Below, piece after piece: positions 1 to 64,000 of a DNA stretch of 64,000 bases. The DNA comes from Beijerinckiaceae bacterium (GTDB lineage: Bacteria; Pseudomonadota; Alphaproteobacteria; Rhizobiales; Beijerinckiaceae). The DNA is taken from positions 12,161-76,160 of the forward strand of contig JALOTF010000003.1 in assembly GCA_025458025.1 (NCBI GenBank). The letters are read 5' to 3'. Each line of letters opens with the position of its first letter. The stretch's first letter is position 1. The translations under genes were made by a program, and so were the position numbers. Below the pieces are notes generated by a model, which was not told where the DNA came from, made no database searches, and saw nothing but the letters and a program-made list of their open reading frames with translations.

Positions 1-428
1 GGGATCGCCAGCCCCACCTGCGCGCTCGCCATAAGGGCTGAATCGACGAGGCTGTTCGCGCGGCTCGCAGCCAGAGCGCCGAGTGTGATGCCCAGAGTGG
101 CCGCGAGGAAACTCGCCATCAGCGCCAGCGGCAATGTCACCTGCAGGCGTTCGGCAATGAGCCCCGCAACGGGCACGCGATAGGCATAGGAAATGCCGAG
201 ATCCCCCGTGAAAAACCCGATAATCCAGCCGAAAAAACGCTGGAAGGCCGGCGCATCGAGGCCCAGCTCGGTGCGCAAGGCCGCCACCGTTTCCGGCGTC
301 GCCGTGAGGCCGAGCATGACCGCGGCGGGATCGCCGGGGAGGATCTCGGTCACGCCGAAAATGACGATCGCCGCTACCAGCAAGGTGGTGAGGAGCGTCA
401 CCAGACGGCGCGCCAGGAAGGAGATCAT
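1..428 (-). CDS. Peptide/nickel ABC transporter permease (DppB/OppB-like), truncated by window edge
   Basis: Reverse translation from ATG at 428 gives MISFLARRLVTLLTTLLVAAIVIFGVTEILPGDPAA, the typical DppB N-terminus; lies directly downstream of a family-5 binding protein. Confidence 0.85.
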   Translation of the reverse strand, partial: MISFLARRLVTLLTTLLVAAIVIFGVTEILPGDPAAVMLGLTATPETVAALRTELGLDAPAFQRFFGWIIGFFTGDLGISYAYRVPVAGLIAERLQVTLPLALMASFLAATLGITLGALAASRANSLVDSALMASAQVGLAI

Positions 429-458
429 GCCGGAGCGCCGTAACGCGGCCTCAAGCTG

Positions 459-1991
459 TTACTGCCAGCTTAGCGCGGCCAGCGGGTTGGCGGGCACGGG
501 CCAATTGGTCCACATGCCCGTGAGCCCGGCACGGCTGACGGTGATCTTCGGCAGCATGAAGAGATAGACGTTCGCGTGATCCGCCGTGATGAGGCGTTGC
601 GCCTCCTGATAGGCGGCGTTTCGCTCGGCCTCGGTTTTCGCCGATTTCGTGCGTGCCACGGCGGCCTTCACGGCCTCCGAATTGTAGCCGAAATAATAGC
701 CGTCCCGCGCGTAAATGTTGATATCCAGCGGCTCGACATGCGCCACGATGGTGAGATCGTAATCGCGCTGGCGATAGACGCGCTCCAGCCATTGCGCCCA
801 TTGCACCGGCTCGATGGAGACCTTGATCCCCACCTGCCCCAGCATGGCCGCGACAATCTCGCCGCCGCGCTGCGCATAGGCCGGCGGCGGCAGGCGGAGC
901 GTAACCGAGAAGCCGTTGGGGAAGCCCGCTTCCGCGAGCAGCTTCTTTGCGGCGGCGGGATCGTATTTCACCGCACCCGTGAGATCGACATAGGCCGGGT
1001 GGTTTGGCGAAAAATGCGTGCCGATCAGCGTGCCGAACCCGGAAATTGCTCCTTCATTCACCTGCGAGCGATCGATGGCCTTGGAGATCGCCTCGCGCAC
1101 TTTCGGATTGTTGAAGGGCGGCTTCGAGTTGTTCATGGCCACAATCGTCTCGCCCTCGGTGCGGCCGATGGTGACGCGGAGGGCGGCGTTGGCGCGGAGC
1201 TGAGGCACGGCTTCCGGCGCGCTGAGATTGGTATGCGCGTCGCAATCGCCAGCGGTGAGTGCCGCGACCTGCGCCTGCGGATCGGAGATGAAGCGGAAGG
1301 TGGCGTTCGGAATCGTCGGCTTCTTGCCCCAGTAATTCTCGTTGCGCTTCAGCAGAAGGCGATCCCCCCGGTTCCAACGCACGAACTGGTAGGGCCCGGT
1401 GCCCACGGGCTCTGTCGCAGCCTTGTCGGCGGATTTCGCCGAGAAGATCGTGGCATCTGCCCATGCGAGGCCATCGAGGAAATCGCCCGCGAAGCTCTTC
1501 AGCGTGATCACGACCGTGCGGGCATCGCGCGCCTCGATGCGGTCGATGGGCGCGAAAATCCATTTCTGGCTGTTCTTGGAATCCGGCGCCATCGCGCGCT
1601 CGAAGGAGAATTTCACATCCTCCGCCGTCAGCGCCGCGCCATCATGGAAGGTCACGCCCGAACGCAAGGTGATGGTGTGGGTGAGGCCATCGGCGCTCGA
1701 ATCGATCTTCTCGGCGAGGCGCGGCTCGATGCGGCCTTCTCCGTTATAGGCGAGAAGCGTCTCGAACACGTTGTCATAGGTGACCTCGCGGATGGCCGCA
1801 GCAGCACCACCCGTGGGATCGAGAATCGGAGGCTCCAGCGTCTGGCAGATTGTCACCGAATCCTTCGGCGCCTGCGCGACCGCCGGGAGGGCGGAAAATC
1901 CCAGCACAGCGAGGCTGAGAGATGCGGCGAACGGCCCAAGACGGGTCGATTTTTGCATATGAATTCCCTCCCAGTTGTCAGTCAGGCGCAT
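459..1991 (-). CDS. ABC transporter substrate-binding protein, family 5 (peptide/nickel)
   Basis: Signal peptide, then motifs IEPRLAE, LRSGVTFHDG and PVGTGPYQF; the start may be the later Met (MQKSTRL). Confidence 0.9.
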   Translation of the reverse strand: MRLTDNWEGIHMQKSTRLGPFAASLSLAVLGFSALPAVAQAPKDSVTICQTLEPPILDPTGGAAAAIREVTYDNVFETLLAYNGEGRIEPRLAEKIDSSADGLTHTITLRSGVTFHDGAALTAEDVKFSFERAMAPDSKNSQKWIFAPIDRIEARDARTVVITLKSFAGDFLDGLAWADATIFSAKSADKAATEPVGTGPYQFVRWNRGDRLLLKRNENYWGKKPTIPNATFRFISDPQAQVAALTAGDCDAHTNLSAPEAVPQLRANAALRVTIGRTEGETIVAMNNSKPPFNNPKVREAISKAIDRSQVNEGAISGFGTLIGTHFSPNHPAYVDLTGAVKYDPAAAKKLLAEAGFPNGFSVTLRLPPPAYAQRGGEIVAAMLGQVGIKVSIEPVQWAQWLERVYRQRDYDLTIVAHVEPLDINIYARDGYYFGYNSEAVKAAVARTKSAKTEAERNAAYQEAQRLITADHANVYLFMLPKITVSRAGLTGMWTNWPVPANPLAALSWQ

Positions 1992-2005
1992 CAGCGCAAG
2001 CGGAC

Positions 2006-3301
2006 TTATGCATTCTCCGTGCGCTCGTGCAACAGGGTGAGCGCCGCGGCTGCCATCACCTTGGCCGAGGCGATCATATCGTCAATGCCGACCCATTCAT
2101 CGGGCTGGTGGGCAAGGTCGAGAATTCCCGGCCCATAGGCCACGCAGGCCTGCACCGAGCCATGCCGCGTGATGTGCTTCTGGTCGTAGGTTCCGGGCGA
2201 GGCGATAAGCGTCGCCGGGCGGTCGAAGAGCTGTTCTATCCAGTGGTCGAGCGTGCGCACCAGCGGCGCATCCGGCGGGGTCATGGTGGGTTCGAAGGTC
2301 ATGATCTCGCGAATCGAATAGTCGATGCCCGCACGCGTGGCCTTCACGCGGTCGAGGAGTTCGATGATCTCGCCCTTCACGGTCGCGAAATCCTCCTCGA
2401 CGAGGTAGCGCCGGTCGAGCACGAGGCGGCAGCGATCTGCGACCACCGGCGCAGGGCGGCCATCACCGGGCTCGGGCTGGCCGCCATGCAGCGAATTGAA
2501 GTTCAGCGTCGCGCGGCGCGCGCCCTCGGGCATGCAGGGCATGGCCGTGACGCGGTTGCCGAGGCGGGGCATCAGGTCCCTCTCGATCAGCCCCAGCAGA
2601 TCGCCCATGCCGGCAATCGCATTGACGCCGAGGAAAGGCATCGCGCCATGGCCGATGGCCCCGGTGATCTCCACCTCCGCCCACCACACGCCGCGATGGC
2701 CAAGGCAGATGCGATCGGGGTTCAGCGGCTCGGGGATGATGACGTGATCCACGCGGGAACGATCGAAAAAGCCGTGGCGCGCCAGGTAGCCCGCGCCACC
2801 GAAGCCGCCCGACTCCTCATCCGCCGTGCCGGAAAACTCCAGCGCGCCGCGCGTGAGGAGCCCGCATTCCAGCAGCGCATCAATGGCGATAAGGCTCGCG
2901 GCGATGCCGCCCTTCATGTCGCAAGCACCGCGCCCGTAAACCCGGCCATCCTTCACCAGCCCCTCGAAGGGCGGAACGGTCCAGCCAAGACCGACTTCCA
3001 CCACATCGATATGGCCGTTGAAATGGATGCAAGGCCCGGGCTGCGCGCCCTCGAACCGGCCGATCACATTCCAGCGGGGAAATTCATCGCTGTCATCCGG
3101 CTCGCCTTCGGCCCGGATCTGCTGCACCGCGCCGCCCCGCGCGGCGAGCCAGCCGCCGAGATAGGCGCAGATCGCGCGGTAATCCGTGCCCGGCGGGTTG
3201 ATTGTGGGAAAGCGCAGGAGATCCTGCGTGAGGCTTACGAGGGCATCGCGCGAGGCGTCGATCCGCGCGAAAAGCCGGGTGATGTCTTCCGCCGCGATCA
3301 T
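2006..3301 (-). CDS. M20 family ArgE/DapE-like deacylase
   Basis: Metal-binding motifs HFNGHIDVV, GRGACDMKGG and ADEESGG, C-terminal AHQPDEWV; start taken at MIAAEDI. Confidence 0.88.
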   Translation of the reverse strand: MIAAEDITRLFARIDASRDALVSLTQDLLRFPTINPPGTDYRAICAYLGGWLAARGGAVQQIRAEGEPDDSDEFPRWNVIGRFEGAQPGPCIHFNGHIDVVEVGLGWTVPPFEGLVKDGRVYGRGACDMKGGIAASLIAIDALLECGLLTRGALEFSGTADEESGGFGGAGYLARHGFFDRSRVDHVIIPEPLNPDRICLGHRGVWWAEVEITGAIGHGAMPFLGVNAIAGMGDLLGLIERDLMPRLGNRVTAMPCMPEGARRATLNFNSLHGGQPEPGDGRPAPVVADRCRLVLDRRYLVEEDFATVKGEIIELLDRVKATRAGIDYSIREIMTFEPTMTPPDAPLVRTLDHWIEQLFDRPATLIASPGTYDQKHITRHGSVQACVAYGPGILDLAHQPDEWVGIDDMIASAKVMAAAALTLLHERTENA

Positions 3302-3350
3302 GCCCCCTCCCCGGTTTCCGGCGCGAGGATAGCCGGGCATGCGCCGCTGG

Positions 3351-4181
3351 CTAGAAGAAAATGCCCCAGATGAAGCGCGCGGAGACAATGAGCAGGAACA
3401 CGCCAAAGGCGATTTCCAGCGTTCGCTTCTGCATGCGATGCGCAAGGCGCGCGCCAAACGGCGCGAAATAGGCCGAAACCGGCGCAATCAGCGCAAAACC
3501 GAGCAGCGATACGAAGCCCACGGAGAGCGGCGGGAGCACGGCCATCTTCGACCAGCCTGCGAGGATGTAGCTGATCGCGCCGGGAATCGAGATCAGCACG
3601 CCGAGGCCCGAGGAGGTCGCCACCGCATTGTGGATGGTCTTGCCGTGCAAGGTGAGGATCATGTTCGAGATCGCCCCGCCGCCAATGCCCATGAGAGATG
3701 AGGCGAGGCCGATCAGCACGCCATAAGCGCGCATGCCAAGCTTGCCCGGCAGATCAGCTGCGATACGCCAGTCATCCCGTCCCGCGAGCAGCTTCGTGGC
3801 ATTCGAGCCCGCGACCAGCACGAAAACGAGCTTCAGCACCAGCGGCGGCGCGAAGGCGGCAATCGCACCGCCCACGAGCACCGAGAGCACCACCGGCACG
3901 GCCCAGACCTTCAGTACATCCTCCAGCACCTTCCCCTTCGCGCGATGTGCCCGGTAGGACTGGATGGAAGTGGGGATGATGATAGCCAGCGAGGTGCCGA
4001 CACAGAGGTGCATCCGCACATCCTCCGGAACACCGAGGAACCCGAAAATCTGGTAGAGCACGGGCACGATCACCGCGCCGCCGCCTACGCCGAACATGCC
4101 GGCAAGCAGGCCGGTCAGAACCCCCGCAGCCAATAGCGCGATGACCAGCGGAACGAGGTCGCCGATGGGAATGCCGAACAT
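3351..4181 (-). CDS. Sulfite exporter TauE/SafE family membrane protein
   Basis: Repeated GxxxG motifs (AGMFGVGGGAVIVP; SSLMGIGGG), VGTSLAII and about 8 hydrophobic segments. Confidence 0.88.
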   Translation of the reverse strand: MFGIPIGDLVPLVIALLAAGVLTGLLAGMFGVGGGAVIVPVLYQIFGFLGVPEDVRMHLCVGTSLAIIIPTSIQSYRAHRAKGKVLEDVLKVWAVPVVLSVLVGGAIAAFAPPLVLKLVFVLVAGSNATKLLAGRDDWRIAADLPGKLGMRAYGVLIGLASSLMGIGGGAISNMILTLHGKTIHNAVATSSGLGVLISIPGAISYILAGWSKMAVLPPLSVGFVSLLGFALIAPVSAYFAPFGARLAHRMQKRTLEIAFGVFLLIVSARFIWGIFF

Positions 4182-4643
4182 GATGTGGATTTCCGATGGG
4201 AATGGATGCAGAACGGCTGTAACGCAGTCGCGCCGCTTGCGCAAATCGAACCGCGCGGGTTTCGAGAGGAATCCATGCAACTTTTAGCGCTTGTCTGCGC
4301 AATTCCGAGGATTTTCCGCGTGAAGCGTGGCGCATCATGCCGCACCGGGCAGTCATAACTTCAGAGGCAGCGCAACCGTTCTTGCAAAGATTCCCACGAA
4401 TAATCGTGATGACACTCGTGTATTGCCGATAACGATGTTGCTATTTCCATCAATTGTCTTTTTCATGAACTCTTTGATGTTTGGCTATACGAAACCGTTT
4501 CAGCGATTGAGTGCTTGCAATTTGTGGAAAACCGTGGACTTTACACCCTCAGGGAAAGCCGATAGCAGCCCAAGACTTGGGAGCCTCGCCTGACCGGCTT
4601 TTTAGCCCGGGCGAGCAATACGGCATGAAAACAGGGGGAGCGA

Positions 4644-5297
4644 ATGATCGCCAAGCCACCGGGCGGAAGGGCCCGATCCATTCAGGACATCGTCGCCGGG
4701 GCTGTGCTGATCGGCATCGCAGCCCTTGCCCTTTATCTCGTCAACCACCTGCCGGCAGCGGGTCGCGTGGGCTTTGCCTCCGGCACGGCGCCGCGGCTTT
4801 TTGCCTATGGGCTCGCGGCACTCGGAGCCTGGATCATGATCTCGGGTTTCCTGAAAGAAGGGCCGGGCGTTGATTCGAGCCTTGCGCCAAGCGTTGCCGG
4901 GCTTTTTGTCTTCTTCATCGTCATGTGGCTGGTCGATCAGGGGCTGAATTCGCTGGCGAAAAGCACGGGCGTCGTGCTGTTCGACAAGATCTCGGCTCTC
5001 GTTGGGTTCATCATTTCCGGAGGGATTGTGGCGGTTGCGAACGGTTTCCCGGGCAAGGACCGCTTCGGCATGCAAGGCCCACTCGCCATTCTCGGCTCGG
5101 TGCTTTTCTTCGCCTTCACCGTGCGTGATCTCGGCCTCGCGGTCACCGGCGTTCCGATGATCGTGATCTCCTATTTCGCGTCCCGCGAGGGCTCGATCAC
5201 GGAAGCGCTGATCTTCGGTGCTGCGATGACTGCTTTCTGTTGCGTGCTGTTCCCGGGCATCCTGGGCCAGCCGATCCCCCTCTGGCCGACCTTCTGA
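4644..5297 (+). CDS. tctB: Tripartite tricarboxylate transporter small membrane subunit
   Basis: Motif GFASGTAPRLFA, hydrophobic throughout, ends in PIPLWP, precedes tctA. Confidence 0.8.
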   Translation: MIAKPPGGRARSIQDIVAGAVLIGIAALALYLVNHLPAAGRVGFASGTAPRLFAYGLAALGAWIMISGFLKEGPGVDSSLAPSVAGLFVFFIVMWLVDQGLNSLAKSTGVVLFDKISALVGFIISGGIVAVANGFPGKDRFGMQGPLAILGSVLFFAFTVRDLGLAVTGVPMIVISYFASREGSITEALIFGAAMTAFCCVLFPGILGQPIPLWPTF

Positions 5298-5307
5298 GGC
5301 GCGATCC

Positions 5308-6819
5308 ATGGAACTTCTGACAAACCTTGCACATGGGTTCGCCGTTGCGGTCACGCCCATGAACATCCTGCTCTGCCTCATCGGCGCGCTTGTGGGCACG
5401 CTGATCGGCGTGCTGCCCGGCATCGGCCCGATCGCGACCATCGCGATGCTGCTGCCGATCACATACAAGCTCGACCCGACGGGCGCGCTCATCATGCTCG
5501 CGGGCATCTATTACGGCGCGCAATATGGCGGGTCGACCACGGCCATCCTCGTGAACCTGCCGGGTGAAAGTTCTTCGGTGGTCACCGCCATTGACGGCCA
5601 CCAGATGGCGAAGAAAGGCCGCGCCGGCACGGCGCTCGCCATTGCCGCCATCGGCTCGTTCATCGCGGGCACCTTTGGCACGATCCTGGTGGCTGCCCTC
5701 GGCAAGCCGCTGACTTCCGTGGCGCAAGCCTTCGGGCCTGCCGACTATTTCTCGCTGATGGTGCTGGGCCTTGTCTGCGCCATCGTGCTGGCCTCGGGCT
5801 CGGTGCTGAAGGCGATCGCCATGATCTTCCTCGGCCTGCTGCTGTCCACGATCGGCACCGACCTTGAAACCGGCGAACAACGCATGACCTTCGGCCTGCT
5901 GCCTCTGGCGGATGGCATCGAATTCGTAACGCTCGCCATGGGCATGTTCGGCTTCGCGGAAATCCTGCGGAACCTCGAGAACACAGAGAGCCGCGACCTC
6001 GTGCAGCAAAAGGTGACCAACCTGATGCCAACGAAGGCCGACATGAAGGAAGCCGCGCCGGCTATTGCGCGTGGCACGGTGCTGGGCTCCATTCTCGGCA
6101 TCCTGCCGGGCGGTGGCGCGGTGCTCGCAGCCTTCGGTGCCTATACGCTGGAAAAGAAAATCGCGAAGAACCCGCAGGAATTCGGCAAGGGCGCCATTCG
6201 CGGCGTGGCAGGGCCGGAATCGGCCAACAACGCGGCGGCGCAGACCTCGTTCATCCCGCTGCTCACCCTCGGCATTCCGCCGAATGCGGTGATGGCGGTG
6301 ATGGTCGGCGCGATGACCATCCATGGCATCGTTCCGGGTCCGCAGATCATGACAAAGCAGCCGGATCTTTTCTGGGGCCTGATCGCCTCGATGTGGATCG
6401 GCAACCTGATGCTTGTCATCATCAACCTGCCGCTGGTGGGCCTGTGGGTGCGCCTGCTGCGCGTGCCGTATCGCATGCTCTTCCCGGCAATCCTGCTGTT
6501 CTGCGCGATTGGCGTGTATTCGATCAACAACCAGCCCTTCGATGTGGTGCTCACGGCCTTCTTCGGCCTCACGGGCTACATGCTGATCAAGCTCGGCTTC
6601 GAGCCGGCGCCGATGCTGGTGGCCTTCGTGCTCGGCAAGATCATGGAAGAAAAACTGCGTCAGGCGATGCTGCTCTCGCGTGGTGATCCGTGGACCTTCC
6701 TGGATTTCTCGAAGCACCCGATCTCCACCGTGCTGATTGTGGTGTCAGTGGTTCTGCTGATCCTCGCTGTGACGCCGGCGCTCCGAAAGAAACGCGACGA
6801 GGTCTTCGTCGAGGACTGA
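5308..6819 (+). CDS. tctA: Tripartite tricarboxylate transporter large membrane subunit
   Basis: Motifs GTLIGVLPGIG, YYGAQYGGSTTAILVNLPG and GPESANNA. Confidence 0.95.
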   Translation: MELLTNLAHGFAVAVTPMNILLCLIGALVGTLIGVLPGIGPIATIAMLLPITYKLDPTGALIMLAGIYYGAQYGGSTTAILVNLPGESSSVVTAIDGHQMAKKGRAGTALAIAAIGSFIAGTFGTILVAALGKPLTSVAQAFGPADYFSLMVLGLVCAIVLASGSVLKAIAMIFLGLLLSTIGTDLETGEQRMTFGLLPLADGIEFVTLAMGMFGFAEILRNLENTESRDLVQQKVTNLMPTKADMKEAAPAIARGTVLGSILGILPGGGAVLAAFGAYTLEKKIAKNPQEFGKGAIRGVAGPESANNAAAQTSFIPLLTLGIPPNAVMAVMVGAMTIHGIVPGPQIMTKQPDLFWGLIASMWIGNLMLVIINLPLVGLWVRLLRVPYRMLFPAILLFCAIGVYSINNQPFDVVLTAFFGLTGYMLIKLGFEPAPMLVAFVLGKIMEEKLRQAMLLSRGDPWTFLDFSKHPISTVLIVVSVVLLILAVTPALRKKRDEVFVED

Positions 6820-6827
6820 GAATTGAG

Positions 6828-6852
6828 GGGCGGGCCCAAAAAGCCCGCCCTT
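6828..6852 (+). terminator. GC-rich hairpin after tctA (possible terminator or processing stem)
   Basis: Stem GGGCGGGC (6828-6835) pairs with GCCCGCCC (6843-6850); only a weak U-tract follows. Confidence 0.5.
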
Positions 6853-6974
6853 CCCTTATCCACCGCCGCGATTTCGCCGCAGCCGATGTGGATTCTACGG
6901 ACTTGCCTGAACCGCGCTGCGCGCTACCGTTCTGGTGCAAGAAAAACACGACAGACAATTCGAGGGAGAAACTG

Positions 6975-7949
6975 ATGTCGTTTACTCGTCGCATTCTCAT
7001 GGCTGGCTCCGCCCTTCTGATGGGCATTGCCGGTGCGGCCGCGCAGGCCTACCCGAACAAGCCGATCACCATGATCGTGCCCTTCGCGGCCGGTGGCCCG
7101 ACGGACGTGATTGCCCGCATTGTGGGCGAGCACATGTCGCGCACGCTGGGTCAGACCGTCGTGATCGAGAACGTCGCCGGCGCTGGCGGCACCACCGGCA
7201 TCACCCGCGCTTCGCGCGCCGCGCCGGATGGCTACACCATCATGATGGGCCATATGGGCACGCATGGGGCGGCCCCGGGCCTCTACCCCAATCTGGCCTA
7301 CAAGCCGCAAACGGATTTCACCCCGATTGGCCTTGCCGCCGGCACGCCGATCGTGATCGTGACCCGGAAGGATCTGCCGGTTAAGGATCTCAAGGAATTC
7401 ATCGACTACGCGAAAAAGAACGAGAAGACGATCAATCAGGCTCATGCCGGCTCGGGTTCCGTGTCGCATATTACCTGCGTCCTGCTCAACGAGATGCTCA
7501 AGATTAACCCGACCCCGATCCCGTATCAGGGCACGGGCCCGGCGCTGAACGATCTCGTTTCCGGCAAGGTCGATTACATGTGCGACCAGATCGTCTCGGT
7601 GCAGGGGCAGGTCGCCGGTGGTGGCGTGCGCGGTCTGGCGATTGCAACGACGGCGCGCTCGCCTTCGCTGCCGAACGTGCCGACGACAATGGAAGCCGGC
7701 CTCTCGCTCTTCCAGGTCTCGGCCTGGAACGCCGTGTTCGCGCCAAAGGACATCCCGGCTGAAGCGGCGACCAAGCTCCGCGACGCGCTGGTGAAGGCGG
7801 TGACCGATCCGGCCACGAAGGCGAAGCTCGAAGGTCTCGGCGGCGTGGTGCCGGATGCGGCCGGCGCTTCGCCGGAGGCCCTGGCACGCCTCGTGCGAAC
7901 CGAGAATGATCGCTGGGTTCCGCTGCTGCAGTCGCGCGTGAAGCAATAA
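6975..7949 (+). CDS. tctC: Tripartite tricarboxylate transporter substrate-binding protein (Bug/TctC)
   Basis: YPNKPITMIVPFAAGGPTD, ENVAGAGG, APDGYT and PYQGTGPAL; RBS GGAGAA before ATG at 6975. Confidence 0.93.
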   Translation: MSFTRRILMAGSALLMGIAGAAAQAYPNKPITMIVPFAAGGPTDVIARIVGEHMSRTLGQTVVIENVAGAGGTTGITRASRAAPDGYTIMMGHMGTHGAAPGLYPNLAYKPQTDFTPIGLAAGTPIVIVTRKDLPVKDLKEFIDYAKKNEKTINQAHAGSGSVSHITCVLLNEMLKINPTPIPYQGTGPALNDLVSGKVDYMCDQIVSVQGQVAGGGVRGLAIATTARSPSLPNVPTTMEAGLSLFQVSAWNAVFAPKDIPAEAATKLRDALVKAVTDPATKAKLEGLGGVVPDAAGASPEALARLVRTENDRWVPLLQSRVKQ

Positions 7950-7974
7950 CGCCTGTTCTTCTCCCGACAGGCCC

Positions 7975-8008
7975 GGCCGCGCCCGCAAGGCGCGGCCTTT
8001 TCTTTTTT
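7975..8008 (+). terminator. Rho-independent terminator
   Basis: Stem GGCCGCGCC / GGCGCGGCC followed by TTTTCTTTTTT. Confidence 0.85.
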
Positions 8009-8035
8009 CGGCAGCGGGCCTAAGCGTTATGCGAC

Positions 8036-9262
8036 ATGCCCTCCCCCGCCGAGTCGCCTTCTCCGTCGCCTCTCTCTCCGCGTGTGCGGAAAGCCATCTG
8101 GGGCCTCGGTTTCACGCAGATCATCGGCTACGGCACCACCTATTACCTGCTGGGCCTGATGGGCACGCTGATCATGCGCGATCTCGGCCTGTCGAAGAGC
8201 GTGATGCTGGCGGGCGTCTCGCTCACGCTGCTCACCTCCGGCCTTGCCGGGCCGCTTGTGGGGCGCTTTCAGGATCGGCAAGGCTCCCGCATGGTGATGG
8301 CCTTGGGCTCGCTGCTCATGGGGCTTGGCCTGCTGGTGATTGCCGTCGCGAAAGGCCCGGTGCTCTATTTCGTGGGCTGGGGTATCGTGGCTTTGGGGTC
8401 GCCGCTCTCGCTCTATAATGCGAGTTTCACGTCGCTGGCCCGCATGTCCGGCCAGAATGCGCGGCGTGCCATTGTGCTGCTGACGCTGATCGGCGGGCTT
8501 GCTTCCTCGATCGTCTGGCCTGTTACAGCCACCCTGCTGAATGTGCTGGATTGGCGCAGCCTCGTCCTGATCTTCGGGGCCGTGAATATCCTGCTCTGTG
8601 CGCCGCTGCATGGGATGCTGCTGGATGGCCGTGAGCAACAGCTTGACGGCGCCCCCTTGCCCCAACCTGTGCCGGCCGGTCTGAAGCCCGAGGGGCAGGC
8701 AGCAGCCTTCCTGCTGATGACCGTGATGCTCTCCTGCATCTCGCTTGTGGGTAACGGGTGGTCGATGCTGGCCTTCCCCGTGCTGGAAGGCCTGGGCTTC
8801 ACCTTCTCGGAAGCCGTGCTGGTCGCTAGCCTCGTGGGCGTTTTTCAGGTGCTCGGCCGCCTTGGCGAAATGGCGAGCGCCCAGAAGCATACGGCATTGC
8901 GCACGGCGCAGGTCTCGAACACGCTGTTCGCCTTCAGTTTCGTGTTGCTCGCCATATCGAAGGGCGTGCTGCTCGGCGGCATCCTGTTCGCGGCGGCCTA
9001 TGGCATCGCGAACGGCCTCAACACCATTGTGAAGGGCACGCTGACGCTCGCCCTCTTCGGCTCCCAAGGCTATGGCGAGCGGCTTGGCAAGGTGACACTG
9101 CTGCCGAGCGTGGCAGCGACCGTTGCGCCGGTCCTCGGCGGGTTGATTGTGGATCGCTCTGGCGCTTCAGGCATCGTGCTGGCCTTCATGGTCTTCGGTT
9201 TTCTCGCGATGAGCCTGATGGTTCTGCTCTCCCGCCACTGCAATCGCCACGCTGTCGGTTGA
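8036..9262 (+). CDS. MFS transporter
   Basis: About 12 hydrophobic segments; motifs TQIIGYGTTYY and GRFQDRQGSR (motif-A-like). Confidence 0.85.
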   Translation: MPSPAESPSPSPLSPRVRKAIWGLGFTQIIGYGTTYYLLGLMGTLIMRDLGLSKSVMLAGVSLTLLTSGLAGPLVGRFQDRQGSRMVMALGSLLMGLGLLVIAVAKGPVLYFVGWGIVALGSPLSLYNASFTSLARMSGQNARRAIVLLTLIGGLASSIVWPVTATLLNVLDWRSLVLIFGAVNILLCAPLHGMLLDGREQQLDGAPLPQPVPAGLKPEGQAAAFLLMTVMLSCISLVGNGWSMLAFPVLEGLGFTFSEAVLVASLVGVFQVLGRLGEMASAQKHTALRTAQVSNTLFAFSFVLLAISKGVLLGGILFAAAYGIANGLNTIVKGTLTLALFGSQGYGERLGKVTLLPSVAATVAPVLGGLIVDRSGASGIVLAFMVFGFLAMSLMVLLSRHCNRHAVG

Positions 9263-9356
9263 TCCGCGCGCGAAGCGGGTTGCGATGCGGCAAACCGCCT
9301 GCCATCTTCCGCGCGAGCGTTCAAACGCCTGATTTTCGTCTCTTGCCGGAGTTGCC

Positions 9357-11969
9357 ATGCGCCCCGATCAATCGCCCGTCATCCGCCTCTCGGAATATCG
9401 CCCGCCCGATTTCCTGATCGACCATGTGGCGCTGGATTTCCGGCTGCATCCCTCCGAGACGGTGGTGCATGCGGTGCTGACGATGCGCCGCAACCCCAAG
9501 GGCCGTGCGGGCGCGCCCCTGGTACTAGACGGTGAGGACCTGACGCTGCTGAAACTGGCGCTGGACGGCAACGCTCTTGCCGCTTCCGCTTATGAGGTGA
9601 GCCCGGACAAACTGCTCATTCCCGATGTGCCGGATGCCTTCACGCTGACGCTGACGACGCAGATCAACCCCGCTGCGAACACGCGCCTGATGGGGCTTTA
9701 TCGTTCGAATGGCGTCTATTGCACGCAATGCGAGGCGGATGCCTTCCGCCGCATCACCTATTTCCTCGACCGCCCGGATGTGATGTCCACCTATGCTGTG
9801 CGGATCGAGGCGGAAAAGGCCGAGGCGCCGCTGCTCCTTTCCAACGGCAACCCCGTGGGCGGGGGCGACATTGCCGGCACCACGCGCCATTTCGCGCTTT
9901 GGGAAGATCCGCACCGGAAACCCGCCTATCTCTTCGCGCTGGTCGCGGGTGATCTCGACTGGGTGACCAGCTATCACACCACGCCTTCGGGCCGGCGCGT
10001 GACGCTGAATGTCTATGTCGAGAAGGGCAAGGGCGACCGCGCGGATTACGCGATGGATAGCCTCATCCGCTCGATGAAATGGGACGAGGAGAAGTTCGGC
10101 CGCGAATACGACCTCGATCTCTTCAACATCGTCGCCGTGTCCGATTTCAACATGGGCGCGATGGAGAACAAGGGCCTGAACATCTTCAATGATCGCTACA
10201 TTCTCGCAACGCCCGAGACCGCGACCGATCAAGACTACCACAACATCGAAGCCATTGTGGCGCATGAATATTTCCACAACTGGACGGGCAATCGCATCAC
10301 CTGCCGCGACTGGTTCCAGCTTTGCCTGAAGGAAGGGCTGACCGTCTTCCGCGATCAGGAATTCTCCTCCGACGAGCGCTCCCGGCCCGTGGAGCGCATC
10401 GCCAATGTGCAGACGCTGCGCGCGGCGCAGTTTGTGGAGGATGCTGGTCCGCTGGCGCACCCCGTGCGGCCGCAACAATACAAGGAAATCAACAACTTCT
10501 ACACGGCGACCGTCTACAACAAGGGCTCGGAGGTCATCCAGATGCTCCGGCTCCTGATCGGGCCGGCGAAATTCCGCGAGGGCATGGATCTCTATTTCGA
10601 GAGGCATGATGGCGAGGCCTGCACGGTGGAGCAATTCATCCAGTGCTTCGCAGATGTCTCGGGGCACGATTTCACGCAGTTCATGCGCTGGTATGATCAG
10701 GCCGGCACGCCTTTGGTGACCGTGCGCGATGAATATGACGCGGCTTCCGGTCGCTACACGCTGCATTTCCAGCAGACCACAAAGCCCACGCCGGGCCAGC
10801 CGGAAAAGCATCCGCAGGTGATCCCTGTGAAGCTTGGCCTGCTCGATGGCGAGGGCAAGAGCCTCGTTTCAGATGACCTCTTCGTGCTCGACGGCGCGGA
10901 AGGCCAGAAGACCTTCGAGAACATGCCGGTGCGCCCCATCCCCTCGCTGTTCCGGGGCTTTTCCGCGCCGGTGCGTGTCGAGATCAACCGCAAGCCGGGT
11001 GATTTGCTGGTGCTCGCCGGGCATGATCCCGACCCGTTCAACCGCTGGCAGGCCTTGCAGGATGTCGAGATCGACCTTCTGAAGCGCTCCGTCGCGGGCA
11101 TCCGCAACGGTGAGGCACCGCTGGCCGATGCCACATTGGCGGCGGCGGTGGAGCGGCTCATCCGGAATTCGGATTCCGACCCCGCCTTCGCCGCCCTCGC
11201 CATCGCGCTGCCGCGCGAAACGGAGATGGCGCGCGAGATTGGTCAGGATGTCGATCCGGATGCGATTGGCGCGGCTGTGACGGCGCTCTGGAAGTCTATC
11301 GGCCAGAGTGTCAGCGGCCTCGCCCGCGCCCGCTACGACGCGCTATCGAAATCCGTGCCGTTCAGCCCCGATGCGGCGAGCGCGGGCAAGCGCGCGCTGG
11401 CCTTGCGCCTGCTGAACTACCTCATCGCAGCCAACCCGGCGGAGGGCGCAGGACTCGCGCTTCAGCAATTCGAGCGCGCGAACAATATGAGCGACCGCGC
11501 TAATGCCCTCTGGGCGCTGGTGACGGCGGATCGCCCTGAACGGGATCAAGCCTTCGCGGCGGCCGAGATGCGCTTCCGCGACGATCCGCTGCTGCTGGAC
11601 CTGTGGTTCACGCTGAATGCCAGCATTCCCGGTGAAAAGGGACGCGAGCGTGTGGAAGCGCTGCTCAACCACCCGAAATTCACGCTGGGCAACCCGAACC
11701 GCGTGCGGGCCTTGGTGGGTGCCTTCGCCAATGGGAACCCCCGCGGGTTCCATGCGGCGCATGGCGCAGGCTATCGGCTGGTCGCGGGCGTAATTGGCCA
11801 GGTCGATGGCAAGAATCCGCAGCTTGCAGCGCGTCTCGCCACCGCTTTCCGGAGCTGGAAGGCGCTGGAACCCGGCCGCCGGGCCGAAGCCGAATCAGCC
11901 CTGCGGAGTCTCGTGGCACCGAACCGCTCGCGGGATTTGTCGGACATTCTCGAACGGACAATGGCGTGA
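9357..11969 (+). CDS. pepN: Aminopeptidase N (M1)
   Basis: GAMENKGLN exopeptidase motif and HEYFHNWTGNR zinc motif; C-terminal NPQLAARL. Confidence 0.97.
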   Translation: MRPDQSPVIRLSEYRPPDFLIDHVALDFRLHPSETVVHAVLTMRRNPKGRAGAPLVLDGEDLTLLKLALDGNALAASAYEVSPDKLLIPDVPDAFTLTLTTQINPAANTRLMGLYRSNGVYCTQCEADAFRRITYFLDRPDVMSTYAVRIEAEKAEAPLLLSNGNPVGGGDIAGTTRHFALWEDPHRKPAYLFALVAGDLDWVTSYHTTPSGRRVTLNVYVEKGKGDRADYAMDSLIRSMKWDEEKFGREYDLDLFNIVAVSDFNMGAMENKGLNIFNDRYILATPETATDQDYHNIEAIVAHEYFHNWTGNRITCRDWFQLCLKEGLTVFRDQEFSSDERSRPVERIANVQTLRAAQFVEDAGPLAHPVRPQQYKEINNFYTATVYNKGSEVIQMLRLLIGPAKFREGMDLYFERHDGEACTVEQFIQCFADVSGHDFTQFMRWYDQAGTPLVTVRDEYDAASGRYTLHFQQTTKPTPGQPEKHPQVIPVKLGLLDGEGKSLVSDDLFVLDGAEGQKTFENMPVRPIPSLFRGFSAPVRVEINRKPGDLLVLAGHDPDPFNRWQALQDVEIDLLKRSVAGIRNGEAPLADATLAAAVERLIRNSDSDPAFAALAIALPRETEMAREIGQDVDPDAIGAAVTALWKSIGQSVSGLARARYDALSKSVPFSPDAASAGKRALALRLLNYLIAANPAEGAGLALQQFERANNMSDRANALWALVTADRPERDQAFAAAEMRFRDDPLLLDLWFTLNASIPGEKGRERVEALLNHPKFTLGNPNRVRALVGAFANGNPRGFHAAHGAGYRLVAGVIGQVDGKNPQLAARLATAFRSWKALEPGRRAEAESALRSLVAPNRSRDLSDILERTMA

Positions 11970-11979
11970 GGCGCGTGAA

Positions 11980-12004
11980 GCCCGGTCGACAACGCCGACC
12001 GGGC
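11980..12004 (+). terminator. Hairpin after pepN
   Basis: 9-bp stem GCCCGGTCG / CGACCGGGC, no clear U-tract. Confidence 0.4.
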
Positions 12005-12020
12005 TCCTCCGACCCCGAAT

Positions 12021-12036
12021 GTTAAAAAAAATTTAA
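12021..12036 (-). promoter_or_regulatory. CtrA-binding site (TTAA-N7-TTAAC)
   Basis: Plus strand GTTAAAAAAAATTTAA reads TTAA-ATTTTTT-TTAAC on the minus strand, an exact consensus match, in the pepN-pleC intergenic region. Confidence 0.75.
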
Positions 12037-12304
12037 TGCAACTCTTGCGCGAATTTGCCGCAGTCCCGCCCCTGATTTTACGCCCCCAACCCGAACGAAA
12101 AAAGAACGGAAAGAGTCCGCAAAGAATCCGTGTCAACGCGCCCATACACAACTTTTGGGTGCAGTGTTTCAGCGGCCTTCCATATGCCTCCTGAAGGGCT
12201 CCAGGGCGGTCTGGACAAGGGGGGGCAACGTCGATTCAACTACGGGTGATTCGGGGCGATGCGGCACATTCCCCGGGCTCAAGAAGACATTCGAGGGGGC
12301 GGGA

Positions 12305-14626
12305 ATGGTGCGGGATTTCGCGGCCAGCTGGGGCTTATTGCGCCCATTTTCCAGAAAATTGGAGACTGATCGATCGCTTGAGCTGCGGTCGGCCGACGGC
12401 TCCGATTTGCCGGAGGCGACTGACCCGCTGCTCGATCGGATCGTTCCCGCTCTGGTTGTGACTTTTCTCGTCATCGCCGGTTTCAGCATGCTGGCGCAAT
12501 ACACGACGAGCCGCCGCGACATGCTCGCCTCCAGCGAGCAAGCGCTCTCTGTCGCGGCGCAGATGTTCGTGTCGGAAGCTGCCGTCCGCCATCACACCGG
12601 AGCCGACGCGGCGGATGCCGTTCTGGCCGTGCCGCCGGGGGCAGACCTGCCGGGACGGGCTTTCCTGATCGCGGACAGCCAAGGCCGTGTCTATCGCTCC
12701 AGCCGGCCGGACATCACCTTCGGTCGCCCGGTCGCGAGCCTGTTCGATGGCAAGGAAGATGTGCTTTCCGCGCGTGCCCTCGGTGCCATGCGCCATGTGA
12801 CGCTGGCCGATGGCCGCCTCGCGAGCCTGATTACCCGCGAAATCCTGACAGGCCAGACGCTGATCGCCTATCAACCGGTGGAGGATGAGCTCACGAACTG
12901 GCAGCACCATGCCTCGGTGATCACGGCGCTTCTTCTGGCTTTCGGCGCCGTTACGATTGCCTTCTGCCTCGCCTTCTACAAGCAACGCTCCCGTGCGCGG
13001 GATACCGAACAGAGCGCACAACGCCTGTTCAACCGCTTCGAGGTGGCGCTGGATCGCGGCAATGTCGGCCTGTGGGATTGTCGTGTCGGTGCGAGCCATC
13101 TCTGGCTTTCCAACTCGATGTTCCGCCTGCTGGGTCTGGAGCCGCGCGAGCGCATGGTCTCCCGCTCGGGCATCGAAGCACTGATCCATCCCGATGATCT
13201 CTCCCCGCTGGAAGTTGTCGAGCGGAGCGCGGTGCAAGCCGGTGAGATCGACCACATCTTCCGCATGCAGCATGTGAATGGCGAATGGGTGTGGCTGCAT
13301 ATGCGCGCCGCACGCCTCGCCGAGGGCAGCCGCCAGCCGCATCGCCTCCTGGGCGTGGTAATGGACGTGACCGCAGAGCGTGAGGCCGCGGCCGAGAGCG
13401 AGCGAGCCGAAATGCGTCTGCGTGATGCGATCGAGAGCATCTCCGAGGCTTTCGTTCTCTGGGACGAGAACAACCAGCTCGTGCTCTGCAATTCAAAATA
13501 CCGCTCCTTCCATCGCCTCTCGGACAAGGCCACGCGTCGTGGCATGCGCTACCAGAACGTCATGTCCGAAGCCCAGGAACCGCGCATCGTCATCGAGATC
13601 GATCATGATTCCGGATCGGCCAACAAATCCTGCGCCTATGAGGCCCAGTTCGAGGATGGCCGCTGGCTGCTGATCAGCGAGCGGCCCACCAGCGCCGGTG
13701 GCTATGTTTCGGTGGGCACCGACATCACCGCCCGCAAGGCGCAGGAGGATCATCTGCTCGAGAACGAACGCCAGCTGCGGATCACCATCGCCGACCTCGC
13801 CGCCTCCCGTGAGGCCCTGCGCAAGCAGGCGCAGGAGCTGGCGGAACTCGCCAATCTCTACCGCGACCAGAAGGCCGAAGTGCTGAGCGCCACGAAGCTC
13901 AAGGCCGAATTCCTCGCCAATATGAACCACGAGATCCGCACGCCGCTGAACGCCATTCTCGGCTTCGCGGAAGTGATCGAGAACGAGGTTCTCGGGCCTG
14001 TTACCTGTGCGAAATATCGCGATTATGCGGCCCATATCCGCGTCTCCGGCGGCAATCTGTTGACGATCATCGACGACATTCTGGAGATGGCGCATATCGA
14101 GGCGGGCCGCGTGACGATCGAGCGCTCCTCGAACGCCATCGGCGAAATCCTCGAGGATGCCGCGACCGCCGTGGCGCTCGATGCCGCGACCAAGCATGTG
14201 CGCCTCGAGATCGACCCCACGCTCGCCGAGCCGGCTGGCCTTGTGGCCGTGGATATCGATACCCGCGCCACCACGCAGGCCCTCATCCATCTCGCACGCA
14301 ATGCGATCCGCCTCTCGCCGATGCATGGCACCGTGACCATGCGGGCACGCCGGCAGGGCGATTACATCAATGTCTTTATCTCCGATCGGGGCTGCCATCT
14401 CTCGGAAAGCGATATCGGCACGCTCACGAAGCCCTTCGGGCATATCGACGGCATGCTGCATGATGGCTGCAAGGGCTCGGGCCTTAGCGTGGCGATCGCG
14501 CGCAGCCTCATCGAGTTGCAGGGCGGCACGCTGCGCATCCGCTCCACGCCTCAGCTCGGTGCGCTGACCATGGTGCATCTGCCGATCGTGCAGCGCCCGC
14601 GCCAGCTCGACCTGCCGATGGCCTGA
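12305..14626 (+). CDS. pleC: PAS-domain sensor histidine kinase, PleC-like
   Basis: Two TM segments, PAS regions (GLWD...; DAIESISEAFVLWD), H-box FLANMNHEIRTPLNAILGF; position between pepN and glnE matches recalled pleC synteny. Start uncertain (ORF opens at 12155). Confidence 0.75.
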   Translation: MVRDFAASWGLLRPFSRKLETDRSLELRSADGSDLPEATDPLLDRIVPALVVTFLVIAGFSMLAQYTTSRRDMLASSEQALSVAAQMFVSEAAVRHHTGADAADAVLAVPPGADLPGRAFLIADSQGRVYRSSRPDITFGRPVASLFDGKEDVLSARALGAMRHVTLADGRLASLITREILTGQTLIAYQPVEDELTNWQHHASVITALLLAFGAVTIAFCLAFYKQRSRARDTEQSAQRLFNRFEVALDRGNVGLWDCRVGASHLWLSNSMFRLLGLEPRERMVSRSGIEALIHPDDLSPLEVVERSAVQAGEIDHIFRMQHVNGEWVWLHMRAARLAEGSRQPHRLLGVVMDVTAEREAAAESERAEMRLRDAIESISEAFVLWDENNQLVLCNSKYRSFHRLSDKATRRGMRYQNVMSEAQEPRIVIEIDHDSGSANKSCAYEAQFEDGRWLLISERPTSAGGYVSVGTDITARKAQEDHLLENERQLRITIADLAASREALRKQAQELAELANLYRDQKAEVLSATKLKAEFLANMNHEIRTPLNAILGFAEVIENEVLGPVTCAKYRDYAAHIRVSGGNLLTIIDDILEMAHIEAGRVTIERSSNAIGEILEDAATAVALDAATKHVRLEIDPTLAEPAGLVAVDIDTRATTQALIHLARNAIRLSPMHGTVTMRARRQGDYINVFISDRGCHLSESDIGTLTKPFGHIDGMLHDGCKGSGLSVAIARSLIELQGGTLRIRSTPQLGALTMVHLPIVQRPRQLDLPMA

Positions 14627-17536
14627 TTATTTCACCGCGCCGATCCGCTTCACGAAAATCGCGCGCACCTCGTGCTGGAGCCGATCGAGATCCGCCGATA
14701 GCGGCGGGAAATCCGGGTAATCCAGCAAACGCGCGATCTGCCGGCGCAGGGTGAGGCTGGTCTCGACCTCCAAGAAGGCGCCGGGCAACACGAGCCGGGC
14801 CACCTGCTGGAAGCCGATCTGCAGATCCCACGCCGCGAGCAGCGTTTCGGTCTCCTCTTCGGTGAGCAACCCCGCCTCCCCCGCAGCGGCAAGCCGCGCG
14901 CGGGTGTTCCCGATCGCAAGGGCCGGGTGTTCGCTGGCATGGATGAGCGCGAAAGCCTGCGTGATGAATTCCAGATCCACCAGCCCACCGGGCCGATCCT
15001 TCACATCGAAGCGGTCGCGGCCCGGCTTTTCGGTGTGCATCAGCGCGCGCATGGCGGCGGTTTCGCGCTTCACCTTCGTGGCGTCGCGCTTCGTGCCGAC
15101 CAGCGCCTGGATGCTGCCGGAAAGCTCTGAGGCCAGCGCCGCATCGCCCGTGATGACGCGCGCGCGCGACAGCGCGAGATGCTCCCAGAGATCGCTTTCA
15201 TCCGAGCCGAAATAGGCGCGGAACGCCGTGAGCGAAGCCGCGACAGGGCCCTTCTTGCCCGAGGGGCGCAGGCGCAGATCAACCTCGTAGAGTGTGCCGG
15301 CGCGCATAGGTGCTGAGAGCGCCGCTACAAGGCGCTGCGTAAGCTTCGCGTAGTATTCGCTGGTCATCAGCGATTTCTCGCCATCCGACCAGACGTCGCC
15401 GGGGGCATCATAGACCACCACGAGATCGAGATCGGAATTGGCGGTGAGTTCGCGCGAACCGGCCTTGCCATAGCCAATGATCGCGACCTGACCGTCGGGG
15501 ATTTGCCCATGCCGTTCGGCGAATTCGCGCCGCACGCGCGTGAAAACGAGGCGCAATGTGGCCTCGGCCAGCACGGTATGCGCCTCGCCCAGCTCCCTCA
15601 CGGGAATGAGCCGCGAAAAAGCCCGCGTGCCGATGAGAAAGCGCTCTCCGCGCAGAAGATGCCGCGCGCGCTCCAGCGCCATTTCGTAATCGGTCTCGCG
15701 GTCAAGGCGCGGACCCAGACGCGTTTCCGGGTCTGCCCCGAGGTTTGAGAAATCCGGATCGACCAGCACATCGAGCACGTGCGGCGATTGCGCAACCATC
15801 TGCGACAGGCGCGGCGCGGTGCCGAGGCATTCCGCGAAAAGCTGGCGCAGGCTCGCATTGGAATTGAGGATCGTGAACAGCTCCACCGCCGCGGGCATGC
15901 GCTGGAGGGCGCCATCCAGCGCGAGGATCGCGCCATCGGGGTCCGATGCGCGACCGAAGCTTTCGAGCAGGCCGGGAACAAGCTCCGTCAGCACTTCACG
16001 GGCTCGCGGCGTGGTGACCGCCGGGCGGCGGCCGAAATGCCAGCCGCGCACGGTTTCCGCCACCATTTCCGGCTGCTTGAAGCCGAGGCGCTTCAGCGTT
16101 TCGCGCGTCTCGGGATCGGTATCGACGCCGGTGAAGACCAGACTGCCGGCCCCAGACGCCAAAGCCGGGCCACCTTCGAACAGGCGGGCGTAATGGTGCT
16201 CCACCTTCTTCAGGGCGCGCGTCAGGTGCTTGTCGAATTGCGCGCGCGTCATCCCGCAAAAGCGGGCGAAACAGCCAAGATCCTCATCGGATTTCGGCAG
16301 TTTCTGCGTCTGCTCATCGTTGATCATCTGCACGCGGTGTTCCAGCGTGCGCAGAATTCCATAGGCCTCGGTCAGGTCTTTCGCGGCCTCGGGCGTAATC
16401 CAGGTCTCGCGGCAGAGCGCATCGAGCATGTCGAGCGTGCGCGAGCCGCGCAAGGAAGGACGCCGCCCGCCATAAACCAGCTGCTGGGTCTGCACGAAGA
16501 ACTCGATCTCGCGGATGCCGCCGCGCCCGAGTTTGAGATCATGCCCGGAAATCGCGATCTGGTCATGGCCCTTCACGGCATAGATCTGCCGTTTCATGGC
16601 GTGGATATCAGCGATCGCTCCGTAATCGAAGTATTTCCGCCAGATGAAGGGCTGCAATTCGTGGAGATAGGCCGTGCCGGCGGCCTCGTCGCCCGCCACG
16701 ACGCGAGCTTTGATCATCGCCGCGCGTTCCCAGTTCTGGCCCACCGTTTCGTAATAGGCGAGCGCGGCGTTGACCGGCATGGCGATGGGCGTGGTGCCGG
16801 GATCGGGCCGGAGACGCAGATCGACGCGCAGCACATAGCCATCCGCCGTGCGCTGGGAGAGGATGTTCGCCATCGCCTTGATGATCGCGACGCAGCGATC
16901 GAGGTGATCGGCACGATCACGCAAGGCCGGCGCCTCGGGATCGTAGAAGCACCCGAGATCGATGTCGGAGGAATAGTTAAGTTCGCGCCCGCCATGCTTG
17001 CCGAGGGCCAGCACGAAGAGGCCGAGGCCTTCGAAAGGCTTCGCGCGATCGGGAATCGCAAGGTCGCTGCCATGCTGGGCAATCGCGATCTGCAGGGCTG
17101 CGCGCGTTGCCTCATCAGCGAGGTCAGACAGCGCGCGAGTGACAGCAATGATATCGAAGACGCCGCCGAGATCAGCCATAGCCACAAGAAGCGCGTGGCG
17201 GTTGCGGGCTTGGCGTAGCGCCTTCATGCCGGCCTGAAGATCGCCCGCGCGGCCGGCAGCACGCATGCTCTCGAAGATGGCCTCAAGGCCAGATTCCGGT
17301 GACGCAGCCAGCAATTCGGCGGCACCCGCCGGGTCTCGCCGCACGAGCCGCCAGAGGAAGGGCGAGCCTTCCGCGATGCCGGCCAGCATCGCCTTGCCTG
17401 CCTCATGCCCCTCCAGCAGGTCAGCGAGCGGCTGCGCCTCCTCCTCGGCCAGCACATCCGCGAGACGGGATGCGCCGGGCTTTCCGGATTTCGGAGCGGA
17501 AACGAGGCGGGAGAGAAGCGAGGCGGGTGTGTTCAT
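14627..17536 (-). CDS. glnE: Glutamine synthetase adenylyltransferase/adenylyl-removing enzyme
   Basis: Two nucleotidyltransferase domains: LGKHGGRELNYSSDIDL and YGKAGSRELTANSDLDL; VDLRLRP occurs twice. Confidence 0.96.
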   Translation of the reverse strand: MNTPASLLSRLVSAPKSGKPGASRLADVLAEEEAQPLADLLEGHEAGKAMLAGIAEGSPFLWRLVRRDPAGAAELLAASPESGLEAIFESMRAAGRAGDLQAGMKALRQARNRHALLVAMADLGGVFDIIAVTRALSDLADEATRAALQIAIAQHGSDLAIPDRAKPFEGLGLFVLALGKHGGRELNYSSDIDLGCFYDPEAPALRDRADHLDRCVAIIKAMANILSQRTADGYVLRVDLRLRPDPGTTPIAMPVNAALAYYETVGQNWERAAMIKARVVAGDEAAGTAYLHELQPFIWRKYFDYGAIADIHAMKRQIYAVKGHDQIAISGHDLKLGRGGIREIEFFVQTQQLVYGGRRPSLRGSRTLDMLDALCRETWITPEAAKDLTEAYGILRTLEHRVQMINDEQTQKLPKSDEDLGCFARFCGMTRAQFDKHLTRALKKVEHHYARLFEGGPALASGAGSLVFTGVDTDPETRETLKRLGFKQPEMVAETVRGWHFGRRPAVTTPRAREVLTELVPGLLESFGRASDPDGAILALDGALQRMPAAVELFTILNSNASLRQLFAECLGTAPRLSQMVAQSPHVLDVLVDPDFSNLGADPETRLGPRLDRETDYEMALERARHLLRGERFLIGTRAFSRLIPVRELGEAHTVLAEATLRLVFTRVRREFAERHGQIPDGQVAIIGYGKAGSRELTANSDLDLVVVYDAPGDVWSDGEKSLMTSEYYAKLTQRLVAALSAPMRAGTLYEVDLRLRPSGKKGPVAASLTAFRAYFGSDESDLWEHLALSRARVITGDAALASELSGSIQALVGTKRDATKVKRETAAMRALMHTEKPGRDRFDVKDRPGGLVDLEFITQAFALIHASEHPALAIGNTRARLAAAGEAGLLTEEETETLLAAWDLQIGFQQVARLVLPGAFLEVETSLTLRRQIARLLDYPDFPPLSADLDRLQHEVRAIFVKRIGAVK

Positions 17537-19014
17537 GCCTCTTTTTCGGGCAGGGCAAGCCCTTGCGCAAGGCTTCTTCCGGCAGAACCCACTGCTTCCG
17601 GCAGCACCAGCACCGCGCGCAGGCCGGGCGCATTGTCTTCGAGACGCAATTCGCCGCCATGCAGGCGCGCCACCGCCGCGACGAGCGAAAGCCCGAGGCC
17701 GAGGCCGGGTTTCGCGCGGCTGGCATCGAGCCGCACAAAGCGTTCGACAACGGCAGCGCGCTTATCCTCCGGGATGCCCTCGCCTCGATCGGCCACCGCG
17801 ATGCGGATCTGCCCACCGGATTTCTCTGCCGTGACGATGAGCGACCCACCCCCGCCTTCCGGCTTCACGCCGTATTTCAGCGCGTTATCGAAGAGGTTCG
17901 ACAAGGCCTGCCCGATCAGTTCTCGATTGGCGTTGGCCAAGAGGTCGGTGCCGATCCTCGTTTCGAAGGTGAGGCCCGCTTCTTCCGCCAGCGGCTCATA
18001 GAGTTCCGCCAGGCTTGAGACGATTTCTTCCAACTTCTGGGGTTTCAGGGAGGTGGCGAGATTGCCGCTCTCGGCGCGCGCGATCATCTGCAGGGCGTCG
18101 AAGATGCGCAGCAGGTTATCGCTTTCCTCGATGGCGCGTTCGAGCGCGGCGCGGGCATCCTCCAGCGTCTCGGCCTTGCGCAGCGCATCCTCCGCGCCGT
18201 TGCGCAGACGCGTGAGCGGCGTGCGGAGGTCATGCGCCACATTGTCCGAGAGGTCACGCAGGCCGGTCATCAACTCACCAATGCGGTCGAGCATGGCATT
18301 GAGATGCAAAGCGAGGCGATCGAACTCGTCGTTCGTGTTGGTCACCGGCAGGCGTTCGGAGAGGTTGCCGGCCATGATCGCGGCAGAGGTTGTGGCGACA
18401 CCCTCCACGCGCTTCAGCACGCGTTTCGTCACGAACCATGCGCCAAATCCGCCCATCAGCAGCACGAGCAGCAGCGAGATGCCACGCGCCCGGCGGATGG
18501 TGATCTGCAGCCGGTCCTGTTCCTCCAAGTCGCGCCCGACGAAGAGCCGCAGGCCAGAGGGCAGGATGAAGGTGCGCACCTTGGCGCGGCGAGCGATATC
18601 ATCGGCCTCGTCAGGCCAGTTGTAACGCATCTCGCTCCAGCCGGGACTGACACTCTGCACCGGCACGCGGAGGATGGCGTTGCCGGTCATGGCATCGCCG
18701 CGCGAATCGATCAGCAGGTAGAGGAAGGAGCCGCTCTGCCGCCCGCGCCGCTCGATGACCGCGACAAGGCGGCGCAGACCACCCTGGCGGTATTGCTCGG
18801 CAAGCGCGTTGATCTCGGTCTCGATCGTCTCGGTGATCTGCGCATCAAGCAGGCGGCGCGTATTCCAGGCAATGTAGCCAAGGATGATGCCGGAGAAGAG
18901 CGCAAAAATCAGAAGATAGAAGGCGGAGAGCTTGAAGGCCGTGGTGCGCGCCATGCGACCGAGCCCGGCGAGCCAGCCGCGTTCCTGCGTCGAGGGGGGA
19001 GAGCCCGGGGCCAT
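17533..19014 (-). CDS. HAMP-domain sensor histidine kinase
   Basis: H-box NVAHDLRTPL, N-box NLFDNALKY, DRGEGI and GLGLGLS. Confidence 0.92.
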   Translation of the reverse strand: MAPGSPPSTQERGWLAGLGRMARTTAFKLSAFYLLIFALFSGIILGYIAWNTRRLLDAQITETIETEINALAEQYRQGGLRRLVAVIERRGRQSGSFLYLLIDSRGDAMTGNAILRVPVQSVSPGWSEMRYNWPDEADDIARRAKVRTFILPSGLRLFVGRDLEEQDRLQITIRRARGISLLLVLLMGGFGAWFVTKRVLKRVEGVATTSAAIMAGNLSERLPVTNTNDEFDRLALHLNAMLDRIGELMTGLRDLSDNVAHDLRTPLTRLRNGAEDALRKAETLEDARAALERAIEESDNLLRIFDALQMIARAESGNLATSLKPQKLEEIVSSLAELYEPLAEEAGLTFETRIGTDLLANANRELIGQALSNLFDNALKYGVKPEGGGGSLIVTAEKSGGQIRIAVADRGEGIPEDKRAAVVERFVRLDASRAKPGLGLGLSLVAAVARLHGGELRLEDNAPGLRAVLVLPEAVGSAGRSLAQGLALPEKEA

Positions 19015-19017
19015 GCC

Positions 19018-19698
19018 TCAGCGGCCGGGATCGCGGATCATGTAGCCCGCTCCGCGAATGGTGTGCAGGAGCGTCGCATGCCCCTTGCGCTCGATTTTGC
19101 TGCGCAGGCGCGAAACGTGGACATCAATGACGTTGGTCTGCGGGTCGAAATGGTAATCCCACACATTTTCGAGCAGCATGGTGCGCGTCACCACCTGTCC
19201 CGCATGGCGCATGAGATATTCGAGCAGGCGGAATTCGCGCGGCTGGAGCGGAATATCCTCGCCCGCACGGCTCACGCGATGCGCGAGGCGGTCGAGTTCA
19301 AGATCGCCGACCTTATAAGTTAGCTGTGCGCTTTGCGGGTTCTGGCGGCGCGCGAGCGCTTCCACGCGTGCGAGGCACTCCGTGAAGGCATAGGGCTTGG
19401 TGAGGTAATCGTCGCCGCCGGCGCGCAGGCCGAGCACGCGGTCATCCACCTGCCCCAGCGCGGAAAGAATGAGCACGGGCGTCGTGCGCTTTTCCGCGCG
19501 GAGGGCCATGATCAGCGAGAGGCCATCGCGCTTCGGGAGCATGCGATCGACGACAAGAACATCATAGCTTCCCGCCATCGCCATTTCGAGCCCCACTTCG
19601 CCGTCAGCGGCGAGGTCGGCAACGTGCCCCGCCTCGTTCAGGGCGCGTGCGAGGTAGCGACCGGCTTCGGGATCATCTTCGACTACGAGGATTTTCAT
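19018..19698 (-). CDS. OmpR-family response regulator
   Basis: VVEDD, receiver Asp in VVDRMLP, DDYLTKP and winged-helix NVIDVHVSRLR. Confidence 0.95.
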   Translation of the reverse strand: MKILVVEDDPEAGRYLARALNEAGHVADLAADGEVGLEMAMAGSYDVLVVDRMLPKRDGLSLIMALRAEKRTTPVLILSALGQVDDRVLGLRAGGDDYLTKPYAFTECLARVEALARRQNPQSAQLTYKVGDLELDRLAHRVSRAGEDIPLQPREFRLLEYLMRHAGQVVTRTMLLENVWDYHFDPQTNVIDVHVSRLRSKIERKGHATLLHTIRGAGYMIRDPGR

Positions 19699-19906
19699 GC
19701 GGGAATGGCTCGTTCAGGTGCCCCGACACAACGCCACGCGCGAGCCAGCGCCGTCAAGGCGAAGGGGAGTTCGGTCCTGCGTCCGGCTGTGGAGCGGGGG
19801 GCGACGGAGGGTGCTTTGGCCAGCCACAGGACCTTGGAGCCGATAATGCCTGCAAGCATCTCGCTCGAAGCTTTCGGACGGATGACAATTCCGTAAGGTA
19901 GGGAGA

Positions 19907-20389
19907 TCAGGCCCGGTCGCGCTTGTCGAGCAGAGCTTCCAGCGCTTCTTTCTCGCTTTCGGCGAGGGGTGCGGCTTCGGGCGTCGCGACAGCCTCGGCG
20001 GGCCGGCCGAACAGCGAACGCGCAGCGAAAATCCCGCCGATCAGCGCAAGGGCCGGGAGGCTCCACAGCAGGGCGGTGGAAGCGGAGAAAGGCGGGCGCA
20101 GCAGCACGAACTCGCCATAGCGCGCCACAAGAAACTGACGAATGGTGCTATCGCTGTCCCCTGCCGAAATGCGCTCGCGCACAAGGCGACGAAGATCGCG
20201 GGCGAGTTCCGCATCAGAATCGTCGATGGACTGGTTCTGGCAGACGAGACAACGCAATTCAGCCGAAAGCTTGCGGGCGCGCGCTTCCTGCTCCGGGTCC
20301 TTCAATTGCTCGCCGGGCTGCACGGCATATGCGGCGCCGGACAATGCCAGCGCCCCGAAGACCAGCACACGGCGGGAAAGCCTGCTCAT
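19907..20389 (-). CDS. ccmH: Cytochrome c biogenesis protein CcmH (CycL)
   Basis: LRCLVCQNQSIDDS (CxxC) motif, YGEFVLLRPP. Confidence 0.93.
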   Translation of the reverse strand: MSRLSRRVLVFGALALSGAAYAVQPGEQLKDPEQEARARKLSAELRCLVCQNQSIDDSDAELARDLRRLVRERISAGDSDSTIRQFLVARYGEFVLLRPPFSASTALLWSLPALALIGGIFAARSLFGRPAEAVATPEAAPLAESEKEALEALLDKRDRA

Positions 20390-22362
20390 TCCGCCGGCTC
20401 CAGCCGTTCCGGTCGCCGGGCGGCGACGCGCGGTGCGCCAACGCGTAGGCGACGATCCGTGAGCGAGAGAAGGCCTGCCAGCGCCATCAGCGCCGGACCA
20501 AGCCAGATCAGGGTCACGAAGGGCTTCCAATAGGCGCGGAGATCAACATGCGCTCCATCGGAGGTTTCGCCAATGGCAACATAGACCTCGGAGAAGCCGA
20601 CACGATGACGGCCGACTTCAGAAGTCGGCATCTGCCGCCCGATATAGACGCGCTTCGCCGGGCGCAACTCCGCGACTTCACGCGTGCCATCATGCACCGA
20701 GAAGCGCGCGACCGTGGAGGTGTAGTTGGGACCGGTATAGGGCGCGATACCCCGCAGGGTGAGCGTATATTCGCCGAGCTTCACGCTCTCGCCGGGCTTC
20801 ATCGAGAGGATCGCCTCCTTCTCGAAGGCCGTGAAGGCGATGCCGATCACCATGATACCGACCCCGGCATGGGCCAGAGCGGTCGCTACGAAGGTGCGCG
20901 GCAAACCTATGAGGCGCCGGAGCGCACCGCTCGTGCCGCCCCGCATGGCGCGCTCGCGGATTTCATCCAGCGAGGCCAGCAGGATGAAGATTCCAAGGCC
21001 AATCGCGACGATCGCCAAGGCCGGACCACGCCCGATATAGTAAGCTGCAATGAGCGTCGCGATGAAGCTCAGGCCAATGGCGAGTCCCATGCGCTGCGTC
21101 ACCCCGAGCAGGTCGCCGCGCTTCCAGGCGAGGCGCTGACCGAAGGGGATCGCCACGAAGAGCGGCAGCATCAAAGGGACGACCGTGAGATTGAAGAAGG
21201 GCGGGCCGACGGAGATCTTCTGGCCCGTCACACCCTCCAGCGCGAGCGGGTAGAGCGTGCCCACCAGCACGGCGAGCGAGGCCACCGCGAGGAACAAGTT
21301 GTTCAGCACCAGCGCGCCTTCACGGCTGACCGGAGCGAATAGCCCACCGGACTCCATGGCCCGCGCCCGCAGCGCGAACAAGGTGAAAGAGCCACCGATG
21401 AAGGCGATGAGGATGATGAGGATGAACAATCCGCGCTCAGGGTCCACCGCGAAAGCATGCACCGAAGTCAGCACACCTGAACGCACGAGGAAGGTGCCTA
21501 GCAGCGAAAGCGAAAAGGTGATGATCGCGAGCAGGATCGTCCAGATCTTGAGCGCCTCGCGCTTTTCCATCACGATTGCGGAGTGCAGAAGCGCGGTGCC
21601 CGTGAGCCAGGGCATCAGCGAGGCATTCTCCACCGGGTCCCAGAACCAGTAGCCGCCCCACCCCAGCTCGTAATAGGCCCAGTAGGAGCCCATCGCGATG
21701 CCCAAAGTCAGCGTGATCCACGCGACGAGGTTCCACGGGCGCAGCATCCGCGCGAAGGCCGCATCGATCCGCCCGACAATGAGCGCACCAGCCGCAAAAG
21801 AGAAGACGATCGAGTAGCCGACATAGCCGAGATAGAGCAGCGGCGGATGGATCGCGAGGCCCGGGTCTTGCAGGATTGGGTTCAGGTCGCGCCCCTCGAA
21901 AGGCGCAGGTGCAAGCCGCAGGAAAGGGTTGGAGGCAAACAACAGGAAAGCCAGAAAGGCTGCGGCGATCATCGCCTGCACGGCCAGCGTGGCACCGAGA
22001 ATGTCATCCGGGAGGTTGCGCGAAAAGATCGCCACGCCCGCGCCGAACAGCGCGAGAATAAGCACCCAGAGCAGCATCGAGCCTTCATGGTTGCCCCATA
22101 CCCCGCTCCATTTGTAGATCAGCGGCTTCAGCGTGTGCGAATTCTGGTAGACATTCGCAACCGAGAAATCCGAGCCGAGATAGGCATGGGTCAGCGCTGC
22201 GAACGAGATACCAATCAGCAGGAGTTGCGCAATCGCGGCATAGGGGCCGAGTGCCACCAGAGCGGAATCGCGCTTGATCGCTCCCCAGAGCGGCACAGTC
22301 GCCTGGAAGAGCGTCAATGCCAGCGCCAGAACCAGCGCGTAATGGCCGATCTCGACAATCAT
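20386..22362 (-). CDS. ccmF: Heme lyase CcmF (CycK)
   Basis: WGNHEGS and the WWD motif WGGYWFWDPVENASL. Confidence 0.96.
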   Translation of the reverse strand: MIVEIGHYALVLALALTLFQATVPLWGAIKRDSALVALGPYAAIAQLLLIGISFAALTHAYLGSDFSVANVYQNSHTLKPLIYKWSGVWGNHEGSMLLWVLILALFGAGVAIFSRNLPDDILGATLAVQAMIAAAFLAFLLFASNPFLRLAPAPFEGRDLNPILQDPGLAIHPPLLYLGYVGYSIVFSFAAGALIVGRIDAAFARMLRPWNLVAWITLTLGIAMGSYWAYYELGWGGYWFWDPVENASLMPWLTGTALLHSAIVMEKREALKIWTILLAIITFSLSLLGTFLVRSGVLTSVHAFAVDPERGLFILIILIAFIGGSFTLFALRARAMESGGLFAPVSREGALVLNNLFLAVASLAVLVGTLYPLALEGVTGQKISVGPPFFNLTVVPLMLPLFVAIPFGQRLAWKRGDLLGVTQRMGLAIGLSFIATLIAAYYIGRGPALAIVAIGLGIFILLASLDEIRERAMRGGTSGALRRLIGLPRTFVATALAHAGVGIMVIGIAFTAFEKEAILSMKPGESVKLGEYTLTLRGIAPYTGPNYTSTVARFSVHDGTREVAELRPAKRVYIGRQMPTSEVGRHRVGFSEVYVAIGETSDGAHVDLRAYWKPFVTLIWLGPALMALAGLLSLTDRRLRVGAPRVAARRPERLEPAE

Positions 22363-22372
22363 GCTCGCCTGC

Positions 22373-22831
22373 TCATGGTTTGGGTGCACCCTCGGCCTTG
22401 CCCGGCTGCCAATGGCCCTGTTTCTTCAGGGCATCAGCCACCTCGCGCGGCATGTAGTTCTCGTCGTGGCGTGCCAGAACCGTGGATGCCGTGAAGGCAC
22501 CGGAGGCGTCAAGTTTGCCTTCCGCCACCACGCCCTGCCCTTCGCGGAAAAGATCGGGCAGCAGTCCCTGATACGTCACGGCGATAGTGTTCGGACCATC
22601 GGTTACGCGGAAGCGAACCATCTGGTTCGGCTCGCGCTGCACGCTGCCCTGTTCCACAAGCCCGCCCAGACGGAAGGCCTCGCCCGGCTTCACCTTGCCG
22701 GCCACAACTTCGCTGGGCGCGCGGAAGAAGACGATCTGGTCACGCAAGCCCGTGAGGATCAGCGCCAGCGCCGACACGAGCACGAGCCCGAAGCCGCCGA
22801 GGATCGCCAGACGTTTCTGCTTACGGGTCAT
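22373..22831 (-). CDS. ccmE: Heme chaperone CcmE (CycJ)
   Basis: [15 protein letters not shown] and heme-binding [10 protein letters not shown]. Confidence 0.96.
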
Positions 22832-23952
22832 GGGGTTCCCTTGAGATCAAGCGAAGTGGCGAGGCGATCCAGTTCGGCGCGGGCCGCATCACCCAGAGCC
22901 TTGCGCGCCTCCGCCAGTGCGGTTGCTGCCTTGTCGCGCTGGTTCAGCACGACGCGCGCCTGAATCAGGCGCTGCCATTCCTCGAAACTGCCGCCTTGGG
23001 TGGACAGTCGGGCGGCGAGGCTTTCCACCATGCCTTCGATGGCCTTCGCGCGTTCATCGGCTGGCAGGGCGGAGAGCGCGCGGCCCGCTTCGCTTTGCGG
23101 ACCGGATTGCGGTCGTGCCGGCGCCTTGCCCTCGGCGCGGAAGCGATCAAGCTCGGCTTCGACTCGCATCTTGCCAGGCCCCTCGGGAAGCGAGGCAGAA
23201 AGGTCCTGCAGTTTCTGCACAGCCCCCGCTGCGTCCCCGTCCTGCTCGGTCGCAAGCGCGATGTAGAACCGCGCTTTGGCAAAAGAGGGGTCCAGCGCAA
23301 CAGCTTTCAGAAAGGCTTCCTTGGCTTCCGCGCTCACGATGCCGTTTTGCGCAGCGATCAGCGCTTCGCCAAGATCCGCGAGACGTTCGGCGGTTTCACC
23401 CGAAATCGCGATCACGCGACGGTAGGCGAATGCGGCATCCTGAAAGCGCCCAAGACGCATGTAGGCGGGCGCGATCACCTCAAAGCCGCGCGCATCATTG
23501 GGATTGCTGGCGAGATGAAGTTCGATTCGCTGCAGAGCCTGCGCCATCTCAGCATCGCCGTTGGGCGCGACACGGCTGGCGATTGGCTGGTCGGGGAAGT
23601 TGGGTGTCCCGGTCCGGAGGTAGATGGGGATCGAGAGAAGCGGCAGGCCGAGCAGCAATAACAATGCGGCCATCTTACGCCGGAAGGCGGCATCGTGGCC
23701 CTGCTCTTCCGCTGCCTGCTGCTGGCGGCCAATGGCGAGTAGCCTTCGGGCCTGTTCAGCCTCGGAAGCAGCTCTCTCGCTCTCGGAGATCAGGCCGGCA
23801 GCGACCTGGCGCTCCAGCTCCTGTCGCCGGGATTCGTAGAATTGCACAGCATGTTCAAGGCTTGAACGACTGCGCCGAGGACGGAGCAGCGGAAGCAGGG
23901 CCAAAGCGGCCGCGCCAACGGTCAACACCACAATTGCAATCCAGAGAGTCAT
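22828..23952 (-). CDS. ccmI: Cytochrome c biogenesis protein CcmI (CycH), TPR-containing
   Basis: Two TM segments, TPR-like repeats, MVESLAARL; first gene of the cycHJKL order. Confidence 0.88.
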
Positions 23953-24061
23953 CGTGTCGCTGATCTAGGCCGCAATCCGGGCCAATCCATGACATGGCGC
24001 AACTGCCCTGCCATTTGTGTCGTTCTTGCTACAGAGGAGCTCGGGGTGACGCAATCAATTG

Positions 24062-25465
24062 TCAGAGCGCGGGCAGCGTCAATCGCGCGCGCAAGCCACC
24101 CAAGGGCGAATCCTCAAGCGCAAAACTGCCACCATACAGGGTCGCAAGATCCACAACGATGGACAGGCCAAGGCCGGAACCGGGTTTGGTTTCATCAAGC
24201 CGCCGGCCTCTTTTTGTGGCCTCGATGCGCTTTTCATCCGGCAGGCCGGGGCCGTCATCATCAACAATGAGGTTCAATTGGGGCTGCGCATGCTCGGATG
24301 GAGGGGATGCGACAACCCGGATACGAACCTGCTTCTTTGCCCATTTGCCGGCATTGTCGATCAGGTTGCCGATCATCTCTTCGAGATCCTGCTTCTCTCC
24401 GCGAAAACGCAAGGGCGTCTCGATTTCGAGGGCAAAAGCGATCTCCCGATCCCGATAGATCTTCTCGAAAGTCCGGGTAAAAGCAGCCAGAATTGGCTCG
24501 ACTTCGGTAATATTGCCAATGGTTGCCGCGCGGGCAGCGGCTCGTGCACGGTCGAGATAATACTGCATCTGATCGCGCATGATCGTGGTCTGCTCACGGA
24601 TTTTCTCGCCAAGCGGACCGGAATCGCTCCCAGCCTCATTGAGCAGCACGGAAAGCGGGGTCTTCAGCGCATGGGCGAGATTGCCGACCTGCGCGCGAGC
24701 ACGGCTCACGATCTCACGGTTGACATCGAGAAGCTGGTTCAACTCGCCAGCCAGCGGCGCGACTTCGACCGGGAATTCGCCTTCCACGCGTTCGCTCACA
24801 CCATTGCGGACCTGCGCAAGGGATTGGGAAAGATCGCGCAACGGTCTCAGGCCATAGCGCACCTGCACATAGGCCGAGATCGCAAGCGCGAGCCCCAGCA
24901 GCGAGAGCAGCATTAGCACGGCGAAATCGAATCGCCGCCGCTCGTCGACAATTTCCTCGGCATTCCCGGCAACTGAAATCAGGAAACGATTCTGCTCGCC
25001 AAGGTCGATTTCCTGCTCGACGATACGAATGCGTCGCCCTTCCGGCCCAGCGCGATAGCCGTCGCGGAAATCGCCCCGAGATGATGGCATTCCCGGCTCT
25101 ACCAGCGGAGGCAGTCGCTGGTTGAAGAGCGATCGCGAGGTCCGCAGAATTGCCGCCGTATTGCTCTCGGTGTCGATCCGCATGATCTGCCAGTACCAGC
25201 CCGAAAGCGGGATCTGGAATTGCGGCTCGCCGAGATTGCCAGGCTCCACATTGTTGCCGTCCGTCAGAGCCGCCACATCCGCCACGAGCACCTTGAGGTA
25301 AAGCTTCAGGCGCTCATCGAAGGCAGCCTCCACCGATCGCCGATTGATGGCCGACAGGATCGTGCCAGCCGAAACCAGCACGAGCGCGGAGAGCAGGATC
25401 GCGGAGAGGAACAGTCGCCCGGCCAGCGAACGGGGGTCGGTGGGGCCGGGGAGCGTCAGGCGCAT
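24062..25465 (-). CDS. feuQ: Sensor histidine kinase, FeuQ-like
   Basis: GWYWQI periplasmic motif, NLAHALKTPL, DDDGPGL and GSGLGLSIV; upstream of cycHJKL as recalled for rhizobia. Confidence 0.75.
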   Translation of the reverse strand: MRLTLPGPTDPRSLAGRLFLSAILLSALVLVSAGTILSAINRRSVEAAFDERLKLYLKVLVADVAALTDGNNVEPGNLGEPQFQIPLSGWYWQIMRIDTESNTAAILRTSRSLFNQRLPPLVEPGMPSSRGDFRDGYRAGPEGRRIRIVEQEIDLGEQNRFLISVAGNAEEIVDERRRFDFAVLMLLSLLGLALAISAYVQVRYGLRPLRDLSQSLAQVRNGVSERVEGEFPVEVAPLAGELNQLLDVNREIVSRARAQVGNLAHALKTPLSVLLNEAGSDSGPLGEKIREQTTIMRDQMQYYLDRARAAARAATIGNITEVEPILAAFTRTFEKIYRDREIAFALEIETPLRFRGEKQDLEEMIGNLIDNAGKWAKKQVRIRVVASPPSEHAQPQLNLIVDDDGPGLPDEKRIEATKRGRRLDETKPGSGLGLSIVVDLATLYGGSFALEDSPLGGLRARLTLPAL

Positions 25466-25469
25466 GGAA

Positions 25470-26153
25470 TCACTTCGTCTTCGGAGCCGGCACGCCCGGA
25501 GCCTGCGCAATATAGCCAAGGCCGCGGACGGTCTCGATCACATCGACGCCGAGCTTCTTGCGCAAGCGTCCGATAAAGACCTCGATCGTGTTGGAATCAC
25601 GATCAAAATCCTGATCGTAGAGATGCTCCACCAATTCCGTCCGCGAGACCACCCGCCCCTGATGATGCATCAGATAAGCAAGCAGTCGGTATTCGTGGCT
25701 GGTGAGGCGAATGGGGTTGCCATCCACCACGACGCGGCTCGATCGCGTATCGAGGATGACCGGCCCGCAGGAAAGCTCGCTCGTCGCATGGCCTGCCGCG
25801 CGCCGCAGCAGAGCCCGGAGGCGTGCCAGCACCTCCTCCATGTGGAACGGCTTCGTCACGTAATCGTCGGCGCCGGCATCGAAGCCCTGCACCTTCTCGC
25901 TCCAGCGATCGCGTGCCGTGAGAATCAGAACCGGCATCTTGCGGCCTTCGCGACGCCATTTCTCGAGCACGCGGATGCCATCCATCTTCGGCAGGCCCAT
26001 ATCGAGGATCACGCCATCATAGGGTTCGGTATCGCCGAGAAAATGCCCGTCTTCGCCATCGAAGGCACTATCGACGGCATAACCCGCATGCTCGAGCGCC
26101 GATGTGAGCTGTCGGTTGAGGTCGCGATCATCCTCGATCACAAGCAGGCGCAT
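25470..26153 (-). CDS. feuP: OmpR-family response regulator, FeuP-like
   Basis: MRLLVIEDD, HFLGDTEPYD, DQDFDRDSNTIEVFIGRLRKK; paired with the FeuQ-like kinase. Confidence 0.8.
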   Translation of the reverse strand: MRLLVIEDDRDLNRQLTSALEHAGYAVDSAFDGEDGHFLGDTEPYDGVILDMGLPKMDGIRVLEKWRREGRKMPVLILTARDRWSEKVQGFDAGADDYVTKPFHMEEVLARLRALLRRAAGHATSELSCGPVILDTRSSRVVVDGNPIRLTSHEYRLLAYLMHHQGRVVSRTELVEHLYDQDFDRDSNTIEVFIGRLRKKLGVDVIETVRGLGYIAQAPGVPAPKTK

Positions 26154-26249
26154 TCGAGAAAACTCCTCAAGGCGGGTCGATGCTGTCACACATACACCGC
26201 TTTGGGGGGATTTCGAGGTCATCCGATACGAGAAGAATAAGTTTTCCCG

Positions 26250-26456
26250 TCAGCTCAGACGCTTGGTCGCGATCACCCGGAAGATAGTGGATGCCACGAA
26301 GCTGCCAGCGGCAACCACCTCGAGCAGGCGATCTGTCAACACGCTCTGGTCCAGTCCAACAGTCTGGAACCCCATGACTGATAGGGCCAGAGAGCCCAAG
26401 CCTACCACATTCGCCCACACGGTGCGGCTCTGCAAAAGCGCCTTGGAATCGAACAT
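26250..26456 (-). CDS. Putative holin-like protein from an internal in-frame start
   Basis: GAGGAG Shine-Dalgarno 6 nt before the in-frame ATG at 26456; 68 aa with two TM segments and a basic C-terminus (ATKRLS). Confidence 0.55.
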   Translation of the reverse strand: MFDSKALLQSRTVWANVVGLGSLALSVMGFQTVGLDQSVLTDRLLEVVAAGSFVASTIFRVIATKRLS

Positions 26457-27017
26457 GTCTTTCTCCTCAGGTTGAGCCTCCCTGTCGGGAAGGCTGGTGG
26501 GCAAACGTGCAAGCTTCAGGCTTTCTTGCTCAATCGCTGTGACACGGCGCGTCCAACCGCGCCCGAACACGGCAAAAGTTGGCAGATGCTGCAGGAAGCG
26601 CATGCGGGCCGCGCACAGAGCGCGGATCAGTTCTCCGGCATCCGAAGCATCGAGCGCCGCCAGAGATTGAGGGCCGATCCGGCCATCGACCGTCACGGCA
26701 ACCAGCCCCTGAAGGGTGCGCGCGGCCCGCGAAGGGCCGGAATTGACGGCGTAATCGAACGCCGCGAGATCAACCCCGTGCGGCAGGTGATCCGCCGCGA
26801 GCGCATCCCAATATTGCGCCCGATAGATCGCCCCGGCCTCGGCGCGCGTCAGAGACCGCACTTCCGCTTTCTCCACGGGGCGCCCGCGCCAGGCCGCAAG
26901 CGTGGCCTGGGTGATACCCATCATCGTTGCGCCACCGGGATCGGAGGGATGGTCGGAATATCCACCCTCATGCTGAAGGACGAGCGCGAGCGCCCGCTCG
27001 AAATTGGCAGCGGCCAT
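26250..27017 (-). CDS. GH108 endolysin with PG-binding domain, fused in frame to a C-terminal holin-like 2-TM domain
   Basis: HEGGYSDHPSDPGGAT...GIT (GH108), FGRGWTRRV (PG_binding_3), linker, then MFDSKALLQSRTVWANVVGLG and two hydrophobic helices. Confidence 0.85.
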   Translation of the reverse strand: MAAANFERALALVLQHEGGYSDHPSDPGGATMMGITQATLAAWRGRPVEKAEVRSLTRAEAGAIYRAQYWDALAADHLPHGVDLAAFDYAVNSGPSRAARTLQGLVAVTVDGRIGPQSLAALDASDAGELIRALCAARMRFLQHLPTFAVFGRGWTRRVTAIEQESLKLARLPTSLPDREAQPEEKDMFDSKALLQSRTVWANVVGLGSLALSVMGFQTVGLDQSVLTDRLLEVVAAGSFVASTIFRVIATKRLS

Positions 27018-27040
27018 GGCCTTCTCCGAATGTGGCGGGC

Positions 27041-30000
27041 TCAGACGATCGGCAGGGTTACCGCGAGCGCGTCCCCTGCCCCGACACGGGCCGATACCTG
27101 CGCGATGGACACAGAAAGGTTCGTCTGCGGACTGCCGAAATCAGCGATTTCCTGGGCAGAAGGATAGAAAAATGCCGGGCTGTTGACAGACACGGTGCGC
27201 TTGATGGTTGCGCCGGCGCGAATCTCGATCCGGTATTCTTCGCGCTCCTCGCCGAGCGGCACCTCGTAGAGGTCCCAGTTATCACCGCCGAAACGGGTTC
27301 GTCTGATGAAGCTCAGGCGTATCCCGCCCGCCTCGCGCTTTGCCTTCGCGTGAACCGGCGCCAAAGGCCGGTAGGCGTTGCCCGTAATGGTTCCGCTCAC
27401 ACGGGCGGTCGAGGCATCGGCAACATCGCGCCCCGTGGGAATAACCGCGATGTCGATGGTCTGGCCAACCTGTTCGGCCGAGAGGCCGAGATCGACAATC
27501 GCTTCGTCCAGCAAGATCAGATCCGCACCAGGCGAGAGGGTGCGCGCCGCTGCGCTCTCCGAAAGCCCAACCCCGCGCAAAAGCTGCGAAAGGCGATAGC
27601 GCCGGTCTCCCACAAGCTGAGCCTGTCGGAAGAGCACGATCTCGAGCACGTCATCCGGCCCGATCAGCGCCAATGCATTGCTGCCCGCGAGCACTGCCAT
27701 TTCGTTGACGCTGGCGAGCGCACCCGAGGCAAGCACGATCTCGCACGTCGCATGCCGGTCCCATCGCCAGAGCGGACCGGGGGGCAACGTGGTCAGCAGC
27801 GTGCCGAACCGCGCCGCAATCAGCGCCTCGCCGAGCACCGCGCCATCGGCATCGGTCCGCGCGAGGGCATAGGGCCCGCGCCACGGCTCGGCGCGCATCG
27901 CAATTTGCAGCGGCCCTGTCGTTTCGGAACGCTGCAAAGGCAATTCAATCAGCCGCGCATAGGCCGCCCCGGGAAGCGCCGGCACGCCCGGTTCTTCAAT
28001 AGAATCATCGTCGATGGGCGCAAATCCCATCGTCTCGGGGTCATGTGACACCGCTTCGCACAGGCGTTCGCGCTGGTCGGTGATGCGCGTGAGGCGCACA
28101 AGTCGCTCACCGGCTTCCGTTTCCAGCGTCACGAGATCACCGACCTCCAACGCCCGCGCGCTGGGTGGCAGCGCGAAACGAAACACTTCCCGCGCGGCCC
28201 AGATCTCCGCGAGGCGTTGCTCGGCGAGCTTTCGTGCCCGCGCCTTGGGCAGGATCATCGCGCCATCATCACTCACCTCGCGCTGCGCCACGCTGCCATC
28301 GCGGCGGGCCTCGACAACCGTCTTCCGGAAGTCACGATCCGGATCCACAAAGCCGAGGCGAAAACTGCGCGGAAGGTCCCGCTCCTCGCTGCGCGCGATC
28401 TCGAGTTCGACCGCATTGCGGCCACTGGTGACCACGAGCGTATCCCGTGCAAGAACAGCGAGAGGTTCAGCAGCACGCGGCTTGACCGCCAGCGCTTCGC
28501 CCTCCCCCGAGGCAATCAGCCCGAAACCGTCGATCAACGGTTCCAAAGCCGCCCGCGCCGACATCGACCGGTCGATGACATAACCCTCAATCGCCTCCGC
28601 GAGCGGCTCGACCGTGCCCGCACCCACCTCGTGATCCGCCAGAACAGCGGTAATCAATTCGGGCAGCGGCGCGATTTCGAGACGACCGTTCAGCCAATGG
28701 CCGCGCGCGAAATTCGCACCATCCGCCCACTGGCTCTTCATGGCCGGGAAGGCCGGAAAAGGCCGCGCATCATAAGCCCAGGGAGCTATGAAATCGGGCG
28801 TCACCATCGGCCCGCCATAAACCGGGGAGACCGGGTTATGCGCCGTGACATGCCCCACGCTGGCGGTATCAAACCGGTCGAGCATGGCCTCGATCAGCCG
28901 ACGCTGGATCATGTCGTCGCGATGCCCCAGCGAGAAATGCGGCAGGCCGTTCTCGATGGATTTCGGGTCCGGGAAGATGTTCGGCTGGTTGGCGCCCTTG
29001 TCCACCGCGCCACAGCCGATCTCCGCGAGCAGGATCGGCTTGGAGCGCGGCTGCCAGCCGGTATTGGACGCGACTTCCACGCCACCAACACGCTCGCGAT
29101 GGGCATTCGACCACCATCCCACGAGATCCTTCGGGCGATAGATCCACGGCTTGTTGTAAGCCCCATCGGTGATTGCCGAGCGCACCTGCGCGGCGCGAGC
29201 TGCTGAATCCGCATAAAACCAGTCGAAGCCCTCGCCCGCTCCGATGCGATCCACGAGATAGGCGGGGTCATACGGTCCATCGGCGAGTGCCGCATCCGCA
29301 TGGGCCGTGCCCTCCCGCCAATCCGTGACCGGCGGATAGAAATCGATCGCAACCGCGCCAACCTCCGCATGGCTCCAGAACGGGTCCAGCGGAAAGCGCA
29401 CCTCCTGTCCGCCACCCTGCACATGCGCACCGAATTCGGTCCAGTCCGCGGCATACGTGATGCGCGTCGCAGGTCCGAGAATGGTGCGCAGTTCGGGCAG
29501 CAGGCCAACCAAAGCCGCCACCATCGGGTAGCTGCCGCCGCCAGCTGAAAGATGGGTCAGACCCACCAGTTCGGAGGCGATGAAAAACGTATCGACCCCA
29601 CCTGCCGCCTTCGCCAGCATGGCGTGATGCAGCACCATCCGCCGGAAGCTCCATTCCACAGGCCCGGAATAAACAACCTCATCCCCGGAAAGCGCGAAAT
29701 GGCTTGCCTGAGCCGTGCCAACAAAACTCGCGATGCTCGCATTCACAGCCGCCGTTCCAGCCGGACTTCCGGACTGCCCCGGTGCGGGATGGCAGGTGAT
29801 GCGCCCGCGCCAAGGGAAAGGCGGCTGGCTCCCCGTACCGGAATACGGATCCGGACGCCCATTGCCGGCGGGAACATCCATCAGGATGAAAGGGTGCAGC
29901 GCCACCTTGAGACCGCGCGATTTCAGGTCGCGGATCGCCTGGATCACGGACAGATCCGAGGGCGTTCCGCCATAGTTCGGACGGCCCTCGGTCGCGGAAA

Positions 30001-30964
30001 CCGCCAATGCAGACTCGCGCGTCAAGCCGCCGACCTGCCAGGTCTGGCCGGTCGTCACCTTGCCCTGTTTCTCCACACGCGGGGTTAGCGTGCAGTTCCC
30101 AACGCGCAGATCATCCCCGAACCACGCGCTGATCAGCGTCGCGCGCTCGAGATGCGGGCAGAGCGCCTGCAGATCGTCGATAGATTGCTCCCAGTCCGTG
30201 CCGCGCGTCCATTGCGAGCGGTTGAGCGCGCGCGACGTGCCGTAGCGGAAATCCTCGCGCACCTCATCGGTGGCGTAGCCGAACTCGGTCGAGCCGGGGA
30301 TGATGTTCACCGCCTTCAGCCGATCCGGCAAGCCGGGCATGGGACGCACGATCTCGAACGAAAACTGCGGCAGGCGATTGCCGTAATCCGCGAGTGGAAA
30401 GCGCTCGAACACGATGTAGGCGAGGCCCCGGAAAGCTGGCACCTGCGCCGTGCCCTGCTTTGCGACAATCAGCGGATCGGCCGGCTGATCCGCCTCCCCG
30501 CGATAGACGCGATAAGTCACGGCCGAGAGATCGACCGGCTTGCCATCGGCCCAGATGCGGCGCACGAAAGCCACAGGCCCCGCGCAGAGGCCGAGCGCGA
30601 CATTCGCGGAATAGACATAGCGGATGCTCTTCTGCCGCGCGGTCATGGAGGTCTTTCCGCCCACGCCGCCGGAACGCTCGACGATCTGCTGCTCCTCGAA
30701 TTCGGTCGCCCAGATCACCTGCCCGCCAAGCCGCACCCGGCCATAGATGCGGGGGATCGGCGCCCCCTCGCTCGCGGAAATCCCGTCGAGATCAGTGAGG
30801 CGCGGCCCCTGCTGCACGCGTCGCGCGCCTTGCCCCATCCAGGCCCGGTCGATCAACCCTCCGGCGAGGGCACCTGCCGCTTTCCCGAAGGCCGCGCCAA
30901 AGGTTCCGCCAAGGCTCTGGCCAAGCGTCGAACCGAGCAATTCGAATGCAATGGTCGCCATCAA
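27041..30964 (-). CDS. GTA megatron / host-specificity baseplate protein (g15-like)
   Basis: 1307 aa; GAPIPRIYGRVRLGGQVIWAT, AFRGLAYIVFE, TIM-barrel YAADWTEFG and IDFYPPVTDWR, GHWLNGR. Confidence 0.93.
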   Translation of the reverse strand: MMATIAFELLGSTLGQSLGGTFGAAFGKAAGALAGGLIDRAWMGQGARRVQQGPRLTDLDGISASEGAPIPRIYGRVRLGGQVIWATEFEEQQIVERSGGVGGKTSMTARQKSIRYVYSANVALGLCAGPVAFVRRIWADGKPVDLSAVTYRVYRGEADQPADPLIVAKQGTAQVPAFRGLAYIVFERFPLADYGNRLPQFSFEIVRPMPGLPDRLKAVNIIPGSTEFGYATDEVREDFRYGTSRALNRSQWTRGTDWEQSIDDLQALCPHLERATLISAWFGDDLRVGNCTLTPRVEKQGKVTTGQTWQVGGLTRESALAVSATEGRPNYGGTPSDLSVIQAIRDLKSRGLKVALHPFILMDVPAGNGRPDPYSGTGSQPPFPWRGRITCHPAPGQSGSPAGTAAVNASIASFVGTAQASHFALSGDEVVYSGPVEWSFRRMVLHHAMLAKAAGGVDTFFIASELVGLTHLSAGGGSYPMVAALVGLLPELRTILGPATRITYAADWTEFGAHVQGGGQEVRFPLDPFWSHAEVGAVAIDFYPPVTDWREGTAHADAALADGPYDPAYLVDRIGAGEGFDWFYADSAARAAQVRSAITDGAYNKPWIYRPKDLVGWWSNAHRERVGGVEVASNTGWQPRSKPILLAEIGCGAVDKGANQPNIFPDPKSIENGLPHFSLGHRDDMIQRRLIEAMLDRFDTASVGHVTAHNPVSPVYGGPMVTPDFIAPWAYDARPFPAFPAMKSQWADGANFARGHWLNGRLEIAPLPELITAVLADHEVGAGTVEPLAEAIEGYVIDRSMSARAALEPLIDGFGLIASGEGEALAVKPRAAEPLAVLARDTLVVTSGRNAVELEIARSEERDLPRSFRLGFVDPDRDFRKTVVEARRDGSVAQREVSDDGAMILPKARARKLAEQRLAEIWAAREVFRFALPPSARALEVGDLVTLETEAGERLVRLTRITDQRERLCEAVSHDPETMGFAPIDDDSIEEPGVPALPGAAYARLIELPLQRSETTGPLQIAMRAEPWRGPYALARTDADGAVLGEALIAARFGTLLTTLPPGPLWRWDRHATCEIVLASGALASVNEMAVLAGSNALALIGPDDVLEIVLFRQAQLVGDRRYRLSQLLRGVGLSESAAARTLSPGADLILLDEAIVDLGLSAEQVGQTIDIAVIPTGRDVADASTARVSGTITGNAYRPLAPVHAKAKREAGGIRLSFIRRTRFGGDNWDLYEVPLGEEREEYRIEIRAGATIKRTVSVNSPAFFYPSAQEIADFGSPQTNLSVSIAQVSARVGAGDALAVTLPIV

Positions 30965-31431
30965 TCCCTCCGGGCGGGAAAATCAAACAGGCCGGCGAGC
31001 TTCCGTCGCCAGAGCGGCACGAGCGCCACTTCCGCCACGGAGGCCCCGTCATGGGCATGCACGAAGGTTTCTGGGCCCGTCGCGATGCCGCAATGCTTCG
31101 CCGGCAGATGCGCCCGCCAACGAAAGAGCAGCATCATTCCAAGGCGGATCTCCGTATCCATCGGCAGCGGTAGGAGATGTCGGAAGGCACCTCCCAGAAG
31201 CTGGTCCGGTGCACCGAGTTCCGCCCAGGCCGGTGAATAGGCCGGCACATCCTCCGGCTCCTCGCCTACAGCCTCCCGCCACACCCCACGCAGCAGGCCG
31301 AGGCAATCCGCCCCCACACCCTTCAGCGACGCCTGATGCTGGTAGGGCGTGCCGATCCAGCCACGCGCCACGCGCACGATCTCCTCCCGGCGCGCGACAT
31401 CGTCGCGCCCGTCCCTGCTCATTCGCGGCAT
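30961..31431 (-). CDS. GTA NlpC/P60 cell-wall peptidase (g14-like)
   Basis: ARGWIGTPYQHQAS, GADCLGLLRGVWR, AKHCGI and FVHAH. Confidence 0.93.
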   Translation of the reverse strand: MPRMSRDGRDDVARREEIVRVARGWIGTPYQHQASLKGVGADCLGLLRGVWREAVGEEPEDVPAYSPAWAELGAPDQLLGGAFRHLLPLPMDTEIRLGMMLLFRWRAHLPAKHCGIATGPETFVHAHDGASVAEVALVPLWRRKLAGLFDFPARRD

Positions 31432-31440
31432 GGTGAAACC

Positions 31441-32325
31441 TCAGAGTTGAACGAGCGGGCGGCCCTGATGCCGCCCCTCGCCGGGCTGGGCATAGACAAA
31501 GGCGAATTCCGGCGCGGGGATCAGTGGAAACCCCATGAAATTCAGCGAATTGGCGAAGCGGTCGCGGCAGGTGGCGAAACGTTTGTCACAGCCCGCGATC
31601 GCCACCACGGAATCCCCCGGAAGAAGGTTTGCGGGCAGCCCCTCCCAGAGGGTGATCGCCTCGCCATCATGCATGCGAATGGGGCGCGAGAGCCCGGCAT
31701 TGGCGCCGGTCACCACCAACAGCCGGCCGCGTGCAAACAAGCCAGCGATGGGCGTTGCGAATTCCGGCGCGCTGATGTGATGCCGGCCATCAGTCGTGGA
31801 GACGCTGGCCGCAACACGCCAGACGGGATTGTCGAGATCCACACCACAGGCCGCATCCCCCAGTTCGGCCGAACAGCCGGAGGAGTAGAGCCGTCCCTTT
31901 TCGAGATCGAGCGCGTGCAGCGCATTGCGCGTTTCGGCGATGAAAGCGCCATCTTTCCGGCGAATCTCGCCGATGGTCACGACATCGATCAGGCAATCGA
32001 GCGTCGGCGCGGTCCAATCCACCAGCCAGCGGCGCAATTCGGCACCATCATAGCGTCCGGCTTCGATATCCTGGGCCGTCACGCGTGCGCTGGAAAGGGC
32101 CCCAGTGATTTCGCCATTAGTGGCCGCGAGGCCGGTCTCGCTCTCCACCGCCGAGGCCTCGATGCCACTCGCGGCCTCGAAAACCTGCGCGCCGATGGTG
32201 AGCGTGCGGTCATGGTCGGTGAAGCCGAGCGTCACGCCATCCTTGCGGGTCAGCAGCCAGCACTGGCAATGCGTCGTCACCCCGGAAGCGAGCCCTAGGG
32301 CGATGGTCGGCGGAAGAGATTTCAT
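31441..32325 (-). CDS. GTA baseplate hub protein DUF2163 (g13-like)
   Basis: CWLLTRKDGVTLGFTDHDR, CSAELGDAACGVDL and GCDKRFATCRDRFANSLNFMGFP. Confidence 0.93.
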   Translation of the reverse strand: MKSLPPTIALGLASGVTTHCQCWLLTRKDGVTLGFTDHDRTLTIGAQVFEAASGIEASAVESETGLAATNGEITGALSSARVTAQDIEAGRYDGAELRRWLVDWTAPTLDCLIDVVTIGEIRRKDGAFIAETRNALHALDLEKGRLYSSGCSAELGDAACGVDLDNPVWRVAASVSTTDGRHHISAPEFATPIAGLFARGRLLVVTGANAGLSRPIRMHDGEAITLWEGLPANLLPGDSVVAIAGCDKRFATCRDRFANSLNFMGFPLIPAPEFAFVYAQPGEGRHQGRPLVQL

Positions 32326-32328
32326 GGC

Positions 32329-32970
32329 TCAGACCCGGATTTCGATGAGCGGAATGTTGGGAATGGCCCCAGCCTCGAAGGCCGAGAGATCAACCTCGAG
32401 GAAGTCCGTGTCGAAGCGCACGGGCACGTCGAACACGAAACCGGCGGTCACATTGGCACCGGCCGGCGGGATATGCCCGGCCCGGAAGGTGACGAGGCCC
32501 GTCGCCGCATCGCAATCGAAATGCGTGCCGGCAACGCGCTCGGTGCCGTTCACCGCCACACGCACGCTGCCGGTGACCGGCTTCGTAATGGGTCGTTCAT
32601 AGGGCGCGTGGGCCGCGCCATATCGTTTGATGAGCGGGAAACTCGCCCGCGTGCCATCACCCGTTCCGAGCGGCTGATCATTCGGCAAAGGCGGCGCGTT
32701 TTTCGGGGCGGAGGTCCAGTCCAGCCGGTCGCGAAAGCGGAACCCGTAGAGCCGTCCGCGCCGCTCCTCGAAGAACGCAACGATGGCCGAGAGCCCCTCG
32801 ATGGAGCGCACACCGTAACCCGCATCGTATTTCCGCCGCGACAGCGCCCAGCGCGCATTGCGCTCCTCGCGCCCGCTGGAGAGCGTCACGATCTCCGTGC
32901 GCCGCTCCGGCCCGCCGCGTGCGCCGAGCGCCACCTCGAGCGGGAAGCGCACCTCATGAAATCCGGCCAT
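32329..32970 (-). CDS. GTA distal tail protein DUF2460 (g12-like)
   Basis: MAGFHEVRFP, GGPERRTEIV, FFEERRGRLYGFRFRD and FDVPVRFDTD. Confidence 0.94.
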   Translation of the reverse strand: MAGFHEVRFPLEVALGARGGPERRTEIVTLSSGREERNARWALSRRKYDAGYGVRSIEGLSAIVAFFEERRGRLYGFRFRDRLDWTSAPKNAPPLPNDQPLGTGDGTRASFPLIKRYGAAHAPYERPITKPVTGSVRVAVNGTERVAGTHFDCDAATGLVTFRAGHIPPAGANVTAGFVFDVPVRFDTDFLEVDLSAFEAGAIPNIPLIEIRV

Positions 32971-32980
32971 CAGCCCCTCC

Positions 32981-33562
32981 TCACAATGAACGCTGGCCGC
33001 GCGCCACAGCGCGGGCGAGGCTCGCGCTGACCTGCGCCTCGGATCGGCGGAAGCTCTCGGCATCGGGCGTGGTGATGTTCATCACAATGCGCACCGGGCC
33101 GCCTGCACCGGCCCCGGTTGCCACGCCCAGCCGTCCATCCGGGCCGCGCGAGAGCGGCAAGATCGCTTCCGCCCCTCGCTCGCCGGCTATGCCGAGGCCA
33201 CGCCCCATGGGGAAATAATGCGGGGTCGAGACCACCCCGCCCTCCGCGAAGAAGCTCGTGGGGCCGCCGCCACCACCCAGGCCTCCCAAGCCGCCGAACC
33301 CGCTGAACAGGCCCGAGAACATCGAGCCAAGGCTGTTCTCCAGCGGCTTGAACGCTGCCTTGAGCGCGATCTCGAGGAAGCGCTGCCCGATGTTCCTCAG
33401 GATGTCGTCGAAGCCCTTGCCCTGCACGATACCGCTGGCGAGAGCGCGGGAAAGCGAGCGGCCGAATTGCGCGGTCACGGCATCCAGCACGCGCATCTGG
33501 CGCGTCAGACCCGTGACGGCCCCCGATACATCGAGGCCAATATCGGTTTCCTCATCCAGCAT
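32981..33562 (-). CDS. GTA tail tape measure protein (g11-like, short)
   Basis: FAEGGVVSTPHYFPM, GIAGERGAEAILPL and TPDAESFRRSEAQ; 193 aa. Confidence 0.9.
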   Translation of the reverse strand: MLDEETDIGLDVSGAVTGLTRQMRVLDAVTAQFGRSLSRALASGIVQGKGFDDILRNIGQRFLEIALKAAFKPLENSLGSMFSGLFSGFGGLGGLGGGGGPTSFFAEGGVVSTPHYFPMGRGLGIAGERGAEAILPLSRGPDGRLGVATGAGAGGPVRIVMNITTPDAESFRRSEAQVSASLARAVARGQRSL

Positions 33563-33740
33563 GGGCGTTGGTCCTCTCATCGGGGAAAAGGCGCATCAGC
33601 GCGTGAAATGTCTCGCCATCCGGTGCATCCGGAAGGCCTGTCTCGCCCCGCAGGCCACGAAGAGCGGCAGCGAGTTCCGGCATCGTCATGGCCCAGAAGG
33701 CGTCAGGCGAAAGCCGCAGCAGGCCGAACCCCAGCGCCAT
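33552..33740 (-). CDS. GTA small tail assembly chaperone (g10.1-like)
   Basis: LRLSPDAFWAMTMPELAAA motif; the reading frame stays open upstream through AFPWGEA. Confidence 0.75.
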   Translation of the reverse strand: MALGFGLLRLSPDAFWAMTMPELAAALRGLRGETGLPDAPDGETFHALMRLFPDERTNAHAG

Positions 33741-33787
33741 GGCCTCCCCCCACGGGAAGGCGCGCGCCGGGGTTGGCTTCCGGCCTG

Positions 33788-34123
33788 CTACGGCACGCGA
33801 GGGCGGGATGGCGCCTCTCCCTCGAAGGAGAGCGCGAAAAGCTCAGACAAGGCCTCCACTGCGCGCGGTAGATCCGCCGCGCTGATGCGGCTGGCGATCT
33901 CCTCATCGGCCAGCCTCGCGCCGCCCCCGCGGATCGCCGCGCCCAGCAGGGCCACGAGATCGCGCGCTGCGATCCGCCCGCCGGCGAAACGCTCGCCGAG
34001 CCCCTGGAGATCGCCCGCGCCGAGCGCGGCCTCGATCTCCGCCAGGGCCTGCAAGGTCAGGCGCAAAGCGAAATGCTCCGTGCCCAGCGTCAGGCTCACC
34101 TCGCCCCTGTGACGGTTGGTCAT
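33788..34123 (-). CDS. GTA tail tube assembly chaperone (g10-like)
   Basis: MTNRHRGEVSL, LTLQALAEIEAALG and DLVALLGAAIRGGG. Confidence 0.9.
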   Translation of the reverse strand: MTNRHRGEVSLTLGTEHFALRLTLQALAEIEAALGAGDLQGLGERFAGGRIAARDLVALLGAAIRGGGARLADEEIASRISAADLPRAVEALSELFALSFEGEAPSRPRVP

Positions 34124-34131
34124 GGCCAGCC

Positions 34132-34542
34132 TCAGAGCGCGGTGAAGGTGAGCGCACCTGCGCTCTCCATCGCCATCTCGAAGGTCATCTCGGCGGCGTG
34201 TTCCCCGCGATAATCGAGGCTGGTGATCTGGAACGGCCCGGTGATCTCGCCGAAATCCGGCAGCACAATCTTCCAGTTGCGGATCGCGCCATCGAAAAAC
34301 ACCTGCCGCACCAATTCATCCGAGGCGCCATCCTTGAAGATGCCGGAGCCGGAAATCGAGGCCCGGCGCACGCCGGCGCCATCGAGCAATTCGCGCCAGC
34401 GCCCGGCGGATTCCGAATGGGTCACGTCCACCGTCTCGGCGTTGAGCGAGAAGCGTCGCGTGCGCAGGCCCGCCACGGTCACGAATGCACTTGTCGCATC
34501 CGCGAGCTTCAACAGAATGTCCTTGCCGCGTTGGGCTGCCAT
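34132..34542 (-). CDS. GTA major tail tube protein (TP901-1 family, g9-like)
   Basis: MAAQRGKDILLK, VAGLRTRRFSLNAETVDVT, SGSGIFKD and GPFQITSLDYRG. Confidence 0.94.
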   Translation of the reverse strand: MAAQRGKDILLKLADATSAFVTVAGLRTRRFSLNAETVDVTHSESAGRWRELLDGAGVRRASISGSGIFKDGASDELVRQVFFDGAIRNWKIVLPDFGEITGPFQITSLDYRGEHAAEMTFEMAMESAGALTFTAL

Positions 34543-34562
34543 GGGGCTCTCCTTCGGGAGGG

Positions 34563-34973
34563 TCAGAGGATGTGGAGAAAGGCGCGCAACCGCGCCGTGG
34601 CGCGGGTCAGCGCCTTCGCTTCGTCGTGCCGCACGAGCGTCTCGCGGATGAGGATCAGCGAGAGCTGGTGATCGGCCACCGAGAGTGGGGCCGAAGCCAT
34701 CGCCGCCTGCACCGCATGCAAAATCGCGAGCGCCCCGGCTGTACCGCGCTCGCGCGTGAAAGCCACGAGATCGAGATCGACGATCACGCCGTCTCCCTCG
34801 TTGGTGCCGTTCTCGCGCAACTGCGCATCGCCCAGCAGCAGGAAGGGCGGCTCGGCGCCCCGTGGCGGCGCATCATGCACGGCCGTACCGATCAGGGCTG
34901 TCAGCGCGCTGTTGGTGATGAGGCGTGTGCGCAAAGCCGCTTTCAGGGCATGAACCGGGTGGATCGTGGTCAT
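34563..34973 (-). CDS. GTA tail terminator DUF3168 (g8-like)
   Basis: LTALIGTAVHDAPP, PFLLLGD; position between head closure and tail tube genes. Confidence 0.85.
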   Translation of the reverse strand: MTTIHPVHALKAALRTRLITNSALTALIGTAVHDAPPRGAEPPFLLLGDAQLRENGTNEGDGVIVDLDLVAFTRERGTAGALAILHAVQAAMASAPLSVADHQLSLILIRETLVRHDEAKALTRATARLRAFLHIL

Positions 34974-35305
34974 GGCGTTACCTCGCGCACGAGGCAGATG
35001 ATCTGCTTGCGCCTGCCGTCAGGATCGAACACCGCCGTGATTTCCAGCACGCGACTGCCGAGGCGAAAGCGATGCCGCGCGTCGATACCCTCGCGGAAGG
35101 GCAGCGTCACGCGGCCGATGCGCGGGCCGATGGCCTGCCCGCCCTCTTCCGTTTCGCGGCCGCCATTCATCTCGACCGCACCCCACAGGGTGGCGACATT
35201 CTGCCAACCGAGAGTGGCGCCCCCGAGCGGCGTCGCGGTTTCCGCGAGCGTCTCCAGTGCGAGGTGGTTCCGGCGATGGCCGATGGAGGTCGGGGCCTTG
35301 CTCAT
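34970..35305 (-). CDS. GTA head closure / head-tail joining protein (g7-like)
   Basis: WQNVATLWGAVE, RFRLGSRVLEITAVFDPDGRR; coupled to both neighbours. Confidence 0.85.
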   Translation of the reverse strand: MSKAPTSIGHRRNHLALETLAETATPLGGATLGWQNVATLWGAVEMNGGRETEEGGQAIGPRIGRVTLPFREGIDARHRFRLGSRVLEITAVFDPDGRRKQIICLVREVTP

Positions 35306-35880
35306 GCCGAGAGCCCTCCGAGCCGCAAGCGGCGGAAAGGCTTCAGCAGCGCGCGCACCGGTGCCGGCAAGCCACGCTCGACAATCGTGGCATCGCCGCG
35401 ATTGTCATACCAGAACGCGATGAGCTGCCGCATCGCGAGGCGCAGGGGGTCGGGCACCTGATTGGCGAATTCCCCGAAGCCAAGGCGCAGATCGATCTCG
35501 ATGCCCGCGCGCAGCCGCCCCGGCGCGGGTCGCGTATTGGGGCGAATGGCATCGCGCTCCACCCCCTTGATGATCTCGAAATCGCCGGCCGGGATCGCCT
35601 GCGGCGAGCCATTGGCGGCGAAGACCCGCCCGCCCGTCACAGCGAGCACGCGACCGATGGGCACGGGGATCGTCTCGCAAGCCGGCCAGGAATCGCCCAC
35701 GATCCGCCAGTTCTGCGCGAGCAGCACGAGGCCGATCTCGCTTTCCACCATCAACCGGGCCGCGATGATCAGCGCCTGGATGAGGCTGTCCTCATCGCTG
35801 CCCTCCACGCGGAGCCAGCCCTTGGCCTCGGCGAGGCTCACGGGCTCGAGCTGCGGCCCGTCCACCAGTAGCGGGATCAT
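35302..35880 (-). CDS. GTA head-tail adaptor (gp6-like, g6-like)
   Basis: EPVSLAEAKGWLRV, AGIEIDLRLGFG and VPDPLRLAMRQLIAFWYDNRG. Confidence 0.9.
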   Translation of the reverse strand: MIPLLVDGPQLEPVSLAEAKGWLRVEGSDEDSLIQALIIAARLMVESEIGLVLLAQNWRIVGDSWPACETIPVPIGRVLAVTGGRVFAANGSPQAIPAGDFEIIKGVERDAIRPNTRPAPGRLRAGIEIDLRLGFGEFANQVPDPLRLAMRQLIAFWYDNRGDATIVERGLPAPVRALLKPFRRLRLGGLSA

Positions 35881-35907
35881 GGGTCAGTGCCTTTCTGTCG
35901 CAGAAGA

Positions 35908-35953
35908 GCACCGCGCCGGGCCATCGGCCTTGCGCGGCAGGGAGGCGCGGTGC
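35908..35953 (-). terminator. Long hairpin between capsid-region and tail genes (candidate internal terminator)
   Basis: Perfect 10-bp arms GCACCGCGCC / GGCGCGGTGC; followed by UCUUCU on the minus-strand transcript. Confidence 0.4.
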
Positions 35954-35966
35954 AAAGGTCCGCGCC

Positions 35967-36767
35967 GTGGAACTCATTCGAAAAACTGGCCGCGTCGCGC
36001 GGCGCGCTGCATTCTTGGTTGCCGCTGTCGCCATGCTGGCCTCGCCGGCCCATGCGTTGGGCGGCGATCAATCCCGGGCCGATCCCGACCTTGCGGCGCA
36101 TGTCGTCATGGTGCTCTCGCGCGAAGGCAACCGGCATGGCGCCTGCACCGGAACGGTCATAGCGCGCGACGTGATCCTCACGGCGGCGCATTGCGTGGCG
36201 GGCAAGAAGCAGGTCGTCGTGGCCTATGCCGAGAGCGGGAGCCATGTGCTCCAGCGCGTCACCAGCCGCGCCATCCATCCTGGCTTTTCCGGCCGGGCGC
36301 GCGTCTCGCTCGATCTCGCTTTGATCCGGCTCGAATCCCCGCTGCCCGCGCGTTTCACGCCCTTGCCCTTTGACCGGGGCGAGGTGGAGCACCGCGTCGG
36401 CGCAACGCATCTCATTGCGGGTTATGGCATGCAGCGCGAGAGTGACGAATCCAGCGCCGGCACCTTGCGCAGCGCCAGCGTCGGCGTGCTGCCGCGGCTT
36501 TTCCCGCGCTTCCTGCGTCTGGGAACCTCGCCCAGCGCGGATCTCTCCGATTTTGCGATCTGCACCGGCGATTCCGGCGGGCCGGTCCTCACCTCCGGCT
36601 TTGGCGGCAAGGTGATTGTTGGCGTGGTCTATGGCCGCGAGAGCTTCGGCGATGCCCGCTCCTGCGGCACGATTGGCCAGGCGGTGCGCCTTGCCCCGCA
36701 GGCCGGGTGGATCGAGCAGAATCTCGCGCGCTGGTCGGGCGAGGCTCGCCCCCGCCCGACCCGCTGA
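35967..36767 (+). CDS. Secreted trypsin-like (S1) serine protease, antisense to the GTA operon
   Basis: Signal peptide (AFLVAAVAMLASPAHA); catalytic triad motifs LTAAHCV, DLALIRL and CTGDSGGP. Confidence 0.92.
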   Translation: MELIRKTGRVARRAAFLVAAVAMLASPAHALGGDQSRADPDLAAHVVMVLSREGNRHGACTGTVIARDVILTAAHCVAGKKQVVVAYAESGSHVLQRVTSRAIHPGFSGRARVSLDLALIRLESPLPARFTPLPFDRGEVEHRVGATHLIAGYGMQRESDESSAGTLRSASVGVLPRLFPRFLRLGTSPSADLSDFAICTGDSGGPVLTSGFGGKVIVGVVYGRESFGDARSCGTIGQAVRLAPQAGWIEQNLARWSGEARPRPTR

Positions 36768-36773
36768 GCCTGC

Positions 36774-38009
36774 TTACACCGAGAAGCGCAGCAGCTTGAT
36801 GGCGTCGAAATCCTGCACGCCACCGCCCACGCGCTTCGTCGTGTAGAAGATCACGTAGGGCTTGGTGGAGAACGGATCACGCATTGTGCGGATGCCGATG
36901 CGATCCACCACCACATAGCCGCGCTGGAAATCACCGAACGCAATCGAGAGGCTGTTCGCCGCGATATCCGGCATGTCCTCGGCTTCCACAACGGGGAAAT
37001 TGAGGAGCGTGGAACGCGCCCCCGCCACACTCGGCGGCTGCCAGATATAGTTGCCGGTGGTGTCCTTGATCTTGCGGATCACGCCTTGCGTCTTCCGGTT
37101 CATGACGAAGGTCCCGTTCTGGCGATAGACCGCCTTCAGGGAATGGGCGAGATCCACGAGGTTGTCCGAGGGGTTGGTGGTCGCGAAGGCACCAGCCGCC
37201 CCAGTGGCGACGAAGCCTAGATTGTTCCAACTCCAGCTCGCCTGCGCCACGGTGGGGTAGGTCAGGAATCCCTTCGGCTTGTTCGTGCCGTTGCCATTCA
37301 CGAAGGCCGTGGTCTCGGCCGCCGCGAAAGCCCGGACGATCTCGTTCGAGATCCATTCCTCGATATCCACCGCCGCATCATCGAGCATGGCCTGCGTCGC
37401 CGCCGGCTGCGTGAAGAGTTCGCCCGTGGGGAAGTCGAGCGCCACGAAGGCGCTGGCCTGCACCGCGTTGCCCGGCGCAGCATCGGCCGTCCAGCCCGAT
37501 TGCGCGCCGGTCGGCGTCACCGCCTTGCGAAGGCCGGAGCCCGAAACCGCCTGGATGCTCGCGATCGAACGGATCGGCGACAGCCCCGCGATGCGCGCAA
37601 GCACGCTCTCCTCGGCCAGCGGCGGCAGCAGGTAACCGCCATCCGGCGCGGTGAGGCTCGTCGAGGATTTCACCTCCAGCCGATGCAAAGCCTGCGTCTC
37701 GCCGGAGCGCATATAGCCTTCGAAGGCGCCCTTGTGTTCAAGCGCCGCAAGCGAGACATCATCCTCACCGAGGCCCAGAGCCGGGCGACGGCCCTTGGTT
37801 TCCAGCGTGCGGATGCGATCAAGGCAGAGGTCGATCGCGCGGTCCATGCGGGCGAGCTTCTCGACCTGGAGCGGATCGGAAGCCGCCTTGCGGTCGTCAT
37901 TCTCGCCGCGATACTCGCCAACGAGGCGGTTGAGCGTGCCAAGATCATCGGCAGGCTGGATCGCCTTGATTTCCGGAGCGGCAGCTTCCGGGTGACGCAG
38001 ATGGGTCAT
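36774..38009 (-). CDS. GTA major capsid protein (HK97 fold, g5-like)
   Basis: DGGYLLP, QAMLDDAAVDIEEWI, FVNGNGTNKPKGFL and YTTKRVGGGVQDFDAIK; RBS GAGGAC before ATG at 38009. Confidence 0.95.
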   Translation of the reverse strand: MTHLRHPEAAAPEIKAIQPADDLGTLNRLVGEYRGENDDRKAASDPLQVEKLARMDRAIDLCLDRIRTLETKGRRPALGLGEDDVSLAALEHKGAFEGYMRSGETQALHRLEVKSSTSLTAPDGGYLLPPLAEESVLARIAGLSPIRSIASIQAVSGSGLRKAVTPTGAQSGWTADAAPGNAVQASAFVALDFPTGELFTQPAATQAMLDDAAVDIEEWISNEIVRAFAAAETTAFVNGNGTNKPKGFLTYPTVAQASWSWNNLGFVATGAAGAFATTNPSDNLVDLAHSLKAVYRQNGTFVMNRKTQGVIRKIKDTTGNYIWQPPSVAGARSTLLNFPVVEAEDMPDIAANSLSIAFGDFQRGYVVVDRIGIRTMRDPFSTKPYVIFYTTKRVGGGVQDFDAIKLLRFSV

Positions 38010-38024
38010 GGTGGTCCTCATGGT

Positions 38025-38615
38025 TCAGAACTGCGCCATCCGGCGCCGGGAAGAGACGGAGGCATGCAAGCCGCCGCCGATTGAGCCCCTGCCTTCGCCG
38101 CGTGGCGCAATGCGCGCCTGCGGCAGCAGGGGAAAGCTGACGATGGAAATCTCCCAGAGATCGAGCTTCTGGAGCCGACGCAGACCCGTCGCGGGGTCGC
38201 GCGTCTCGCTCGCGGCCTTGAAGCCGATGGACAGCCCGTCGATGCTGCCGCGAGAGACCAATCGATGCAGGTCGCGCGCCTTGGGCAGATCAAGATCGAG
38301 TTTCCCAGCCACGCGCAGGCCGCGCTGGTCTTCCGCGATGTCGAGCCACTCACCCACGGGCGAGCCGGGATCGTGCTGCCAGAGCAGCTTCACGCCGAGC
38401 GCCGTGCGCTTGGCGAGGCTCGCGCGGAAGGCGCCGGGCATCACCACATCGCGCCCAAGATCCGCCACGCCGAACAAGGAGGCATAGCCCTCGAAATAGC
38501 CATCCGCATCAATTTGCGGAGGGGCACCCGCGCTCCCGCTCTTCTGAACAGGCGCGCGGGTGCTTCTTCCGGCCGGCAGGGAGGCGGACCGGCCGAAAGC
38601 GACTGAGTTCGGCAT
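38025..38615 (-). CDS. GTA prohead protease (HK97 family, g4-like)
   Basis: FEGYASLFG, LLWQHD, GLSIGF and LWEISIVSFP; RBS AAGGA. Confidence 0.93.
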   Translation of the reverse strand: MPNSVAFGRSASLPAGRSTRAPVQKSGSAGAPPQIDADGYFEGYASLFGVADLGRDVVMPGAFRASLAKRTALGVKLLWQHDPGSPVGEWLDIAEDQRGLRVAGKLDLDLPKARDLHRLVSRGSIDGLSIGFKAASETRDPATGLRRLQKLDLWEISIVSFPLLPQARIAPRGEGRGSIGGGLHASVSSRRRMAQF

Positions 38616-38631
38616 GGGCAATTCCTTGGTG

Positions 38632-38847
38632 TCAGGGTTTGCGCGCGGCATCCCGGTCGAGACGGGTGATACGCAGTTTCCGCACCGGCTCGGATTTCGT
38701 CTCGAGCTTGGGCACGGGCCGTTCCAGCCGCTCGATCAGGTCGAAGAAGCGTCGGAAGAGCCGCACCGGCTCAAAGCCGGCCGGCGAATGGATGTCCGCC
38801 GGCCGCCTGGCCCGGCGGGTCAGGTTCGGTCGTCTGAAGCGCCACAT
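38632..38847 (-). CDS. Small basic hypothetical protein in the GTA head module
   Basis: 71 aa, 17 Arg; GAGGGA RBS overlapping the end of the previous gene; fills the gap exactly, but could be a spurious GC-rich frame. Confidence 0.4.
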   Translation of the reverse strand: MWRFRRPNLTRRARRPADIHSPAGFEPVRLFRRFFDLIERLERPVPKLETKSEPVRKLRITRLDRDAARKP

Positions 38848-38853
38848 GGTTGG

Positions 38854-39051
38854 TTATCCCTCGGATGAGCCTGTTCGCTGCCGTCGATTGAAACGTGCGA
38901 TTTCACGGACAAAGGCATCGAAACGACGATGAGCCGCTGCACTTTCCCTCAGAAGATGCACGCAGGCCGCCGAGGCGGCTCCGGCCCACAGGAACAGGAC
39001 GAGATGCGCGAGATCGCCCCGCGCAATGATGCTCTCGGTGACCGCATTCAT
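38854..39051 (-). CDS. Small hypothetical protein with one hydrophobic segment (g3.5 position)
   Basis: MNAVTESIIARGDLAHLVLFLWAGAASAACVHLL...; starts 7 nt after the portal stop. Confidence 0.65.
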   Translation of the reverse strand: MNAVTESIIARGDLAHLVLFLWAGAASAACVHLLRESAAAHRRFDAFVREIARFNRRQRTGSSEG

Positions 39052-39058
39052 GGTGCCA

Positions 39059-40261
39059 TCACGGGCGGCCATTGCGCTGCGGGCGTGGCTTTGCCGCCGT
39101 GCCATAGCCGAGGGCTGCGCGCTTTTCCTCGTCGCTGAGGAAGCTCGCTTCGGCCACGCGCTTCCAGAGCGCGCTGCGATCCTCGGCGATGGCCTCGATC
39201 TGGTCGAGATCCGGCAGGATGCTGATGCGCGCGGCATAGGCCGGCTGCAGCCATTGCGCCATCGCTCCCGAAACACGCCGCACCAGCGGCACGATGGTCT
39301 GCCGCCAGAAGGCACGGTTCGCCTCCGCATAGTTCGAATAGGTGTTGTCGCCGGGCAGACCCAGCAGCAGCGGTGGCACGCCGAAAGCCAGCGCGATTTC
39401 CCGCGCCGCACCATTCCGCGCCTCCTGGAAATCCATATCCTTGGGCGTGAGCGCCAGCGGCTTCCAGTCGAGCCCGCCTTCGAGCAGGATCGGCCGACCC
39501 GCATTGCTCTGTCCTGAAAAGGCCTGTTCCAGCTCGGCTTTCAGGCGATCGAATTGCAAGTCCGTCAGGTTTTCCGGCGAGGCATAGACCAGCGCGCCGG
39601 AGGGCCTGGCAGAGTTATCCAGCAAGGCCTTGTTCCAGCGACTGGCGGATTCGTGCATCTCCAGCGGAACCTGCGCTGCCGAAAGCGGCGCATAACCCTG
39701 GTGATCATCCAGCGGATCCGCGAGCCTCAGATGAAGGATCGGCTGCAAGCCATCCGGCGCGACCGGGATCAGCGATCGGGCTGTCCCGAGGCTGTATTCA
39801 TAGCCGCGCGGCCAACCATCCGGGCCGGGCACCACCTTCACGCGATCCGGTCGCAGGGCGTGGATCTCGCGCGGCGCATCCTCGCCATCCGCGATGAGAT
39901 GCAGATAGGCATTCCCGAAGAGCAGAAGATGCGTGAACACCCCGTCAAGCAGGGCAATCCCGCTCTCGCGCGGGTTCGGCCGCTCCAGCAGGCGTTCGAG
40001 CGGGTGGTCCGCCACCTCCGCCCCTTCCACCGTCAGCGCGAGCGGCACATTGGCCGCAGCCTCGGCGATGAGCCGCACGCAGCGATGCACCACCGGGTTG
40101 CGATGAAACCCGGCGCGCACCAACGCCACGCCGCTCGCTTCACCGAACAAGCCGCGTCCGGGATGGTGAAAAGCCAGCATGGGAAAGCCCGCCTTGCGTT
40201 CGGGCGCACGGGGCTCCGGCCCCGGCTTGGCGCCGAGGAGACGGGAGAGGATCGATGTCAT
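39059..40261 (-). CDS. GTA portal protein (g3-like)
   Basis: NPVVHRCVRLIAEAAA, HLLLFGNAY, LDNSARPSGAL, AREIALAFGVPP and NTYSNYAEANRAFWR. Confidence 0.95.
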   Translation of the reverse strand: MTSILSRLLGAKPGPEPRAPERKAGFPMLAFHHPGRGLFGEASGVALVRAGFHRNPVVHRCVRLIAEAAANVPLALTVEGAEVADHPLERLLERPNPRESGIALLDGVFTHLLLFGNAYLHLIADGEDAPREIHALRPDRVKVVPGPDGWPRGYEYSLGTARSLIPVAPDGLQPILHLRLADPLDDHQGYAPLSAAQVPLEMHESASRWNKALLDNSARPSGALVYASPENLTDLQFDRLKAELEQAFSGQSNAGRPILLEGGLDWKPLALTPKDMDFQEARNGAAREIALAFGVPPLLLGLPGDNTYSNYAEANRAFWRQTIVPLVRRVSGAMAQWLQPAYAARISILPDLDQIEAIAEDRSALWKRVAEASFLSDEEKRAALGYGTAAKPRPQRNGRP

Positions 40262-40284
40262 GAAAGCCTCCGGGGGCGTAAGAT

Positions 40285-41583
40285 TCAGCTCAGCTGGCGC
40301 ACCCGAGGGGCAACGCCATCATTCTGGGAAACCAGCGCGGTGACCGCCCAGACCAGCGCATCGAGCCGGTCGGGTGATCGGCCATCCGCGAGGCCATCCG
40401 GCCCGAAGGCCGTCATTTCATCTTCCAGCGCCGGGAAAGCGCCAACGTGATGCACCCGTCCCTGTGCGTAGAAAGCCGCAACGGGCTCGGCGCGCAGGCG
40501 CTTGCCCCGCGTCGCCCGCACCGTTGTCACCGGCACGGCCTCATCCAGCGCGGAGATGACGCTGGCGACCATATCGCCGCCCTGGTTGACCTCCGCGAGC
40601 AGTTGGTCCGCCTCATGGCTGCGGAAGGCCGCGATGGCCCGTGCGGCCCAAGCCTCGGGCTTGGCGGCCTCCAGTGAGGCATCTTCCAGAACGTAGATCG
40701 CGCCATCCGCGGCGCGCCCCGCGACAACGATTCCGCAGCGTCCGCCGCGCTTGCCGCCGGCAGGCGGGTCGACGGCCACCACAATCCGTTCGAGATCGGG
40801 CGCTTCCGCCACCCTCGCCCGTTCAAAGGTCTCGCGCCGGAACAGCGCGTCGGGGTTCTCCTCGACAAAGAGCCCTTCGAGTTCCTGCCGGCCCAGAGAC
40901 GTCCCCGCATACCGATCCACCACCTGCGCGAGGAAGGCCGGCGCGAGATTGACCGCGTTGGCGCGGGTTGAAGCGCGCGTCACCGCCGCATGCGGATCAT
41001 TCGCGAGCCGTTTCAGCAGCGGGATCGGCCGCGGCGTGGTCGTGATCACCTGCCGGGGCTGGTCACCCAGACGAAGCCCGAATTGCAGCATGTCGAATGC
41101 GGCTTCCGCATAACGCCATTTCGCGAGCTCATCGCACCACGCCGCCTCGAATTGCGGACCGCGCAAGGATTCCGGATCTTCCGCCGAAAAGCCTTGCGCA
41201 ATCGCGCCGTTCGGCCATTCCAGCCGGCGACGGCTGGCATTCCATTCTGGCCGTTCATCAGGCCGATGCACCGCACGCAAGCCGGAAACGCCTTCCACCA
41301 TCACCTCGCGCAGGTCGTTCTGCGTCTCGGCAACGATGGCAATGCGCCCAACGGGCTCCGCGCTGAAGGGCGGCAGGCCCATCGCAAGGCCCCGTACCCA
41401 TTCCGCGCCGGTGCGGGTCTTGCCTGCCCCGCGCCCGCCGAGCACCAGCCAAGTGGTCCAGGGCCCGCCATCGCGCGCCTGCGCCGGCGGCAATTGGTCT
41501 TCGCGGGCGAAGAGCGTCCAGTCCGTCGCGAAGGCCTGAATGGCCTCTGGCGAGAGGCTCTCAAGCAGAACCGGCCCCTTCAT
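40285..41583 (-). CDS. GTA large terminase (g2-like)
   Basis: Walker A GGRGAGKT, Walker B AAWCDE, nuclease VVAVDPP and SPDRLDALVWA. Confidence 0.95.
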   Translation of the reverse strand: MKGPVLLESLSPEAIQAFATDWTLFAREDQLPPAQARDGGPWTTWLVLGGRGAGKTRTGAEWVRGLAMGLPPFSAEPVGRIAIVAETQNDLREVMVEGVSGLRAVHRPDERPEWNASRRRLEWPNGAIAQGFSAEDPESLRGPQFEAAWCDELAKWRYAEAAFDMLQFGLRLGDQPRQVITTTPRPIPLLKRLANDPHAAVTRASTRANAVNLAPAFLAQVVDRYAGTSLGRQELEGLFVEENPDALFRRETFERARVAEAPDLERIVVAVDPPAGGKRGGRCGIVVAGRAADGAIYVLEDASLEAAKPEAWAARAIAAFRSHEADQLLAEVNQGGDMVASVISALDEAVPVTTVRATRGKRLRAEPVAAFYAQGRVHHVGAFPALEDEMTAFGPDGLADGRSPDRLDALVWAVTALVSQNDGVAPRVRQLS

Positions 41584-41926
41584 CCTGGAGACGCAACTGC
41601 TCAAGCCTTTCCGCAAGCTCGCGACGGAATTCGGCGAGAGCGCGGGCGGGCGTCGCGAGTGAGGCATGGTTCTGTTTCTCCGCCGCCTTCGAGGCGATAG
41701 CCTCGTCGTCGATGGCCACGAGATCGCGGATGGTCCGCGCGATGATGGCGAGCGTCTTGGCGTCACGTTCCAGCGCCTGCGGGTCCTCCCGCTGGGCGGC
41801 GAGGCGGCTTTCCACCTCATCCACCTGCTTTTCCGCCGTCTGCCAGAGGCGGGAGACAATGCGCCGGCGCCGGGTGATGCCCGGTCGGCGGGTGGTGGGT
41901 GATGAAACAGGTCGATTGGCGTTCAT
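41561..41926 (-). CDS. Putative small terminase (g1 position)
   Basis: 121-aa helical protein (RDAKTLAIIARTIRDL...RRELAERL) overlapping the large terminase start by 23 nt; RBS GGGGAAG. Confidence 0.65.
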   Translation of the reverse strand: MNANRPVSSPTTRRPGITRRRRIVSRLWQTAEKQVDEVESRLAAQREDPQALERDAKTLAIIARTIRDLVAIDDEAIASKAAEKQNHASLATPARALAEFRRELAERLEQLRLQDEGAGSA

Positions 41927-42146
41927 TCGGCTTCCCCCTCGAAGAACAAATCCGTCCTGTTCCGGATCAGGAGCGAAGCGCATCGCGCCCTCGGCACGGA
42001 TGATTTCCGTGCAGAACGCGAAGCACCGCCCCGTTGCGGAAACGGGCCGGAGGACAATCATGAAAAGGTCTCGCTGGCACTCCCCGTGCCGCGCCGCTTC
42101 AGGCGTTCAGGTCACAATTCGGGAGCGTGAGGAAACACTGCCCGAT

Positions 42147-42198
42147 CACCGTGACGGTGTCAATGACTAAATTCCTACCATAGGAATATTAACCTTAA
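42147..42198 (-). promoter_or_regulatory. Candidate GTA operon promoter with two palindromic operators
   Basis: TTGACA on the minus strand (42158-42163); palindromes CACCG-N3-CGGTG (42147-42159) and ATTCCTA-N3-TAGGAAT (42171-42187); TTAACCTTAA (42189-42198). Confidence 0.55.
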
Positions 42199-42707
42199 TT
42201 GCGGGGATTACGGCCCGCGCCTGCCTTCCGGGCCGGTCGCGCGCCTTTGGGCCAGCGGCCCGGCCAGGCGCGGATGCGTGCGACGAGTTCGGGGACTTCG
42301 AAATCCTCTTCGCTGCCCGAAAGACGATCCTTCACGCTCACACCGGCCTCGACCACGCTCTCTGCGCCGCCCGAAACCAGCGGATGCCATTCCGGCAGAT
42401 CCTGCCCCTCCGCCAGCAGCCGGTAGGCGCAGGTCGGGGGCATCCAGTGGAGATCGGCGATATTCTCTGGCCGGAGCGTCACGCAATCCGGCACGACAGA
42501 GGAGCGATTGGGGTAATCCCGGCAGCGGCAGGTCGCGCCATCGAGCAGGCGGCAGCCGACATCCGTGAAGTGGATCGTACCCGAATCCTCATCCTCGAGC
42601 TTCACGAGGCAGCAACGCCCACAGCCATCGCACAGGCTTTCCCATTCCGCCTCGCTCATCGCGGCAAGAGTCTTCGTCTGCCAGAAGGGCCGTTCCGCAT
42701 CGCTCAT
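42195..42707 (-). CDS. YcgN family cysteine cluster protein
   Basis: [28 protein letters not shown] and [10 protein letters not shown]. Confidence 0.92.
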
Positions 42708-42811
42708 GCGCCTGTCCTGCGACGGATGGGATGGGCGGTCAATCGCCGCCACTGGCTTTCGAGGCGAGAAGCAGCTAGAAGAGAGGCGCTTTCAACGCGA
42801 TTTTCGGCCGC

Positions 42812-44992
42812 ATGGATTTTCAGCGCGTCACCTGGACCGAGCGTTTCCGGCGTCGCCTGCGCGACCTCGATGCGTGGCTGGAGCACGGCCTTTTCCAGCT
42901 CGGGCGACGATTGGGCGAGGTGCTCTGGCGCATCCGTCATGCTTCTGACCGGCTGGAGCCCTCCCCGTTCGGCCGTGTGATGGTGACGCTCGCCTGCGAG
43001 GCGCTGACCTATGCGGCCATTGGCGCCGTTCTCCTCACGGCGCTGGCGAAACCCGCCTTTCGCGCCGTGAACGAGGAGAACTGGCTGAAACAGACCGATC
43101 TCGCGGTCACTTTCCTCGATTCCGGCGGGCAGGTGCTCGGCAAGCGCGGCATCCTGCATTCGGAATCGGTGGCGGTGGAGCAATTGCCGGAGCACCTCGT
43201 GAAAGCCGCGCTCGGCACCGAGGATCGCCGGTTCTACGAGCATTTCGGCATTGATATCGGCGGCCTTTTCCGCGCGATGATGTCGAATGCGCGCGCCGGC
43301 GGTGTGGTGCAGGGTGGCTCGACCATCACCCAGCAGCTCGCGAAGAACCTGTTTCTCAGCAATGAGCGCACGCTGGATCGCAAGATCAAGGAGGCCTTTC
43401 TCGCCTTCTGGCTGGAGGCGCGGCTGCCGAAGAACGAGATTTTGCGGCTCTATCTGGATCGCGCCTATCTTGGAAACGGCGTGTTCGGCGTGCAATCCGC
43501 CGCCGAGCATTATTTCGGCAAGAACGTGCGCGATCTCACCCTCGCGGAAGCCGCGATGATCGCGGGCCTCTTCAAGGCGCCCTCGCGCTTCTCCCCCACA
43601 GTGAACCTGCCGGCGGCGCGCGCCCGTGCGGCGGACGTGCTGTCCAACATGGTGGAAGCGAAGTTCCTCACGCCGGGCCAAGTCGCGGCCGCCTTACGCA
43701 ACCCTGCGACACCCATCGAGCGCACCACGGATACGGTGGCGGATTACGCGCTCGATTATGCCTTCGAGGAAATCAAGCAGCTCGCCGCTGCCGGCAAGCT
43801 CGGCAACGAGCGTGTGCTCACCGTGCGCACGCCCATCGACCGCAATCTCCAGCGCCATGCCGAGCGCTCGCTGGAGGCGATCCTGCGCGAGCAGGGCCCG
43901 AATTACGGCGTCTCACAGGCCGCGATGGTCGTGCTCGACCATGATGGCGGCCTGCGCGCGATGATCGGCGGGCGCGATTACGGGCAAAGCCAGTTCAACC
44001 GCGCGACGCAGGCGATGCGCCAGACCGGCTCCTCCTTCAAGACCTTCGTGTATGCGGCAGCCCTCGCGGAAGGCGTGGTGAAACCGGATACGACCGTCAC
44101 GGATCGCCCGACCTGCGTCGGCAACTGGTGCCCCGCCAATTACGGCCGCTCCTATGCCGGCTCGATGAGCGCGACTGTGGCATTTGCGAAATCCATCAAC
44201 ACCATTCCGGTGCAGCTCACCACGGCCATCGGCAAGGGCAACAACAAGCTTGGGCGCGAAAAGATCATCGCCTTCACCAAGGCCGTGGGCTTCCAGAACG
44301 ACCTGCGCGACATGACCTCGCTGCCGATCGGATCATCCGAGGCAACCGTGATCGACATGGTCGCAGGCTTCAACACCTTTGCGAATGGCGGCAAGCTCTC
44401 GAAGCCCTACACGGCGCGCGAGGTGCTGAATGCGCAGGGGCAGGTGATCTACCGGCCCGATCCGCCGGAAATCCGGCATCGCCCTGTCATGTCCTCGCAG
44501 GCCGCGAAGGATCTCATCTACATGATGTCGAAGGTACCGACCGAAGGCACGGGCCGCCGCGCCTTCCTGCCGGGCGTGCCCACTGGCGGCAAAACCGGCA
44601 CTACGGATGAATATCGCAATGCCTGGTATGGCGGCTTTTCCGGCACCTTTACTGCAGTCGCGTGGTTCGGGAACGACGATTTCAGCCCCACGAACAACAT
44701 GACCGGCGGCTCGCTGCCCGCCATGGCCTTCGCCCGCGTGATGGCCTTCGCGCATCTTGATACCGAGTTGAAGCCGCTCTACGGCCTCGAAAACGAGATG
44801 CCCCAGCGCGACCCCAAGCTGGTGGATGTCGCGGGCACGGCCGATCTCGCCAAGGGCGAAGGCGCGCGCAACCTGCGCCTCACACCGGCGGGCCGCAACC
44901 TGCTGAAGGAAATCGAGGCGCTCGCGGAAGACCCCGCCGAGAAGCCTGCGCGCCCCCTCTCGCAAGCCCCCGCTTCGCCCGGCCGTTCGTGA
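42812..44992 (+). CDS. Class A penicillin-binding protein (PBP1A family)
   Basis: Transglycosylase EDRRFYEH and QGGSTITQQLAKN; transpeptidase SSFK, SIN and KTG. Confidence 0.94.
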   Translation: MDFQRVTWTERFRRRLRDLDAWLEHGLFQLGRRLGEVLWRIRHASDRLEPSPFGRVMVTLACEALTYAAIGAVLLTALAKPAFRAVNEENWLKQTDLAVTFLDSGGQVLGKRGILHSESVAVEQLPEHLVKAALGTEDRRFYEHFGIDIGGLFRAMMSNARAGGVVQGGSTITQQLAKNLFLSNERTLDRKIKEAFLAFWLEARLPKNEILRLYLDRAYLGNGVFGVQSAAEHYFGKNVRDLTLAEAAMIAGLFKAPSRFSPTVNLPAARARAADVLSNMVEAKFLTPGQVAAALRNPATPIERTTDTVADYALDYAFEEIKQLAAAGKLGNERVLTVRTPIDRNLQRHAERSLEAILREQGPNYGVSQAAMVVLDHDGGLRAMIGGRDYGQSQFNRATQAMRQTGSSFKTFVYAAALAEGVVKPDTTVTDRPTCVGNWCPANYGRSYAGSMSATVAFAKSINTIPVQLTTAIGKGNNKLGREKIIAFTKAVGFQNDLRDMTSLPIGSSEATVIDMVAGFNTFANGGKLSKPYTAREVLNAQGQVIYRPDPPEIRHRPVMSSQAAKDLIYMMSKVPTEGTGRRAFLPGVPTGGKTGTTDEYRNAWYGGFSGTFTAVAWFGNDDFSPTNNMTGGSLPAMAFARVMAFAHLDTELKPLYGLENEMPQRDPKLVDVAGTADLAKGEGARNLRLTPAGRNLLKEIEALAEDPAEKPARPLSQAPASPGRS

Positions 44993-44999
44993 TCAGCCG

Positions 45000-45578
45000 A
45001 TGCGTTTTCTGAGCCTCATCGCCGCGCTGCTCGCCGGGCTCGTGGCCGGCCTCGGCCTCACGGCTCTGGTCGCGCGCGATGGCATCGTGTTTGATCGCCG
45101 GCAACTCGGCGCCTGGAGCTTTGCACCGCGCATCGGCAGCGAACTGATCGACCCCTATGCCCGCGCGCGGATGCTCGTTTCCGGCGAATTGCCACTGGCA
45201 AATGGCGAGGGCTTCAGCCTTGTCGCCAGCGTGGATGAGAACGGAGAAACCCTTTCTGCGCGCTGCACCTATCGCGTCAGCGGGCCCCTGCCCGCCGCGC
45301 GCTTCTGGACGCTGACGATCACTACGCCGAACGGACAGCTGCTCGACACACCCTTGCGCCGTTCCAGCTTTACCTCGGCGGAAGTTCTGCGCTTTGCTGG
45401 TGAGCCTTTCGCGATTGAGATCGGCGCGCGGCCCCTGCCCGGCAACTGGCTGCCAACCCCGGCCTCCGGCGCCTTCCTGCTCACCCTGCGCCTTTATGAA
45501 ACCCCGCTTTCGGCGACCGCTACCGTGCTCGACCCTGCAATGTTGCCGCGGGTCGAGCGGGTGGGATGCACCGCATGA
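45000..45578 (+). CDS. DUF1214-like protein
   Basis: N-terminal TM, DPYARAR, CTYRVSG, ARFWTLT, GNWLP and LTLRLYETP. Confidence 0.75.
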   Translation: MRFLSLIAALLAGLVAGLGLTALVARDGIVFDRRQLGAWSFAPRIGSELIDPYARARMLVSGELPLANGEGFSLVASVDENGETLSARCTYRVSGPLPAARFWTLTITTPNGQLLDTPLRRSSFTSAEVLRFAGEPFAIEIGARPLPGNWLPTPASGAFLLTLRLYETPLSATATVLDPAMLPRVERVGCTA

Positions 45579-46123
45579 CACTGCTGCTGCATCTCTTCAT
45601 CGCGCTTGTCATCGCGGGCCTCGTGCATCTCGGCGGGCTGTTCGCCCTGCCGCGCACCACGACGGATGACGTGTTTTCCACCCTCTCCCGCGAGGTCACC
45701 GGCAGCGGCATCGCGCTCGTGCCAGAAGAGCGCGTGCGCACGTTGCGCTTCGTTGATCCGAATGTCGCGATTGGGGTTTGCCGGTTTGATCTGACAGCGG
45801 GTCCGTTCCGCGTGCGCACAGGCCTGTCGGAAACCTTCCTCGCCGTGGTCTTTGCCCGTGAGCAGAGCGGCATCATCACTTCCGTCTCGGATCGTGCCGC
45901 GACGAGTGGCGCGCTCGATGTCGTGTTCGCAACACCCGAGCAATTGCGGCGCATCTCGGAACTCGATGAATCGGGCGAGGCCATCGAGGAAATCCGCGTG
46001 CCCTCGCCGAATCGCACGGGCATCGCCATCATCAAGGTGCTGGTCGATCGCCCCTCGGGCCGCGCGAATGCCGAGACGGTTCTGCGCGCGGTGCAATGCG
46101 GCAGCGAGGCGCTGCCGGGCTGA
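45566..46123 (+). CDS. DUF1254-like protein
   Basis: N-terminal TM (GLVHLGGLFALP), DPNVAIGVCRFDLTAGP; coupled to the DUF1214-like gene. Confidence 0.65.
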   Translation: MHRMTLLLHLFIALVIAGLVHLGGLFALPRTTTDDVFSTLSREVTGSGIALVPEERVRTLRFVDPNVAIGVCRFDLTAGPFRVRTGLSETFLAVVFAREQSGIITSVSDRAATSGALDVVFATPEQLRRISELDESGEAIEEIRVPSPNRTGIAIIKVLVDRPSGRANAETVLRAVQCGSEALPG

Positions 46124-46126
46124 CGC

Positions 46127-47005
46127 TTAACCCTTGCGAACCAGCGGACGGGGCGCCAGCGGTTCCGGCAAGGCCACAGGCTCCGTGCAGGCCGTTGGGA
46201 TCACCGTGTCCTTCCGGAAGCGGCCGATATCCGCCTCGAAAGCCATCAGCGTGCGTTCTGCGGGGATCGCCTCGCGTTCCGGGCCTTCCACCAGCAGGTG
46301 TTCGAGCGAATAGCGATATTGCGCCGCGCGATCATGGTAGGCCCATTGCACCCGCGCGATGATCAGCGCGTTCTCGCAGATGCGCTTGATCGCCTGCTCG
46401 CGCTGCTCCTCCGTGAGATGCGCGACATGTGTCAGGCTGCGCGCACGGACATGATCCGCCTGCACCACCTGCGCGGCGATCAGCTTGAAATGCGGGATCA
46501 GCGCATGATCCGCCGTGATGACATCCCGCACGCGATTGTAGCGCGAGGTCAGCGAGCGGAAGGTCTCGCCATTGGTCAGCACCCGTAGGCTCGGCGAATA
46601 GCCAACGCCTCCGCCCAGATAGGGGCCACCCATGATGGTGCGGTGGAAGAGCGTCACATCCTCGCCGCGCGGCGGCAGCAGCCTGTGATAGGCGAAATGA
46701 TCCTGCATCCGCGTGAGAACCGGCGCATCAGTCTCGGGCATCAGGAAGTTCCAGGCCCGGTTGCGCAGTTCCTTCTCATCCTCGGTCAGCGCATACCAGG
46801 AGGCCGGCTCGCCACGAGAGGTGGCCGCGACAATGCCCATGGTCGGCAGGATAGAATTCTCCCAGACGCCTTGCTGAGGGCGACCGAAATCGCCCGTGGC
46901 TGAGTAACAGCCCGAGAGCGCGAGGCACATGGCCCCGGCGAAAATCGAAAATGTGCCGTGGTTGAAAACGCGGAACTTATCACGGCCAGCGAAAGGACGT
47001 GCCAT
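46127..47005 (-). CDS. Putative lipoprotein of unknown function
   Basis: Lipobox LSGC followed by TGDFGRP; helical body. Confidence 0.7.
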   Translation of the reverse strand: MARPFAGRDKFRVFNHGTFSIFAGAMCLALSGCYSATGDFGRPQQGVWENSILPTMGIVAATSRGEPASWYALTEDEKELRNRAWNFLMPETDAPVLTRMQDHFAYHRLLPPRGEDVTLFHRTIMGGPYLGGGVGYSPSLRVLTNGETFRSLTSRYNRVRDVITADHALIPHFKLIAAQVVQADHVRARSLTHVAHLTEEQREQAIKRICENALIIARVQWAYHDRAAQYRYSLEHLLVEGPEREAIPAERTLMAFEADIGRFRKDTVIPTACTEPVALPEPLAPRPLVRKG

Positions 47006-47050
47006 CGCCGGTCTCCGTTGAATTCTGTTGTCCCGCCGCGAAAAGCCGCG

Positions 47051-47245
47051 TCAGGCCCTTTTTCTGTTCTTCCCGCGTTTCGCATGCCGTTTGGCTGCGA
47101 CCGCATCTGGCCCCTCATGGCGCTCATACCGAACGCCCAGGAAGAGGAAGATCTCCGCTCCACTTCCGCCTTCACCGATTTCGACATCGGTTTTGGGGCG
47201 GGATCGAACTTCCTGTCGGGGCCGCAAGCGAATGACCTCGCCCAT
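47051..47245 (-). CDS. Small hypothetical protein
   Basis: MGEVIRL start, AEIFLFLGVRYER core, basic tail; CtrA-like box 85 nt upstream. Confidence 0.6.
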   Translation of the reverse strand: MGEVIRLRPRQEVRSRPKTDVEIGEGGSGAEIFLFLGVRYERHEGPDAVAAKRHAKRGKNRKRA

Positions 47246-47329
47246 GACCCAAGCTCCTTTTTTCAGGCGCTGAAGCGACCAGAAATCCCGTTTCGAATCA
47301 CCGCCTGATGACCAAACTCGGGGAGAAGT

Positions 47330-47345
47330 GTTAAACCTCTCCTAA
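47330..47345 (-). promoter_or_regulatory. Near-consensus CtrA site
   Basis: Plus strand GTTAAACCTCTCCTAA reads TTAG-N7-TTAAC on the minus strand (one mismatch). Confidence 0.55.
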
Positions 47346-47401
47346 AATTCGTCCGGTTTCGGAGCAGTATTACCCTGTGTTGCAGGCGCGTCGCAGTGCA
47401 A

Positions 47402-47743
47402 TCACAGGATACGGTCAAGAAAAGCTTTCCCGTCGCGGGCCTCGATCTCGAGGATCCAGACATCCGGATCGAAGCGGATTTCCTTGTCCAGGCGTGCTTC
47501 GGCCACCTCGCGCGCCACGGTTTCCTCCGCATGGAGGCGGGTGAAAGCGCGTTCGCTATCCCCACCCTCGTAAAGGGCCTGGGGTGCCGGCCCGTAAAGC
47601 GTGCAGGTACCGTCGAGGCGATCCACCAGCACGAAGATCGCGCCGGATTGCGAGCCGCCCCGCCGGCGCAAGGCCGCGAAAGCGCCCCCCAGCTCCGCTC
47701 GGCGGATGGTGGCGGATACGAAGAACTCGCTGGCGAGCCGCAT
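47402..47743 (-). CDS. DUF1491 family protein
   Basis: MRLASEFFVSATIRR, GAIFVLVDRLDG and FDPDVWILEIE. Confidence 0.85.
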   Translation of the reverse strand: MRLASEFFVSATIRRAELGGAFAALRRRGGSQSGAIFVLVDRLDGTCTLYGPAPQALYEGGDSERAFTRLHAEETVAREVAEARLDKEIRFDPDVWILEIEARDGKAFLDRIL

Positions 47744-48564
47744 TACTGCGCGATCGGAACGCCGGTGACCTGCGCCAAAGTGCGCAGGCTGGAGCCGCGC
47801 GGCTCACCCTTGGGCGGCAGGCGATTGTCCTGCTCGAAGCGCGTGAGGGCCGAGCGCGTGGTCGGGCCCCATTGGCCATCCTCGTTCAGCGGACCATAAC
47901 CCGCCTTGTTCAACGCGCGCTGAATGTCCCTCACCGTGCGGGGAGGCGTTTCATCACCCGAGGCGCGCTTCACGAGATCGAGGAGTTCATCCTTCATCGT
48001 GGCGCGCGTCGCTACGATCTCCTTTAGCAGCGTCTCGCTCGGGCGGCCATCGACCGGCACGCGCTGCGCGAACTGAAAATCGCGGATCGCCTGCGTCATG
48101 CGCGGGCCGACCTTCCCATCGGGCTCGCCCTTGAAGAAGCCGCGCTTGGCGAGCTCGCGCTGGATCTCGAAATTCAGCGCTTCGGTTGTCTCGCCGGCCT
48201 TCGCCTTATCGCCGGGTTTGACAGGCGTTGCAGGCGTGGCGGCAGGCGTTGGCGGCGTCACGGGCGCGGGTTTCGCTCCGGTCAGCGGGCGCTGCTCGAA
48301 AGCGGCCTTGGCCACATCCTGCCGCAGAGGCGGCACCGGAATCTCGTTCTTCGCCACGGGGCGGAACAGCGGCTCGGGGTGACGCTCGGTCTGGAAGGCG
48401 ACCGCATTCAGCACGATCGCGAGGCCGCCGATGGTCGCACCCACGGCGGCCAGCCGCATCGGCGTAAACAGACCACGACGCCGGCCCTTCCGCGGCGCGA
48501 CGGGCATGCGCCCTTCCTGACGTTGGCTCCCCATCTTGCGCTCCGAAGAATTCCGCTCGCTCAT
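47743..48564 (-). CDS. Membrane-anchored peptidoglycan-binding domain protein (two PG_binding_1 repeats)
   Basis: One TM segment, IQRELAKRGFF...DGKVGPRMTQAIRDFQ and IQRALNKAGYG...DGQWGPTTRSALTRFE. Confidence 0.85.
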   Translation of the reverse strand: MSERNSSERKMGSQRQEGRMPVAPRKGRRRGLFTPMRLAAVGATIGGLAIVLNAVAFQTERHPEPLFRPVAKNEIPVPPLRQDVAKAAFEQRPLTGAKPAPVTPPTPAATPATPVKPGDKAKAGETTEALNFEIQRELAKRGFFKGEPDGKVGPRMTQAIRDFQFAQRVPVDGRPSETLLKEIVATRATMKDELLDLVKRASGDETPPRTVRDIQRALNKAGYGPLNEDGQWGPTTRSALTRFEQDNRLPPKGEPRGSSLRTLAQVTGVPIAQ

Positions 48565-50228
48565 GATGCCAGCCTCCCCGGCGCGACCGGCGCCGGCTGT
48601 TCGCGACGGGATGTCGGCCGTGCGGCCGTCGCAACACCCCGGAAAGTGATGCGCCGCTGGCCATCTTCTACACGGAAGATCGCGCGGCAGGCTCCGGCAG
48701 CCGCCTGTTCCAGCGCCATCTGGAGCATGTCCTCATGCCCGCCACCAAGCGATCCACCATCGGCGCGCGCCACCACGATTCGCAGATCCGAACCGATCTG
48801 CGACACGGCGAGTTCCAGCTTCTGGCCGGGCTGATCCTGAAGGGCGGCACGCAGCAGCACGCCGATTGCGAAGCGAGCGGCATCGGCGGGCAATTCGGCC
48901 GGCGCATCGCCAGCCTCGCCCAGCACGGTCACGCGGCCCTCGCAGCCCTCGGCGGCGAGCACGAAGCGGGCGGCATCCTGTGCGAGACGCACCACATCCA
49001 CGCGCTCGCGCCGGGGAGCGGCGGGTCCGGTGAGAAGCTTCAGCCAGCGCCCCATCAAGGCGGTGTTGCGATGCGCTTCGAGCATGGCGGCGCGTGCTTC
49101 CTCCGCGTAATGGCGGTAGCTTGCGAGATCGCGCGGGGCGAGCTTCGGATCAGCGATGAGTTCGAGATAGCCGAGGCTCGCATTGAAGGGCGAAACGGCA
49201 TCGTGCATCGCGCGCTGCACGAGGGCGGGGTCTGTGGCGGTCTGCGACTCGGCCTCCGGCGCGGCGGGCACCTCGGCAGCGTCGCGGCCAAGCGCCACGA
49301 GTGCGAGGCCCGGCAAACCAAGTGCAGGCGCGACCGAGAGGTTCCGCTCCGTAAAACGACCGCCGCCAACGCTGGCATCCTGCCGCAGTCGAAGCGTGAG
49401 TTTCGGCGTGGCCTCGCCCTGATGGATGGCGCGCGAGAGCGCCTGCAACAAGGCCGGGCGATCAATCACCAGCAGGGCATCGATCACCGACGGATAGGGC
49501 CATGACGCAGCCGCCGCGAGCCAGGCGAAGCGGCTCGTTTCGAGTTCGGTTGCGAGCGTGCCAGTGGAATCGACCGCGAGCACGAGGCCATCGTGATCCG
49601 GGAACGGCGCTTCCGAGAGAACCATGCCGCGCGGCGCGGGCTCCAGCGCATCCAGCAGCGGCGAGGAAGCCGGTGCGAGTGCCAACATCGTGAGCATTGG
49701 CACGGCCATGCTGATCAGCATCAGTACCAACGGGCCGTGGCTGGCGGAGAAGATCAGCCCGGCAACCGTCGCGCCCAGACCAGCCGCAAAGACCCGCCGC
49801 GCATTGCGATTATTGCCAGCGAGAAGCAGTCGCGTGCCGAGATAATCCGCCCCGGCCATCAAACCTGCGCAGAGAATCGCGCCCGTCGGAGTCGAGAGCC
49901 CCACCACCAGAAGCACGTTGATGAGCGCCATGGGCGCGAGGAACGCGAGCGCCGGCTGCGGGCCGCGGCGCAGAAGCGCGAACCCCACGACCTGCAAGAC
50001 GAGCAGGCCGGAGAGCGCCACGAGATCACCCGCATGCCAACCCAATTCGGGCTTCAGCGGCGCGAGCACCACGAGAAGCGCGAGAAACACCACCGCCCCG
50101 AGAAGCCCCGCCATGCGTCCGGCCAAGGCAATCGACAGCGCACGCGATTCGGCGCTCTCGCTCCGCGAAGCGGCGGAGGCAAGGCGGCCATCCTGACCAA
50201 GCAACGTCTGGGTCCAGTCGATACGCAT
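48561..50228 (-). CDS. Degenerate membrane histidine kinase at the divJ position (probable pseudokinase)
   Basis: Multi-TM N-terminus, PAS-like segment (LLVIDRPALLQAL), H-box-like MHDAVSPFNASLGY, no recognisable N/G1/G2 boxes. Confidence 0.6.
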   Translation of the reverse strand: MRIDWTQTLLGQDGRLASAASRSESAESRALSIALAGRMAGLLGAVVFLALLVVLAPLKPELGWHAGDLVALSGLLVLQVVGFALLRRGPQPALAFLAPMALINVLLVVGLSTPTGAILCAGLMAGADYLGTRLLLAGNNRNARRVFAAGLGATVAGLIFSASHGPLVLMLISMAVPMLTMLALAPASSPLLDALEPAPRGMVLSEAPFPDHDGLVLAVDSTGTLATELETSRFAWLAAAASWPYPSVIDALLVIDRPALLQALSRAIHQGEATPKLTLRLRQDASVGGGRFTERNLSVAPALGLPGLALVALGRDAAEVPAAPEAESQTATDPALVQRAMHDAVSPFNASLGYLELIADPKLAPRDLASYRHYAEEARAAMLEAHRNTALMGRWLKLLTGPAAPRRERVDVVRLAQDAARFVLAAEGCEGRVTVLGEAGDAPAELPADAARFAIGVLLRAALQDQPGQKLELAVSQIGSDLRIVVARADGGSLGGGHEDMLQMALEQAAAGACRAIFRVEDGQRRITFRGVATAARPTSRREQPAPVAPGRLAS

Positions 50229-50551
50229 GGAGGCTGAGGCGAACCTTTCGTTCCGGCCGGGCAACCGGCGAGGGCATGGAAACGCCGAAGCGCTTCGTTC
50301 TCCGGACCCTCGCGCGGCGCTCCTTAAGCGGGCGTGAAACGGGAGCATCGGGCTTGCTGGAAAACCGCTCGCACACGCCGGGCGGGCCGGCTTTCGAGTC
50401 CTATGGTGAACAACAACCTTCCGGATTGGCGAGGCGTTGCGGATTCCGGAACATCTGCGGCGGGGAAGCGCGGAGATGCATCGCATTTGAATCAATTTCC
50501 GAACGGTCTTCTCAAACCCTTGCGCTATGCCCTTGAGCGGACAGGAGCGGG

Positions 50552-50899
50552 ATGATGATCACACGTCTCATGGTGGCCCTGCTGGCCCTCTACATCGTGT
50601 CGGGGGGCGGCAAGAACTGGATGAATGCCGCGCCGGGCGAGCAGACAGCGCATGCGGCTGATTCGCTGCCGGCACAGGCCTCGCTTGCGAGGCAGGCGCT
50701 CGAATTCTGCCTCAGCCATCGCGATATCTGCGCTGAAGCCGCCGGCAGCCTCGTGAAAGCCACGGGCAGCGTGCCAGCCGTTCCACCCATCCCGGCGATT
50801 CCCACCCTGCCTGCGTCGCAGCAGGCCCATGCGCCGGGCGAGGCCGCGCCGCATCTGCCGGTTCCGCCGCGCCGTCGCAACACCGCCACCGGGGCTTGA
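50552..50899 (+). CDS. DUF5330-like exported protein
   Basis: Signal/TM segment, FCLSHRDICAEA cysteine pair, proline-rich tail; upstream of sufE. Confidence 0.7.
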   Translation: MMITRLMVALLALYIVSGGGKNWMNAAPGEQTAHAADSLPAQASLARQALEFCLSHRDICAEAAGSLVKATGSVPAVPPIPAIPTLPASQQAHAPGEAAPHLPVPPRRRNTATGA

Positions 50900-50963
50900 C
50901 CCCGGGGGGCGCATCGCGCCATCTGCCGGTCGAACTCCTCCGGACCGGATACCGCGCGCAGCC

Positions 50964-51392
50964 ATGACCTTCCCCCTTCCCGCCGGCAATACGCGGCTTC
51001 AGGGCATCGTCACCGATCTCGATTTCCTCGATGATTGGGATGAGCGCTATCGCTACCTGATCGATCTCGGCCGCCGGCTCGATCCGCTGCCGAAGGAGGC
51101 CTATTCGGAGGCGAACCGCGTGCCCGGCTGCGCGAGCCAGGTGTGGCTGCTGATGAGCCGCAACGCCGATGGCTCGCTCGCGATCCGGGGCGACAGCGAC
51201 GCGCTGATCGTGAAGGGGCTCGTGGCTCTTGTGCTTGCGATGTTCGATGGCCGCCCCGTCGCCGAGGTGAATGCGATGGACGCGCAAGGCTTCTTCGCGG
51301 CCATCGGCCTCAAGGATCACCTCACCTCGCAGCGCGCGAATGGCCTCGCCTCCATGGTCGCGCGCATCAAGGCAGAGGCCGCGAAAGGCTGA
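50964..51392 (+). CDS. sufE: Fe-S cluster assembly sulfur acceptor SufE
   Basis: DWDERYRYLIDLG, VPGCASQVW, GDSDALIVKGL and LTSQRANGL. Confidence 0.94.
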   Translation: MTFPLPAGNTRLQGIVTDLDFLDDWDERYRYLIDLGRRLDPLPKEAYSEANRVPGCASQVWLLMSRNADGSLAIRGDSDALIVKGLVALVLAMFDGRPVAEVNAMDAQGFFAAIGLKDHLTSQRANGLASMVARIKAEAAKG

Positions 51393-52226
51393 TTACCCGG
51401 TTTTCGGGAAGGCGGGACGCGCATCCGCCGCTGCCCACTGGCGGATCGGCTGGCTGTCAGCCCCCTGCGCGACGCTGGACAGCCCGTAATGCCGCGCCAG
51501 CGCCCTGAGGCCCAGCGACAGCACAACCTTGCCCGAGCGCACCGGCAATCCAAGGCCCTGCTCGATCTCGCCGACGGAACGGCTGAAGCCACAGAGATCC
51601 ATCAGCGGACCGGCGAAATCCGGCCCCACGGCCAGCATCGCTTTCTGCACGCGAAGCCGCGCCTGCGCCTGCACTTCCGTCATGGTCAGGCCTGCGCCAG
51701 GGCCGGCACCATCGACCACAAGGCGATCCCAGTTGATGGTAACGCGCGGCGGCAGGCAGGCCATCTCGATATCGCGACGCAGGCGCTCGCCGGCGGCGCG
51801 CCCCGCCTCATCAAGGCCAAAGCATCCGCCTTCCTGCCGGGCGAGCATGGCGAGCGGATCTTCCCGCTGGTTGCGGCGCATCGGCGTGCCATCCTCGCCG
51901 GTCACGATCTCGATCGCGCGGTGCTGGTCGCCGAAGGCCTCCTCTCCCGTTTTCCGCCGGAAGGCCGCCGCGCGCCCCTCCGGTGTGAGTCGGAAGCGCG
52001 GCAGCCCGCCGATATTGTCGCAACGCACCGCGCCGGACGAAAGCAGCGGCGCCAAAACCGCCATGGGCAGGCGTGCGCGCACCAGGGCCACGCCCTTTTT
52101 CGGCACGATGACCTGCACGATCCCCTCTTCGCGCCGGGCATAGGCTTCAGGCTCGGCCAGGAGATCCAACAGGCGGTCCTCGTCGCGTTCCGGGCTCGAA
52201 GCCGGACGGGCCAGTGCGGGCCTCAT
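51393..52226 (-). CDS. DUF6456 protein, GafZ-like (C-terminal half of GafA)
   Basis: AAGERLRRDIE, PRVTINWD, AVGPDFAGPLMDLCGF and RSGKVVLSLGLRALARHYG; translationally coupled (ATGA) to the DnaA-HTH gene. Confidence 0.75.
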   Translation of the reverse strand: MRPALARPASSPERDEDRLLDLLAEPEAYARREEGIVQVIVPKKGVALVRARLPMAVLAPLLSSGAVRCDNIGGLPRFRLTPEGRAAAFRRKTGEEAFGDQHRAIEIVTGEDGTPMRRNQREDPLAMLARQEGGCFGLDEAGRAAGERLRRDIEMACLPPRVTINWDRLVVDGAGPGAGLTMTEVQAQARLRVQKAMLAVGPDFAGPLMDLCGFSRSVGEIEQGLGLPVRSGKVVLSLGLRALARHYGLSSVAQGADSQPIRQWAAADARPAFPKTG

Positions 52227-52678
52227 GCGCCGTCTCCCGCCAATGTGCGGGCGAAATCCTCCGCCCAGCGCGACAGGGCCGTCTCCAGCATCAGCAGCGG
52301 CTGGTCGAAGCGGGCCCGGTCGCGCAGGTCTTCCACCAGCTGGCAGGCATGGCGAACAGTCGTGCGATCCCGCCCGAACACCGCGCCAGTGCGCGTCATC
52401 GAGAGGTGGAACAGGGTATGCGTGAGGTACATGCCCATCTGCCGCGCTTCCGCGATATGCGCGGAGCAGCGCGTTCCGGCGCGCAGATCCCGCAGCGAGC
52501 AGCCTTGCCAGTTCGCAGCAACCGCCTCCGCGAGGCGCGGCCCCAGCCGCGACTGGAGATCGAGCGCGGAAACCGGGCGCGGCGTTTCAGCCTTCCTCGG
52601 GCGGCCTCGCCTCCGCCGAGGCGGTGCGACAGAGCCGAATTCCACAGCCGGATTGCATTGCTTCTGCTGCCAGACCAT
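52223..52678 (-). CDS. DnaA C-terminal HTH protein, GafY-like (N-terminal half of GafA)
   Basis: AEARQMGMYLTH and GAVFGRDRTTVRHACQLVEDLRD match the DnaA domain IV signature; RBS GGAGAA. Confidence 0.78.
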   Translation of the reverse strand: MVWQQKQCNPAVEFGSVAPPRRRRGRPRKAETPRPVSALDLQSRLGPRLAEAVAANWQGCSLRDLRAGTRCSAHIAEARQMGMYLTHTLFHLSMTRTGAVFGRDRTTVRHACQLVEDLRDRARFDQPLLMLETALSRWAEDFARTLAGDGA

Positions 52679-52924
52679 CCCGCATTCTCCCGATCGGGCC
52701 TGCGACCATCCGGGGGTGTTCTCTCCCGGACATCGATGAGGAAAGGCTACGAAGAAGCTTCCGGCGGGTAAATTACCTTAGAGCAAGTTTATAAGAAAAT
52801 ATTCATATAATCCCCGCAAATACGAGGATTAATATGATCATTTTCCTATTTTTTTGCATTGTCTTTTAGTGTTCTGCCCAAGAGGCATCTGGCGTGGGAA
52901 GCCAGCGCTCCATCGCGGGCCATA

Positions 52925-52952
52925 AAAAAGGCGCCACGGAGGGCGCCTTTTT
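52925..52952. terminator. Bidirectional Rho-independent terminator downstream of mucR
   Basis: AAAAAGGCGCC-acggag-GGCGCCTTTTT. Confidence 0.85.
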
Positions 52953-52970
52953 CGATACGGTTGCAAATGA

Positions 52971-53378
52971 TCAACGGCCGCGCTTGCGCTTCTGGCCAAG
53001 GCCCATTTCCTTCGCAAGGCGCGAACGGGCGGCCGCATAGTTCGGCGCGACCATCGGATATTCCGCCGGGAGGCCCCACTTCTCGCGATATTGCTCGGGC
53101 GACATGTTGTACTGCGTGCGCAGATGGCGCTTCAGCGACTTGAACTTCTTCCCGTCTTCCAGGCAGATGATGTAGTCCGGGAACACCGATTTCTTCGGAG
53201 AGACTGCGGGCTTGGCCGGCTCGACCACCACTTCCGCGGGAACGGTGCCGACCTTGGTCAGGGCGTTGTAGACATCATTGATCAGCGTAGGCAGATCAGC
53301 CGCCGGGACCGAATTGTTGCTGACATAGGCGGAAACGACCTCGGCCGTCAGTTCAATCAATTCGTTATTGTCCGACAT
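52971..53378 (-). CDS. mucR: Ros/MucR zinc-finger transcriptional regulator
   Basis: [31 protein letters not shown] and YPMVAPNYA. Confidence 0.96.
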
Positions 53379-53768
53379 GATTCGTCTTCCTTTCTTGTCT
53401 CTCGACCTCACGGGCGCAACCCGTGCGTGTTCGCGGCATTCCGATCGGTGCTCTGTTTGCAAATTCGCAGCAAGAGTTGCTGAAACATCAAGCATTCGGG
53501 TGAGAGCTGCCACGACAATCGCTTCGATAACGTGAATCACATACTCTCTACAGCCAGCAGATACGGCAGATTCTGCTGTCGCGCAACAAAAACAAGTTTT
53601 AACCTCACAATCGAGCGTTGATTCTGCTGATGAATTCAATCAATTTTATCAATTCAAGTGCAACTTGACGTGACCTTCAGGGTTTCATGCAACCAGGCTC
53701 TTGCCCGTTTTCAGCGTCGCATCCATCTCTGCGGCAGGGCCAATCAAGGCCGAAACAGAGGGATACTT

Positions 53769-54170
53769 ATGAAGGTCCAGCGATCGAACGCCGAATGGCG
53801 CAATCTGCTCACGCCGGAACAATACTATATCTTGCGCGAGCACGGCACGGAGCGACCGGGCACCGGCCCGCATCTTTCTGAAGACAGGCCAGGGCTTTAC
53901 CGCTGTGCAGCATGCGAGAACCCGCTATTCATCGCGGATACGAAATTCGATGCCGGGTGCGGTTGGCCTAGCTTTTTCCAGACCATCGGGCCGGATGCCG
54001 TCACCGAGATCGAGGATCGCTCCTTCGGCATGCGCCGCACGGAAATCCGCTGCGCTTCGTGCGACGGGCATCTCGGGCATGTTTTTCCCGATGGGCCTCG
54101 ACCGACCGGCCTGAGATATTGCATGAACGGCCACGCGCTCCGCTTCGAGCCGCTGGAAGACGAGGGCTGA
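53769..54170 (+). CDS. msrB: Peptide-methionine (R)-S-oxide reductase
   Basis: GTERPGTG, zinc CxxC pairs (CAAC, CASC), [18 protein letters not shown] and RYCMN. Confidence 0.95.
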
Positions 54171-54231
54171 GAGGCTCATCCGGCTCCGGGCGGGGTGCGT
54201 ATCGCCCTCGCCTGAACGGATTGAAACGCCG

Positions 54232-56424
54232 ATGCCGCCCTTCGCTGCCCTCGCCCATCACCGCGCGCCACGCGCCAACCGCAAACCCACGCGCCGCGTG
54301 GTGCATGGCGTGACGCTGCACGATGACTACGCCTGGTTGCGTGCGAAAAACTGGCAGCAGGTGATCGAGGAGCCGGAGAAGGTTCCGGCGGATATCGCGC
54401 GTTATCTCCGCGCCGAGAATCGTTATGCCTCCGCCGGCTTCCGGCCCATGAAGGCGCTGCAGAAACAGCTCATCGCCGAAATGCGCGGGCGCATGGTGGA
54501 AGATGAAAGTGCGCCGCCGTGGAAGGACGGTCCTTTTCTCTATTACGAGCGCTATCGCAAGGGCGCGCAATACTCGCTCTGCTGCCGCAAGCCGGCGGCG
54601 GGCGGGCGCGAGCACATCCTGCTCGATGGCCCGAAGGAAGCGCGCGGGCTCGATTACTTCGATCTCGGCGCCACCGCAGTCTCGCCCGATCACAGCCTCA
54701 TGGCCTGGGCGGCGGATCTCACCGGTTCCGAGAGCTACATCATCCGCGTGCGCGACCTTGCGACGGGAGTGGATGCCGACAAGCTTGAGCGCAGCTCGGG
54801 CGATATCGTCTGGGGCCGCGACGGGCGCTTTTTCTATTACATCGAACTCGATTCCTCGCAGCGCCCCTATCGCGTGATGCGCCACCGGCTTGGCGAGCCG
54901 CAGGAAGCCGATGTCGAGATCTATCGCGAGGCAGATTCGGGCTGGTTCGTCAGTCTCGATCGCACGCAGGATGATCGCTACGCCTTCATCGACATCCACG
55001 ACCATGAGACAACCGAGGTTCTGCTGCTCGATTTGGATGATCCGCGTGAGGTGCCCGTGCCGGTTTTCCCGCGCGAAGCGGGCATCGAATACGAGATCGA
55101 CCACCATGAAGGGCGCATGATTATCCGCACCAACCACGCGGATGCCTCCGGCCGGAAGCCCGAGGATTATCGCATCATCGCCTTGCCTGTGGGCGAAACC
55201 GACACCCACAAGGCGGAGGTGCTGGTGGATGAGGTGCCGGGCCGCGCGATCCAGTCCGTGCATGTGCTCAAGGATTGGCTCATCTGGTCCACGCTCGGCG
55301 AGGATGGCCCGGCGATCCATGCGCGGAACTGGCGGAGTGGCACGGAAAAGACATTCCGGGCGCGCGCGCTCGGAGCTTTGGCAAGCGAGGTGGATTCCGG
55401 CTCGCGTGAAGCCGATGCGACCCGACAATCTCGAATCGTGGGAGATATTTCCGGCGCCATCGGCCCGGAATATGAGAGCGCTACATTGCGCCTCACCTTC
55501 TCGTCACCCGCCGAGCCGGAAATCACCCTCGACCACAATCTCGATACGGGCGAGGAAGTCATCCTCAAGCGGCAGGAGGTGCCTTCGGGGCATGATGCCG
55601 GGCGCTACGCGGTCGAGCGCGCCTATGCGCCCAGTGCCGATGGCGAGACGGTGCCGATTACCATCCTGCGGCTGGCTTCCACGCCGCTCGATGGCACGGC
55701 GCCTTGCCTGCTCTACGGCTACGGCTCCTATGGTTATGCCATGGATGCGGATTTCGAGACGGATCGTCTCAGTCTTGTGGATCGCGGCTTCGTCTATGCC
55801 ATCGCGCATATCCGCGGCGGCATGGAGAAGGGCTTCCGCTGGTATCGCGAGGGCAAGCGCGAGAAGAAGATCAACTCCTTCCTCGATTTCATCACGGCTG
55901 CGGATTTTCTGGTGGCGAAGAAATACGCCGCGCCGAAGCGCATCGTCGCGCATGGCGTCTCCGCCGGCGGCATGCTCATGGGCGGCATCGCCAATATGGC
56001 CGGGGAGAAATTCGCAGGAATCGTGGCCGAAGTGCCGTTCGTGGACAGCCTCAATACCATCCTCGACCCCACTTTGCCGCTCACCCCACCCGAATGGGTG
56101 GAATGGGGCAACCCGATCGAGGATGTGAAGGCCTTCGAGGCCATGCGCGCCTATTCGCCCTATGACAACGTGGGCGCGAAGGATTACCCGCCGATGTTCA
56201 TTGTCGGCGGCCTCACCGATCCGCGCGTGACCTATTGGGAACCGGCGAAATTCGTGGCGAAGCTGCGTGCGACCATGGCGGGCGGCGGGCCCATCCTCTT
56301 CCGCACGAATATGGGCGCGGGGCATGATGGTGCCTCGGGCCGCTATCGCCAGCTCGATGATGTCGCGCGGGTCTATGCGTTTGCGCTGGAAGTGACGGGG
56401 ATGGTCGAACCGGCGACGAGTTGA
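54232..56424 (+). CDS. ptrB: Oligopeptidase B (S9A)
   Basis: DDYAWLR, LLYGYGSYG, nucleophile GVSAGG, DPRVTYWEPAK and GHDGASGR. Confidence 0.92.
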   Translation: MPPFAALAHHRAPRANRKPTRRVVHGVTLHDDYAWLRAKNWQQVIEEPEKVPADIARYLRAENRYASAGFRPMKALQKQLIAEMRGRMVEDESAPPWKDGPFLYYERYRKGAQYSLCCRKPAAGGREHILLDGPKEARGLDYFDLGATAVSPDHSLMAWAADLTGSESYIIRVRDLATGVDADKLERSSGDIVWGRDGRFFYYIELDSSQRPYRVMRHRLGEPQEADVEIYREADSGWFVSLDRTQDDRYAFIDIHDHETTEVLLLDLDDPREVPVPVFPREAGIEYEIDHHEGRMIIRTNHADASGRKPEDYRIIALPVGETDTHKAEVLVDEVPGRAIQSVHVLKDWLIWSTLGEDGPAIHARNWRSGTEKTFRARALGALASEVDSGSREADATRQSRIVGDISGAIGPEYESATLRLTFSSPAEPEITLDHNLDTGEEVILKRQEVPSGHDAGRYAVERAYAPSADGETVPITILRLASTPLDGTAPCLLYGYGSYGYAMDADFETDRLSLVDRGFVYAIAHIRGGMEKGFRWYREGKREKKINSFLDFITAADFLVAKKYAAPKRIVAHGVSAGGMLMGGIANMAGEKFAGIVAEVPFVDSLNTILDPTLPLTPPEWVEWGNPIEDVKAFEAMRAYSPYDNVGAKDYPPMFIVGGLTDPRVTYWEPAKFVAKLRATMAGGGPILFRTNMGAGHDGASGRYRQLDDVARVYAFALEVTGMVEPATS
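55373..55438 (+). repeat. Degenerate rhizobial palindromic repeat (RPE/Bru-RS-like) inside ptrB
   Basis: GAGCTTTGGCAAGCGAGGTGGATTCCGGCTCGCGTGAAGCCGATGCG resembles the recalled consensus GAGCGTTTTCCAGCGAAGTGGATACCGGTTCGCGTGAAGAAAACGCG; comparison is from memory. Confidence 0.5.
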
Positions 56425-56436
56425 GGGCGAACTCCC

Positions 56437-57582
56437 TCAGCCCCGCATGCCGCCATCAATGAATGCACGCAGGTCATCGAGACTACGGAAGCGGCGATCC
56501 ACGCCCTCGCCCTTCGCGGTCACAGAGCCATCGGAATACATGGTGAAACGCGTGCCGCCGCTATCATAGGCGCCCACGACATCCAGCGTTTCCAGCGGCG
56601 CGAGATCGGCCTCGGCCTCCGAGAGTGCTGCGAGATCCTCATCGTGGATGAGGCCGGGCGTGTGCGAGGCTGGCTCTGGCGGAAGGGGCTCGGGTGCCGG
56701 CTGAGGCTCCGGCTCTGGCATGGGCTCGATGGCAGGCCGGGATTCCGGCTCGGCCATTGCGGGCGCAGCGAGCGTGTCATCCACGTCGTCATCATGATGC
56801 GCAGCGTCCTCGATCGCCCGGATTTCAGCATCGGACGGTGCAGCATCCGGCAAGCCGAAGCTCGGCAGCGGCGGCAAGGGCGGCAGAACGAGATCATCGT
56901 CATCGCCGGTATCTGCTGCGACTTCACGCGCGGGCGCGGGAAGCGCGGAATCCTCCGGCTCGCCCAGAATGACATTCTCCACGGGCGGCACGTCAGCATG
57001 AACCGCCTCAGGCGCGGCGGGTTCCGGGAGAGTGGCATGCTCGGCGCGCAAATCCTCGCGCCGAGGCTCGATCACCGGTTCGACCACGGCGAGAGTTGGT
57101 TGTGGTGCAGGCGCCCGAAGATCGGCGAAGAGATCGCGCTCGAAATCATCCATCAGCCGCGATTCCGGTTGCGATTCGGCGGATGGACGCAACGCACCGC
57201 CGAGAACCGCACCAGCCGCCGCGCCTGCCACCGCACCGGCGAGAACGGGCGCCATCGGCCGTACCGGCGCGACAGGTTCAGGCGTCGAGAGCATCGGCTC
57301 CGGCACAATCGGGGCAACGGTGGGCGCGATGGTCGGCGGGTCTTTGCGCGGGGCAGGCTCCACCGCAGGCATGGCCATGGCAGGCTCCAGTGCCTGGATT
57401 TCACGGATAATCCGCTGCCCCACGACGCCAAAACCGGTCAGCAGCCCGGCAGTCGAGAACAGGACGCTCGCCGCGACGAGGTAGCTGTTGCCAAGATCGG
57501 TGGGGATCAGCATCAGGGCCTGCCATGCGGCCCAGAGCGCCAGCAGGACAAACATTCCGGCCGCCCCGTAGATGACCTTCAT
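56437..57582 (-). CDS. Membrane-anchored protein with long acidic Pro/Ala-rich region and small C-terminal domain
   Basis: Two N-terminal TM segments, PEPEPQPAPEP-type low complexity, C-terminal VGAYDSGGTRFTMYSDGSV...FRSLDDLRAFI. Confidence 0.75.
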   Translation of the reverse strand: MKVIYGAAGMFVLLALWAAWQALMLIPTDLGNSYLVAASVLFSTAGLLTGFGVVGQRIIREIQALEPAMAMPAVEPAPRKDPPTIAPTVAPIVPEPMLSTPEPVAPVRPMAPVLAGAVAGAAAGAVLGGALRPSAESQPESRLMDDFERDLFADLRAPAPQPTLAVVEPVIEPRREDLRAEHATLPEPAAPEAVHADVPPVENVILGEPEDSALPAPAREVAADTGDDDDLVLPPLPPLPSFGLPDAAPSDAEIRAIEDAAHHDDDVDDTLAAPAMAEPESRPAIEPMPEPEPQPAPEPLPPEPASHTPGLIHDEDLAALSEAEADLAPLETLDVVGAYDSGGTRFTMYSDGSVTAKGEGVDRRFRSLDDLRAFIDGGMRG

Positions 57583-57796
57583 GATGTTGCTCTCCTGCTC
57601 ACGCGCGTCACATTGAAAAATCAGGCTAATTTCCGCCATCAGCGTAAACAATTCCTTGCGGAACGCAAAATGGACGCAGGAAAGCCTGCCCGCGTGCATT
57701 GCCATGGCGCGCAGCGGGGCCTATTTCTCCCATCGTCTGGCGCTTTCGCCGGTGCATCCGCCGCGCCTCGCGGCCCGTCATTCCAGAGGTTTTTCC

Positions 57797-58396
57797 ATGT
57801 CCTTCACGCTGCCGGATCTTCCCTACGCGCATGATGCGCTCCAGCCCTACATGTCGAAGGAGACGCTCGAATATCATCACGACAAGCATCACCTTGCTTA
57901 CGTGAACAACGGCAACAACCTGCTGAAGGGCTCCGAATTCGAGGGCAAGAGCCTCGAGGAGATCGTTATCGGCTCCCATGGCAAGAATGCCGGCCTCTTC
58001 AACAACGCAGGCCAGCACTACAACCACATCCATTTCTGGAAGTGGATGAAGCCGAATGGCGGCGGCAAGATCCCCGGCAACCTCGAAAAGAAGATCATCG
58101 AAGATCTTGGCTCCGTCGAGAAGATGAAGGAAGATTTCATCCAGGCCGGTGTCACGCAGTTCGGCTCGGGCTGGAACTGGCTCGCCGTCAAGGACGGCAA
58201 GATCGTCGTGATGAAGTCCCCCAACGGTGAAAGCCCGCTGGTGATGGGTGCGAAGCCGATCCTCGGCTGCGATGTGTGGGAGCATTCCTACTACATCGAT
58301 TACCGCAACCGTCGCCCGGATTACCTCAAGGCCTTCGTCGAGCATCTCGTGAACTGGGAATACGTGGCCGAGATGTACGAGGCGGCGATCAAGTAA
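57797..58396 (+). CDS. sodB: Fe/Mn superoxide dismutase (Fe-type features)
   Basis: LPDLPYAHDAL, EYHHDKHH, FNNAGQHYNH and DVWEHSYY. Confidence 0.93.
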   Translation: MSFTLPDLPYAHDALQPYMSKETLEYHHDKHHLAYVNNGNNLLKGSEFEGKSLEEIVIGSHGKNAGLFNNAGQHYNHIHFWKWMKPNGGGKIPGNLEKKIIEDLGSVEKMKEDFIQAGVTQFGSGWNWLAVKDGKIVVMKSPNGESPLVMGAKPILGCDVWEHSYYIDYRNRRPDYLKAFVEHLVNWEYVAEMYEAAIK

Positions 58397-58420
58397 GCCG
58401 CTCCATCCGCGCAAAAACAC

Positions 58421-58447
58421 AAAACGCCGGGGAGACCCGGCGTTTTT
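58421..58447. terminator. Bidirectional Rho-independent terminator
   Basis: AAAACGCCGGG-gaga-CCCGGCGTTTT between convergent genes. Confidence 0.85.
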
Positions 58448-58478
58448 CATGTCTTTTGCAGGACAATAGGCCCGGCTA

Positions 58479-58967
58479 TCAGCGCGGATACAGCGCCTCG
58501 TAGCCGTCAATGACGATTTCCTTGCCGCCCCAGCTGATGTTGCAGCGCCCGGCTACGACCTTGCCGGGATGGACACCCCCGCGATAGGGCGCGCGGCAGA
58601 TGCGGTATTTGTCGTTGCCCGAACCGCCGCCGACATAGGCCCGGTCGAGATCGCCGAATGGCCGCCGCCAGACACCATAGCCGGTGAGAACCTGGTATTG
58701 CCGGGTCACGATTTCCGCGCCACCCCAGCCGAAATGACACATATCGACATGGACCTTGCCCGAGTGCCAGCCGCCCCGGTGCTGGGCGCGGCAGATATAG
58801 AGCACGCGATTATCGCCGTTATCCCCGCCGAGAATGGCTCCACCCACCGGCGGCTGGCCGGTGGTGCGGTTCACCCAGCGCGCGGGCGAATTCTGAGCAT
58901 GGGCCGCGAGAGTGCTCGCAACAAAGGCTGCGGCGACGAGCGCGGCGATCCGGCGGTTCTGTCCCAT
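58479..58967 (-). CDS. Secreted DM9-repeat (DUF3421) protein
   Basis: Signal peptide plus two repeats: YICRAQHRGGWHSGKV...CHFGWGGAE...YQVL and ICRAPYRGGVHPGKV...CNISWGGKE...YEAL. Confidence 0.8.
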   Translation of the reverse strand: MGQNRRIAALVAAAFVASTLAAHAQNSPARWVNRTTGQPPVGGAILGGDNGDNRVLYICRAQHRGGWHSGKVHVDMCHFGWGGAEIVTRQYQVLTGYGVWRRPFGDLDRAYVGGGSGNDKYRICRAPYRGGVHPGKVVAGRCNISWGGKEIVIDGYEALYPR

Positions 58968-58977
58968 CCGGCAGGGC

Positions 58978-59199
58978 TCAGTGGCCGTGCGCGTCTTCGT
59001 TGATGGTCACGGTCGGCATGTTGGAGAAATCCACCGCGACCGGGGTCTTCGCCTTGATGAGCTGGCTCTGATAGGTGCGGATGACATGCTCGAGGCGGCG
59101 GAAGGCTTCCTCGTAGGCGGTCGAGCCCTTCTGGTCCTCGAAAGGCTTGAGGCAGAAGGTGATGATTTCGCGCGGACGCTCGAAGCTGGAATTGGACAT
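58978..59199 (-). CDS. Small hypothetical protein
   Basis: 73 aa with normal composition, purine-rich RBS upstream, in line with neighbours. Confidence 0.6.
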   Translation of the reverse strand: MSNSSFERPREIITFCLKPFEDQKGSTAYEEAFRRLEHVIRTYQSQLIKAKTPVAVDFSNMPTVTINEDAHGH

Positions 59200-59286
59200 G
59201 GTGGCCTTCCCCGTTCCCTGTGTTGTGCAACCGTTGTGCAGCGCAGGTGCGTCCGCGTCAATCCGCCCTCCGTTGAGGGCCGGCCT

Positions 59287-59634
59287 CTATCCGCGAAAAA
59301 CGAACCACGCGCCGGTGCAGATGAAGGCGAAGCCGATCAGATGGTTCATCGTCAGCTTCTCGCCGAGATAAACCACGGAGAAGCCAGCGAAAACCAGCAG
59401 GGTGATTACCTCCTGAATGGTTTTCAGCTCGGCCGCCGAGTAAACTTGATGACCCATCCGATTGGCCGGCACGGCGAGGCAATACTCGACGAAGGCGATA
59501 CCCCAGCTCACGAGGATCACGATCGGCAGGGCCGTTTCCTTGAACTTCAGGTGGCCATACCAGGCGAGCGTCATGAAGACGTTGGAGGCCAGCAGCAAGG
59601 CAATCGGCATCCAGTGCGCGGAAGTCAGCGACAT
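59287..59634 (-). CDS. DMT family small membrane protein (DUF486-like)
   Basis: SNVFMTLAWYGHLK, SWGIAFVEY, PANRMG and LKTIQEVIT; four TM segments. Confidence 0.88.
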   Translation of the reverse strand: MSLTSAHWMPIALLLASNVFMTLAWYGHLKFKETALPIVILVSWGIAFVEYCLAVPANRMGHQVYSAAELKTIQEVITLLVFAGFSVVYLGEKLTMNHLIGFAFICTGAWFVFRG

Positions 59635-59646
59635 CGGTTGAAACCT

Positions 59647-60495
59647 TCAGAGTTCGGAGAAGCGCGCGGGGCGCATGCCCGCTGCCGCGCAGATCTCGTC
59701 GAGGCGCGGCGAGAGGAAGAAGCCCATCTCGGTTTCACGGCTGCCCGTAGCGGGGTCGAGGCCGCGCAACTCGTCATCGACGAAGCCGGGATGGCACATG
59801 ATGAGCGGCCTTGGCCCGCATGCCACGAGGTAGCGCGCGAAATCGCCGGCATAATCGCCATTGGCCTCGAACCGGGAATAGCCGGAAAAGCCCTGATTAA
59901 GATCGAAGCCAAGGCTGCGCATGCGTGCGCCGAAGGGCCGCGCGAGGCTCGCGAGCAGCATCGCCTTCGCGCCATGCCGCTTGCGGGCGCGGATGGCCGC
60001 CACCGCATCGGTAGGGTCACGCAGATAGGGTTTCACGCCGGGAAAACGGCGCGGCAGCACCTCTGCCAGCACGCGACGCACACCGGGAAGAGCGTGAACA
60101 TGCTGGTGGCCATCGATGAAATCCGGCGAGCGCCCCATGGCCTGCTCGAAGGCATCGATCTGCGCTTCAAGCTCGGCCGCGATTTCCCCGGCGGGCAGGC
60201 TGCCCATCACACCGGCCCGGAGGATGACTGGCAGCTTCGGCAAGGCCCCGGCGGGCGCGAGGCGGCTCATGCGCGTCAGCGGCGCTCCGCAGGTGAGGTT
60301 GAAATGCAACCCGAGATCCGCCACGCCCGAAAACTGGCCGAAAGCCGCGGCATTGCTGCGCCAATGCGGGCGGTTCGTCATCGCCCCCGCCGCCGTAATG
60401 CGCCCGACTTCCAGCAGGTCGATGATCCCGGCGCTCACGCCAGGTGTTAGCGCGAAATCATCGGCGGTCAGCACGAAACGGGTGGGTTCAGGCAT
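59647..60495 (-). CDS. YdjC/ChbG/HpnK family carbohydrate deacetylase
   Basis: TADDFA, GLHFNLT, PDFIDGHQHVH and IMCHPG. Confidence 0.9.
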   Translation of the reverse strand: MPEPTRFVLTADDFALTPGVSAGIIDLLEVGRITAAGAMTNRPHWRSNAAAFGQFSGVADLGLHFNLTCGAPLTRMSRLAPAGALPKLPVILRAGVMGSLPAGEIAAELEAQIDAFEQAMGRSPDFIDGHQHVHALPGVRRVLAEVLPRRFPGVKPYLRDPTDAVAAIRARKRHGAKAMLLASLARPFGARMRSLGFDLNQGFSGYSRFEANGDYAGDFARYLVACGPRPLIMCHPGFVDDELRGLDPATGSRETEMGFFLSPRLDEICAAAGMRPARFSEL

Positions 60496-60638
60496 TGGGG
60501 TTCCATTCATGCACCAGGCGCTATCCACCGGCAATTCGGTTTTGGACCCAGCGACAAGGGCTTCACCTTATGGCTCAGATCGTTCAGAAACAGAACGGGG
60601 GAGCGGCGTGGAAACACACCGCGAGGGAGAAGGATGCC

Positions 60639-61685
60639 ATGAGCCACACGCGTGTTCCGGGAGCGGCCCACTGGCCTGCCGCAGCCTCGCGGCCTGAACT
60701 CAGCGTCATTGTGCCCGCCTTCAACGAGGGCGAGAATATCGATGCGCTGATCGGCAAGCTGGTGCCGGTGCTGGAGGAATGCGTCGCCTCGTTCGAAATC
60801 CTCTTCGTGGATGACGGCTCTTCGGATGACACGCTCGACCGCATCACCCGCTTTGCCGAGGCCGATTCACGCATCCGCGCCCTGCGCTTCAGCCGCAATT
60901 TCGGCAAGGAAATCGCGCTGGCCGCCGGCCTCGACCATGCCGAGGGCGATGCCGTGGCACTGATCGATGCCGATCTCCAGCATCCGCCGGAAATCCTGAA
61001 GACCTTCGTGGCGCGTTGGCGCGAGGGCTACGAGATGGTCTATGGCCAGCGGATCGACCGCTCGACCGATGGCCCCTTCCGCCGCTGGCTCACCGAGCGA
61101 TTCTATCGCCTCTTCCGCAAATTCGGTGAAATCCCCCTGCCCGAAGGCGCGGGCGATTTCCGCCTGATGGATCGCAAGGTGGTGATGGCCCTGCGCAAAT
61201 TGGGCGAGCGCGCGCGCTTCTCCAAGGGCCTGTACGCCTGGGTGGGCTTCCGCTCCGTTGGTGTGCCCTTCGAGGTGCAGGAGCGTCTGCATGGCACCTC
61301 GAAATGGGGCCTGCAGAAGCTCACGCGCTTTGCCTTTGATGGGCTGTCGTCCTTCTCCACCCTGCCGCTGAAGCTCGCGACCTATCTTGGTGTCGGCATC
61401 TCGATCTTCGCGATCACCTATGCGCTGGCGATCGCGCTTCGTACCCTGGTCTGGGGTTCCGATGTGCCGGGATTCCCGACGCTGGTGATCTCGGTGATGT
61501 TCTTCTCGGGCATCCAGCTCGTGTTTCTCGGCATTATCGGGGAATATATCGGCCGCATCTTCGCGGAGGTGAAGCGCCGGCCGCTCTACATCGTGGCCGA
61601 GGAAATTGGCGGCGAGCCGACAGAGCAGGCCGAGGCGACGCCCGTGCCGATCCGCGCCACGCCGCGAGCCCGCGCCAATCCATGA
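60639..61685 (+). CDS. GT2 polyprenyl-phosphate glycosyltransferase (GtrB/ArnC-like)
   Basis: SVIVPAFNE, VDDGSSD, SRNFGKE, DADLQHPP, GDFRLMDR and two C-terminal TM segments. Confidence 0.9.
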   Translation: MSHTRVPGAAHWPAAASRPELSVIVPAFNEGENIDALIGKLVPVLEECVASFEILFVDDGSSDDTLDRITRFAEADSRIRALRFSRNFGKEIALAAGLDHAEGDAVALIDADLQHPPEILKTFVARWREGYEMVYGQRIDRSTDGPFRRWLTERFYRLFRKFGEIPLPEGAGDFRLMDRKVVMALRKLGERARFSKGLYAWVGFRSVGVPFEVQERLHGTSKWGLQKLTRFAFDGLSSFSTLPLKLATYLGVGISIFAITYALAIALRTLVWGSDVPGFPTLVISVMFFSGIQLVFLGIIGEYIGRIFAEVKRRPLYIVAEEIGGEPTEQAEATPVPIRATPRARANP

Positions 61686-63199
61686 TCCGGGCTTTCGTTT
61701 CCGTCAGCCTCTGGACCCTGCTTTCACGTGTCACCGGTTTTGTGAGGGACATCCTTCTTGCCCGCCTGCTGGGTGCCGGGCTGATGATGGATGCCTTCGC
61801 GGTGGCCTTCCGCCTCCCCAACCATTTCCGCGCAATCTTCGGCGAAGGTGCGTTTTCCTCGGCTTTCGTGCCGGCTTACACCCGCATTCGTACACAGGCG
61901 GGTGATCTCGCGAGCCGCCGCTTTCAGGGCGAGATCCTCACGCTGATGCTCATCGCGCAGGGGCTGCTGCTGGCGCTGGTGCTCCTGTTCACGCCGGGTT
62001 TCATCCGCCTGCTCGCGCCGGGTTTCGCGGCCTCGGGGCAGGCGATGGGGCTCGCGGTGGAACTCACGCGCATCACCTTTCCCTATCTCGCGCTGGTGTC
62101 GCTGGTGGTGTTGTGGACGGGCGTTCTCAATGCCGAGAAGCGTTTCGTGGCCGGAGCCGCCGCGCCCGTGCTGCTCAATCTGGCGATGATCTCGACCCTG
62201 CTGCTTGCGGGGTTCTTCGCGAGCGGCGCGCATGCCGCGGCCTGGGGCGTGCTGCTCGCGGGCGTTCTGGAAGCGGGGCTGCTGATCATCGCGGCGATGC
62301 GCGCGGGGCTTCTCGCGCCGCCCGTCTGGCCGCGCTGGAATGGCGAACTCGCGCGCTTCTTCCGCGCTTTCGGGCCGGCTGTGATCGGCTCTGCCGGGGT
62401 GCAGATCGCGATGCTCGCCGATACGATCCTCGTGACCTTCCTGCCGGCGGGCGGGGCGTCCTCGCTCTATTATGCAGATCGGGTCTATCAGTTGCCCATC
62501 GGCGTGATCGGCGTTGCGGCGGGCACCGTGTTGCTGCCGGAAATGGCTAAGCGCCTCGCAGCGGGCGATGAAACCGGCGCGCACAAGGCGCAGAACCAGA
62601 GCCTTGCCATCTCGCTGATGCTCGCGATCCCTTTCACGGCGGCGTTTCTGGTCATCCCGCAGGAGATCATCCGCGGGTTCTTCGGCTATGGCGCATTTGG
62701 CGAGGATGCCGTGCGCGCTTCCGCCGCCGTGCTCGCCGCCTATGCCTGTGGCCTGCCGGCGGTGGTGGCCATCCGCTCGCTCGTCGCGAGTTTCCATGCG
62801 CGCGGCGACACGCGCACGCCGCTTTATGCCTCTCTGACCGCGATTGCGCTCAATCTCGGGCTGAAACTGCTGCTCTGGCGCGATTATGGCGCAGCGGGCC
62901 TCGCCTTCGCCACGGCTCTCGGCGCCATCGCCAATGCGCTGATCCTTGGCGCTCTCGCCATCCGCCAGAAGAAGGCGGGGCCGGATGCCGAGCTGGCCTT
63001 GCAGCTCGCGATCGCAGTGATCGGCACAATCTGGCTGATTGCGACCCTGCTGCTGGTGCGGGAATTTGCGGGCAGCGCCTTTGCGGCCCTACCCGCCTTC
63101 GCGAAGCTTGCAGTGCTCACGGCAGCGGGCATCGCGGCCTATGGCGGCATTCTGCTGTTCTGCGCGCGGCTCGCGAAACTCTCGCTGCGCTTCCGCTGA
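61682..63199 (+). CDS. murJ: Lipid II flippase MurJ/MviN
   Basis: SRVTGFVRD, FRLPNHFRAIFGEGAFS, YYADRVYQLPIG; overlaps the GT2 stop (ATGA). Confidence 0.9.
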   Translation: MIRAFVSVSLWTLLSRVTGFVRDILLARLLGAGLMMDAFAVAFRLPNHFRAIFGEGAFSSAFVPAYTRIRTQAGDLASRRFQGEILTLMLIAQGLLLALVLLFTPGFIRLLAPGFAASGQAMGLAVELTRITFPYLALVSLVVLWTGVLNAEKRFVAGAAAPVLLNLAMISTLLLAGFFASGAHAAAWGVLLAGVLEAGLLIIAAMRAGLLAPPVWPRWNGELARFFRAFGPAVIGSAGVQIAMLADTILVTFLPAGGASSLYYADRVYQLPIGVIGVAAGTVLLPEMAKRLAAGDETGAHKAQNQSLAISLMLAIPFTAAFLVIPQEIIRGFFGYGAFGEDAVRASAAVLAAYACGLPAVVAIRSLVASFHARGDTRTPLYASLTAIALNLGLKLLLWRDYGAAGLAFATALGAIANALILGALAIRQKKAGPDAELALQLAIAVIGTIWLIATLLLVREFAGSAFAALPAFAKLAVLTAAGIAAYGGILLFCARLAKLSLRFR

Positions 63200-63514
63200 T
63201 CAGGACCGGCGGCCGACCATCACCGGCGTGCAGCGCGCGAAACCGGGGCGCAGCGGATGGGACATGGCATGCTTGGCCAGCCAGTTTTCGCAAGATGCGA
63301 CATCACGGAAGCAGGCCTGGAACGATTTCCAGTCGACCACGCCATCCCGCACCGGGCGGCCACCGAGGTAGTTCCCGGCGATGACCAGGGTATCGCCAGC
63401 GAAATGGCGGGCGGAATGACAGGGAATGCCCACCGAAGGCGGCGTCCATGCCAAAGCTGGGGAGGCCGCGAGCAGGACGCCGAACAGGCCACCGGCCAGA
63501 GCAAGATTGCGCAT
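63200..63514 (-). CDS. Small secreted four-cysteine protein
   Basis: Signal peptide MRNLALAGGLFGVLLAASPALA; C...ACFRDVASCENW...C; RBS GGAGG. Confidence 0.7.
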   Translation of the reverse strand: MRNLALAGGLFGVLLAASPALAWTPPSVGIPCHSARHFAGDTLVIAGNYLGGRPVRDGVVDWKSFQACFRDVASCENWLAKHAMSHPLRPGFARCTPVMVGRRS

Positions 63515-63607
63515 GCATGCCTCCATAACGCCAGGAAATCCGGCCAGACTCGACCCTAAACCATTGATTCGGGCAAGGCCGAACCCGCCGCGCCGGATAG
63601 CCGAGAG

Positions 63608-63645
63608 TTGAATTGCAGACAAATTCAAAAAAACATATATATGTT
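63608..63645. promoter_or_regulatory. Two adjacent inverted repeats in a divergent AT-rich promoter
   Basis: TTGAATT-N7-AATTCAA (63608-63628) and perfect palindrome AACATATATATGTT (63632-63645). Confidence 0.55.
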
Positions 63646-63675
63646 GCCAATCAAGCCATCGGATGGAGAACGATC

Positions 63676-63885
63676 ATGGTTCGCAACATTGGAACAATCG
63701 ACCGCGCCTTGCGGATCATCGTCGGGCTGGTGCTCATCGCCTATGCCATTCCGCTGGGCTTCACCAAGACCGGCTGGAACTGGGTGGGCTGGATCGGCGT
63801 GGTGCCGCTGCTCACGGCCTTCCTCGGGAATTGCCCGGCCTATTCTATTCTTGGCGTCTCGACCTGCAAGATGAAGGGCCAGTGA
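63676..63885 (+). CDS. DUF2892 (YgaP-like) membrane protein
   Basis: NIGTIDRALRIIVGL, GWIGVVPLLTA and CPAYSILGVSTC. Confidence 0.9.
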   Translation: MVRNIGTIDRALRIIVGLVLIAYAIPLGFTKTGWNWVGWIGVVPLLTAFLGNCPAYSILGVSTCKMKGQ

Positions 63886-63977
63886 GCCCATCCGCTTCAG
63901 CGGATATGCGCGTGAAATATCACTGAAACAGATCGGGCCTATGCCGTCTCCTGTCGTGATGAACACAGGAGACGGAT

Positions 63978-64000
63978 CATGAAGCGTGCTCTTTTGGCTT
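63978..64000 (+). CDS. Start of an exported protein, truncated by window edge
   Basis: AGGAGA RBS then MKRALLA. Confidence 0.45.

Follow-up and report, generated by a model that had tools for sequence, protein, structure and literature searches.

[quoted passage not shown] The SagA literature has the enzyme face the periplasm and open the wall to make way for VirB type IV secretion rather than to bring about lysis, and the paper mentions neither an internal start nor a GTA context (PMC8334348). Its relative TtsA has been linked with the export of typhoid toxin. Endolysins that end in a TM domain (TMD) are also known (M4Lys, Enc34 and AP1), and in M4Lys this domain is required for holin- and Sec-independent lysis. 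The holin-endolysin fusion of Clostridium sporogenes, finally, has been cited in support of the view that holins can bring their cargo with them.

Genes that give two products from one frame form a second group of precedents. In endolysin genes of the CTP1L type the short form associates with the long form; the published survey of such internal-start endolysins deliberately excluded Gram-negative systems. Dual-start holin genes (lambda S105/S107; phage 21 S68/S71) yield two in-frame products with a common membrane domain, of which the longer modulates the shorter. As to the lysis of GTA producers, R. capsulatus lyses by a holin and an endolysin encoded at a separate locus, and Caulobacter by LypABC, a CARD-NLR-like system without holin or endolysin, so that the routes of GTA lysis evidently vary.

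Gene Layout and GTA Context

The stretch of DNA that we analysed (64,000 nucleotides from a Beijerinckiaceae bacterium; hereafter the window) contains an open reading frame (ORF) at 26250..27017 on the minus strand that stays open across 255 residues and comprises a muramidase gene with a nested holin-like module. It is the final gene of an RcGTA-like cluster: the co-linear head-tail genes upstream, all on the minus strand, are g15, g13, g12, capsid, portal and terminase, and the stop codon of g15 (27043-27041) is separated by 23 nt from the ATG (27017-27015) of the full-length product. Terminator prediction found none around the junction of g15 and the lysis ORF; downstream of the ORF, the window carries a response-regulator and kinase pair. 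A GafYZ-type activator is also encoded in the window. A first, sequence-only reading had called this the last gene of a GTA operon, had described a GH108 domain, a PG-binding domain, a linker and a two-TM module with no stop between them, and had pointed to GAGGAG-aaagac-ATG ahead of the module at 26456. The cluster directly upstream, the open frame of 255 residues with its Pfam domains, and the sequence itself (26468-26454) agree with it on each of these points. The coordinates of all features are collected in Table 1.

Table 1. Features of the nested ORF and its immediate surroundings in the window.
Feature	Position	Strand	Remarks
g15 of RcGTA-like cluster	27041..30964	-	GTA_TIM, Phage-tail_3, Rcc01698_C; immediately upstream, same strand as lysis ORF
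Shine-Dalgarno GGAG of full-length start	27024..27027	-	Inside 23-nt gap behind g15; duplex energy -6.6 kcal/mol
Full ORF	26250..27017	-	255 aa, stop codon 26252-26250; SagA-like muramidase + C-terminal membrane module
GH108 catalytic domain	26736..26987	-	aa 11-94; Pfam Glyco_hydro_108
PG_binding_3 domain	26541..26723	-	aa 99-159; folded region extends to about aa 171
Disordered linker	26457..26504	-	aa 172-187; hypervariable in relatives; holds putative internal ribosome-binding site
Internal Shine-Dalgarno GAGGAG	26463..26468	-	Spacer of 6 nt (aaagac) to internal ATG; -8.6 kcal/mol
Internal in-frame ATG (Met188)	26454..26456	-	Proposed start of 68-aa product; matches residue 1 of stand-alone family
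68-aa holin-like two-helix module	26253..26456	-	aa 188-255; stop codon common to long ORF
First hydrophobic helix (predicted)	26367..26426	-	aa 198-217; Gly/Ala/Ser-rich, weakly hydrophobic
Second hydrophobic helix (predicted)	26268..26327	-	aa 231-250; conserved SFxASTxFR motif, then basic KR tail

The source genome, which is 97% complete, holds one GH108 gene and one module. An assembly error or frameshift as the origin of the fusion was rejected, because the same uninterrupted frame is common to thousands of homologues; the identical protein is moreover found on 7 contigs.

Muramidase Part

In Pfam, Glyco_hydro_108 matches residues 11-94 (E 9e-31; 106.6 bits against a cut-off of 21.2) and PG_binding_3 matches residues 99-159 (E 3e-7; 31 bits against a cut-off of 24.6), and in PHROG the protein matches the endolysin family phrog_315 (E 7e-53). 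Glu17, Asp26 and Thr31, identical in numbering to the catalytic residues of SagA, are present here and invariant in an alignment of 118 homologues. Brucella abortus SagA is the best match among solved structures (PDB 7DNP; E 8e-52 over residues 1-171), and an AlphaFold model based on the 118 homologues, with pLDDT above 90 at residues 11-170, shows the same two-domain clamp fold when compared with 7DNP by Foldseek (TM-score 0.90, rmsd 2.1 Å, 49% identity). By its domains, its catalytic residues and its predicted fold alike, the enzyme half is assigned to the GH108 / SagA-TtsA muramidases. The 255-residue product has no signal peptide.

A search with the full-length protein gave 5393 matches among 8000 scored candidates; nearly all of the best 120 of these matches are 247-297 residues long, at 95-100% coverage. 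The fused architecture prevails in this lineage and is no oddity; it had previously been described for Brucella SagA.

Membrane Module and its Holin-like Relatives

The hydropathy of the module (Kyte-Doolittle, 19-residue window) reaches maxima of 1.5 and 1.8, which marks two segments of marginal hydrophobicity and reveals no N-terminal signal sequence; AlphaFold predicts helices at residues 198-214 and 224-254 (pLDDT 60-79). Across the family, the stretch ahead of helix 1 has a net charge of +1, the loop one of -2.2 and the basic C-terminal tail one of about +2; helix 2 carries a conserved Arg. Under the positive-inside rule this charge pattern leads to the prediction of an N-in/C-in hairpin. 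Marginal hydrophobicity apart, the build is of the holin type (68 residues, two predicted helices and a charged C-terminus).

Taken alone, the module of the window has no significant match in Pfam, NCBIfam or PHROG (phrog_297 at E 0.43). The link to holins came from its relatives. An exhaustive search with a module profile recovers 419 clusters at E ≤ 1e-3, and among the best 148 of these, 90 are at most 80 residues long and match from their own residue 1; since these short relatives align from their first residue, the internal Met marks the position at which the members of a large family of small free proteins begin. When 86 short stand-alone relatives were compared with PHROG, 21 matched holin phrog_297, 20 holin phrog_34682 (best E 3e-8) and 16 holin phrog_4712; weaker Pfam matches of module relatives are to DUF7940, Holin_SPP1 and Phage_holin_1. 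The module had been called holin-like from the outset, and these matches point to a family connection, which is a transitive one, drawn through the stand-alone relatives to PHROG 'holin' labels that are mostly untested experimentally. In 50,697 phage records, tblastn with the module returned a single match, apparently a GTA cluster fragment filed as phage, and no bona fide phage carrier.

A further argument comes from the company that the module keeps. It is fused to GH108, or lies directly 3' of it, in 61 of 70 loci (see below), and in another clade it is fused to GH19. Fusion to two unrelated muramidase families amounts to a 'Rosetta stone' argument for a partnership with wall hydrolases.

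Fused, Split and Stand-alone Forms

Searching with the 68 residues alone retrieves stand-alone proteins of 68-69 residues. On their contigs the module follows directly after g15, there is no GH108 gene, and the same response-regulator/kinase pair as in the window lies downstream. Loci in related genomes were collected by a pattern scan of species-representative genomes, which gave 67 loci, and the window and three metagenome loci were added. A 24-sequence alignment of the module offered no stretch conserved enough to search with; the patterns were drawn from a narrower alignment of seven sequences. Counting fused against split homologues, a check put forward with the sequence-only reading, divides the 70 loci into 37 fused, 24 split at exactly the equivalent of Met188, and 9 in which the module stands alone after g15 (one locus counted as split, L003, has a weak GH108 match, E 3e-4, that overlaps the end of g15, and is better read as alone). 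The contigs and the nine 'alone' loci also confirm a further point of that reading, a stand-alone module ORF following g15 in related GTA clusters.

At the split loci the stop of the GH108 ORF is a TGA that precedes the module ATG by 4 nt, an in-frame TAA or TGA that precedes it by 15-21 nt, or part of an ATGA overlap. On a tree of the C-terminal 400 residues of g15, a marker independent of the fused/split trait, at least seven changes between fused and unfused states are needed, and four of them are forced by well-supported branches. Other families of the order have more distant homologues of the module, and these too follow g15, at a distance of 45-60 nt or 1.5-2.8 kb. Of 401 genomes sampled from the order, 46 contained the module, and of 401 sampled from the class, 7 did. 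Five genomes with a stand-alone module behind g15 have no GH108 anywhere; the module is thus not strictly tied to this enzyme and may have a role that does not need it.

Proposed Internal Translation Start

In the window, the internal Shine-Dalgarno (SD) sequence is stronger than that of the annotated start (-8.6 against -6.6 kcal/mol), and on its own it is only modestly beyond chance, falling in the top 6% of 1066 control internal ATGs (the other in-frame internal ATGs of the same loci). The weight of the evidence lies in the relatives. Met188 is kept in 120 of 127 aligned proteins, the exceptions being Val, Leu or Phe, and the internal start codons at the fused loci are ATG (32), GTG (4) and TTG (1). 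Whether loci are fused, split or stand-alone, AAGGAG or AAGGA stands mostly 6-9 nt ahead of the start. Of the 37 fused loci, 32 (86%) have an SD core, compared with 11% of the controls (binomial p = 6e-26), and the duplex energies of fused loci and controls differ accordingly (Mann-Whitney p = 5e-14); both p-values overstate independence because the loci are phylogenetically related, and the pattern is present in every clade sampled. Chance as the source of the SD was rejected on this comparison. Mean SD energy is -7.3 kcal/mol in fused and -5.6 kcal/mol in split loci.

The linker around this motif is poorly constrained otherwise. The AlphaFold model falls below pLDDT 50 at residues 180-194, and in relatives the linker has many indels and 0.1-0.4 bits per position; within it, information content peaks at -12 to -9 (0.6-1.4 bits). 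The codon phase of the GGA core is of two kinds. In 21 cases the core reads xxG-GAx (Lys-Glu, Glu-Glu, Gln-Glu or Lys-Asp), and in 11 it forms a codon of its own (Lys-Gly, Gln-Gly or Thr-Gly-Glu). As the core is held in two phases that specify different residues, the constraint acts on the RNA and not on the peptide, and selection for a Lys-Glu dipeptide at the amino-acid level was rejected on this ground. The folding of the message points the same way: at each of the 35 testable fused loci, a stretch of 60 nt that surrounds the internal start is folded much less stably than nearby coding windows (mean z = +2.85; in the window -9.8 against -21.1 kcal/mol), and the GC content near the start is about 18 points below that of the flanking coding sequence (again 35/35; in the window 0.46 against 0.66). 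In GC-rich genomes, such an unstructured stretch of low GC is what usually marks a region of initiation. The gene thus has what marks endolysin genes that yield two polypeptides, namely a conserved in-frame internal start with its SD. What had been noted in a single sequence as a strong internal SD and start therefore proves to be conserved far above chance level, whichever residues the DNA specifies there (86% against 11%; two codon phases), and the comparative data indicate that the internal start is under selection in fused genes and probably functional.

An independent replicate is provided by another enzyme. The exhaustive search with the module profile also recovers proteins of the type GH19 + PG_binding_1 + module, in which the enzyme is non-homologous to GH108. 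This clade comprises at least 26 sequence clusters, all with Met at the start of the module and with Lys/Gln-Glu three to four codons upstream. Its two distinct contexts read g12, g13, g14, g15, a 62-residue one-TM ORF, the GH19-module fusion, an SLT gene and the same regulator-kinase pair, and the DNA at the internal start of two distinct loci is ccaAAGGAAacgaaaATG and cctAAGGAGacgataATG, with AAGGA(A/G) as the SD. Judged by these sequences, the enzyme is swapped in the GH19 clade, and the module, its position in the GTA cluster and the translation signals are kept.

The same observations bear on the most serious rival, by which only the full-length protein matters: it would be an anchored autolysin of the SagA/M4Lys type, the helices would serve as anchor or in export, and the internal SD and ATG would be the unused leftover of repeated gene fusion. 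SagA is indeed described as a single TM-anchored muramidase, and M4Lys alone lyses E. coli by means of its C-terminal TMD, which by itself is merely bacteriostatic. Moreover, fused and split states interconvert often, so that some start signals could be recent relics. A leftover, however, should hardly be retained as SD plus start through deep, wholly fused clades in which similarity of the linker is gone, nor be kept in two codon phases, nor be stronger on average where the genes are fused than where they are split (-7.3 against -5.6 kcal/mol); the initiation-like, unstructured low-GC context in 35/35 fused loci and the retention of start signals by the independent GH19 fusions tell against it as well. 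We consider this reading unlikely.

Proposed Lysis Mechanism

Drawing together the domains, the catalytic residues, the GTA context, the conserved internal start, the way in which fused and split forms replace one another and the connection with holin families, all read from sequence, we think it fairly probable that the 3' end of this RcGTA-like operon is a nested lysis cassette, made up of a tethered muramidase and a separately initiated holin-like hairpin. From the ATG at 27017, translation would give the long product, a SagA-type GH108 muramidase of 255 residues that continues through a flexible linker into a C-terminal hairpin of two weakly hydrophobic helices; given the predicted N-in/C-in topology, the enzyme would be held at the cytoplasmic face of the inner membrane. 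Initiation at GAGGAG-N6-ATG (26468-26454) would give the short product, the 68-residue hairpin alone. Once the GTA operon is switched on, the short protein would build up in the membrane, where it would probably co-oligomerise with the identical hairpin of the long form and permeabilise the membrane; the tethered muramidase could then reach the peptidoglycan, the producer cell would lyse and GTA particles would be set free. We infer the making of both products, their topology, the formation of holes and the role in GTA release.

A role in lysis is the best-supported function on present data, resting on the position in the operon, on the enzyme's endolysin family, on the module's connection to holins and on the absence of matches to RcGTA-type lysis genes. 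Neither PF11351 (RcGTA-type holin) nor PF11860 (endolysin-type) has a match in the 97%-complete genome, negatives that are weak because the same searches matched in no control genome either. As a variant of the same model, the long form may act as a C-terminally anchored, signal-anchor-release (SAR)-like endolysin and the short form as a pinholin. More tentatively, and with some doubt on our part, the single frame might constitute a complete holin-endolysin system, in which the long form combines the enzyme with an antiholin-like brake exerted by its bulky cytoplasmic domain, the nested 68-residue protein is the trigger, and GTA release is timed by the ratio between the two starts.

It is also conceivable, and in our estimate rather improbable, that two products are made and do not form a lysis device: the pair might serve localised wall remodelling or assist secretion, or the small product might be a GTA-specific membrane protein for release control or for a function on the recipient side. 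In keeping with such a role, the closest characterised relatives, SagA and TtsA, have been assigned non-lytic tasks, the module occurs behind g15 in genomes without any GH108, and the 50,697 phage records held no bona fide phage carrier. Set against this are the position as last gene of the GTA structural operon, which is conserved across families; the independent fusion of the module to two unrelated muramidase families, as is typical of holin-endolysin partnerships; the match of the enzyme to an endolysin PHROG (E 7e-53) and of the module relatives to holin PHROGs; and the fact that GTA release requires lysis, for which the 97%-complete genome yielded no other holin or endolysin candidate. 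That the motif merely pauses ribosomes, gaining time for muramidase folding or membrane targeting and initiating nothing, has in its favour that SD-like motifs inside ORFs have been proposed, and disputed in the field, as pause sites and that this one sits just ahead of a membrane segment, and is nonetheless most improbable, for the motif always stands at start-like spacing (mostly 6-9 nt) from an ATG, GTG or TTG, has no possible alternative as ribosome-binding site at 33 loci of the split or stand-alone kind, and pausing leaves the conservation of the Met codon unexplained.

Novelty and Implications

In the literature that we searched there is no description of an endolysin gene that has a holin-type protein nested in its frame, of such a cassette in GTA clusters, or of an internal start in SagA-type genes. 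The fused architecture was known; the new part is apparently the comparative evidence for a functional internal start.

Only two routes of GTA release have been described (the holin-endolysin pair of R. capsulatus and LypABC of Caulobacter), and a third would be added by a cassette that forms part of the structural operon, which would provide a simple genetic handle for testing GTA production in Hyphomicrobiales. Under the more tentative reading of a complete holin-endolysin system in one frame, this previously unrecognised route would be characteristic of many Hyphomicrobiales. The nested cassette would also extend the internal-start endolysins from the soluble wall-binding domains of Gram-positive phages to a membrane module of the holin type in a Gram-negative system. 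The relatives offer a natural experiment, in which the same two proteins occur fused, split or apart after at least seven changes, with the translation signal kept throughout. If that more tentative reading holds, such a cassette would be the ancestor of the virulence-associated SagA of Brucella, whose gene may conceal the same nested small protein. A testable question is whether this enzyme, studied as a helper of type IV secretion, has an unnoticed small companion product.

Comparison with Known Systems

The nearest counterpart is SagA: both proteins consist of a GH108-type muramidase with PG_binding_3, the same numbering of Glu17, Asp26 and Thr31, a linker and a predicted C-terminal TM region. 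The description of SagA differs: one product, facing the periplasm and serving type IV secretion. Salmonella TtsA and Sen1395 are relatives of SagA, and TtsA is without a TM module. M4Lys resembles the long form in that its catalytic domain is N-terminal, a signal peptide is lacking and the C-terminus has a TMD with a basic tail, whereas its catalytic fold is unrelated (PHA02564/FlgJ-like) and one TMD was analysed, a second being predicted by one program only; neither an internal start nor a free-standing homologue of its TMD is reported in the M4Lys paper.

As a gene with an internal start, the locus compares with CTP1L, CD27L, Lys170, LysIME-EF1 and phi2638A, in which an internal SD and start likewise precede a C-terminal module that has a common stop codon with the long form. 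Those genes belong to Gram-positive phages and their short product is a soluble cell-wall-binding domain; here the PG_binding_3 domain lies upstream of the internal start, and the short product would be a membrane hairpin in a Gram-negative GTA. The dual-start holins of lambda (S105/S107) and phage 21 (S68/S71) differ in the distance between their starts, which is 2-3 codons, whereas here the long form carries a whole enzyme of 187 residues. The Clostridium sporogenes fusion (with a holin of the TpeE family) likewise joins holin and endolysin in one chain, but its holin is N-terminal with one TM segment, its hosts are Gram-positive, it is known from six strains, and no separate holin product was proposed for it.

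The lysis genes of RcGTA and LypABC of Caulobacter are counterparts by task, as both lyse the GTA producer cell. Compared with the RcGTA lysis genes, the cassette proposed here sits inside the head-tail operon itself, and its module is of a kind without a PF11351 match.

Translation signals and domain partners of the module

Among fused genes, in which the 68-aa holin-like module is joined to the GH108 enzyme, the SD preceding the internal start is mostly AAGGAG (mean -7.3 kcal/mol), whereas the corresponding SD of split genes, which encode the module separately, is mostly AAGGA (mean -5.6 kcal/mol) and weaker on average. A stop codon lying 4 nt upstream could let split genes be coupled by termination and reinitiation. 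The stronger SD in fused genes is suggestive, albeit confounded by phylogeny since the split loci are mostly from Microvirga.

The proteins recovered by our exhaustive profile search with the module show further N-terminal partners: in P0209 the module follows a lysozyme-like region (for which no Pfam match was found), and in P0227 a part with weak similarity to endosialidase chaperones (Peptidase_S74). P0209 and P0230 have a residue other than Met at the module start, so distant fusions may not all share the internal start.

Genes flanking the putative lysis gene

Two kinds of additional gene occur between g15 and the enzyme gene in related loci (see table). The first, present in the two GTA clusters in which the module lies behind a GH19 enzyme (L084 and L086), encodes a single hydrophobic helix with a basic tail, has no Pfam match, and is missing from the window; it might be a second holin, an antiholin or a spanin-like component. 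The second encodes a DUF2793 protein, and most Microvirga loci have a similar gap of 1.5-2 kb separating g15 from the GH108 gene. DUF2793 proteins are tail-fibre-like. The window has no DUF2793 gene, g15 being directly followed by GH108.

Coordinates of genes flanking the putative lysis gene, for the window and its relatives
Feature	Locus	Position	Strand	Placement
62-aa ORF	L084	5745-5933		between g15 and GH19-module gene
62-aa ORF	L086	5586-5774		between g15 and GH19-module gene
516-aa DUF2793 protein (E 9e-30)	L017 (Microvirga alba)	1897-3447		g15-GH108 interval
OmpR-type response regulator and HAMP/PhoQ-type histidine kinase	window	24062-26153	-	downstream of GTA cluster
Response regulator, longest ORF	window	25470-26222	-	5' end 27 nt past lysis-gene stop

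The same regulator and kinase pair stands behind the GTA cluster in the relatives inspected (L001, L002, L017, L084 and L086), sometimes preceded by a small PepSY-like secreted protein and in several loci followed by a CycH-type TPR gene; this synteny could point to a link in regulation. The true gap between the lysis gene and the regulator is probably about 96 nt, because translation from ATG 26153 would yield the conserved regulator start MRLLVIEDD and a 227-aa form with both domains.

Records of doubtful origin

The GTA end of L036, from a MAG labelled Hydrogenophaga intermedia, is of Hyphomicrobiales type and near-identical to that of a Hyphomicrobiales MAG (L049), and L036 is therefore probably a mis-binned contig. 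The copy in L069 (a MAG labelled Chloroflexia) seems to be degraded or error-rich, its matches to the module and GH108 being split across three frames. Finally, the phage collection holds a partial record from sewage, 'Bacteriophage sp. 103231' (L083, GenBank MW091529.1), with the gene order peptidase, 'glycoside hydrolase' of g15 size and 68-aa module ORF, and with two genes annotated 'antibiotic efflux protein' in the regulator and kinase positions of related loci. It looks like the terminal part of a bacterial RcGTA-like cluster and is probably host DNA, not a phage genome.

Follow-up and report, generated by a model that had tools for sequence, protein, structure and literature searches.

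When considering a block of phage-like structural genes in an alphaproteobacterial chromosome, one question comes first: is it a GTA whose function has been kept, or the trace of a phage? The locus in question lies within a 64,000-nt stretch of DNA (the window) from a Beijerinckiaceae bacterium (assembly GCA_025458025.1, contig JALOTF010000003.1, positions 12,161 to 76,160). The first-pass annotation placed at 26250-41926 an apparently intact GTA head-tail operon with its own lysis gene. These coordinates proved exact, 26250 being the final base of the stop codon of a GH108 gene, and 41926 marking the ATG of the ORF at the g1 position. As argued below, it is probable, judging from sequence, that this member of the Hyphomicrobiales, which looks to be uncultured, has here an RcGTA-type GTA cluster that is fixed in the chromosome and passed on vertically, and whose function purifying selection has preserved.

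All the RcGTA head-tail positions, g1 to g15, are represented in 26250-41926 by open frames on the minus strand, and the homologues of head-tail genes g2-g15, as judged from profile matches, order and spacing, keep the RcGTA order at this single locus. The head side of the cluster reads as follows:

41561..41926, minus strand: g1-position ORF, 121 aa, probable GTA-type small terminase (position, conservation, three-helix model)
40285..41667, minus strand: g2 large terminase (Terminase_6N E 2.5e-31, Terminase_6C E 3.4e-21)
39059..40261, minus strand: g3 portal (PF04860 E 2.5e-86; TIGR01537 214 bits)
38854..39051, minus strand: 65-aa helix-loop-helix ORF, probably the g3.5 equivalent (conserved after the portal gene)
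38632..38847, minus strand: 71-aa lineage-specific ORF (found in L001, L002 and L004)
38025..38615, minus strand: g4 prohead serine protease (Peptidase_S78 E 2.5e-34; alternative start 38651)
36774..38021, minus strand: g5 HK97-type major capsid protein (E 1.2e-90 to RcGTA Rcc01687, 6tb9; TIGR01554 339 bits)
35967..36767, plus strand: trypsin-like S1 serine protease (PF00089 E 8e-23)
35881..35966, no strand assigned: divergent intergenic region, 86 nt (conserved block GGCGCGGACCTTTGCACCGCGCC ... GCAAG in the alignment of the window with L001-L004)

The connector, tail and baseplate genes follow:

35302..35880, minus strand: g6 head-tail adaptor (TIGR02215 E 2e-41, 142 bits; E 3.8e-07 to RcGTA adaptor Rcc01688)
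34970..35305, minus strand: g7 head completion protein, or stopper (Phage_HCP E 2.3e-14)
34563..34973, minus strand: g8 tail terminator (Tail_completion_gp17 E 4.4e-22)
34132..34542, minus strand: g9 major tail (tube) protein (Phage_tail_2 E 2e-47)
33788..34123, minus strand: g10 tail assembly chaperone (PF11836 Phage_TAC_11 "GTA-gp10" E 2.3e-18)
33552..33740, minus strand: g10.1 second chaperone frame (PF09550 Phage_TAC_6 E 6.7e-11)
32981..33580, minus strand: g11 tape measure protein, 199 aa (NF058675 RcGTA_tape E 3e-43, 148 bits, under the equivalog cut-off of 220)
32329..32970, minus strand: g12 distal tail protein (TIGR02217 Rcc01695 family 296 bits; DUF2460 E 7e-84)
31441..32325, minus strand: g13 baseplate hub (TIGR02218 260 bits; PF09931, PF09356)
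30961..31431, minus strand: g14 NlpC/P60 cell-wall peptidase (TIGR02219 E 3.8e-51, 173 bits)
27041..30961, minus strand: g15 megatron (NF048004 1603 bits against a cut-off of 800, a GTA-specific match; GTA_TIM E 8e-123)

The early claim that the core genes are homologous to those of RcGTA was thus upheld gene for gene by profile and structure-sequence matches. In particular, g15 aligns over its full length, residues 1-1303 against 1-1302 of RcGTA Rcc01698 (6tba chain 8A/6teh, E 1.9e-258), and occurs once in its own genome. The tight packing with overlapping starts and stops was likewise borne out, the spacing between cluster genes being -29 to +47 nt with the exception of a larger g1/g2 overlap, as was the host-like composition, with a GC content slightly higher in the cluster (66.5%) than in the genome (64.0%). 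The description of the cluster as an operon of uninterrupted ORFs stood only in part: every position from g1 to g15 is open, but the opposite-strand S1 protease gene breaks the same-strand run. As for the two chaperone frames, g10.1 is in the -1 frame relative to g10, open from 33842, and has an ATG of its own, preceded by a G-rich Shine-Dalgarno sequence; inspection of the frame geometry revealed no canonical slippery heptamer.

At the head end, two assignments call for comment. The g1-position ORF has no family match in profile searches, and in a fold search T4-type small terminases made up four of the top 11 matches, every one with E>1. This ORF is kept directly upstream of TerL in L001-L006, L034 and L073, its substitution pattern is coding-like, and its model contains no HTH and shows three helices after an N-terminus that is basic and unstructured, so that position, conservation and predicted shape make it a probable small terminase of the GTA type. 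For g2, the start at ATG 41667 yields 460 aa and a 107-nt out-of-frame overlap with g1, the start at 41583 an overlap of 23 nt; the former is favoured because the N-terminal similarity of the relatives reaches upstream of ATG 41583, where the Met is not conserved. Further down, the apparent 211-nt gap between portal and protease is filled by the conserved 65-aa gene, which tblastn recovers behind portal in 58 of 80 related loci and which shows a dN/dS of 0.06-0.15; it has no match in Pfam or NCBIfam and is probably the equivalent of g3.5. The neighboring 71-aa ORF, also lacking a family match, was found at E<=1e-5 only in L001, L002 and L004 among the loci inspected (L001-L015); relaxing the threshold adds L003, whose match is weak and stop-containing. 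The dN/dS of this ORF against L001, L002 and L004 is 0.17-0.37.

Has the cluster been maintained by selection? A comparison of dN/dS with orthologues, proposed as a check at the outset, indicates purifying rather than relaxed selection: for the concatenated cluster the ratio is 0.119 (95% bootstrap 0.108-0.132) against the nearest relative, L001, and 0.200 against L002, with single genes at 0.04-0.41 (the lowest being g9, 98% identical to that of L001); two flanking host genes gave similar values, 0.05 and 0.145. Gene by gene, dS in the cluster runs from 0.27 to 1.07 (concatenated 0.73) and brackets the values of the flanking genes (0.57-0.68). The flanks are conserved in five relatives (L001-L005 and L081-L085), where the cluster likewise lies between PBP1A-CxxC and RR-HK, and the relatives rank equally by identity in cluster genes and in host genes. 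Synteny of the flanks, together with this shared ranking of divergence, indicates that the cluster has been passed on vertically at a stable place in the chromosome. The cluster type is common in Hyphomicrobiales, g15 being found in 110 of the 151 sampled genomes of the order, and the locus is a further member of a known GTA type.

These data bear directly on the two phage scenarios. The cluster could be a decaying prophage remnant, as might be thought of phage-like structural genes that stand alone, the genes of the life cycle missing. This candidate is contradicted by the dN/dS of 0.12, by the openness of every frame and by the occupation of the same chromosomal site in relatives with capsid identities of 56-89%; dS is like that of the host flanks, the promoter (see below) is conserved, and the scenario seems very improbable. 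Alternatively, an inducible prophage like Methylobacterium nodulans LC1-LC5 or vB_MseS-P1 could have the cluster as its structural module: the closest public relative is listed as Methylobacterium sp., and such prophages bear many RcGTA homologues along with rcc00555-like lysis genes (PMC11409702). However, the cluster lacks integration and replication genes, as the first-pass annotation had it, and lysogeny genes as well. Within ~15 kb on each side, the ORFs scanned, a subset of those present, include none for an integrase, excisionase, repressor or replication protein, and neither a tRNA nor an att repeat or site was detected there. The flanking ORFs scanned are of the housekeeping kind (ccm genes, glnE, two-component systems, PBP1A, sufE, msrB) and syntenic across genera, and the cluster exists in a single copy in the genome. 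We consider this second phage scenario scarcely credible.

Candidates for the regulatory DNA and the activator of the cluster are also at hand:

42115..42177, minus strand: promoter block upstream of g1 (TAGGAATTT, perfect TTGACA at 42158-42163, spacer palindrome, downstream CACGCTCCCGAATTG box)
41927..42114, minus strand: probable 5' leader, ~200 nt, from promoter to g1 (no third-position substitution bias)
51393..52678, minus strand: activator pair, gafY-like at 52223-52678 and gafZ-like at 51393-52226 (Bac_DnaA_C HTH E 6e-13; DUF6456 E 4e-32)

In the alignment of the window with L001-L004, the promoter block is the most conserved part of otherwise diverged intergenic DNA, and it is unique in the genome even with up to 4 mismatches allowed. 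The leader is conserved in parts at the nucleotide level; an ATG at 42061 opens a frame, yet the substitutions are not coding-like, their distribution over codon positions being 7/5/10 against L001 and 16/12/17 against L002. The nearby activator, noted early on, could be confirmed as a pair of genes with a 4-nt overlap, ~9.5 kb from g1, with mucR upstream and sufE adjoining, a neighborhood that has already been published (PMC9638019).

The 893-nt break in the same-strand run contains the S1 protease gene, which is convergent with g5 and divergent from g6 and encodes a protein with a signal-peptide-like N-terminus and the TAAHC and GDSGGP motifs. The gene has a dN/dS of 0.14, and 47 of 68 related loci likewise hold it, antisense, between g5 and g6; in most of these the protease start is ~10-220 nt from that of g6, even where the g5-g6 gap measures 2-8 kb. 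In distant loci, a different recurrent motif, TGTCAAC, occurs at the same protease/g6 position. The head-to-head pairing of the two genes may point to a shared control region, and the protease perhaps has a role in release or maturation; the conserved block between them might serve g6-g15 as an internal promoter or operator.

At its 3' end the cluster carries a lysis gene, with a second frame nested in it:

26250..27017, minus strand: GH108 muramidase, the endolysin gene (PF05838 E 9e-31, PF09374)
26250..26456, minus strand: nested in-frame two-TM ORF, 68 aa, candidate class-II-type holin or membrane anchor (Met188 with Shine-Dalgarno sequence)

That the cluster has its own lysis gene, as was claimed, agrees with the endolysin-type character of this protein (phrog_315 endolysin E 7e-53; PDB 7dnp E 8e-52) and with its position: the gene, which has a Shine-Dalgarno sequence of its own, follows g15 on the same strand at a distance of 23 nt. 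Residues 1-171 of the protein form the muramidase with its PG_binding_3 domain; a disordered linker comes next, and two helices at the C-terminus make up a membrane module. The protein has no signal peptide. Its catalytic motif is intact (HEGGY at 16-20, with H16-E17-G18-G19 as invariant columns), and in the model pLDDT is >=90 over most of the N-terminal domain and <50 at residues 175-198, the helices spanning 198-214 and 224-254. The module matches no holin family in profile searches, and no spanin was identified. Met188 is invariant in 8 proteins, within a linker that is hypervariable in both sequence and length, and an AGGAG-type Shine-Dalgarno sequence precedes its codon by 5-11 nt in all eight. 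Against L081, L082 and L084 dN/dS is ~1 in the linker (against L083 it was not computable), and it is 0.06-0.38 in the module. In some families the module forms a gene of its own: in L097 and L100, the equivalent two-TM ORF of 61-63 aa overlaps a GH108 gene of 177-179 aa by ATGA. Judging from these sequence features, the lysis locus looks like a full endolysin-holin cassette, the holin being a candidate.

It could be objected that the GH108 protein is a host autolysin whose gene just happens to adjoin the cluster, much like SagA of Brucella and TtsA of Salmonella, two muramidases associated with secretion. Its best solved relatives are indeed 7dnp, a "secretion activator protein", which we take to be the SagA of Brucella, and the TtsA-type 6v40/6v3z, and in 83 of the 110 g15-bearing genomes there is no GH108 gene within ~3 kb of g15, although some of these loci are broken by contig ends. 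Yet in the remaining 27 genomes, which represent many families of the order, an endolysin gene adjoins g15 directly or lies up to ~3 kb downstream, and the present gene is the sole GH108 gene of its genome. The close same-strand placement with a ribosome-binding site of its own and the lack of a signal peptide also speak against a host autolysin, as does the constant company of a holin-sized two-TM module, whether fused or as a separate overlapping ORF; furthermore, a few large clusters have homologues of the RcGTA endolysin rcc00555 at their 3' end (Shakya et al. 2017, PMC5721377). On balance, the autolysin explanation appears quite unlikely, and we retain the gene as the endolysin of the cluster.

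A further alternative accepts that the particle genes are maintained and denies transduction: the element would lack adsorption organelles, or would confer another benefit, such as stationary-phase survival, DNA repair, or the killing or lysis of kin. The tail-fibre gene not seen in the window on first reading, of the DUF2793 type (rcc00171/CCNA_02456), was not found anywhere in the 97%-complete genome, whereas the same search recovers that of the Caulobacter control; purifying selection proves only that some function has been retained; and the benefits of the Caulobacter GTA have been tied to survival and repair (PMC9632790). On the other hand, the megatron, hub and distal-tail proteins, which carry the receptor-binding and penetration domains in RcGTA, are complete from end to end, and the genome encodes ComEC and DprA for uptake. 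Tail fibres and head spikes assist RcGTA in adsorption but lie outside its core cluster. A non-transducing element is accordingly unlikely in our estimate, albeit the most plausible of the alternatives considered.

Taken together, the agreement with RcGTA in gene order and gene-for-gene homology, the single copy with syntenic flanks, host-like dS and low dN/dS, the lack of tRNA, att repeats and integrase at a GC content slightly above the genome mean, and the conserved promoter, the gafYZ pair, the endolysin adjoining g15, the comparative support for the holin module and the presence of ComEC and DprA are the grounds for reading the locus as an RcGTA-type GTA. Counted on the other side were the missing DUF2793 gene, the antisense gene that splits the cluster, the identification of g1 by position and shape alone, the g11 score below its cut-off and the absence of an identified spanin.

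How does this cluster compare with known systems? RcGTA (Rhodobacter capsulatus, rcc01682-rcc01698, Rhodogtaviriformidae) shares with it the g1 to g15 content and order, a small helical protein without HTH at the terminase position, a GafA-type activator, here split into gafY and gafZ, and an endolysin of the type of rcc00555, presumably a GH108 protein. Unlike RcGTA, which has its lysis gene at a distant locus, the present cluster has it at the 3' end, with a holin-like module fused to or nested in the endolysin frame; it also has the antisense S1 protease gene between g5 and g6 and two small ORFs between portal and protease, and it lacks the DUF2793 tail-fibre gene. CcGTA (Caulobacter crescentus, under GafYZ/RogA/IHF control) is similar in its split GafY/GafZ, its long leader between promoter and first gene, and its core structural genes; read-through of the CcGTA cluster requires processive anti-termination (PMC11150451). 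Caulobacter, in which the DUF2793 protein is present, has no holin or endolysin and is lysed by the CARD-NLR-like LypABC encoded ~2.4 Mb away (PMC13236601), and we found no GH108 in the Caulobacter control genome, in contrast to the classical muramidase encoded here in cis.

RcGTA-like large clusters of Rhizobiales/Hyphomicrobiales have reportedly been described by comparative genomics by Lang and Beatty (2007). They are also known from the comparative work of Shakya et al. 2017 (PMC5721377) and of Kogay et al. 2019 (PMC6821227), and the present locus is one such cluster, sharing the stable chromosomal site, the vertical inheritance and the occasional rcc00555 homologues at the 3' end. In the large-cluster literature searched, we found no description of the g6-paired antisense protease, the post-portal 65-aa ORF or the fused/nested holin module; nor did the literature searched report that any RcGTA-type GTA of Hyphomicrobiales yields particles. 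BaGTA of Bartonella, from the same order, is a functional GTA; it differs from the present cluster in phage ancestry and organisation (PMC9662315) and, as a system, is not homologous to it. The closest parallels to the endolysin are M4Lys of Salmonella phage BSPM4 (PMC7143992) and the endolysin of Hafnia phage Enc34 (PMC8943055), which also combine an N-terminal catalytic domain, no signal peptide and a C-terminal membrane segment with a charged tail end; M4Lys lyses cells alone and needs its TMD to do so (PMC7143992). The present protein, that of a GTA rather than of a phage, differs by GH108 plus PG_binding_3, by two predicted helices instead of one, and by a conserved internal Shine-Dalgarno sequence and Met which might yield a separate holin-sized product.

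A working cycle can be envisaged by analogy with the RcGTA and Caulobacter systems, to which this genome itself contributes the conservation of the promoter and the presence of ComEC and DprA. Upon relief of a repressor encoded elsewhere, GafY and GafZ would activate the conserved promoter, and transcription would proceed through the leader into the head module, that is, a small terminase that lacks a sequence-specific DNA-binding domain (for RcGTA TerS, see PMC6854486), TerL, portal, the g3.5-like protein, prohead protease and HK97 capsid. The connector, tail and baseplate genes g6-g15 could then be expressed either by read-through across the antisense protease gene, anti-terminated in the manner of GafZ (PMC11150451), or from the second conserved element, in the 86-nt protease/g6 region, acting as a promoter. 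Headful packaging would fill the particles with host DNA. The last gene would provide lysis in cis: the cytoplasmic muramidase may reach the wall via its own C-terminal two-helix module and/or the 68-aa holin made from the internal start. The recipient would take up the DNA via ComEC and DprA.

It is possible, and we propose it only tentatively from the comparison of sequences, that in one clade of Hyphomicrobiales the RcGTA-type element has become both self-contained and bipartite, with head and tail modules split by a conserved secreted protease gene paired with g6, and with a terminal lysis cassette in which a class-II-type holin arises from an internal start in the endolysin frame. If true, this would be a third solution to the problem of GTA release, beside those of RcGTA, whose holin/endolysin operon is unlinked, and of CcGTA with its CARD-NLR-like LypABC. 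The g6-paired protease gene bears on how a 15-kb cluster that holds an antisense gene is transcribed, and the nested-or-separate holin module on how GTAs time and carry out the lysis of their hosts. RcGTA-type clusters are predicted in most genomes of the Hyphomicrobiales, an order with rhizobia, methylotrophs and pathogens among its members, and the present locus, with its intact cluster, nearby activator and lysis function in cis, would be a convenient test case.

The observation of the cluster is confirmed: open frames are found at all head-tail gene positions (g1-g15) of the RcGTA-type gene transfer agent (GTA), a well-known kind of cluster, on the minus strand, from 41926 down to 27041, and a lysis gene follows them. 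The end coordinates in the first-pass annotation are exact: the last gene has its stop codon at 26250, and the first has its ATG at 41926. The features with a family or domain assignment are:

minus strand: large terminase (Pfam/NCBIfam)
minus strand: HK97 portal (Pfam/NCBIfam, E 2.5e-86)
minus strand: S78 prohead protease (Pfam/NCBIfam)
minus strand: HK97 capsid, g5 (TIGR01554, 339 bits)
minus strand: adaptor, g6 (TIGR02215, 142 bits)
minus strand: head completion protein (Pfam/NCBIfam)
minus strand: tail terminator (Pfam/NCBIfam)
minus strand: tail tube (Pfam/NCBIfam)
minus strand: two tail chaperones (Pfam/NCBIfam, including PF11836 'GTA-gp10')
minus strand: tape measure (RcGTA_tape, 148 bits, below the equivalog cut-off of 220 bits)
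minus strand: distal tail protein (Rcc01695 family, 296 bits)
minus strand: baseplate hub (260 bits)
minus strand: NlpC/P60 peptidase (173 bits)
minus strand: megatron, g15 (NF048004, 1603 bits against a cut-off of 800)
26250-27017, minus strand: GH108 lysis gene, 255 aa, with a GGAG Shine-Dalgarno sequence
35967-36767, opposite strand to the cluster: trypsin-like S1 protease (GC3 and Pfam; PF00089, E 8e-23)
51393-52678: gafY-like and gafZ-like genes (DnaA-type HTH; DUF6456) with a 4-nt overlap, between mucR and sufE

In a comparison with the solved RcGTA particle, the megatron matched over residues 1-1303 (1-1302 in RcGTA) with an E value of 1.9e-258, the capsid with 1.2e-90 and the adaptor with 3.8e-07. 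Spacing within the cluster ranges from -29 to +47 nt, the g1/g2 overlap excepted; a canonical slippery heptamer for a g10/g10.1 frameshift was looked for and none was found.

The first-pass annotation had proposed a dN/dS comparison, with relaxed selection as the outcome that would speak against a functional element; no relaxation was seen. Against the nearest relative (L001), with a per-gene dS of 0.27-1.07, most genes had a dN/dS of 0.04-0.20, with g1 (0.41) and a 71-aa ORF (0.30) above that range; the concatenated value (18 ORFs, 4599 codons) was 0.119, with a bootstrap 95% interval of 0.108-0.132, and it was 0.200 against L002, another of the four closest relatives. The flanking genes for PBP1A and for a CxxC protein gave 0.05 and 0.145, respectively, against L001.

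The cluster is probably a GTA, not a prophage. In line with the earlier statement that integration and replication genes are absent, the flanking ORFs scanned encode cytochrome-c biogenesis proteins, GlnE, two-component systems, PBP1A, SufE and MsrB; a search of the window gave no tRNA, and direct repeats in the flanks did not go beyond imperfect ones at chance level. Relatives with capsids only 56-89% identical, a Chelatococcus strain among them, share the gene order PBP1A - CxxCxxCC protein - cluster - GH108 - response regulator - kinase. L003, which comes from an isolate, belongs to the same GTDB genus as the window. The genome, which is 97% complete, has one g15 and one GH108. The GC content of the cluster is slightly raised, not lowered (66.5% vs 64.0% for the genome); raised GC is the direction reported for GTAs.

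Both flanks hold conserved neighbours. The YkgJ-type CxxCxxCC protein (42195-42752, minus strand), encoded just upstream of the GTA promoter, matches phrog_33999, a phage family of unknown function (E 3e-52), and keeps its position in L001-L005. At the other end, the gene for an OmpR-type response regulator begins 27 nt after the GH108 stop codon and is followed by that for a HAMP histidine kinase (24062-26222, minus strand); relatives share 81-96% identity in the regulator, well above the level of conservation of the GTA genes, and the related loci L081-L085 show the same order, g15-GH108-regulator-kinase. Transcription of the GTA cluster may run on into these two genes.

That the cluster has a lysis gene of its own is borne out by a GH108 muramidase of the endolysin type, with a PG_binding_3 domain (residues 1-171), encoded 23 nt after g15. 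It matches phrog_315 'endolysin' (E 7e-53) and PDB 7dnp (E 8e-52) and carries an HEGGY stretch with the invariant Glu17; a signal peptide is absent. In its structure model, the N-domain is globular and confidently predicted, residues 175-198 form a disordered linker, and two long helices come after it. We compared the gene with GH108 genes located behind g15 in 14 further genomes of the order Hyphomicrobiales. In three of these, the protein has only 172-179 aa, and in two of the three (L097 and L100) a separate ORF of 61-63 aa with two hydrophobic helices follows GH108 with an ATGA overlap, which is the arrangement of a classical endolysin and a holin of class-II size. In the remaining 11, as in the window, an equivalent two-helix module is fused in frame (249-292 aa). 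Alignment of eight fused proteins shows that the Met opening the module (Met188 in the window) is an invariant column within a linker hypervariable in length and sequence, and all eight have an AGGAG-type Shine-Dalgarno sequence 5-11 nt upstream of this internal Met. Against L081, L082 and L084 (L083 was not computable), dN/dS is about 1 for the linker, 0.10-0.20 for the catalytic part and 0.06-0.38 for the membrane module. The simplest reading is that the gene yields a full-length membrane-associated endolysin together with a candidate 68-aa holin-like product from the internal start. Alternatively, the full-length protein might export itself, by analogy with M4Lys, an endolysin with a C-terminal TMD for which self-export has been shown (PMC7143992). 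Either way, with a holin or with self-export, the cluster carries a predicted lysis function that is self-sufficient.

Of the 110 g15-bearing genomes in the order sample, 22 have GH108 immediately behind g15 and five more have it within about 3 kb. The GH108 gene of the window is probably equivalent to rcc00555, the RcGTA endolysin gene. A literature search gave no useful information on the domains of the rcc00555 protein; the equivalence draws on Shakya et al. 2017, who had noted that in a few clusters the 3' end carries a homologue of rcc00555 (PMC5721377). Unlike the cluster described here, RcGTA has its endolysin and holin at a distant locus, and Caulobacter has neither, lysis being performed by LypABC (PMC13236601, PMC9632790); consistently, no GH108 was found in the Caulobacter control genome. 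In several other families (seen in L093, L094, L098, L101, L102, L104 and L105), a conserved ORF lies behind GH108. Its product, about 100-125 aa long and bearing a signal peptide, resembles a small periplasmic domain protein; the window has no counterpart at that place.

The description of the cluster as uninterrupted did not hold, as the 893-nt stretch between g5 and g6 contains the S1 protease gene on the opposite strand. The protease has the His and Ser motifs and a signal-peptide-like N-terminus. A 177-aa ORF on the minus strand (35877-36410) was rejected as a gene, being antisense to the protease gene with its coding-type GC3 and family match. Of 68 related loci, 47 have an antisense homologue of the protease between g5 and g6, and in some genomes (G144, G082 and G027) there are two tandem copies. 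In most of the 47 loci the protease start lies about 10-220 nt from that of g6, even where other genes have widened the gap to 2-8 kb, so that the protease and g6 form a divergent pair. In the even sample of the order, the arrangement is limited to a few families and thus marks a clade. Within the 86-nt divergent region, one block is conserved in the four closest relatives; another recurrent motif, TGTCAAC, lies at the same place in more distant loci, 20-40 nt upstream of g6 in those of Xanthobacteraceae type. The tail module might have its own promoter or, on the other of two readings, might depend on read-through of the GafZ type, by analogy with Caulobacter (PMC11150451). On the minus strand, a terminator-like GC hairpin with a T run is present at 35989-36003, which places it within the 5' part of the protease gene, some 110 nt ahead of g6; a consensus promoter and terminator scan of the cluster, this hairpin included, gave no more sites than shuffled sequence.

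At the head of the cluster, substitutions in the g1 ORF from ATG 41926 (121 aa) follow a coding-type pattern. The ATG at 42061 was rejected as its start: the 135 nt upstream of 41926, though in frame, do not follow this pattern and therefore represent a leader rather than coding sequence. Several families have the 121-aa protein conserved immediately upstream of the large terminase. Its model, with a basic disordered N-terminus and three helices (mean pLDDT 69), fits the published description of the RcGTA small terminase as helical, coiled-coil and lacking an HTH domain (PMC6854486); a fold search had T4-type small terminases among the top matches, none of them significant. For g2, ATG 41583 was rejected and ATG 41667 is favoured, since homology in relatives extends further upstream and Met 41583 is not conserved. 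In the ensuing 107-nt out-of-frame overlap with g1 (41561-41667), one frame encodes the C-terminal helix of g1 and the other the terminase N-terminus with SLR..L..C, and both are conserved across families. The apparent 211-nt gap between the portal and protease genes is a 65-aa gene (38854-39051, minus strand), easily overlooked because a longer spurious ORF overlaps it. Of 80 related loci, 58 have it directly behind the portal gene. It has a dN/dS of 0.06-0.15 and the motif RGDLAHLxLFLWA ... RRFDxFVRELxRFN, and is probably the true counterpart of g3.5. The adjacent 71-aa ORF was seen, among the loci inspected, in the closest relatives only. Searches of Pfam, PHROG and NCBIfam returned no match for g1, the 65-aa and 71-aa ORFs, or the C-terminal membrane module of the lysis protein.

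In the four closest relatives, where the intergenic DNA has otherwise diverged, the most conserved part is a block of about 60 nt upstream of the leader. It contains TAGGAATTT, a perfect TTGACA, a spacer that is palindromic and, near the predicted start site, a CACGCTCCCGAATTG box, a layout that recalls the Caulobacter promoter, where a putative GafZ element between -35 and -10 precedes a 229-nt leader (PMC11150451). No further copies of the block were found in the genome (a 23-mer is unique at up to 4 mismatches), the 8-mer TAGGAATT occurs there at about chance number (20 seen vs about 23 expected by our estimate), and no GafYZ regulon could be inferred from this search. The nearby activator noted previously is indeed present, the gafYZ-like pair lying in the mucR-gafYZ-sufE neighbourhood published for the order (PMC9638019). 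The tail-fibre gene, not seen in the window at first reading, is not found genome-wide either, as judged by the DUF2793 domain, which was detected in the Caulobacter control genome (homologue CCNA_02456). Genes for ComEC and DprA are present.

Of 151 genomes sampled evenly from the order, 110 have a g15 with the GTA TIM domain (102 of 134 high-quality ones), in line with the 60% of Kogay et al. 2019, as cited in PMC9638019. In the literature searched, we found no paper on particle production by an RcGTA-type element of the order; BaGTA of Bartonella is unrelated. Taken together, the data support, with caveats, the interpretation of the cluster as a GTA the function of which is predicted only. 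Three comparative details go beyond the literature searched: the divergent pairing of the protease with g6, the conserved 65-aa ORF, and a putative holin module that some lineages have nested and others as a separate ORF.

Follow-up and report, generated by a model that had tools for sequence, protein, structure and literature searches.

The direct activator of GTA genes in Rhodobacter capsulatus is GafA (rcc01865; Fogg 2019, PMC6363796). In Caulobacter crescentus, this function is split between GafY (HdaB, CCNA_01111) and GafZ (CCNA_01112) and is repressed by RogA (Gozzi et al. 2022, PMC9632790). ChIP of RogA gave only two peaks, one at the gafYZ promoter and the other presumably at CCNA_02002, where the promoter contains the repeats as well. 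The Caulobacter GTA promoter carries a GafZ-binding element (ZBE) between its -35 and -10 elements, and GafZ has been likened to the promoter-loaded anti-terminators Q of phage lambda and AlpA of Pseudomonas (Tran et al. 2024, PMC11150451). Split gafA loci have also been described in Hyphomicrobiales, where a gene for a 22-32 kDa DUF6456 protein follows a small dnaA-like gene and has sufE on its downstream side, the upstream position being occupied by mucR or by another HTH regulator (Sherlock & Fogg 2022, PMC9638019, Fig. S2). The available parts of that paper do not propose MucR as a regulator, nor do they describe promoter elements or a conserved 6-30 kb linkage with the GTA cluster. In the published BLAST tables for GafA (PMC6363796), Hyphomicrobiales DUF6456 proteins match the GafA C-terminus at ~1e-28.

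We analysed a locus of this kind in a stretch of 64,000 nucleotides, hereafter the window. With a probability of roughly 0.8, we consider that it carries the gafY-gafZ operon of this genome, i.e., the split form of GafA that is normal outside Rhodobacterales, that its off-state is of the RogA type, and that the adjacent mucR is an independently terminated neighbour.

A coupled gafY-like and gafZ-like gene pair

The gafZ-like gene (51393..52226, minus strand) encodes a protein of 277 aa with an N-terminal winged-helix-like domain and a C-terminal DUF6456 domain containing a possible sigma-region-4-like HTH. The Pfam profile of this domain (PF20057) matched residues 117-248 with 111.7 bits (cut-off 26.3) and detected a single copy in the genome. 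The gafY-like (HdaB-like) gene (52223..52678, minus strand) encodes a 151-aa protein with a DnaA-domain-IV HTH (Bac_DnaA_C, 49.1 bits for a cut-off of 31.5); DnaA domain IV structures were its best solved relatives in a PDB sequence search (1.6e-7). The two ORFs share an ATGA overlap (52223-52226) that is preceded by a GGGAG motif. These findings, along with the mucR terminator described below, confirmed what an earlier note had reported from the sequence, namely a coupled DnaA-HTH gene and DUF6456 gene downstream of mucR and its terminator.

The same note had proposed homology with GafA-type activators, to be checked by BLAST against GafY and GafZ, and this was borne out. Using Caulobacter-genus orthologues as references instead of the NA1000 proteins themselves, BLASTP aligned the gafY-like protein with GafY at 44% identity over 77 aa (E 1e-19) and the gafZ-like protein with GafZ (L047:1642-2370) at 37% identity over 148 aa (E 2e-19). 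Seven Caulobacter gafY loci were found in genome contigs with a codon-degenerate form of the published gafY qPCR primers, an exact-match search of the contigs with the two published primers having returned zero loci. The fetched Caulobacter gafY-gafZ loci showed the ATGA overlap too. The best match of the gafY-like protein to the NCBIfam HdaB-like equivalogs (PRK06030-type) reached 66 bits, below the cut-off of 148; these equivalogs are narrow, so that the protein is related to those subgroups yet lies outside them.

The AF2 model of the gafZ-like protein (pLDDT 82) has a C-terminal bundle with a weak resemblance to ECF sigma region 4: helices 182-247 superposed on SigL region 4 (3hug) with a target-length-normalised TM-score of 0.66-0.70 and an rmsd of ~3 Å, but with Foldseek E-values >0.2. 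Foldseek of this model against the PDB gave nothing at E<=0.001, and a PDB sequence search with the protein gave no meaningful match. Altogether, the split GafA-type identity of the pair is supported at the sequence level by domain content, BLASTP similarity to the Caulobacter GafY and GafZ orthologues, operon structure and the promoter elements described below.

The GTA cluster and its conserved neighbourhood

The presumed target of the activator is an RcGTA-type head-tail cluster (27041..41934, minus strand) with Pfam matches to Terminase_6N/6C, Phage_portal, Peptidase_S78, Phage_capsid, DUF2460, gp84_N/BR0599 and GTA_TIM. All the structural ORFs tested were uninterrupted and had strong Pfam matches. 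The distance from the gafZ-like stop codon to the first GTA gene is ~9.5 kb and a GH108 lysis-type gene lies at 26250-27017, in agreement with the activator-operon spacing and the nearby lysis gene announced in the earlier note. Of the two DivK-pathway kinases that it had also listed, one (12155-14626) has a PAS-HisKA-HATPase architecture with a core that resembles Caulobacter DivL among solved structures, and the other (48561-50495) had no Pfam or PDB match and could not be upheld as such.

On its downstream side, the gafZ-like gene is convergent with sufE (50964..51392, plus strand, inferred start codon; SufE, 144 bits), their stop codons abutting. We compared this organization with that of other genomes of the order, 130 out of 151 of which encode DUF6456. 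Among 40 loci sampled from ~40 families, sufE was a conserved partner of gafZ in ~30 and mucR was located upstream of gafY and co-directional with it in 27. Of the 70 genomes having gafZ and the GTA terminase on the same contig, 55 had gafZ upstream of the terminase at a distance of at most 30 kb (median 13.1 kb). The mucR of the window is an independently terminated neighbour in an order-wide block consisting of mucR, gafY, gafZ, sufE, an interval of ~10-20 kb and the GTA cluster. The ~41-kb near-complete switch proposed in the earlier note is, given the linkage in 55 of 70 genomes, ancestral synteny found across the order and no special assembly in this genome, and the local gene order had been published in 2022 (PMC9638019).

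This synteny also bears on the possibility that the DnaA-HTH protein is primarily a replication regulator of the HdaB type, which would titrate HdaA and block RIDA on exit from stationary phase, its pairing with DUF6456 being incidental to GTA control. HdaB (CCNA_01111) was described in that way in a study where homologues taken from three Alphaproteobacteria proved functional in Caulobacter (PMC7049699), and the window protein has the same DnaA-domain-IV fold. However, the HdaB phenotypes were later recast as consequences of GTA induction, with GafY bound at GTA promoters (Gozzi et al. 2022, PMC9632790). In addition, the gene in the window is translationally coupled to gafZ, precedes the GTA cluster in most of the genomes compared and has a promoter element that also occurs in front of the GTA operon, all of which make a primary role in replication extremely improbable.

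Promoter elements and candidate repressors

The gafY-like gene is preceded by an AT-rich promoter block (52770..52880, minus strand) with 30% GC in a 64% GC genome and 12 TA steps. Its minimum GC over 120 bp is 0.308 (genome percentile 9e-5), which places it among the ~10 most AT-rich 120-bp islands of the 3.3-Mb genome; the whole genome contains 6 AT-rich islands at GC <=0.30 and 16 at <=0.35. Within the block, we identified two candidate RogA-type operators (52791..52849, minus strand), ATAGGAAAATGATCATAT (52832-52849) and TATATGAATATTTTCTTAT (52791-52809), which form a long inverted repeat with arms at 52826-52848 and 52792-52813. Both boxes are degenerate (GGAA-AATG-ATCA and TGAA-TATT-TTCT), with one good half-site each, and their distance to the gafY ATG downstream is 110-170 bp, compared with 20-40 bp in most relatives. 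In ~25 families of the order, the sequence upstream of gafY contains an ATAGGAA-N5-TTCCTAT palindrome, and the Caulobacter gafY promoters contain ATAGGAATATCTTCCTC, in agreement with the published RogA operator GGAA-N4-TTCC. Alternatively, or in addition, the palindrome upstream of gafY could serve as a site for GafY. A search for CtrA boxes in the gafY and GTA promoters yielded no site.

We built an operator matrix from the gafY-upstream palindromes of other genomes, leaving the window out. Its best site in the whole genome was at the gafY promoter of the window (score 21.9, equalled in 4 of 5000 local shuffles) and the second-best at the GTA promoter (21.6, equalled in 1 of 5000). We considered that the matrix might merely pick AT-rich DNA, and these shuffles of local composition argue against it for both promoters. 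Three further high-scoring sites coincide with AT-rich islands.

The GTA promoter (42135..42198, minus strand) consists of a box, TTAAGGTTAATATTCCTAT (42180-42198), a second element, TAGGAATTTAGTCA (42164-42177), a -35 TTGACA (42158-42163), a palindrome CACCGT-C-ACGGTG (42147-42159) in the 17-bp spacer, and a weak -10 CAGTGT (42135-42140). The combination of -35 TTGACA and spacer palindrome is common to ~27 families, and the order-wide consensus comprises a GGAA-N4-NTCC box abutting the -35 TTGACA, followed by the palindrome CAGCGTSACGCTG at the same position and by a -10 TAGGGT. By its position between the -35 and -10 elements, the palindrome is a candidate GafZ-binding element. Terminators in the leader of the GTA operon are visible in relatives and weak in the window.

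The weak -10, together with operator half-sites that in this genus are degenerate with respect to the order consensus and with genomes of the same family where no gafY is detectable between mucR and gafZ, might suggest that the module is a conserved relic, i.e., that genes and promoters persist in a lineage that no longer makes particles. This seems very unlikely when the intact structural ORFs are considered along with a gafY and a gafZ that are likewise intact and coupled. Moreover, the spacer palindrome of the window retains perfect 6-bp arms, both of which differ from the order consensus.

A candidate to bind the operator-like boxes is encoded outside the window, on another contig of the genome (G000:C6:40834-41448). 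This RogA-like protein combines a LexA/cI-like HTH with an S24-like domain devoid of catalytic residues and has no GDSM Ser motif. It is the reciprocal best hit of a putative Caulobacter RogA, to which it is 43% identical along its entire length (E 6e-43) and which we picked in Caulobacter MAGs by the published description (~213 aa, HTH plus S24-like domain without catalytic residues) and not by name or accession. A PF00717 profile search of the genome recovered LexA only, the RogA-like protein being found by protein query alone; 109 of the 151 genomes of the order had RogA-like proteins. From this homology and the operator-like repeats, the off-state is most likely held by the RogA-type repressor encoded on the other contig, which probably also binds beside the -35 of the GTA promoter.

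The remaining regulatory candidate at the locus is mucR (52971..53378, minus strand; 135 aa), the only Ros/MucR gene of the genome, which matches ROS_MUCR (PF05443) over its full length with 177.3 bits. At the positions that we take to be the Ros zinc ligands (Cys, Cys/Asp, His, His), it has C72, D75 and H85, and a Gln at the last His position (RTQY versus RTHY in most relatives); zinc-independent members exist in the Ros/MucR family. Proteins of the MucR family prefer AT-rich DNA. The gene ends in an intrinsic terminator (52924..52952, minus strand), AAAAAGGCGCC-CTCCGT-GGCGCCTTTTTT, with an 11-bp stem and a U-run (dG -21.2 kcal/mol, z -3.2), and 17 of 27 relatives have a terminator after mucR. 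A scan of 50500-54200 with sigma-70 promoter and terminator consensus sequences gave nothing useful and missed this structure.

The earlier note had suggested that MucR could take the role that RogA plays in Caulobacter, an assumption made unnecessary by the RogA orthologue and by the RogA-operator-like inverted repeats at both promoters. If MucR were nevertheless the main silencer in place of RogA, an H-NS-like coating of 52770-52880 would keep the GTA switch off and the adjacency of mucR and gafYZ would reflect a regulatory tie. The AT-rich target with its TA steps, the DNA preference of the family, the single Ros/MucR gene and the upstream position of mucR, seen in 27 of the 40 families sampled and noted in PMC9638019, are consistent with this. 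However, mucR carries its own strong terminator, as in many relatives, and its adjacency to gafYZ belongs to a larger conserved block including sufE and the GTA cluster, so that no functional explanation is needed. Furthermore, the AT drop at gafY promoters is 0.20 with or without an adjacent mucR, and the fetched Caulobacter gafYZ loci have no mucR neighbour, gafYZ being repressed by RogA in that genus. We therefore regard MucR as unlikely to be the main silencer. MucR might still add some silencing, as few places in the genome are as rich in AT as the gafY promoter. A direct action as a second, H-NS-like lock of the gafYZ promoter on top of the RogA-type repression appears rather unlikely; if it existed, the order-wide linkage of mucR and gafYZ would be functionally maintained and GTA release would be tied to the MucR-controlled cell-cycle or host-interaction programme. 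In literature searches that combined MucR with GTA, hdaB, gafA or the locus tags of Brucella neighbours, no paper connecting MucR with GTA regulation was found.

The proposed circuit and its relation to described systems

By analogy with Caulobacter, we infer for the gafYZ module a circuit of binding, activation, anti-termination, repression and particle production. Through sigma-70, the GafY-like protein, with its DnaA-domain-IV HTH, would activate both the gafY and the GTA promoter. The GafZ-like protein, with its DUF6456 and possible sigma-4-like HTH, would load at the 42147-42159 palindrome and would then allow RNA polymerase to read through the ~15-kb structural operon. [quoted passage not shown] If MucR has any effect on the AT-rich promoter of gafY, it would come on top of this as a further layer.

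For Hyphomicrobiales, the literature has covered the pair, the split of gafA and the flanking mucR and sufE since 2022, so their discovery value here is small. What the comparison adds is the order-wide GTA promoter consensus, the RogA-type boxes upstream of gafY in ~25 families and the linkage of gafYZ with the structural operon over 6-30 kb. These sequence patterns suggest that Rhizobiales-type bacteria have the RogA-GafYZ circuit known from Caulobacter and that RogA may act in them directly on the structural GTA promoter, and the conserved promoter elements offer concrete sites for mutation.

Among described loci, the split gafA loci of Hyphomicrobiales have the same arrangement, with no difference in kind (PMC9638019); the window adds another genome, which is uncultured and Rhabdaerophilaceae-like. 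The GafA of R. capsulatus (PMC6363796) contains the same N-terminal DnaA-like and C-terminal DUF6456/sigma-like modules. However, it is a single 42-kDa polypeptide whose central region contacts the RNAP omega subunit, whereas in the window the modules are separate genes. The likeness to lambda Q and AlpA concerns working mode and not family membership: as for GafZ, the factor would load onto RNAP from an element embedded between -35 and -10.

Caulobacter and the window share a two-gene organization with ATGA overlap, in which a DnaA-domain-IV HTH protein is followed by a DUF6456 protein, as well as a palindrome at the ZBE position of the GTA promoter, GGAA-N4-TTCC-type inverted repeats in the gafY promoter (candidate and degenerate in the window) and a RogA encoded elsewhere in the genome than gafYZ. 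They differ in several respects. The activator is far from the structural operon in Caulobacter and ~10 kb upstream of it in the window; gafY is preceded by mucR in the window and in none of the fetched Caulobacter loci; and the gafY promoter of the window is unusually AT-rich. The far-upstream YBE and IHF site of Caulobacter would have no room in the window, where only ~35 bp separate the stop codon of the upstream gene from the GTA promoter's -35. Finally, a RogA-type box also abuts this -35 in the window, whereas RogA ChIP in Caulobacter shows no peak of this kind.

A split activator in an order-wide arrangement

On the minus strand, going downstream, mucR (52971-53378; ROS_MUCR, 177 bits) is followed by a strong intrinsic terminator (52924-52952; 11-bp stem and U-run, dG −21.2 kcal/mol, z −3.2), an AT-rich block in the gafY promoter (52770-52880; 30% GC), a gafY-like ORF of 151 aa with a DnaA-domain-IV HTH (52223-52678; Bac_DnaA_C, 49 bits) and a gafZ-like ORF of 277 aa (51393-52226; DUF6456, 111.7 bits). 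An ATGA overlap, with a GGGAG motif 5' of it, joins the two ORFs, and sufE is convergent with the pair, its stop codon abutting that of the gafZ-like ORF. About 9.5 kb separate the end of the pair from the first gene of the RcGTA-type head-tail cluster (27041-41934, minus strand), after which comes a GH108 gene. The pair, mucR with its terminator and the GTA cluster were all borne out where the earlier note had placed them. The DUF6456 gene is single-copy in this genome, where Bac_DnaA_C matches only DnaA and the gafY-like gene. Judging by the names that its close homologues carry, the organism belongs near Rhabdaerophilaceae (Hyphomicrobiales).

The naming of the pair as a split GafA-type (GafY/GafZ) activator also proved correct. 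We fetched Caulobacter gafYZ loci by a genome scan with a codon-degenerate form of the published gafY qPCR primers, the exact primer sequences having found no match in that scan. These loci encode a GafY of 122 aa and a GafZ of 242 aa, with the same ATGA overlap, and BLASTP gave significant matches to both Caulobacter sp. proteins (GafZ: 37% identity over 148 aa, E 2e-19; GafY: 44% over 77 aa, E 1e-19). The best solved relatives of the gafY-like protein are DnaA domain IV structures. AlphaFold predicts two domains for the gafZ-like protein (pLDDT 82), a winged-helix-like N-terminal one and a C-terminal four-helix bundle weakly resembling ECF sigma region 4 (target-length-normalised TM-score 0.66-0.70, E-value non-significant); this predicted fold agrees with published GafZ/GafA but is no independent proof.

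Within the order the gafYZ-mucR arrangement is the usual one, and it has been described before. The splitting of gafA into two genes in Hyphomicrobiales is among the highlights of Sherlock & Fogg 2022 (PMC9638019), who place a small dnaA-like gene before the DUF6456 gene, with mucR or a different HTH regulator on the upstream side and sufE following downstream. GafY (=HdaB, CCNA_01111) and GafZ (CCNA_01112) were named by Gozzi et al. 2022 (PMC9632790), who counted 759 GafZ homologues, 494 of them with an adjacent GafY, and found the split form commoner than the fused one. DUF6456 occurred in 130/151 sampled genomes of the order; across 40 loci from ~40 families, the pair was directly preceded by a co-directional mucR in 27 and had a convergent sufE as its downstream neighbour in ~30. 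We combined DUF6456 and terminase coordinates in the 70 genomes carrying both on one contig: gafZ lay within 30 kb of the terminase in 55 (median 13.1 kb), always on its promoter side (55/55) and co-directional with it in 51. The 9.8-kb gap measured here is typical, and what the earlier note had taken for a specially assembled 41-kb switch is instead ancestral synteny. The portions of the GTA literature consulted state neither this conserved activator-cluster linkage nor the promoter/operator consensus described below.

Some loci vary. Two from the same family as the window (L003 and L004, genomes G048 and G139) have mucR then gafZ with no detectable gafY in between, the former with a small divergent ORF there. 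At loci without a mucR neighbour (L017, L025, L030, L037, L003), a small divergent gene recurs upstream of gafY; its protein motif, ERRxGRAGHxxYDLNRH, may mark another GTA-linked regulator family. XRE-type HTH genes lie upstream of gafY in L025 and L027.

The GTA promoter and its leader

When the sequences preceding the GTA cluster in 33 genomes (loci L059-L091) were aligned, a single promoter layout emerged for ~27 families of the order: a box (A)TAGGAA-N4-NTCC abutting the -35 (TTGACA), a 17-bp spacer containing the palindrome CAGCGTSACGCTG, a -10 (TAGGGT) and a leader that is likewise conserved, CATCGTCGGAnAnTTGCGCC. The palindrome arms are perfect over at least 5 bp in 15 of 28 genomes. 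In the window, the promoter (42135-42198, minus strand) carries TTGACA at 42158-42163, CACCGT-C-ACGGTG as its spacer palindrome at 42147-42159 and CAGTGT as a weak -10. Where the arms of its palindrome depart from the order consensus, they do so symmetrically, which preserves the dyad. The experimentally defined GafZ-binding element of Caulobacter is likewise a near-perfect palindrome between -35 and -10 (PMC11150451), and the window's spacer palindrome occupies the corresponding position and is its predicted counterpart.

Between the promoter and the first GTA gene, clear intrinsic terminators are found in a same-genus genome (L059, G098) and at least 10 other families, which would fit control by anti-termination; the window's leader (41926-42135) shows no more than a weak hairpin of 4 bp ahead of TTTGTTCTT.

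A different role has been proposed for the DnaA-like protein, namely that HdaB titrates HdaA and relieves RIDA (PMC7049699). This reading fits poorly with the gafZ coupling, the GTA-cluster linkage and the shared promoter element, and the HdaB results were reinterpreted by Gozzi et al. 2022 (PMC9632790). The module could also conceivably persist as a relic without current GTA output, against which stand its intact ORFs and elements.

Candidate repressors and neighbouring kinases

Upstream of gafY, a palindrome ATAGGAA-N5-TTCCTAT occurs in ~25 families, and ATAGGAATATCTTCCTC in the gafY promoters of 7/7 Caulobacter loci. Because the gafYZ core promoter bound by Caulobacter RogA contains two GGAA-N4-TTCC inverted repeats (Gozzi et al. 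2022, PMC9632790), this palindrome is best read as a putative RogA-type operator. We scanned the whole 3.29-Mb genome with a matrix derived from the gafY palindromes of other genomes, the window excluded. The best site genome-wide fell in the gafY promoter (52791-52809, score 21.9) and the second-best in the GTA promoter (42180-42198, 21.6); the maximum in five locally shuffled genomes was 19.1, and shuffled promoter regions attained the observed scores in 4/5000 (gafY) and 1/5000 (GTA) trials. Three more sites in this genome score at least 20 (C21:2201, C39:25925, C48:24074), two of them on AT-rich islands; they could be further targets or compositional noise.

In three Caulobacter genomes, the sole S24-family protein besides LexA is 214-224 aa long and combines an HTH with an S24-like domain that lacks the catalytic Ser and Lys; it matches the published description of RogA (PMC9632790) and was assigned as putative RogA on that agreement. 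The window's genome encodes, outside the window (G000:C6:40834-41448; L058 1498-2115), a RogA-like LexA-type pseudo-peptidase of 205 aa that is its reciprocal best hit (43% identity over the full length, E 6e-43). Such proteins occur in 109/151 genomes of the order; the gene is unlinked to gafYZ.

With a RogA orthologue and putative operator boxes in the same genome, the earlier suggestion that MucR replaces RogA is unsupported. This mucR is the genome's only Ros/MucR gene, its adjacency to gafY is widely conserved, and the ~10 most AT-rich islands of the genome include the gafY promoter block (minimum 120-bp GC 0.308, percentile 9e-5). However, mucR has its own terminator here and in 17/27 relatives, gafY promoters show the same AT drop (0.20) with and without an adjacent mucR, the fetched Caulobacter gafYZ loci have no mucR neighbour, and the literature searched connects MucR with GTAs only through a synteny remark (PMC9638019). 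We consider it very improbable that MucR is the principal repressor of gafYZ, and a direct contribution to gafY promoter control unlikely. Within MucR residues 72-90 (53110-53165), C72, D75 and H85 are kept and the last zinc-region His is replaced by Gln (RTQY), a substitution also seen in the same-genus genome and at three further sampled loci, RTHY being what most relatives have.

Of the two DivK-pathway kinases proposed earlier, one was confirmed as a kinase: 12155-14626 encodes a PAS-HisKA-HATPase protein whose core is DivL-like, and a perfect CtrA box (TTAA-N7-TTAAC, 12021-12036) lies ~120 bp upstream of it; no such box with up to one mismatch was found in the gafY or GTA promoters. The other, 48561-50495, is a 644-aa membrane ORF with an H-box-like motif that matched no Pfam family (HisKA and HATPase included) and no PDB entry; it has the appearance of a degenerate kinase. 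The GTA lysis gene is immediately followed by genes for an OmpR-type response regulator (25470-26222) and a HAMP histidine kinase (24062-25519), which look like an ordinary two-component pair, not CtrA.

Comparison with the Caulobacter circuit

By analogy, the switch is probably wired as a Caulobacter-like circuit. In the simplest model, that circuit would be carried over: the RogA-like protein would repress gafYZ, and GafYZ would activate the GTA operon and prevent termination inside it. One possible difference from Caulobacter is that a RogA-type box here also adjoins the -35 of the structural promoter. Moreover, the far-upstream GafY site and the IHF site of Caulobacter would have no room here, where the stop codon of the gene upstream of the GTA promoter lies ~35 bp from the -35.
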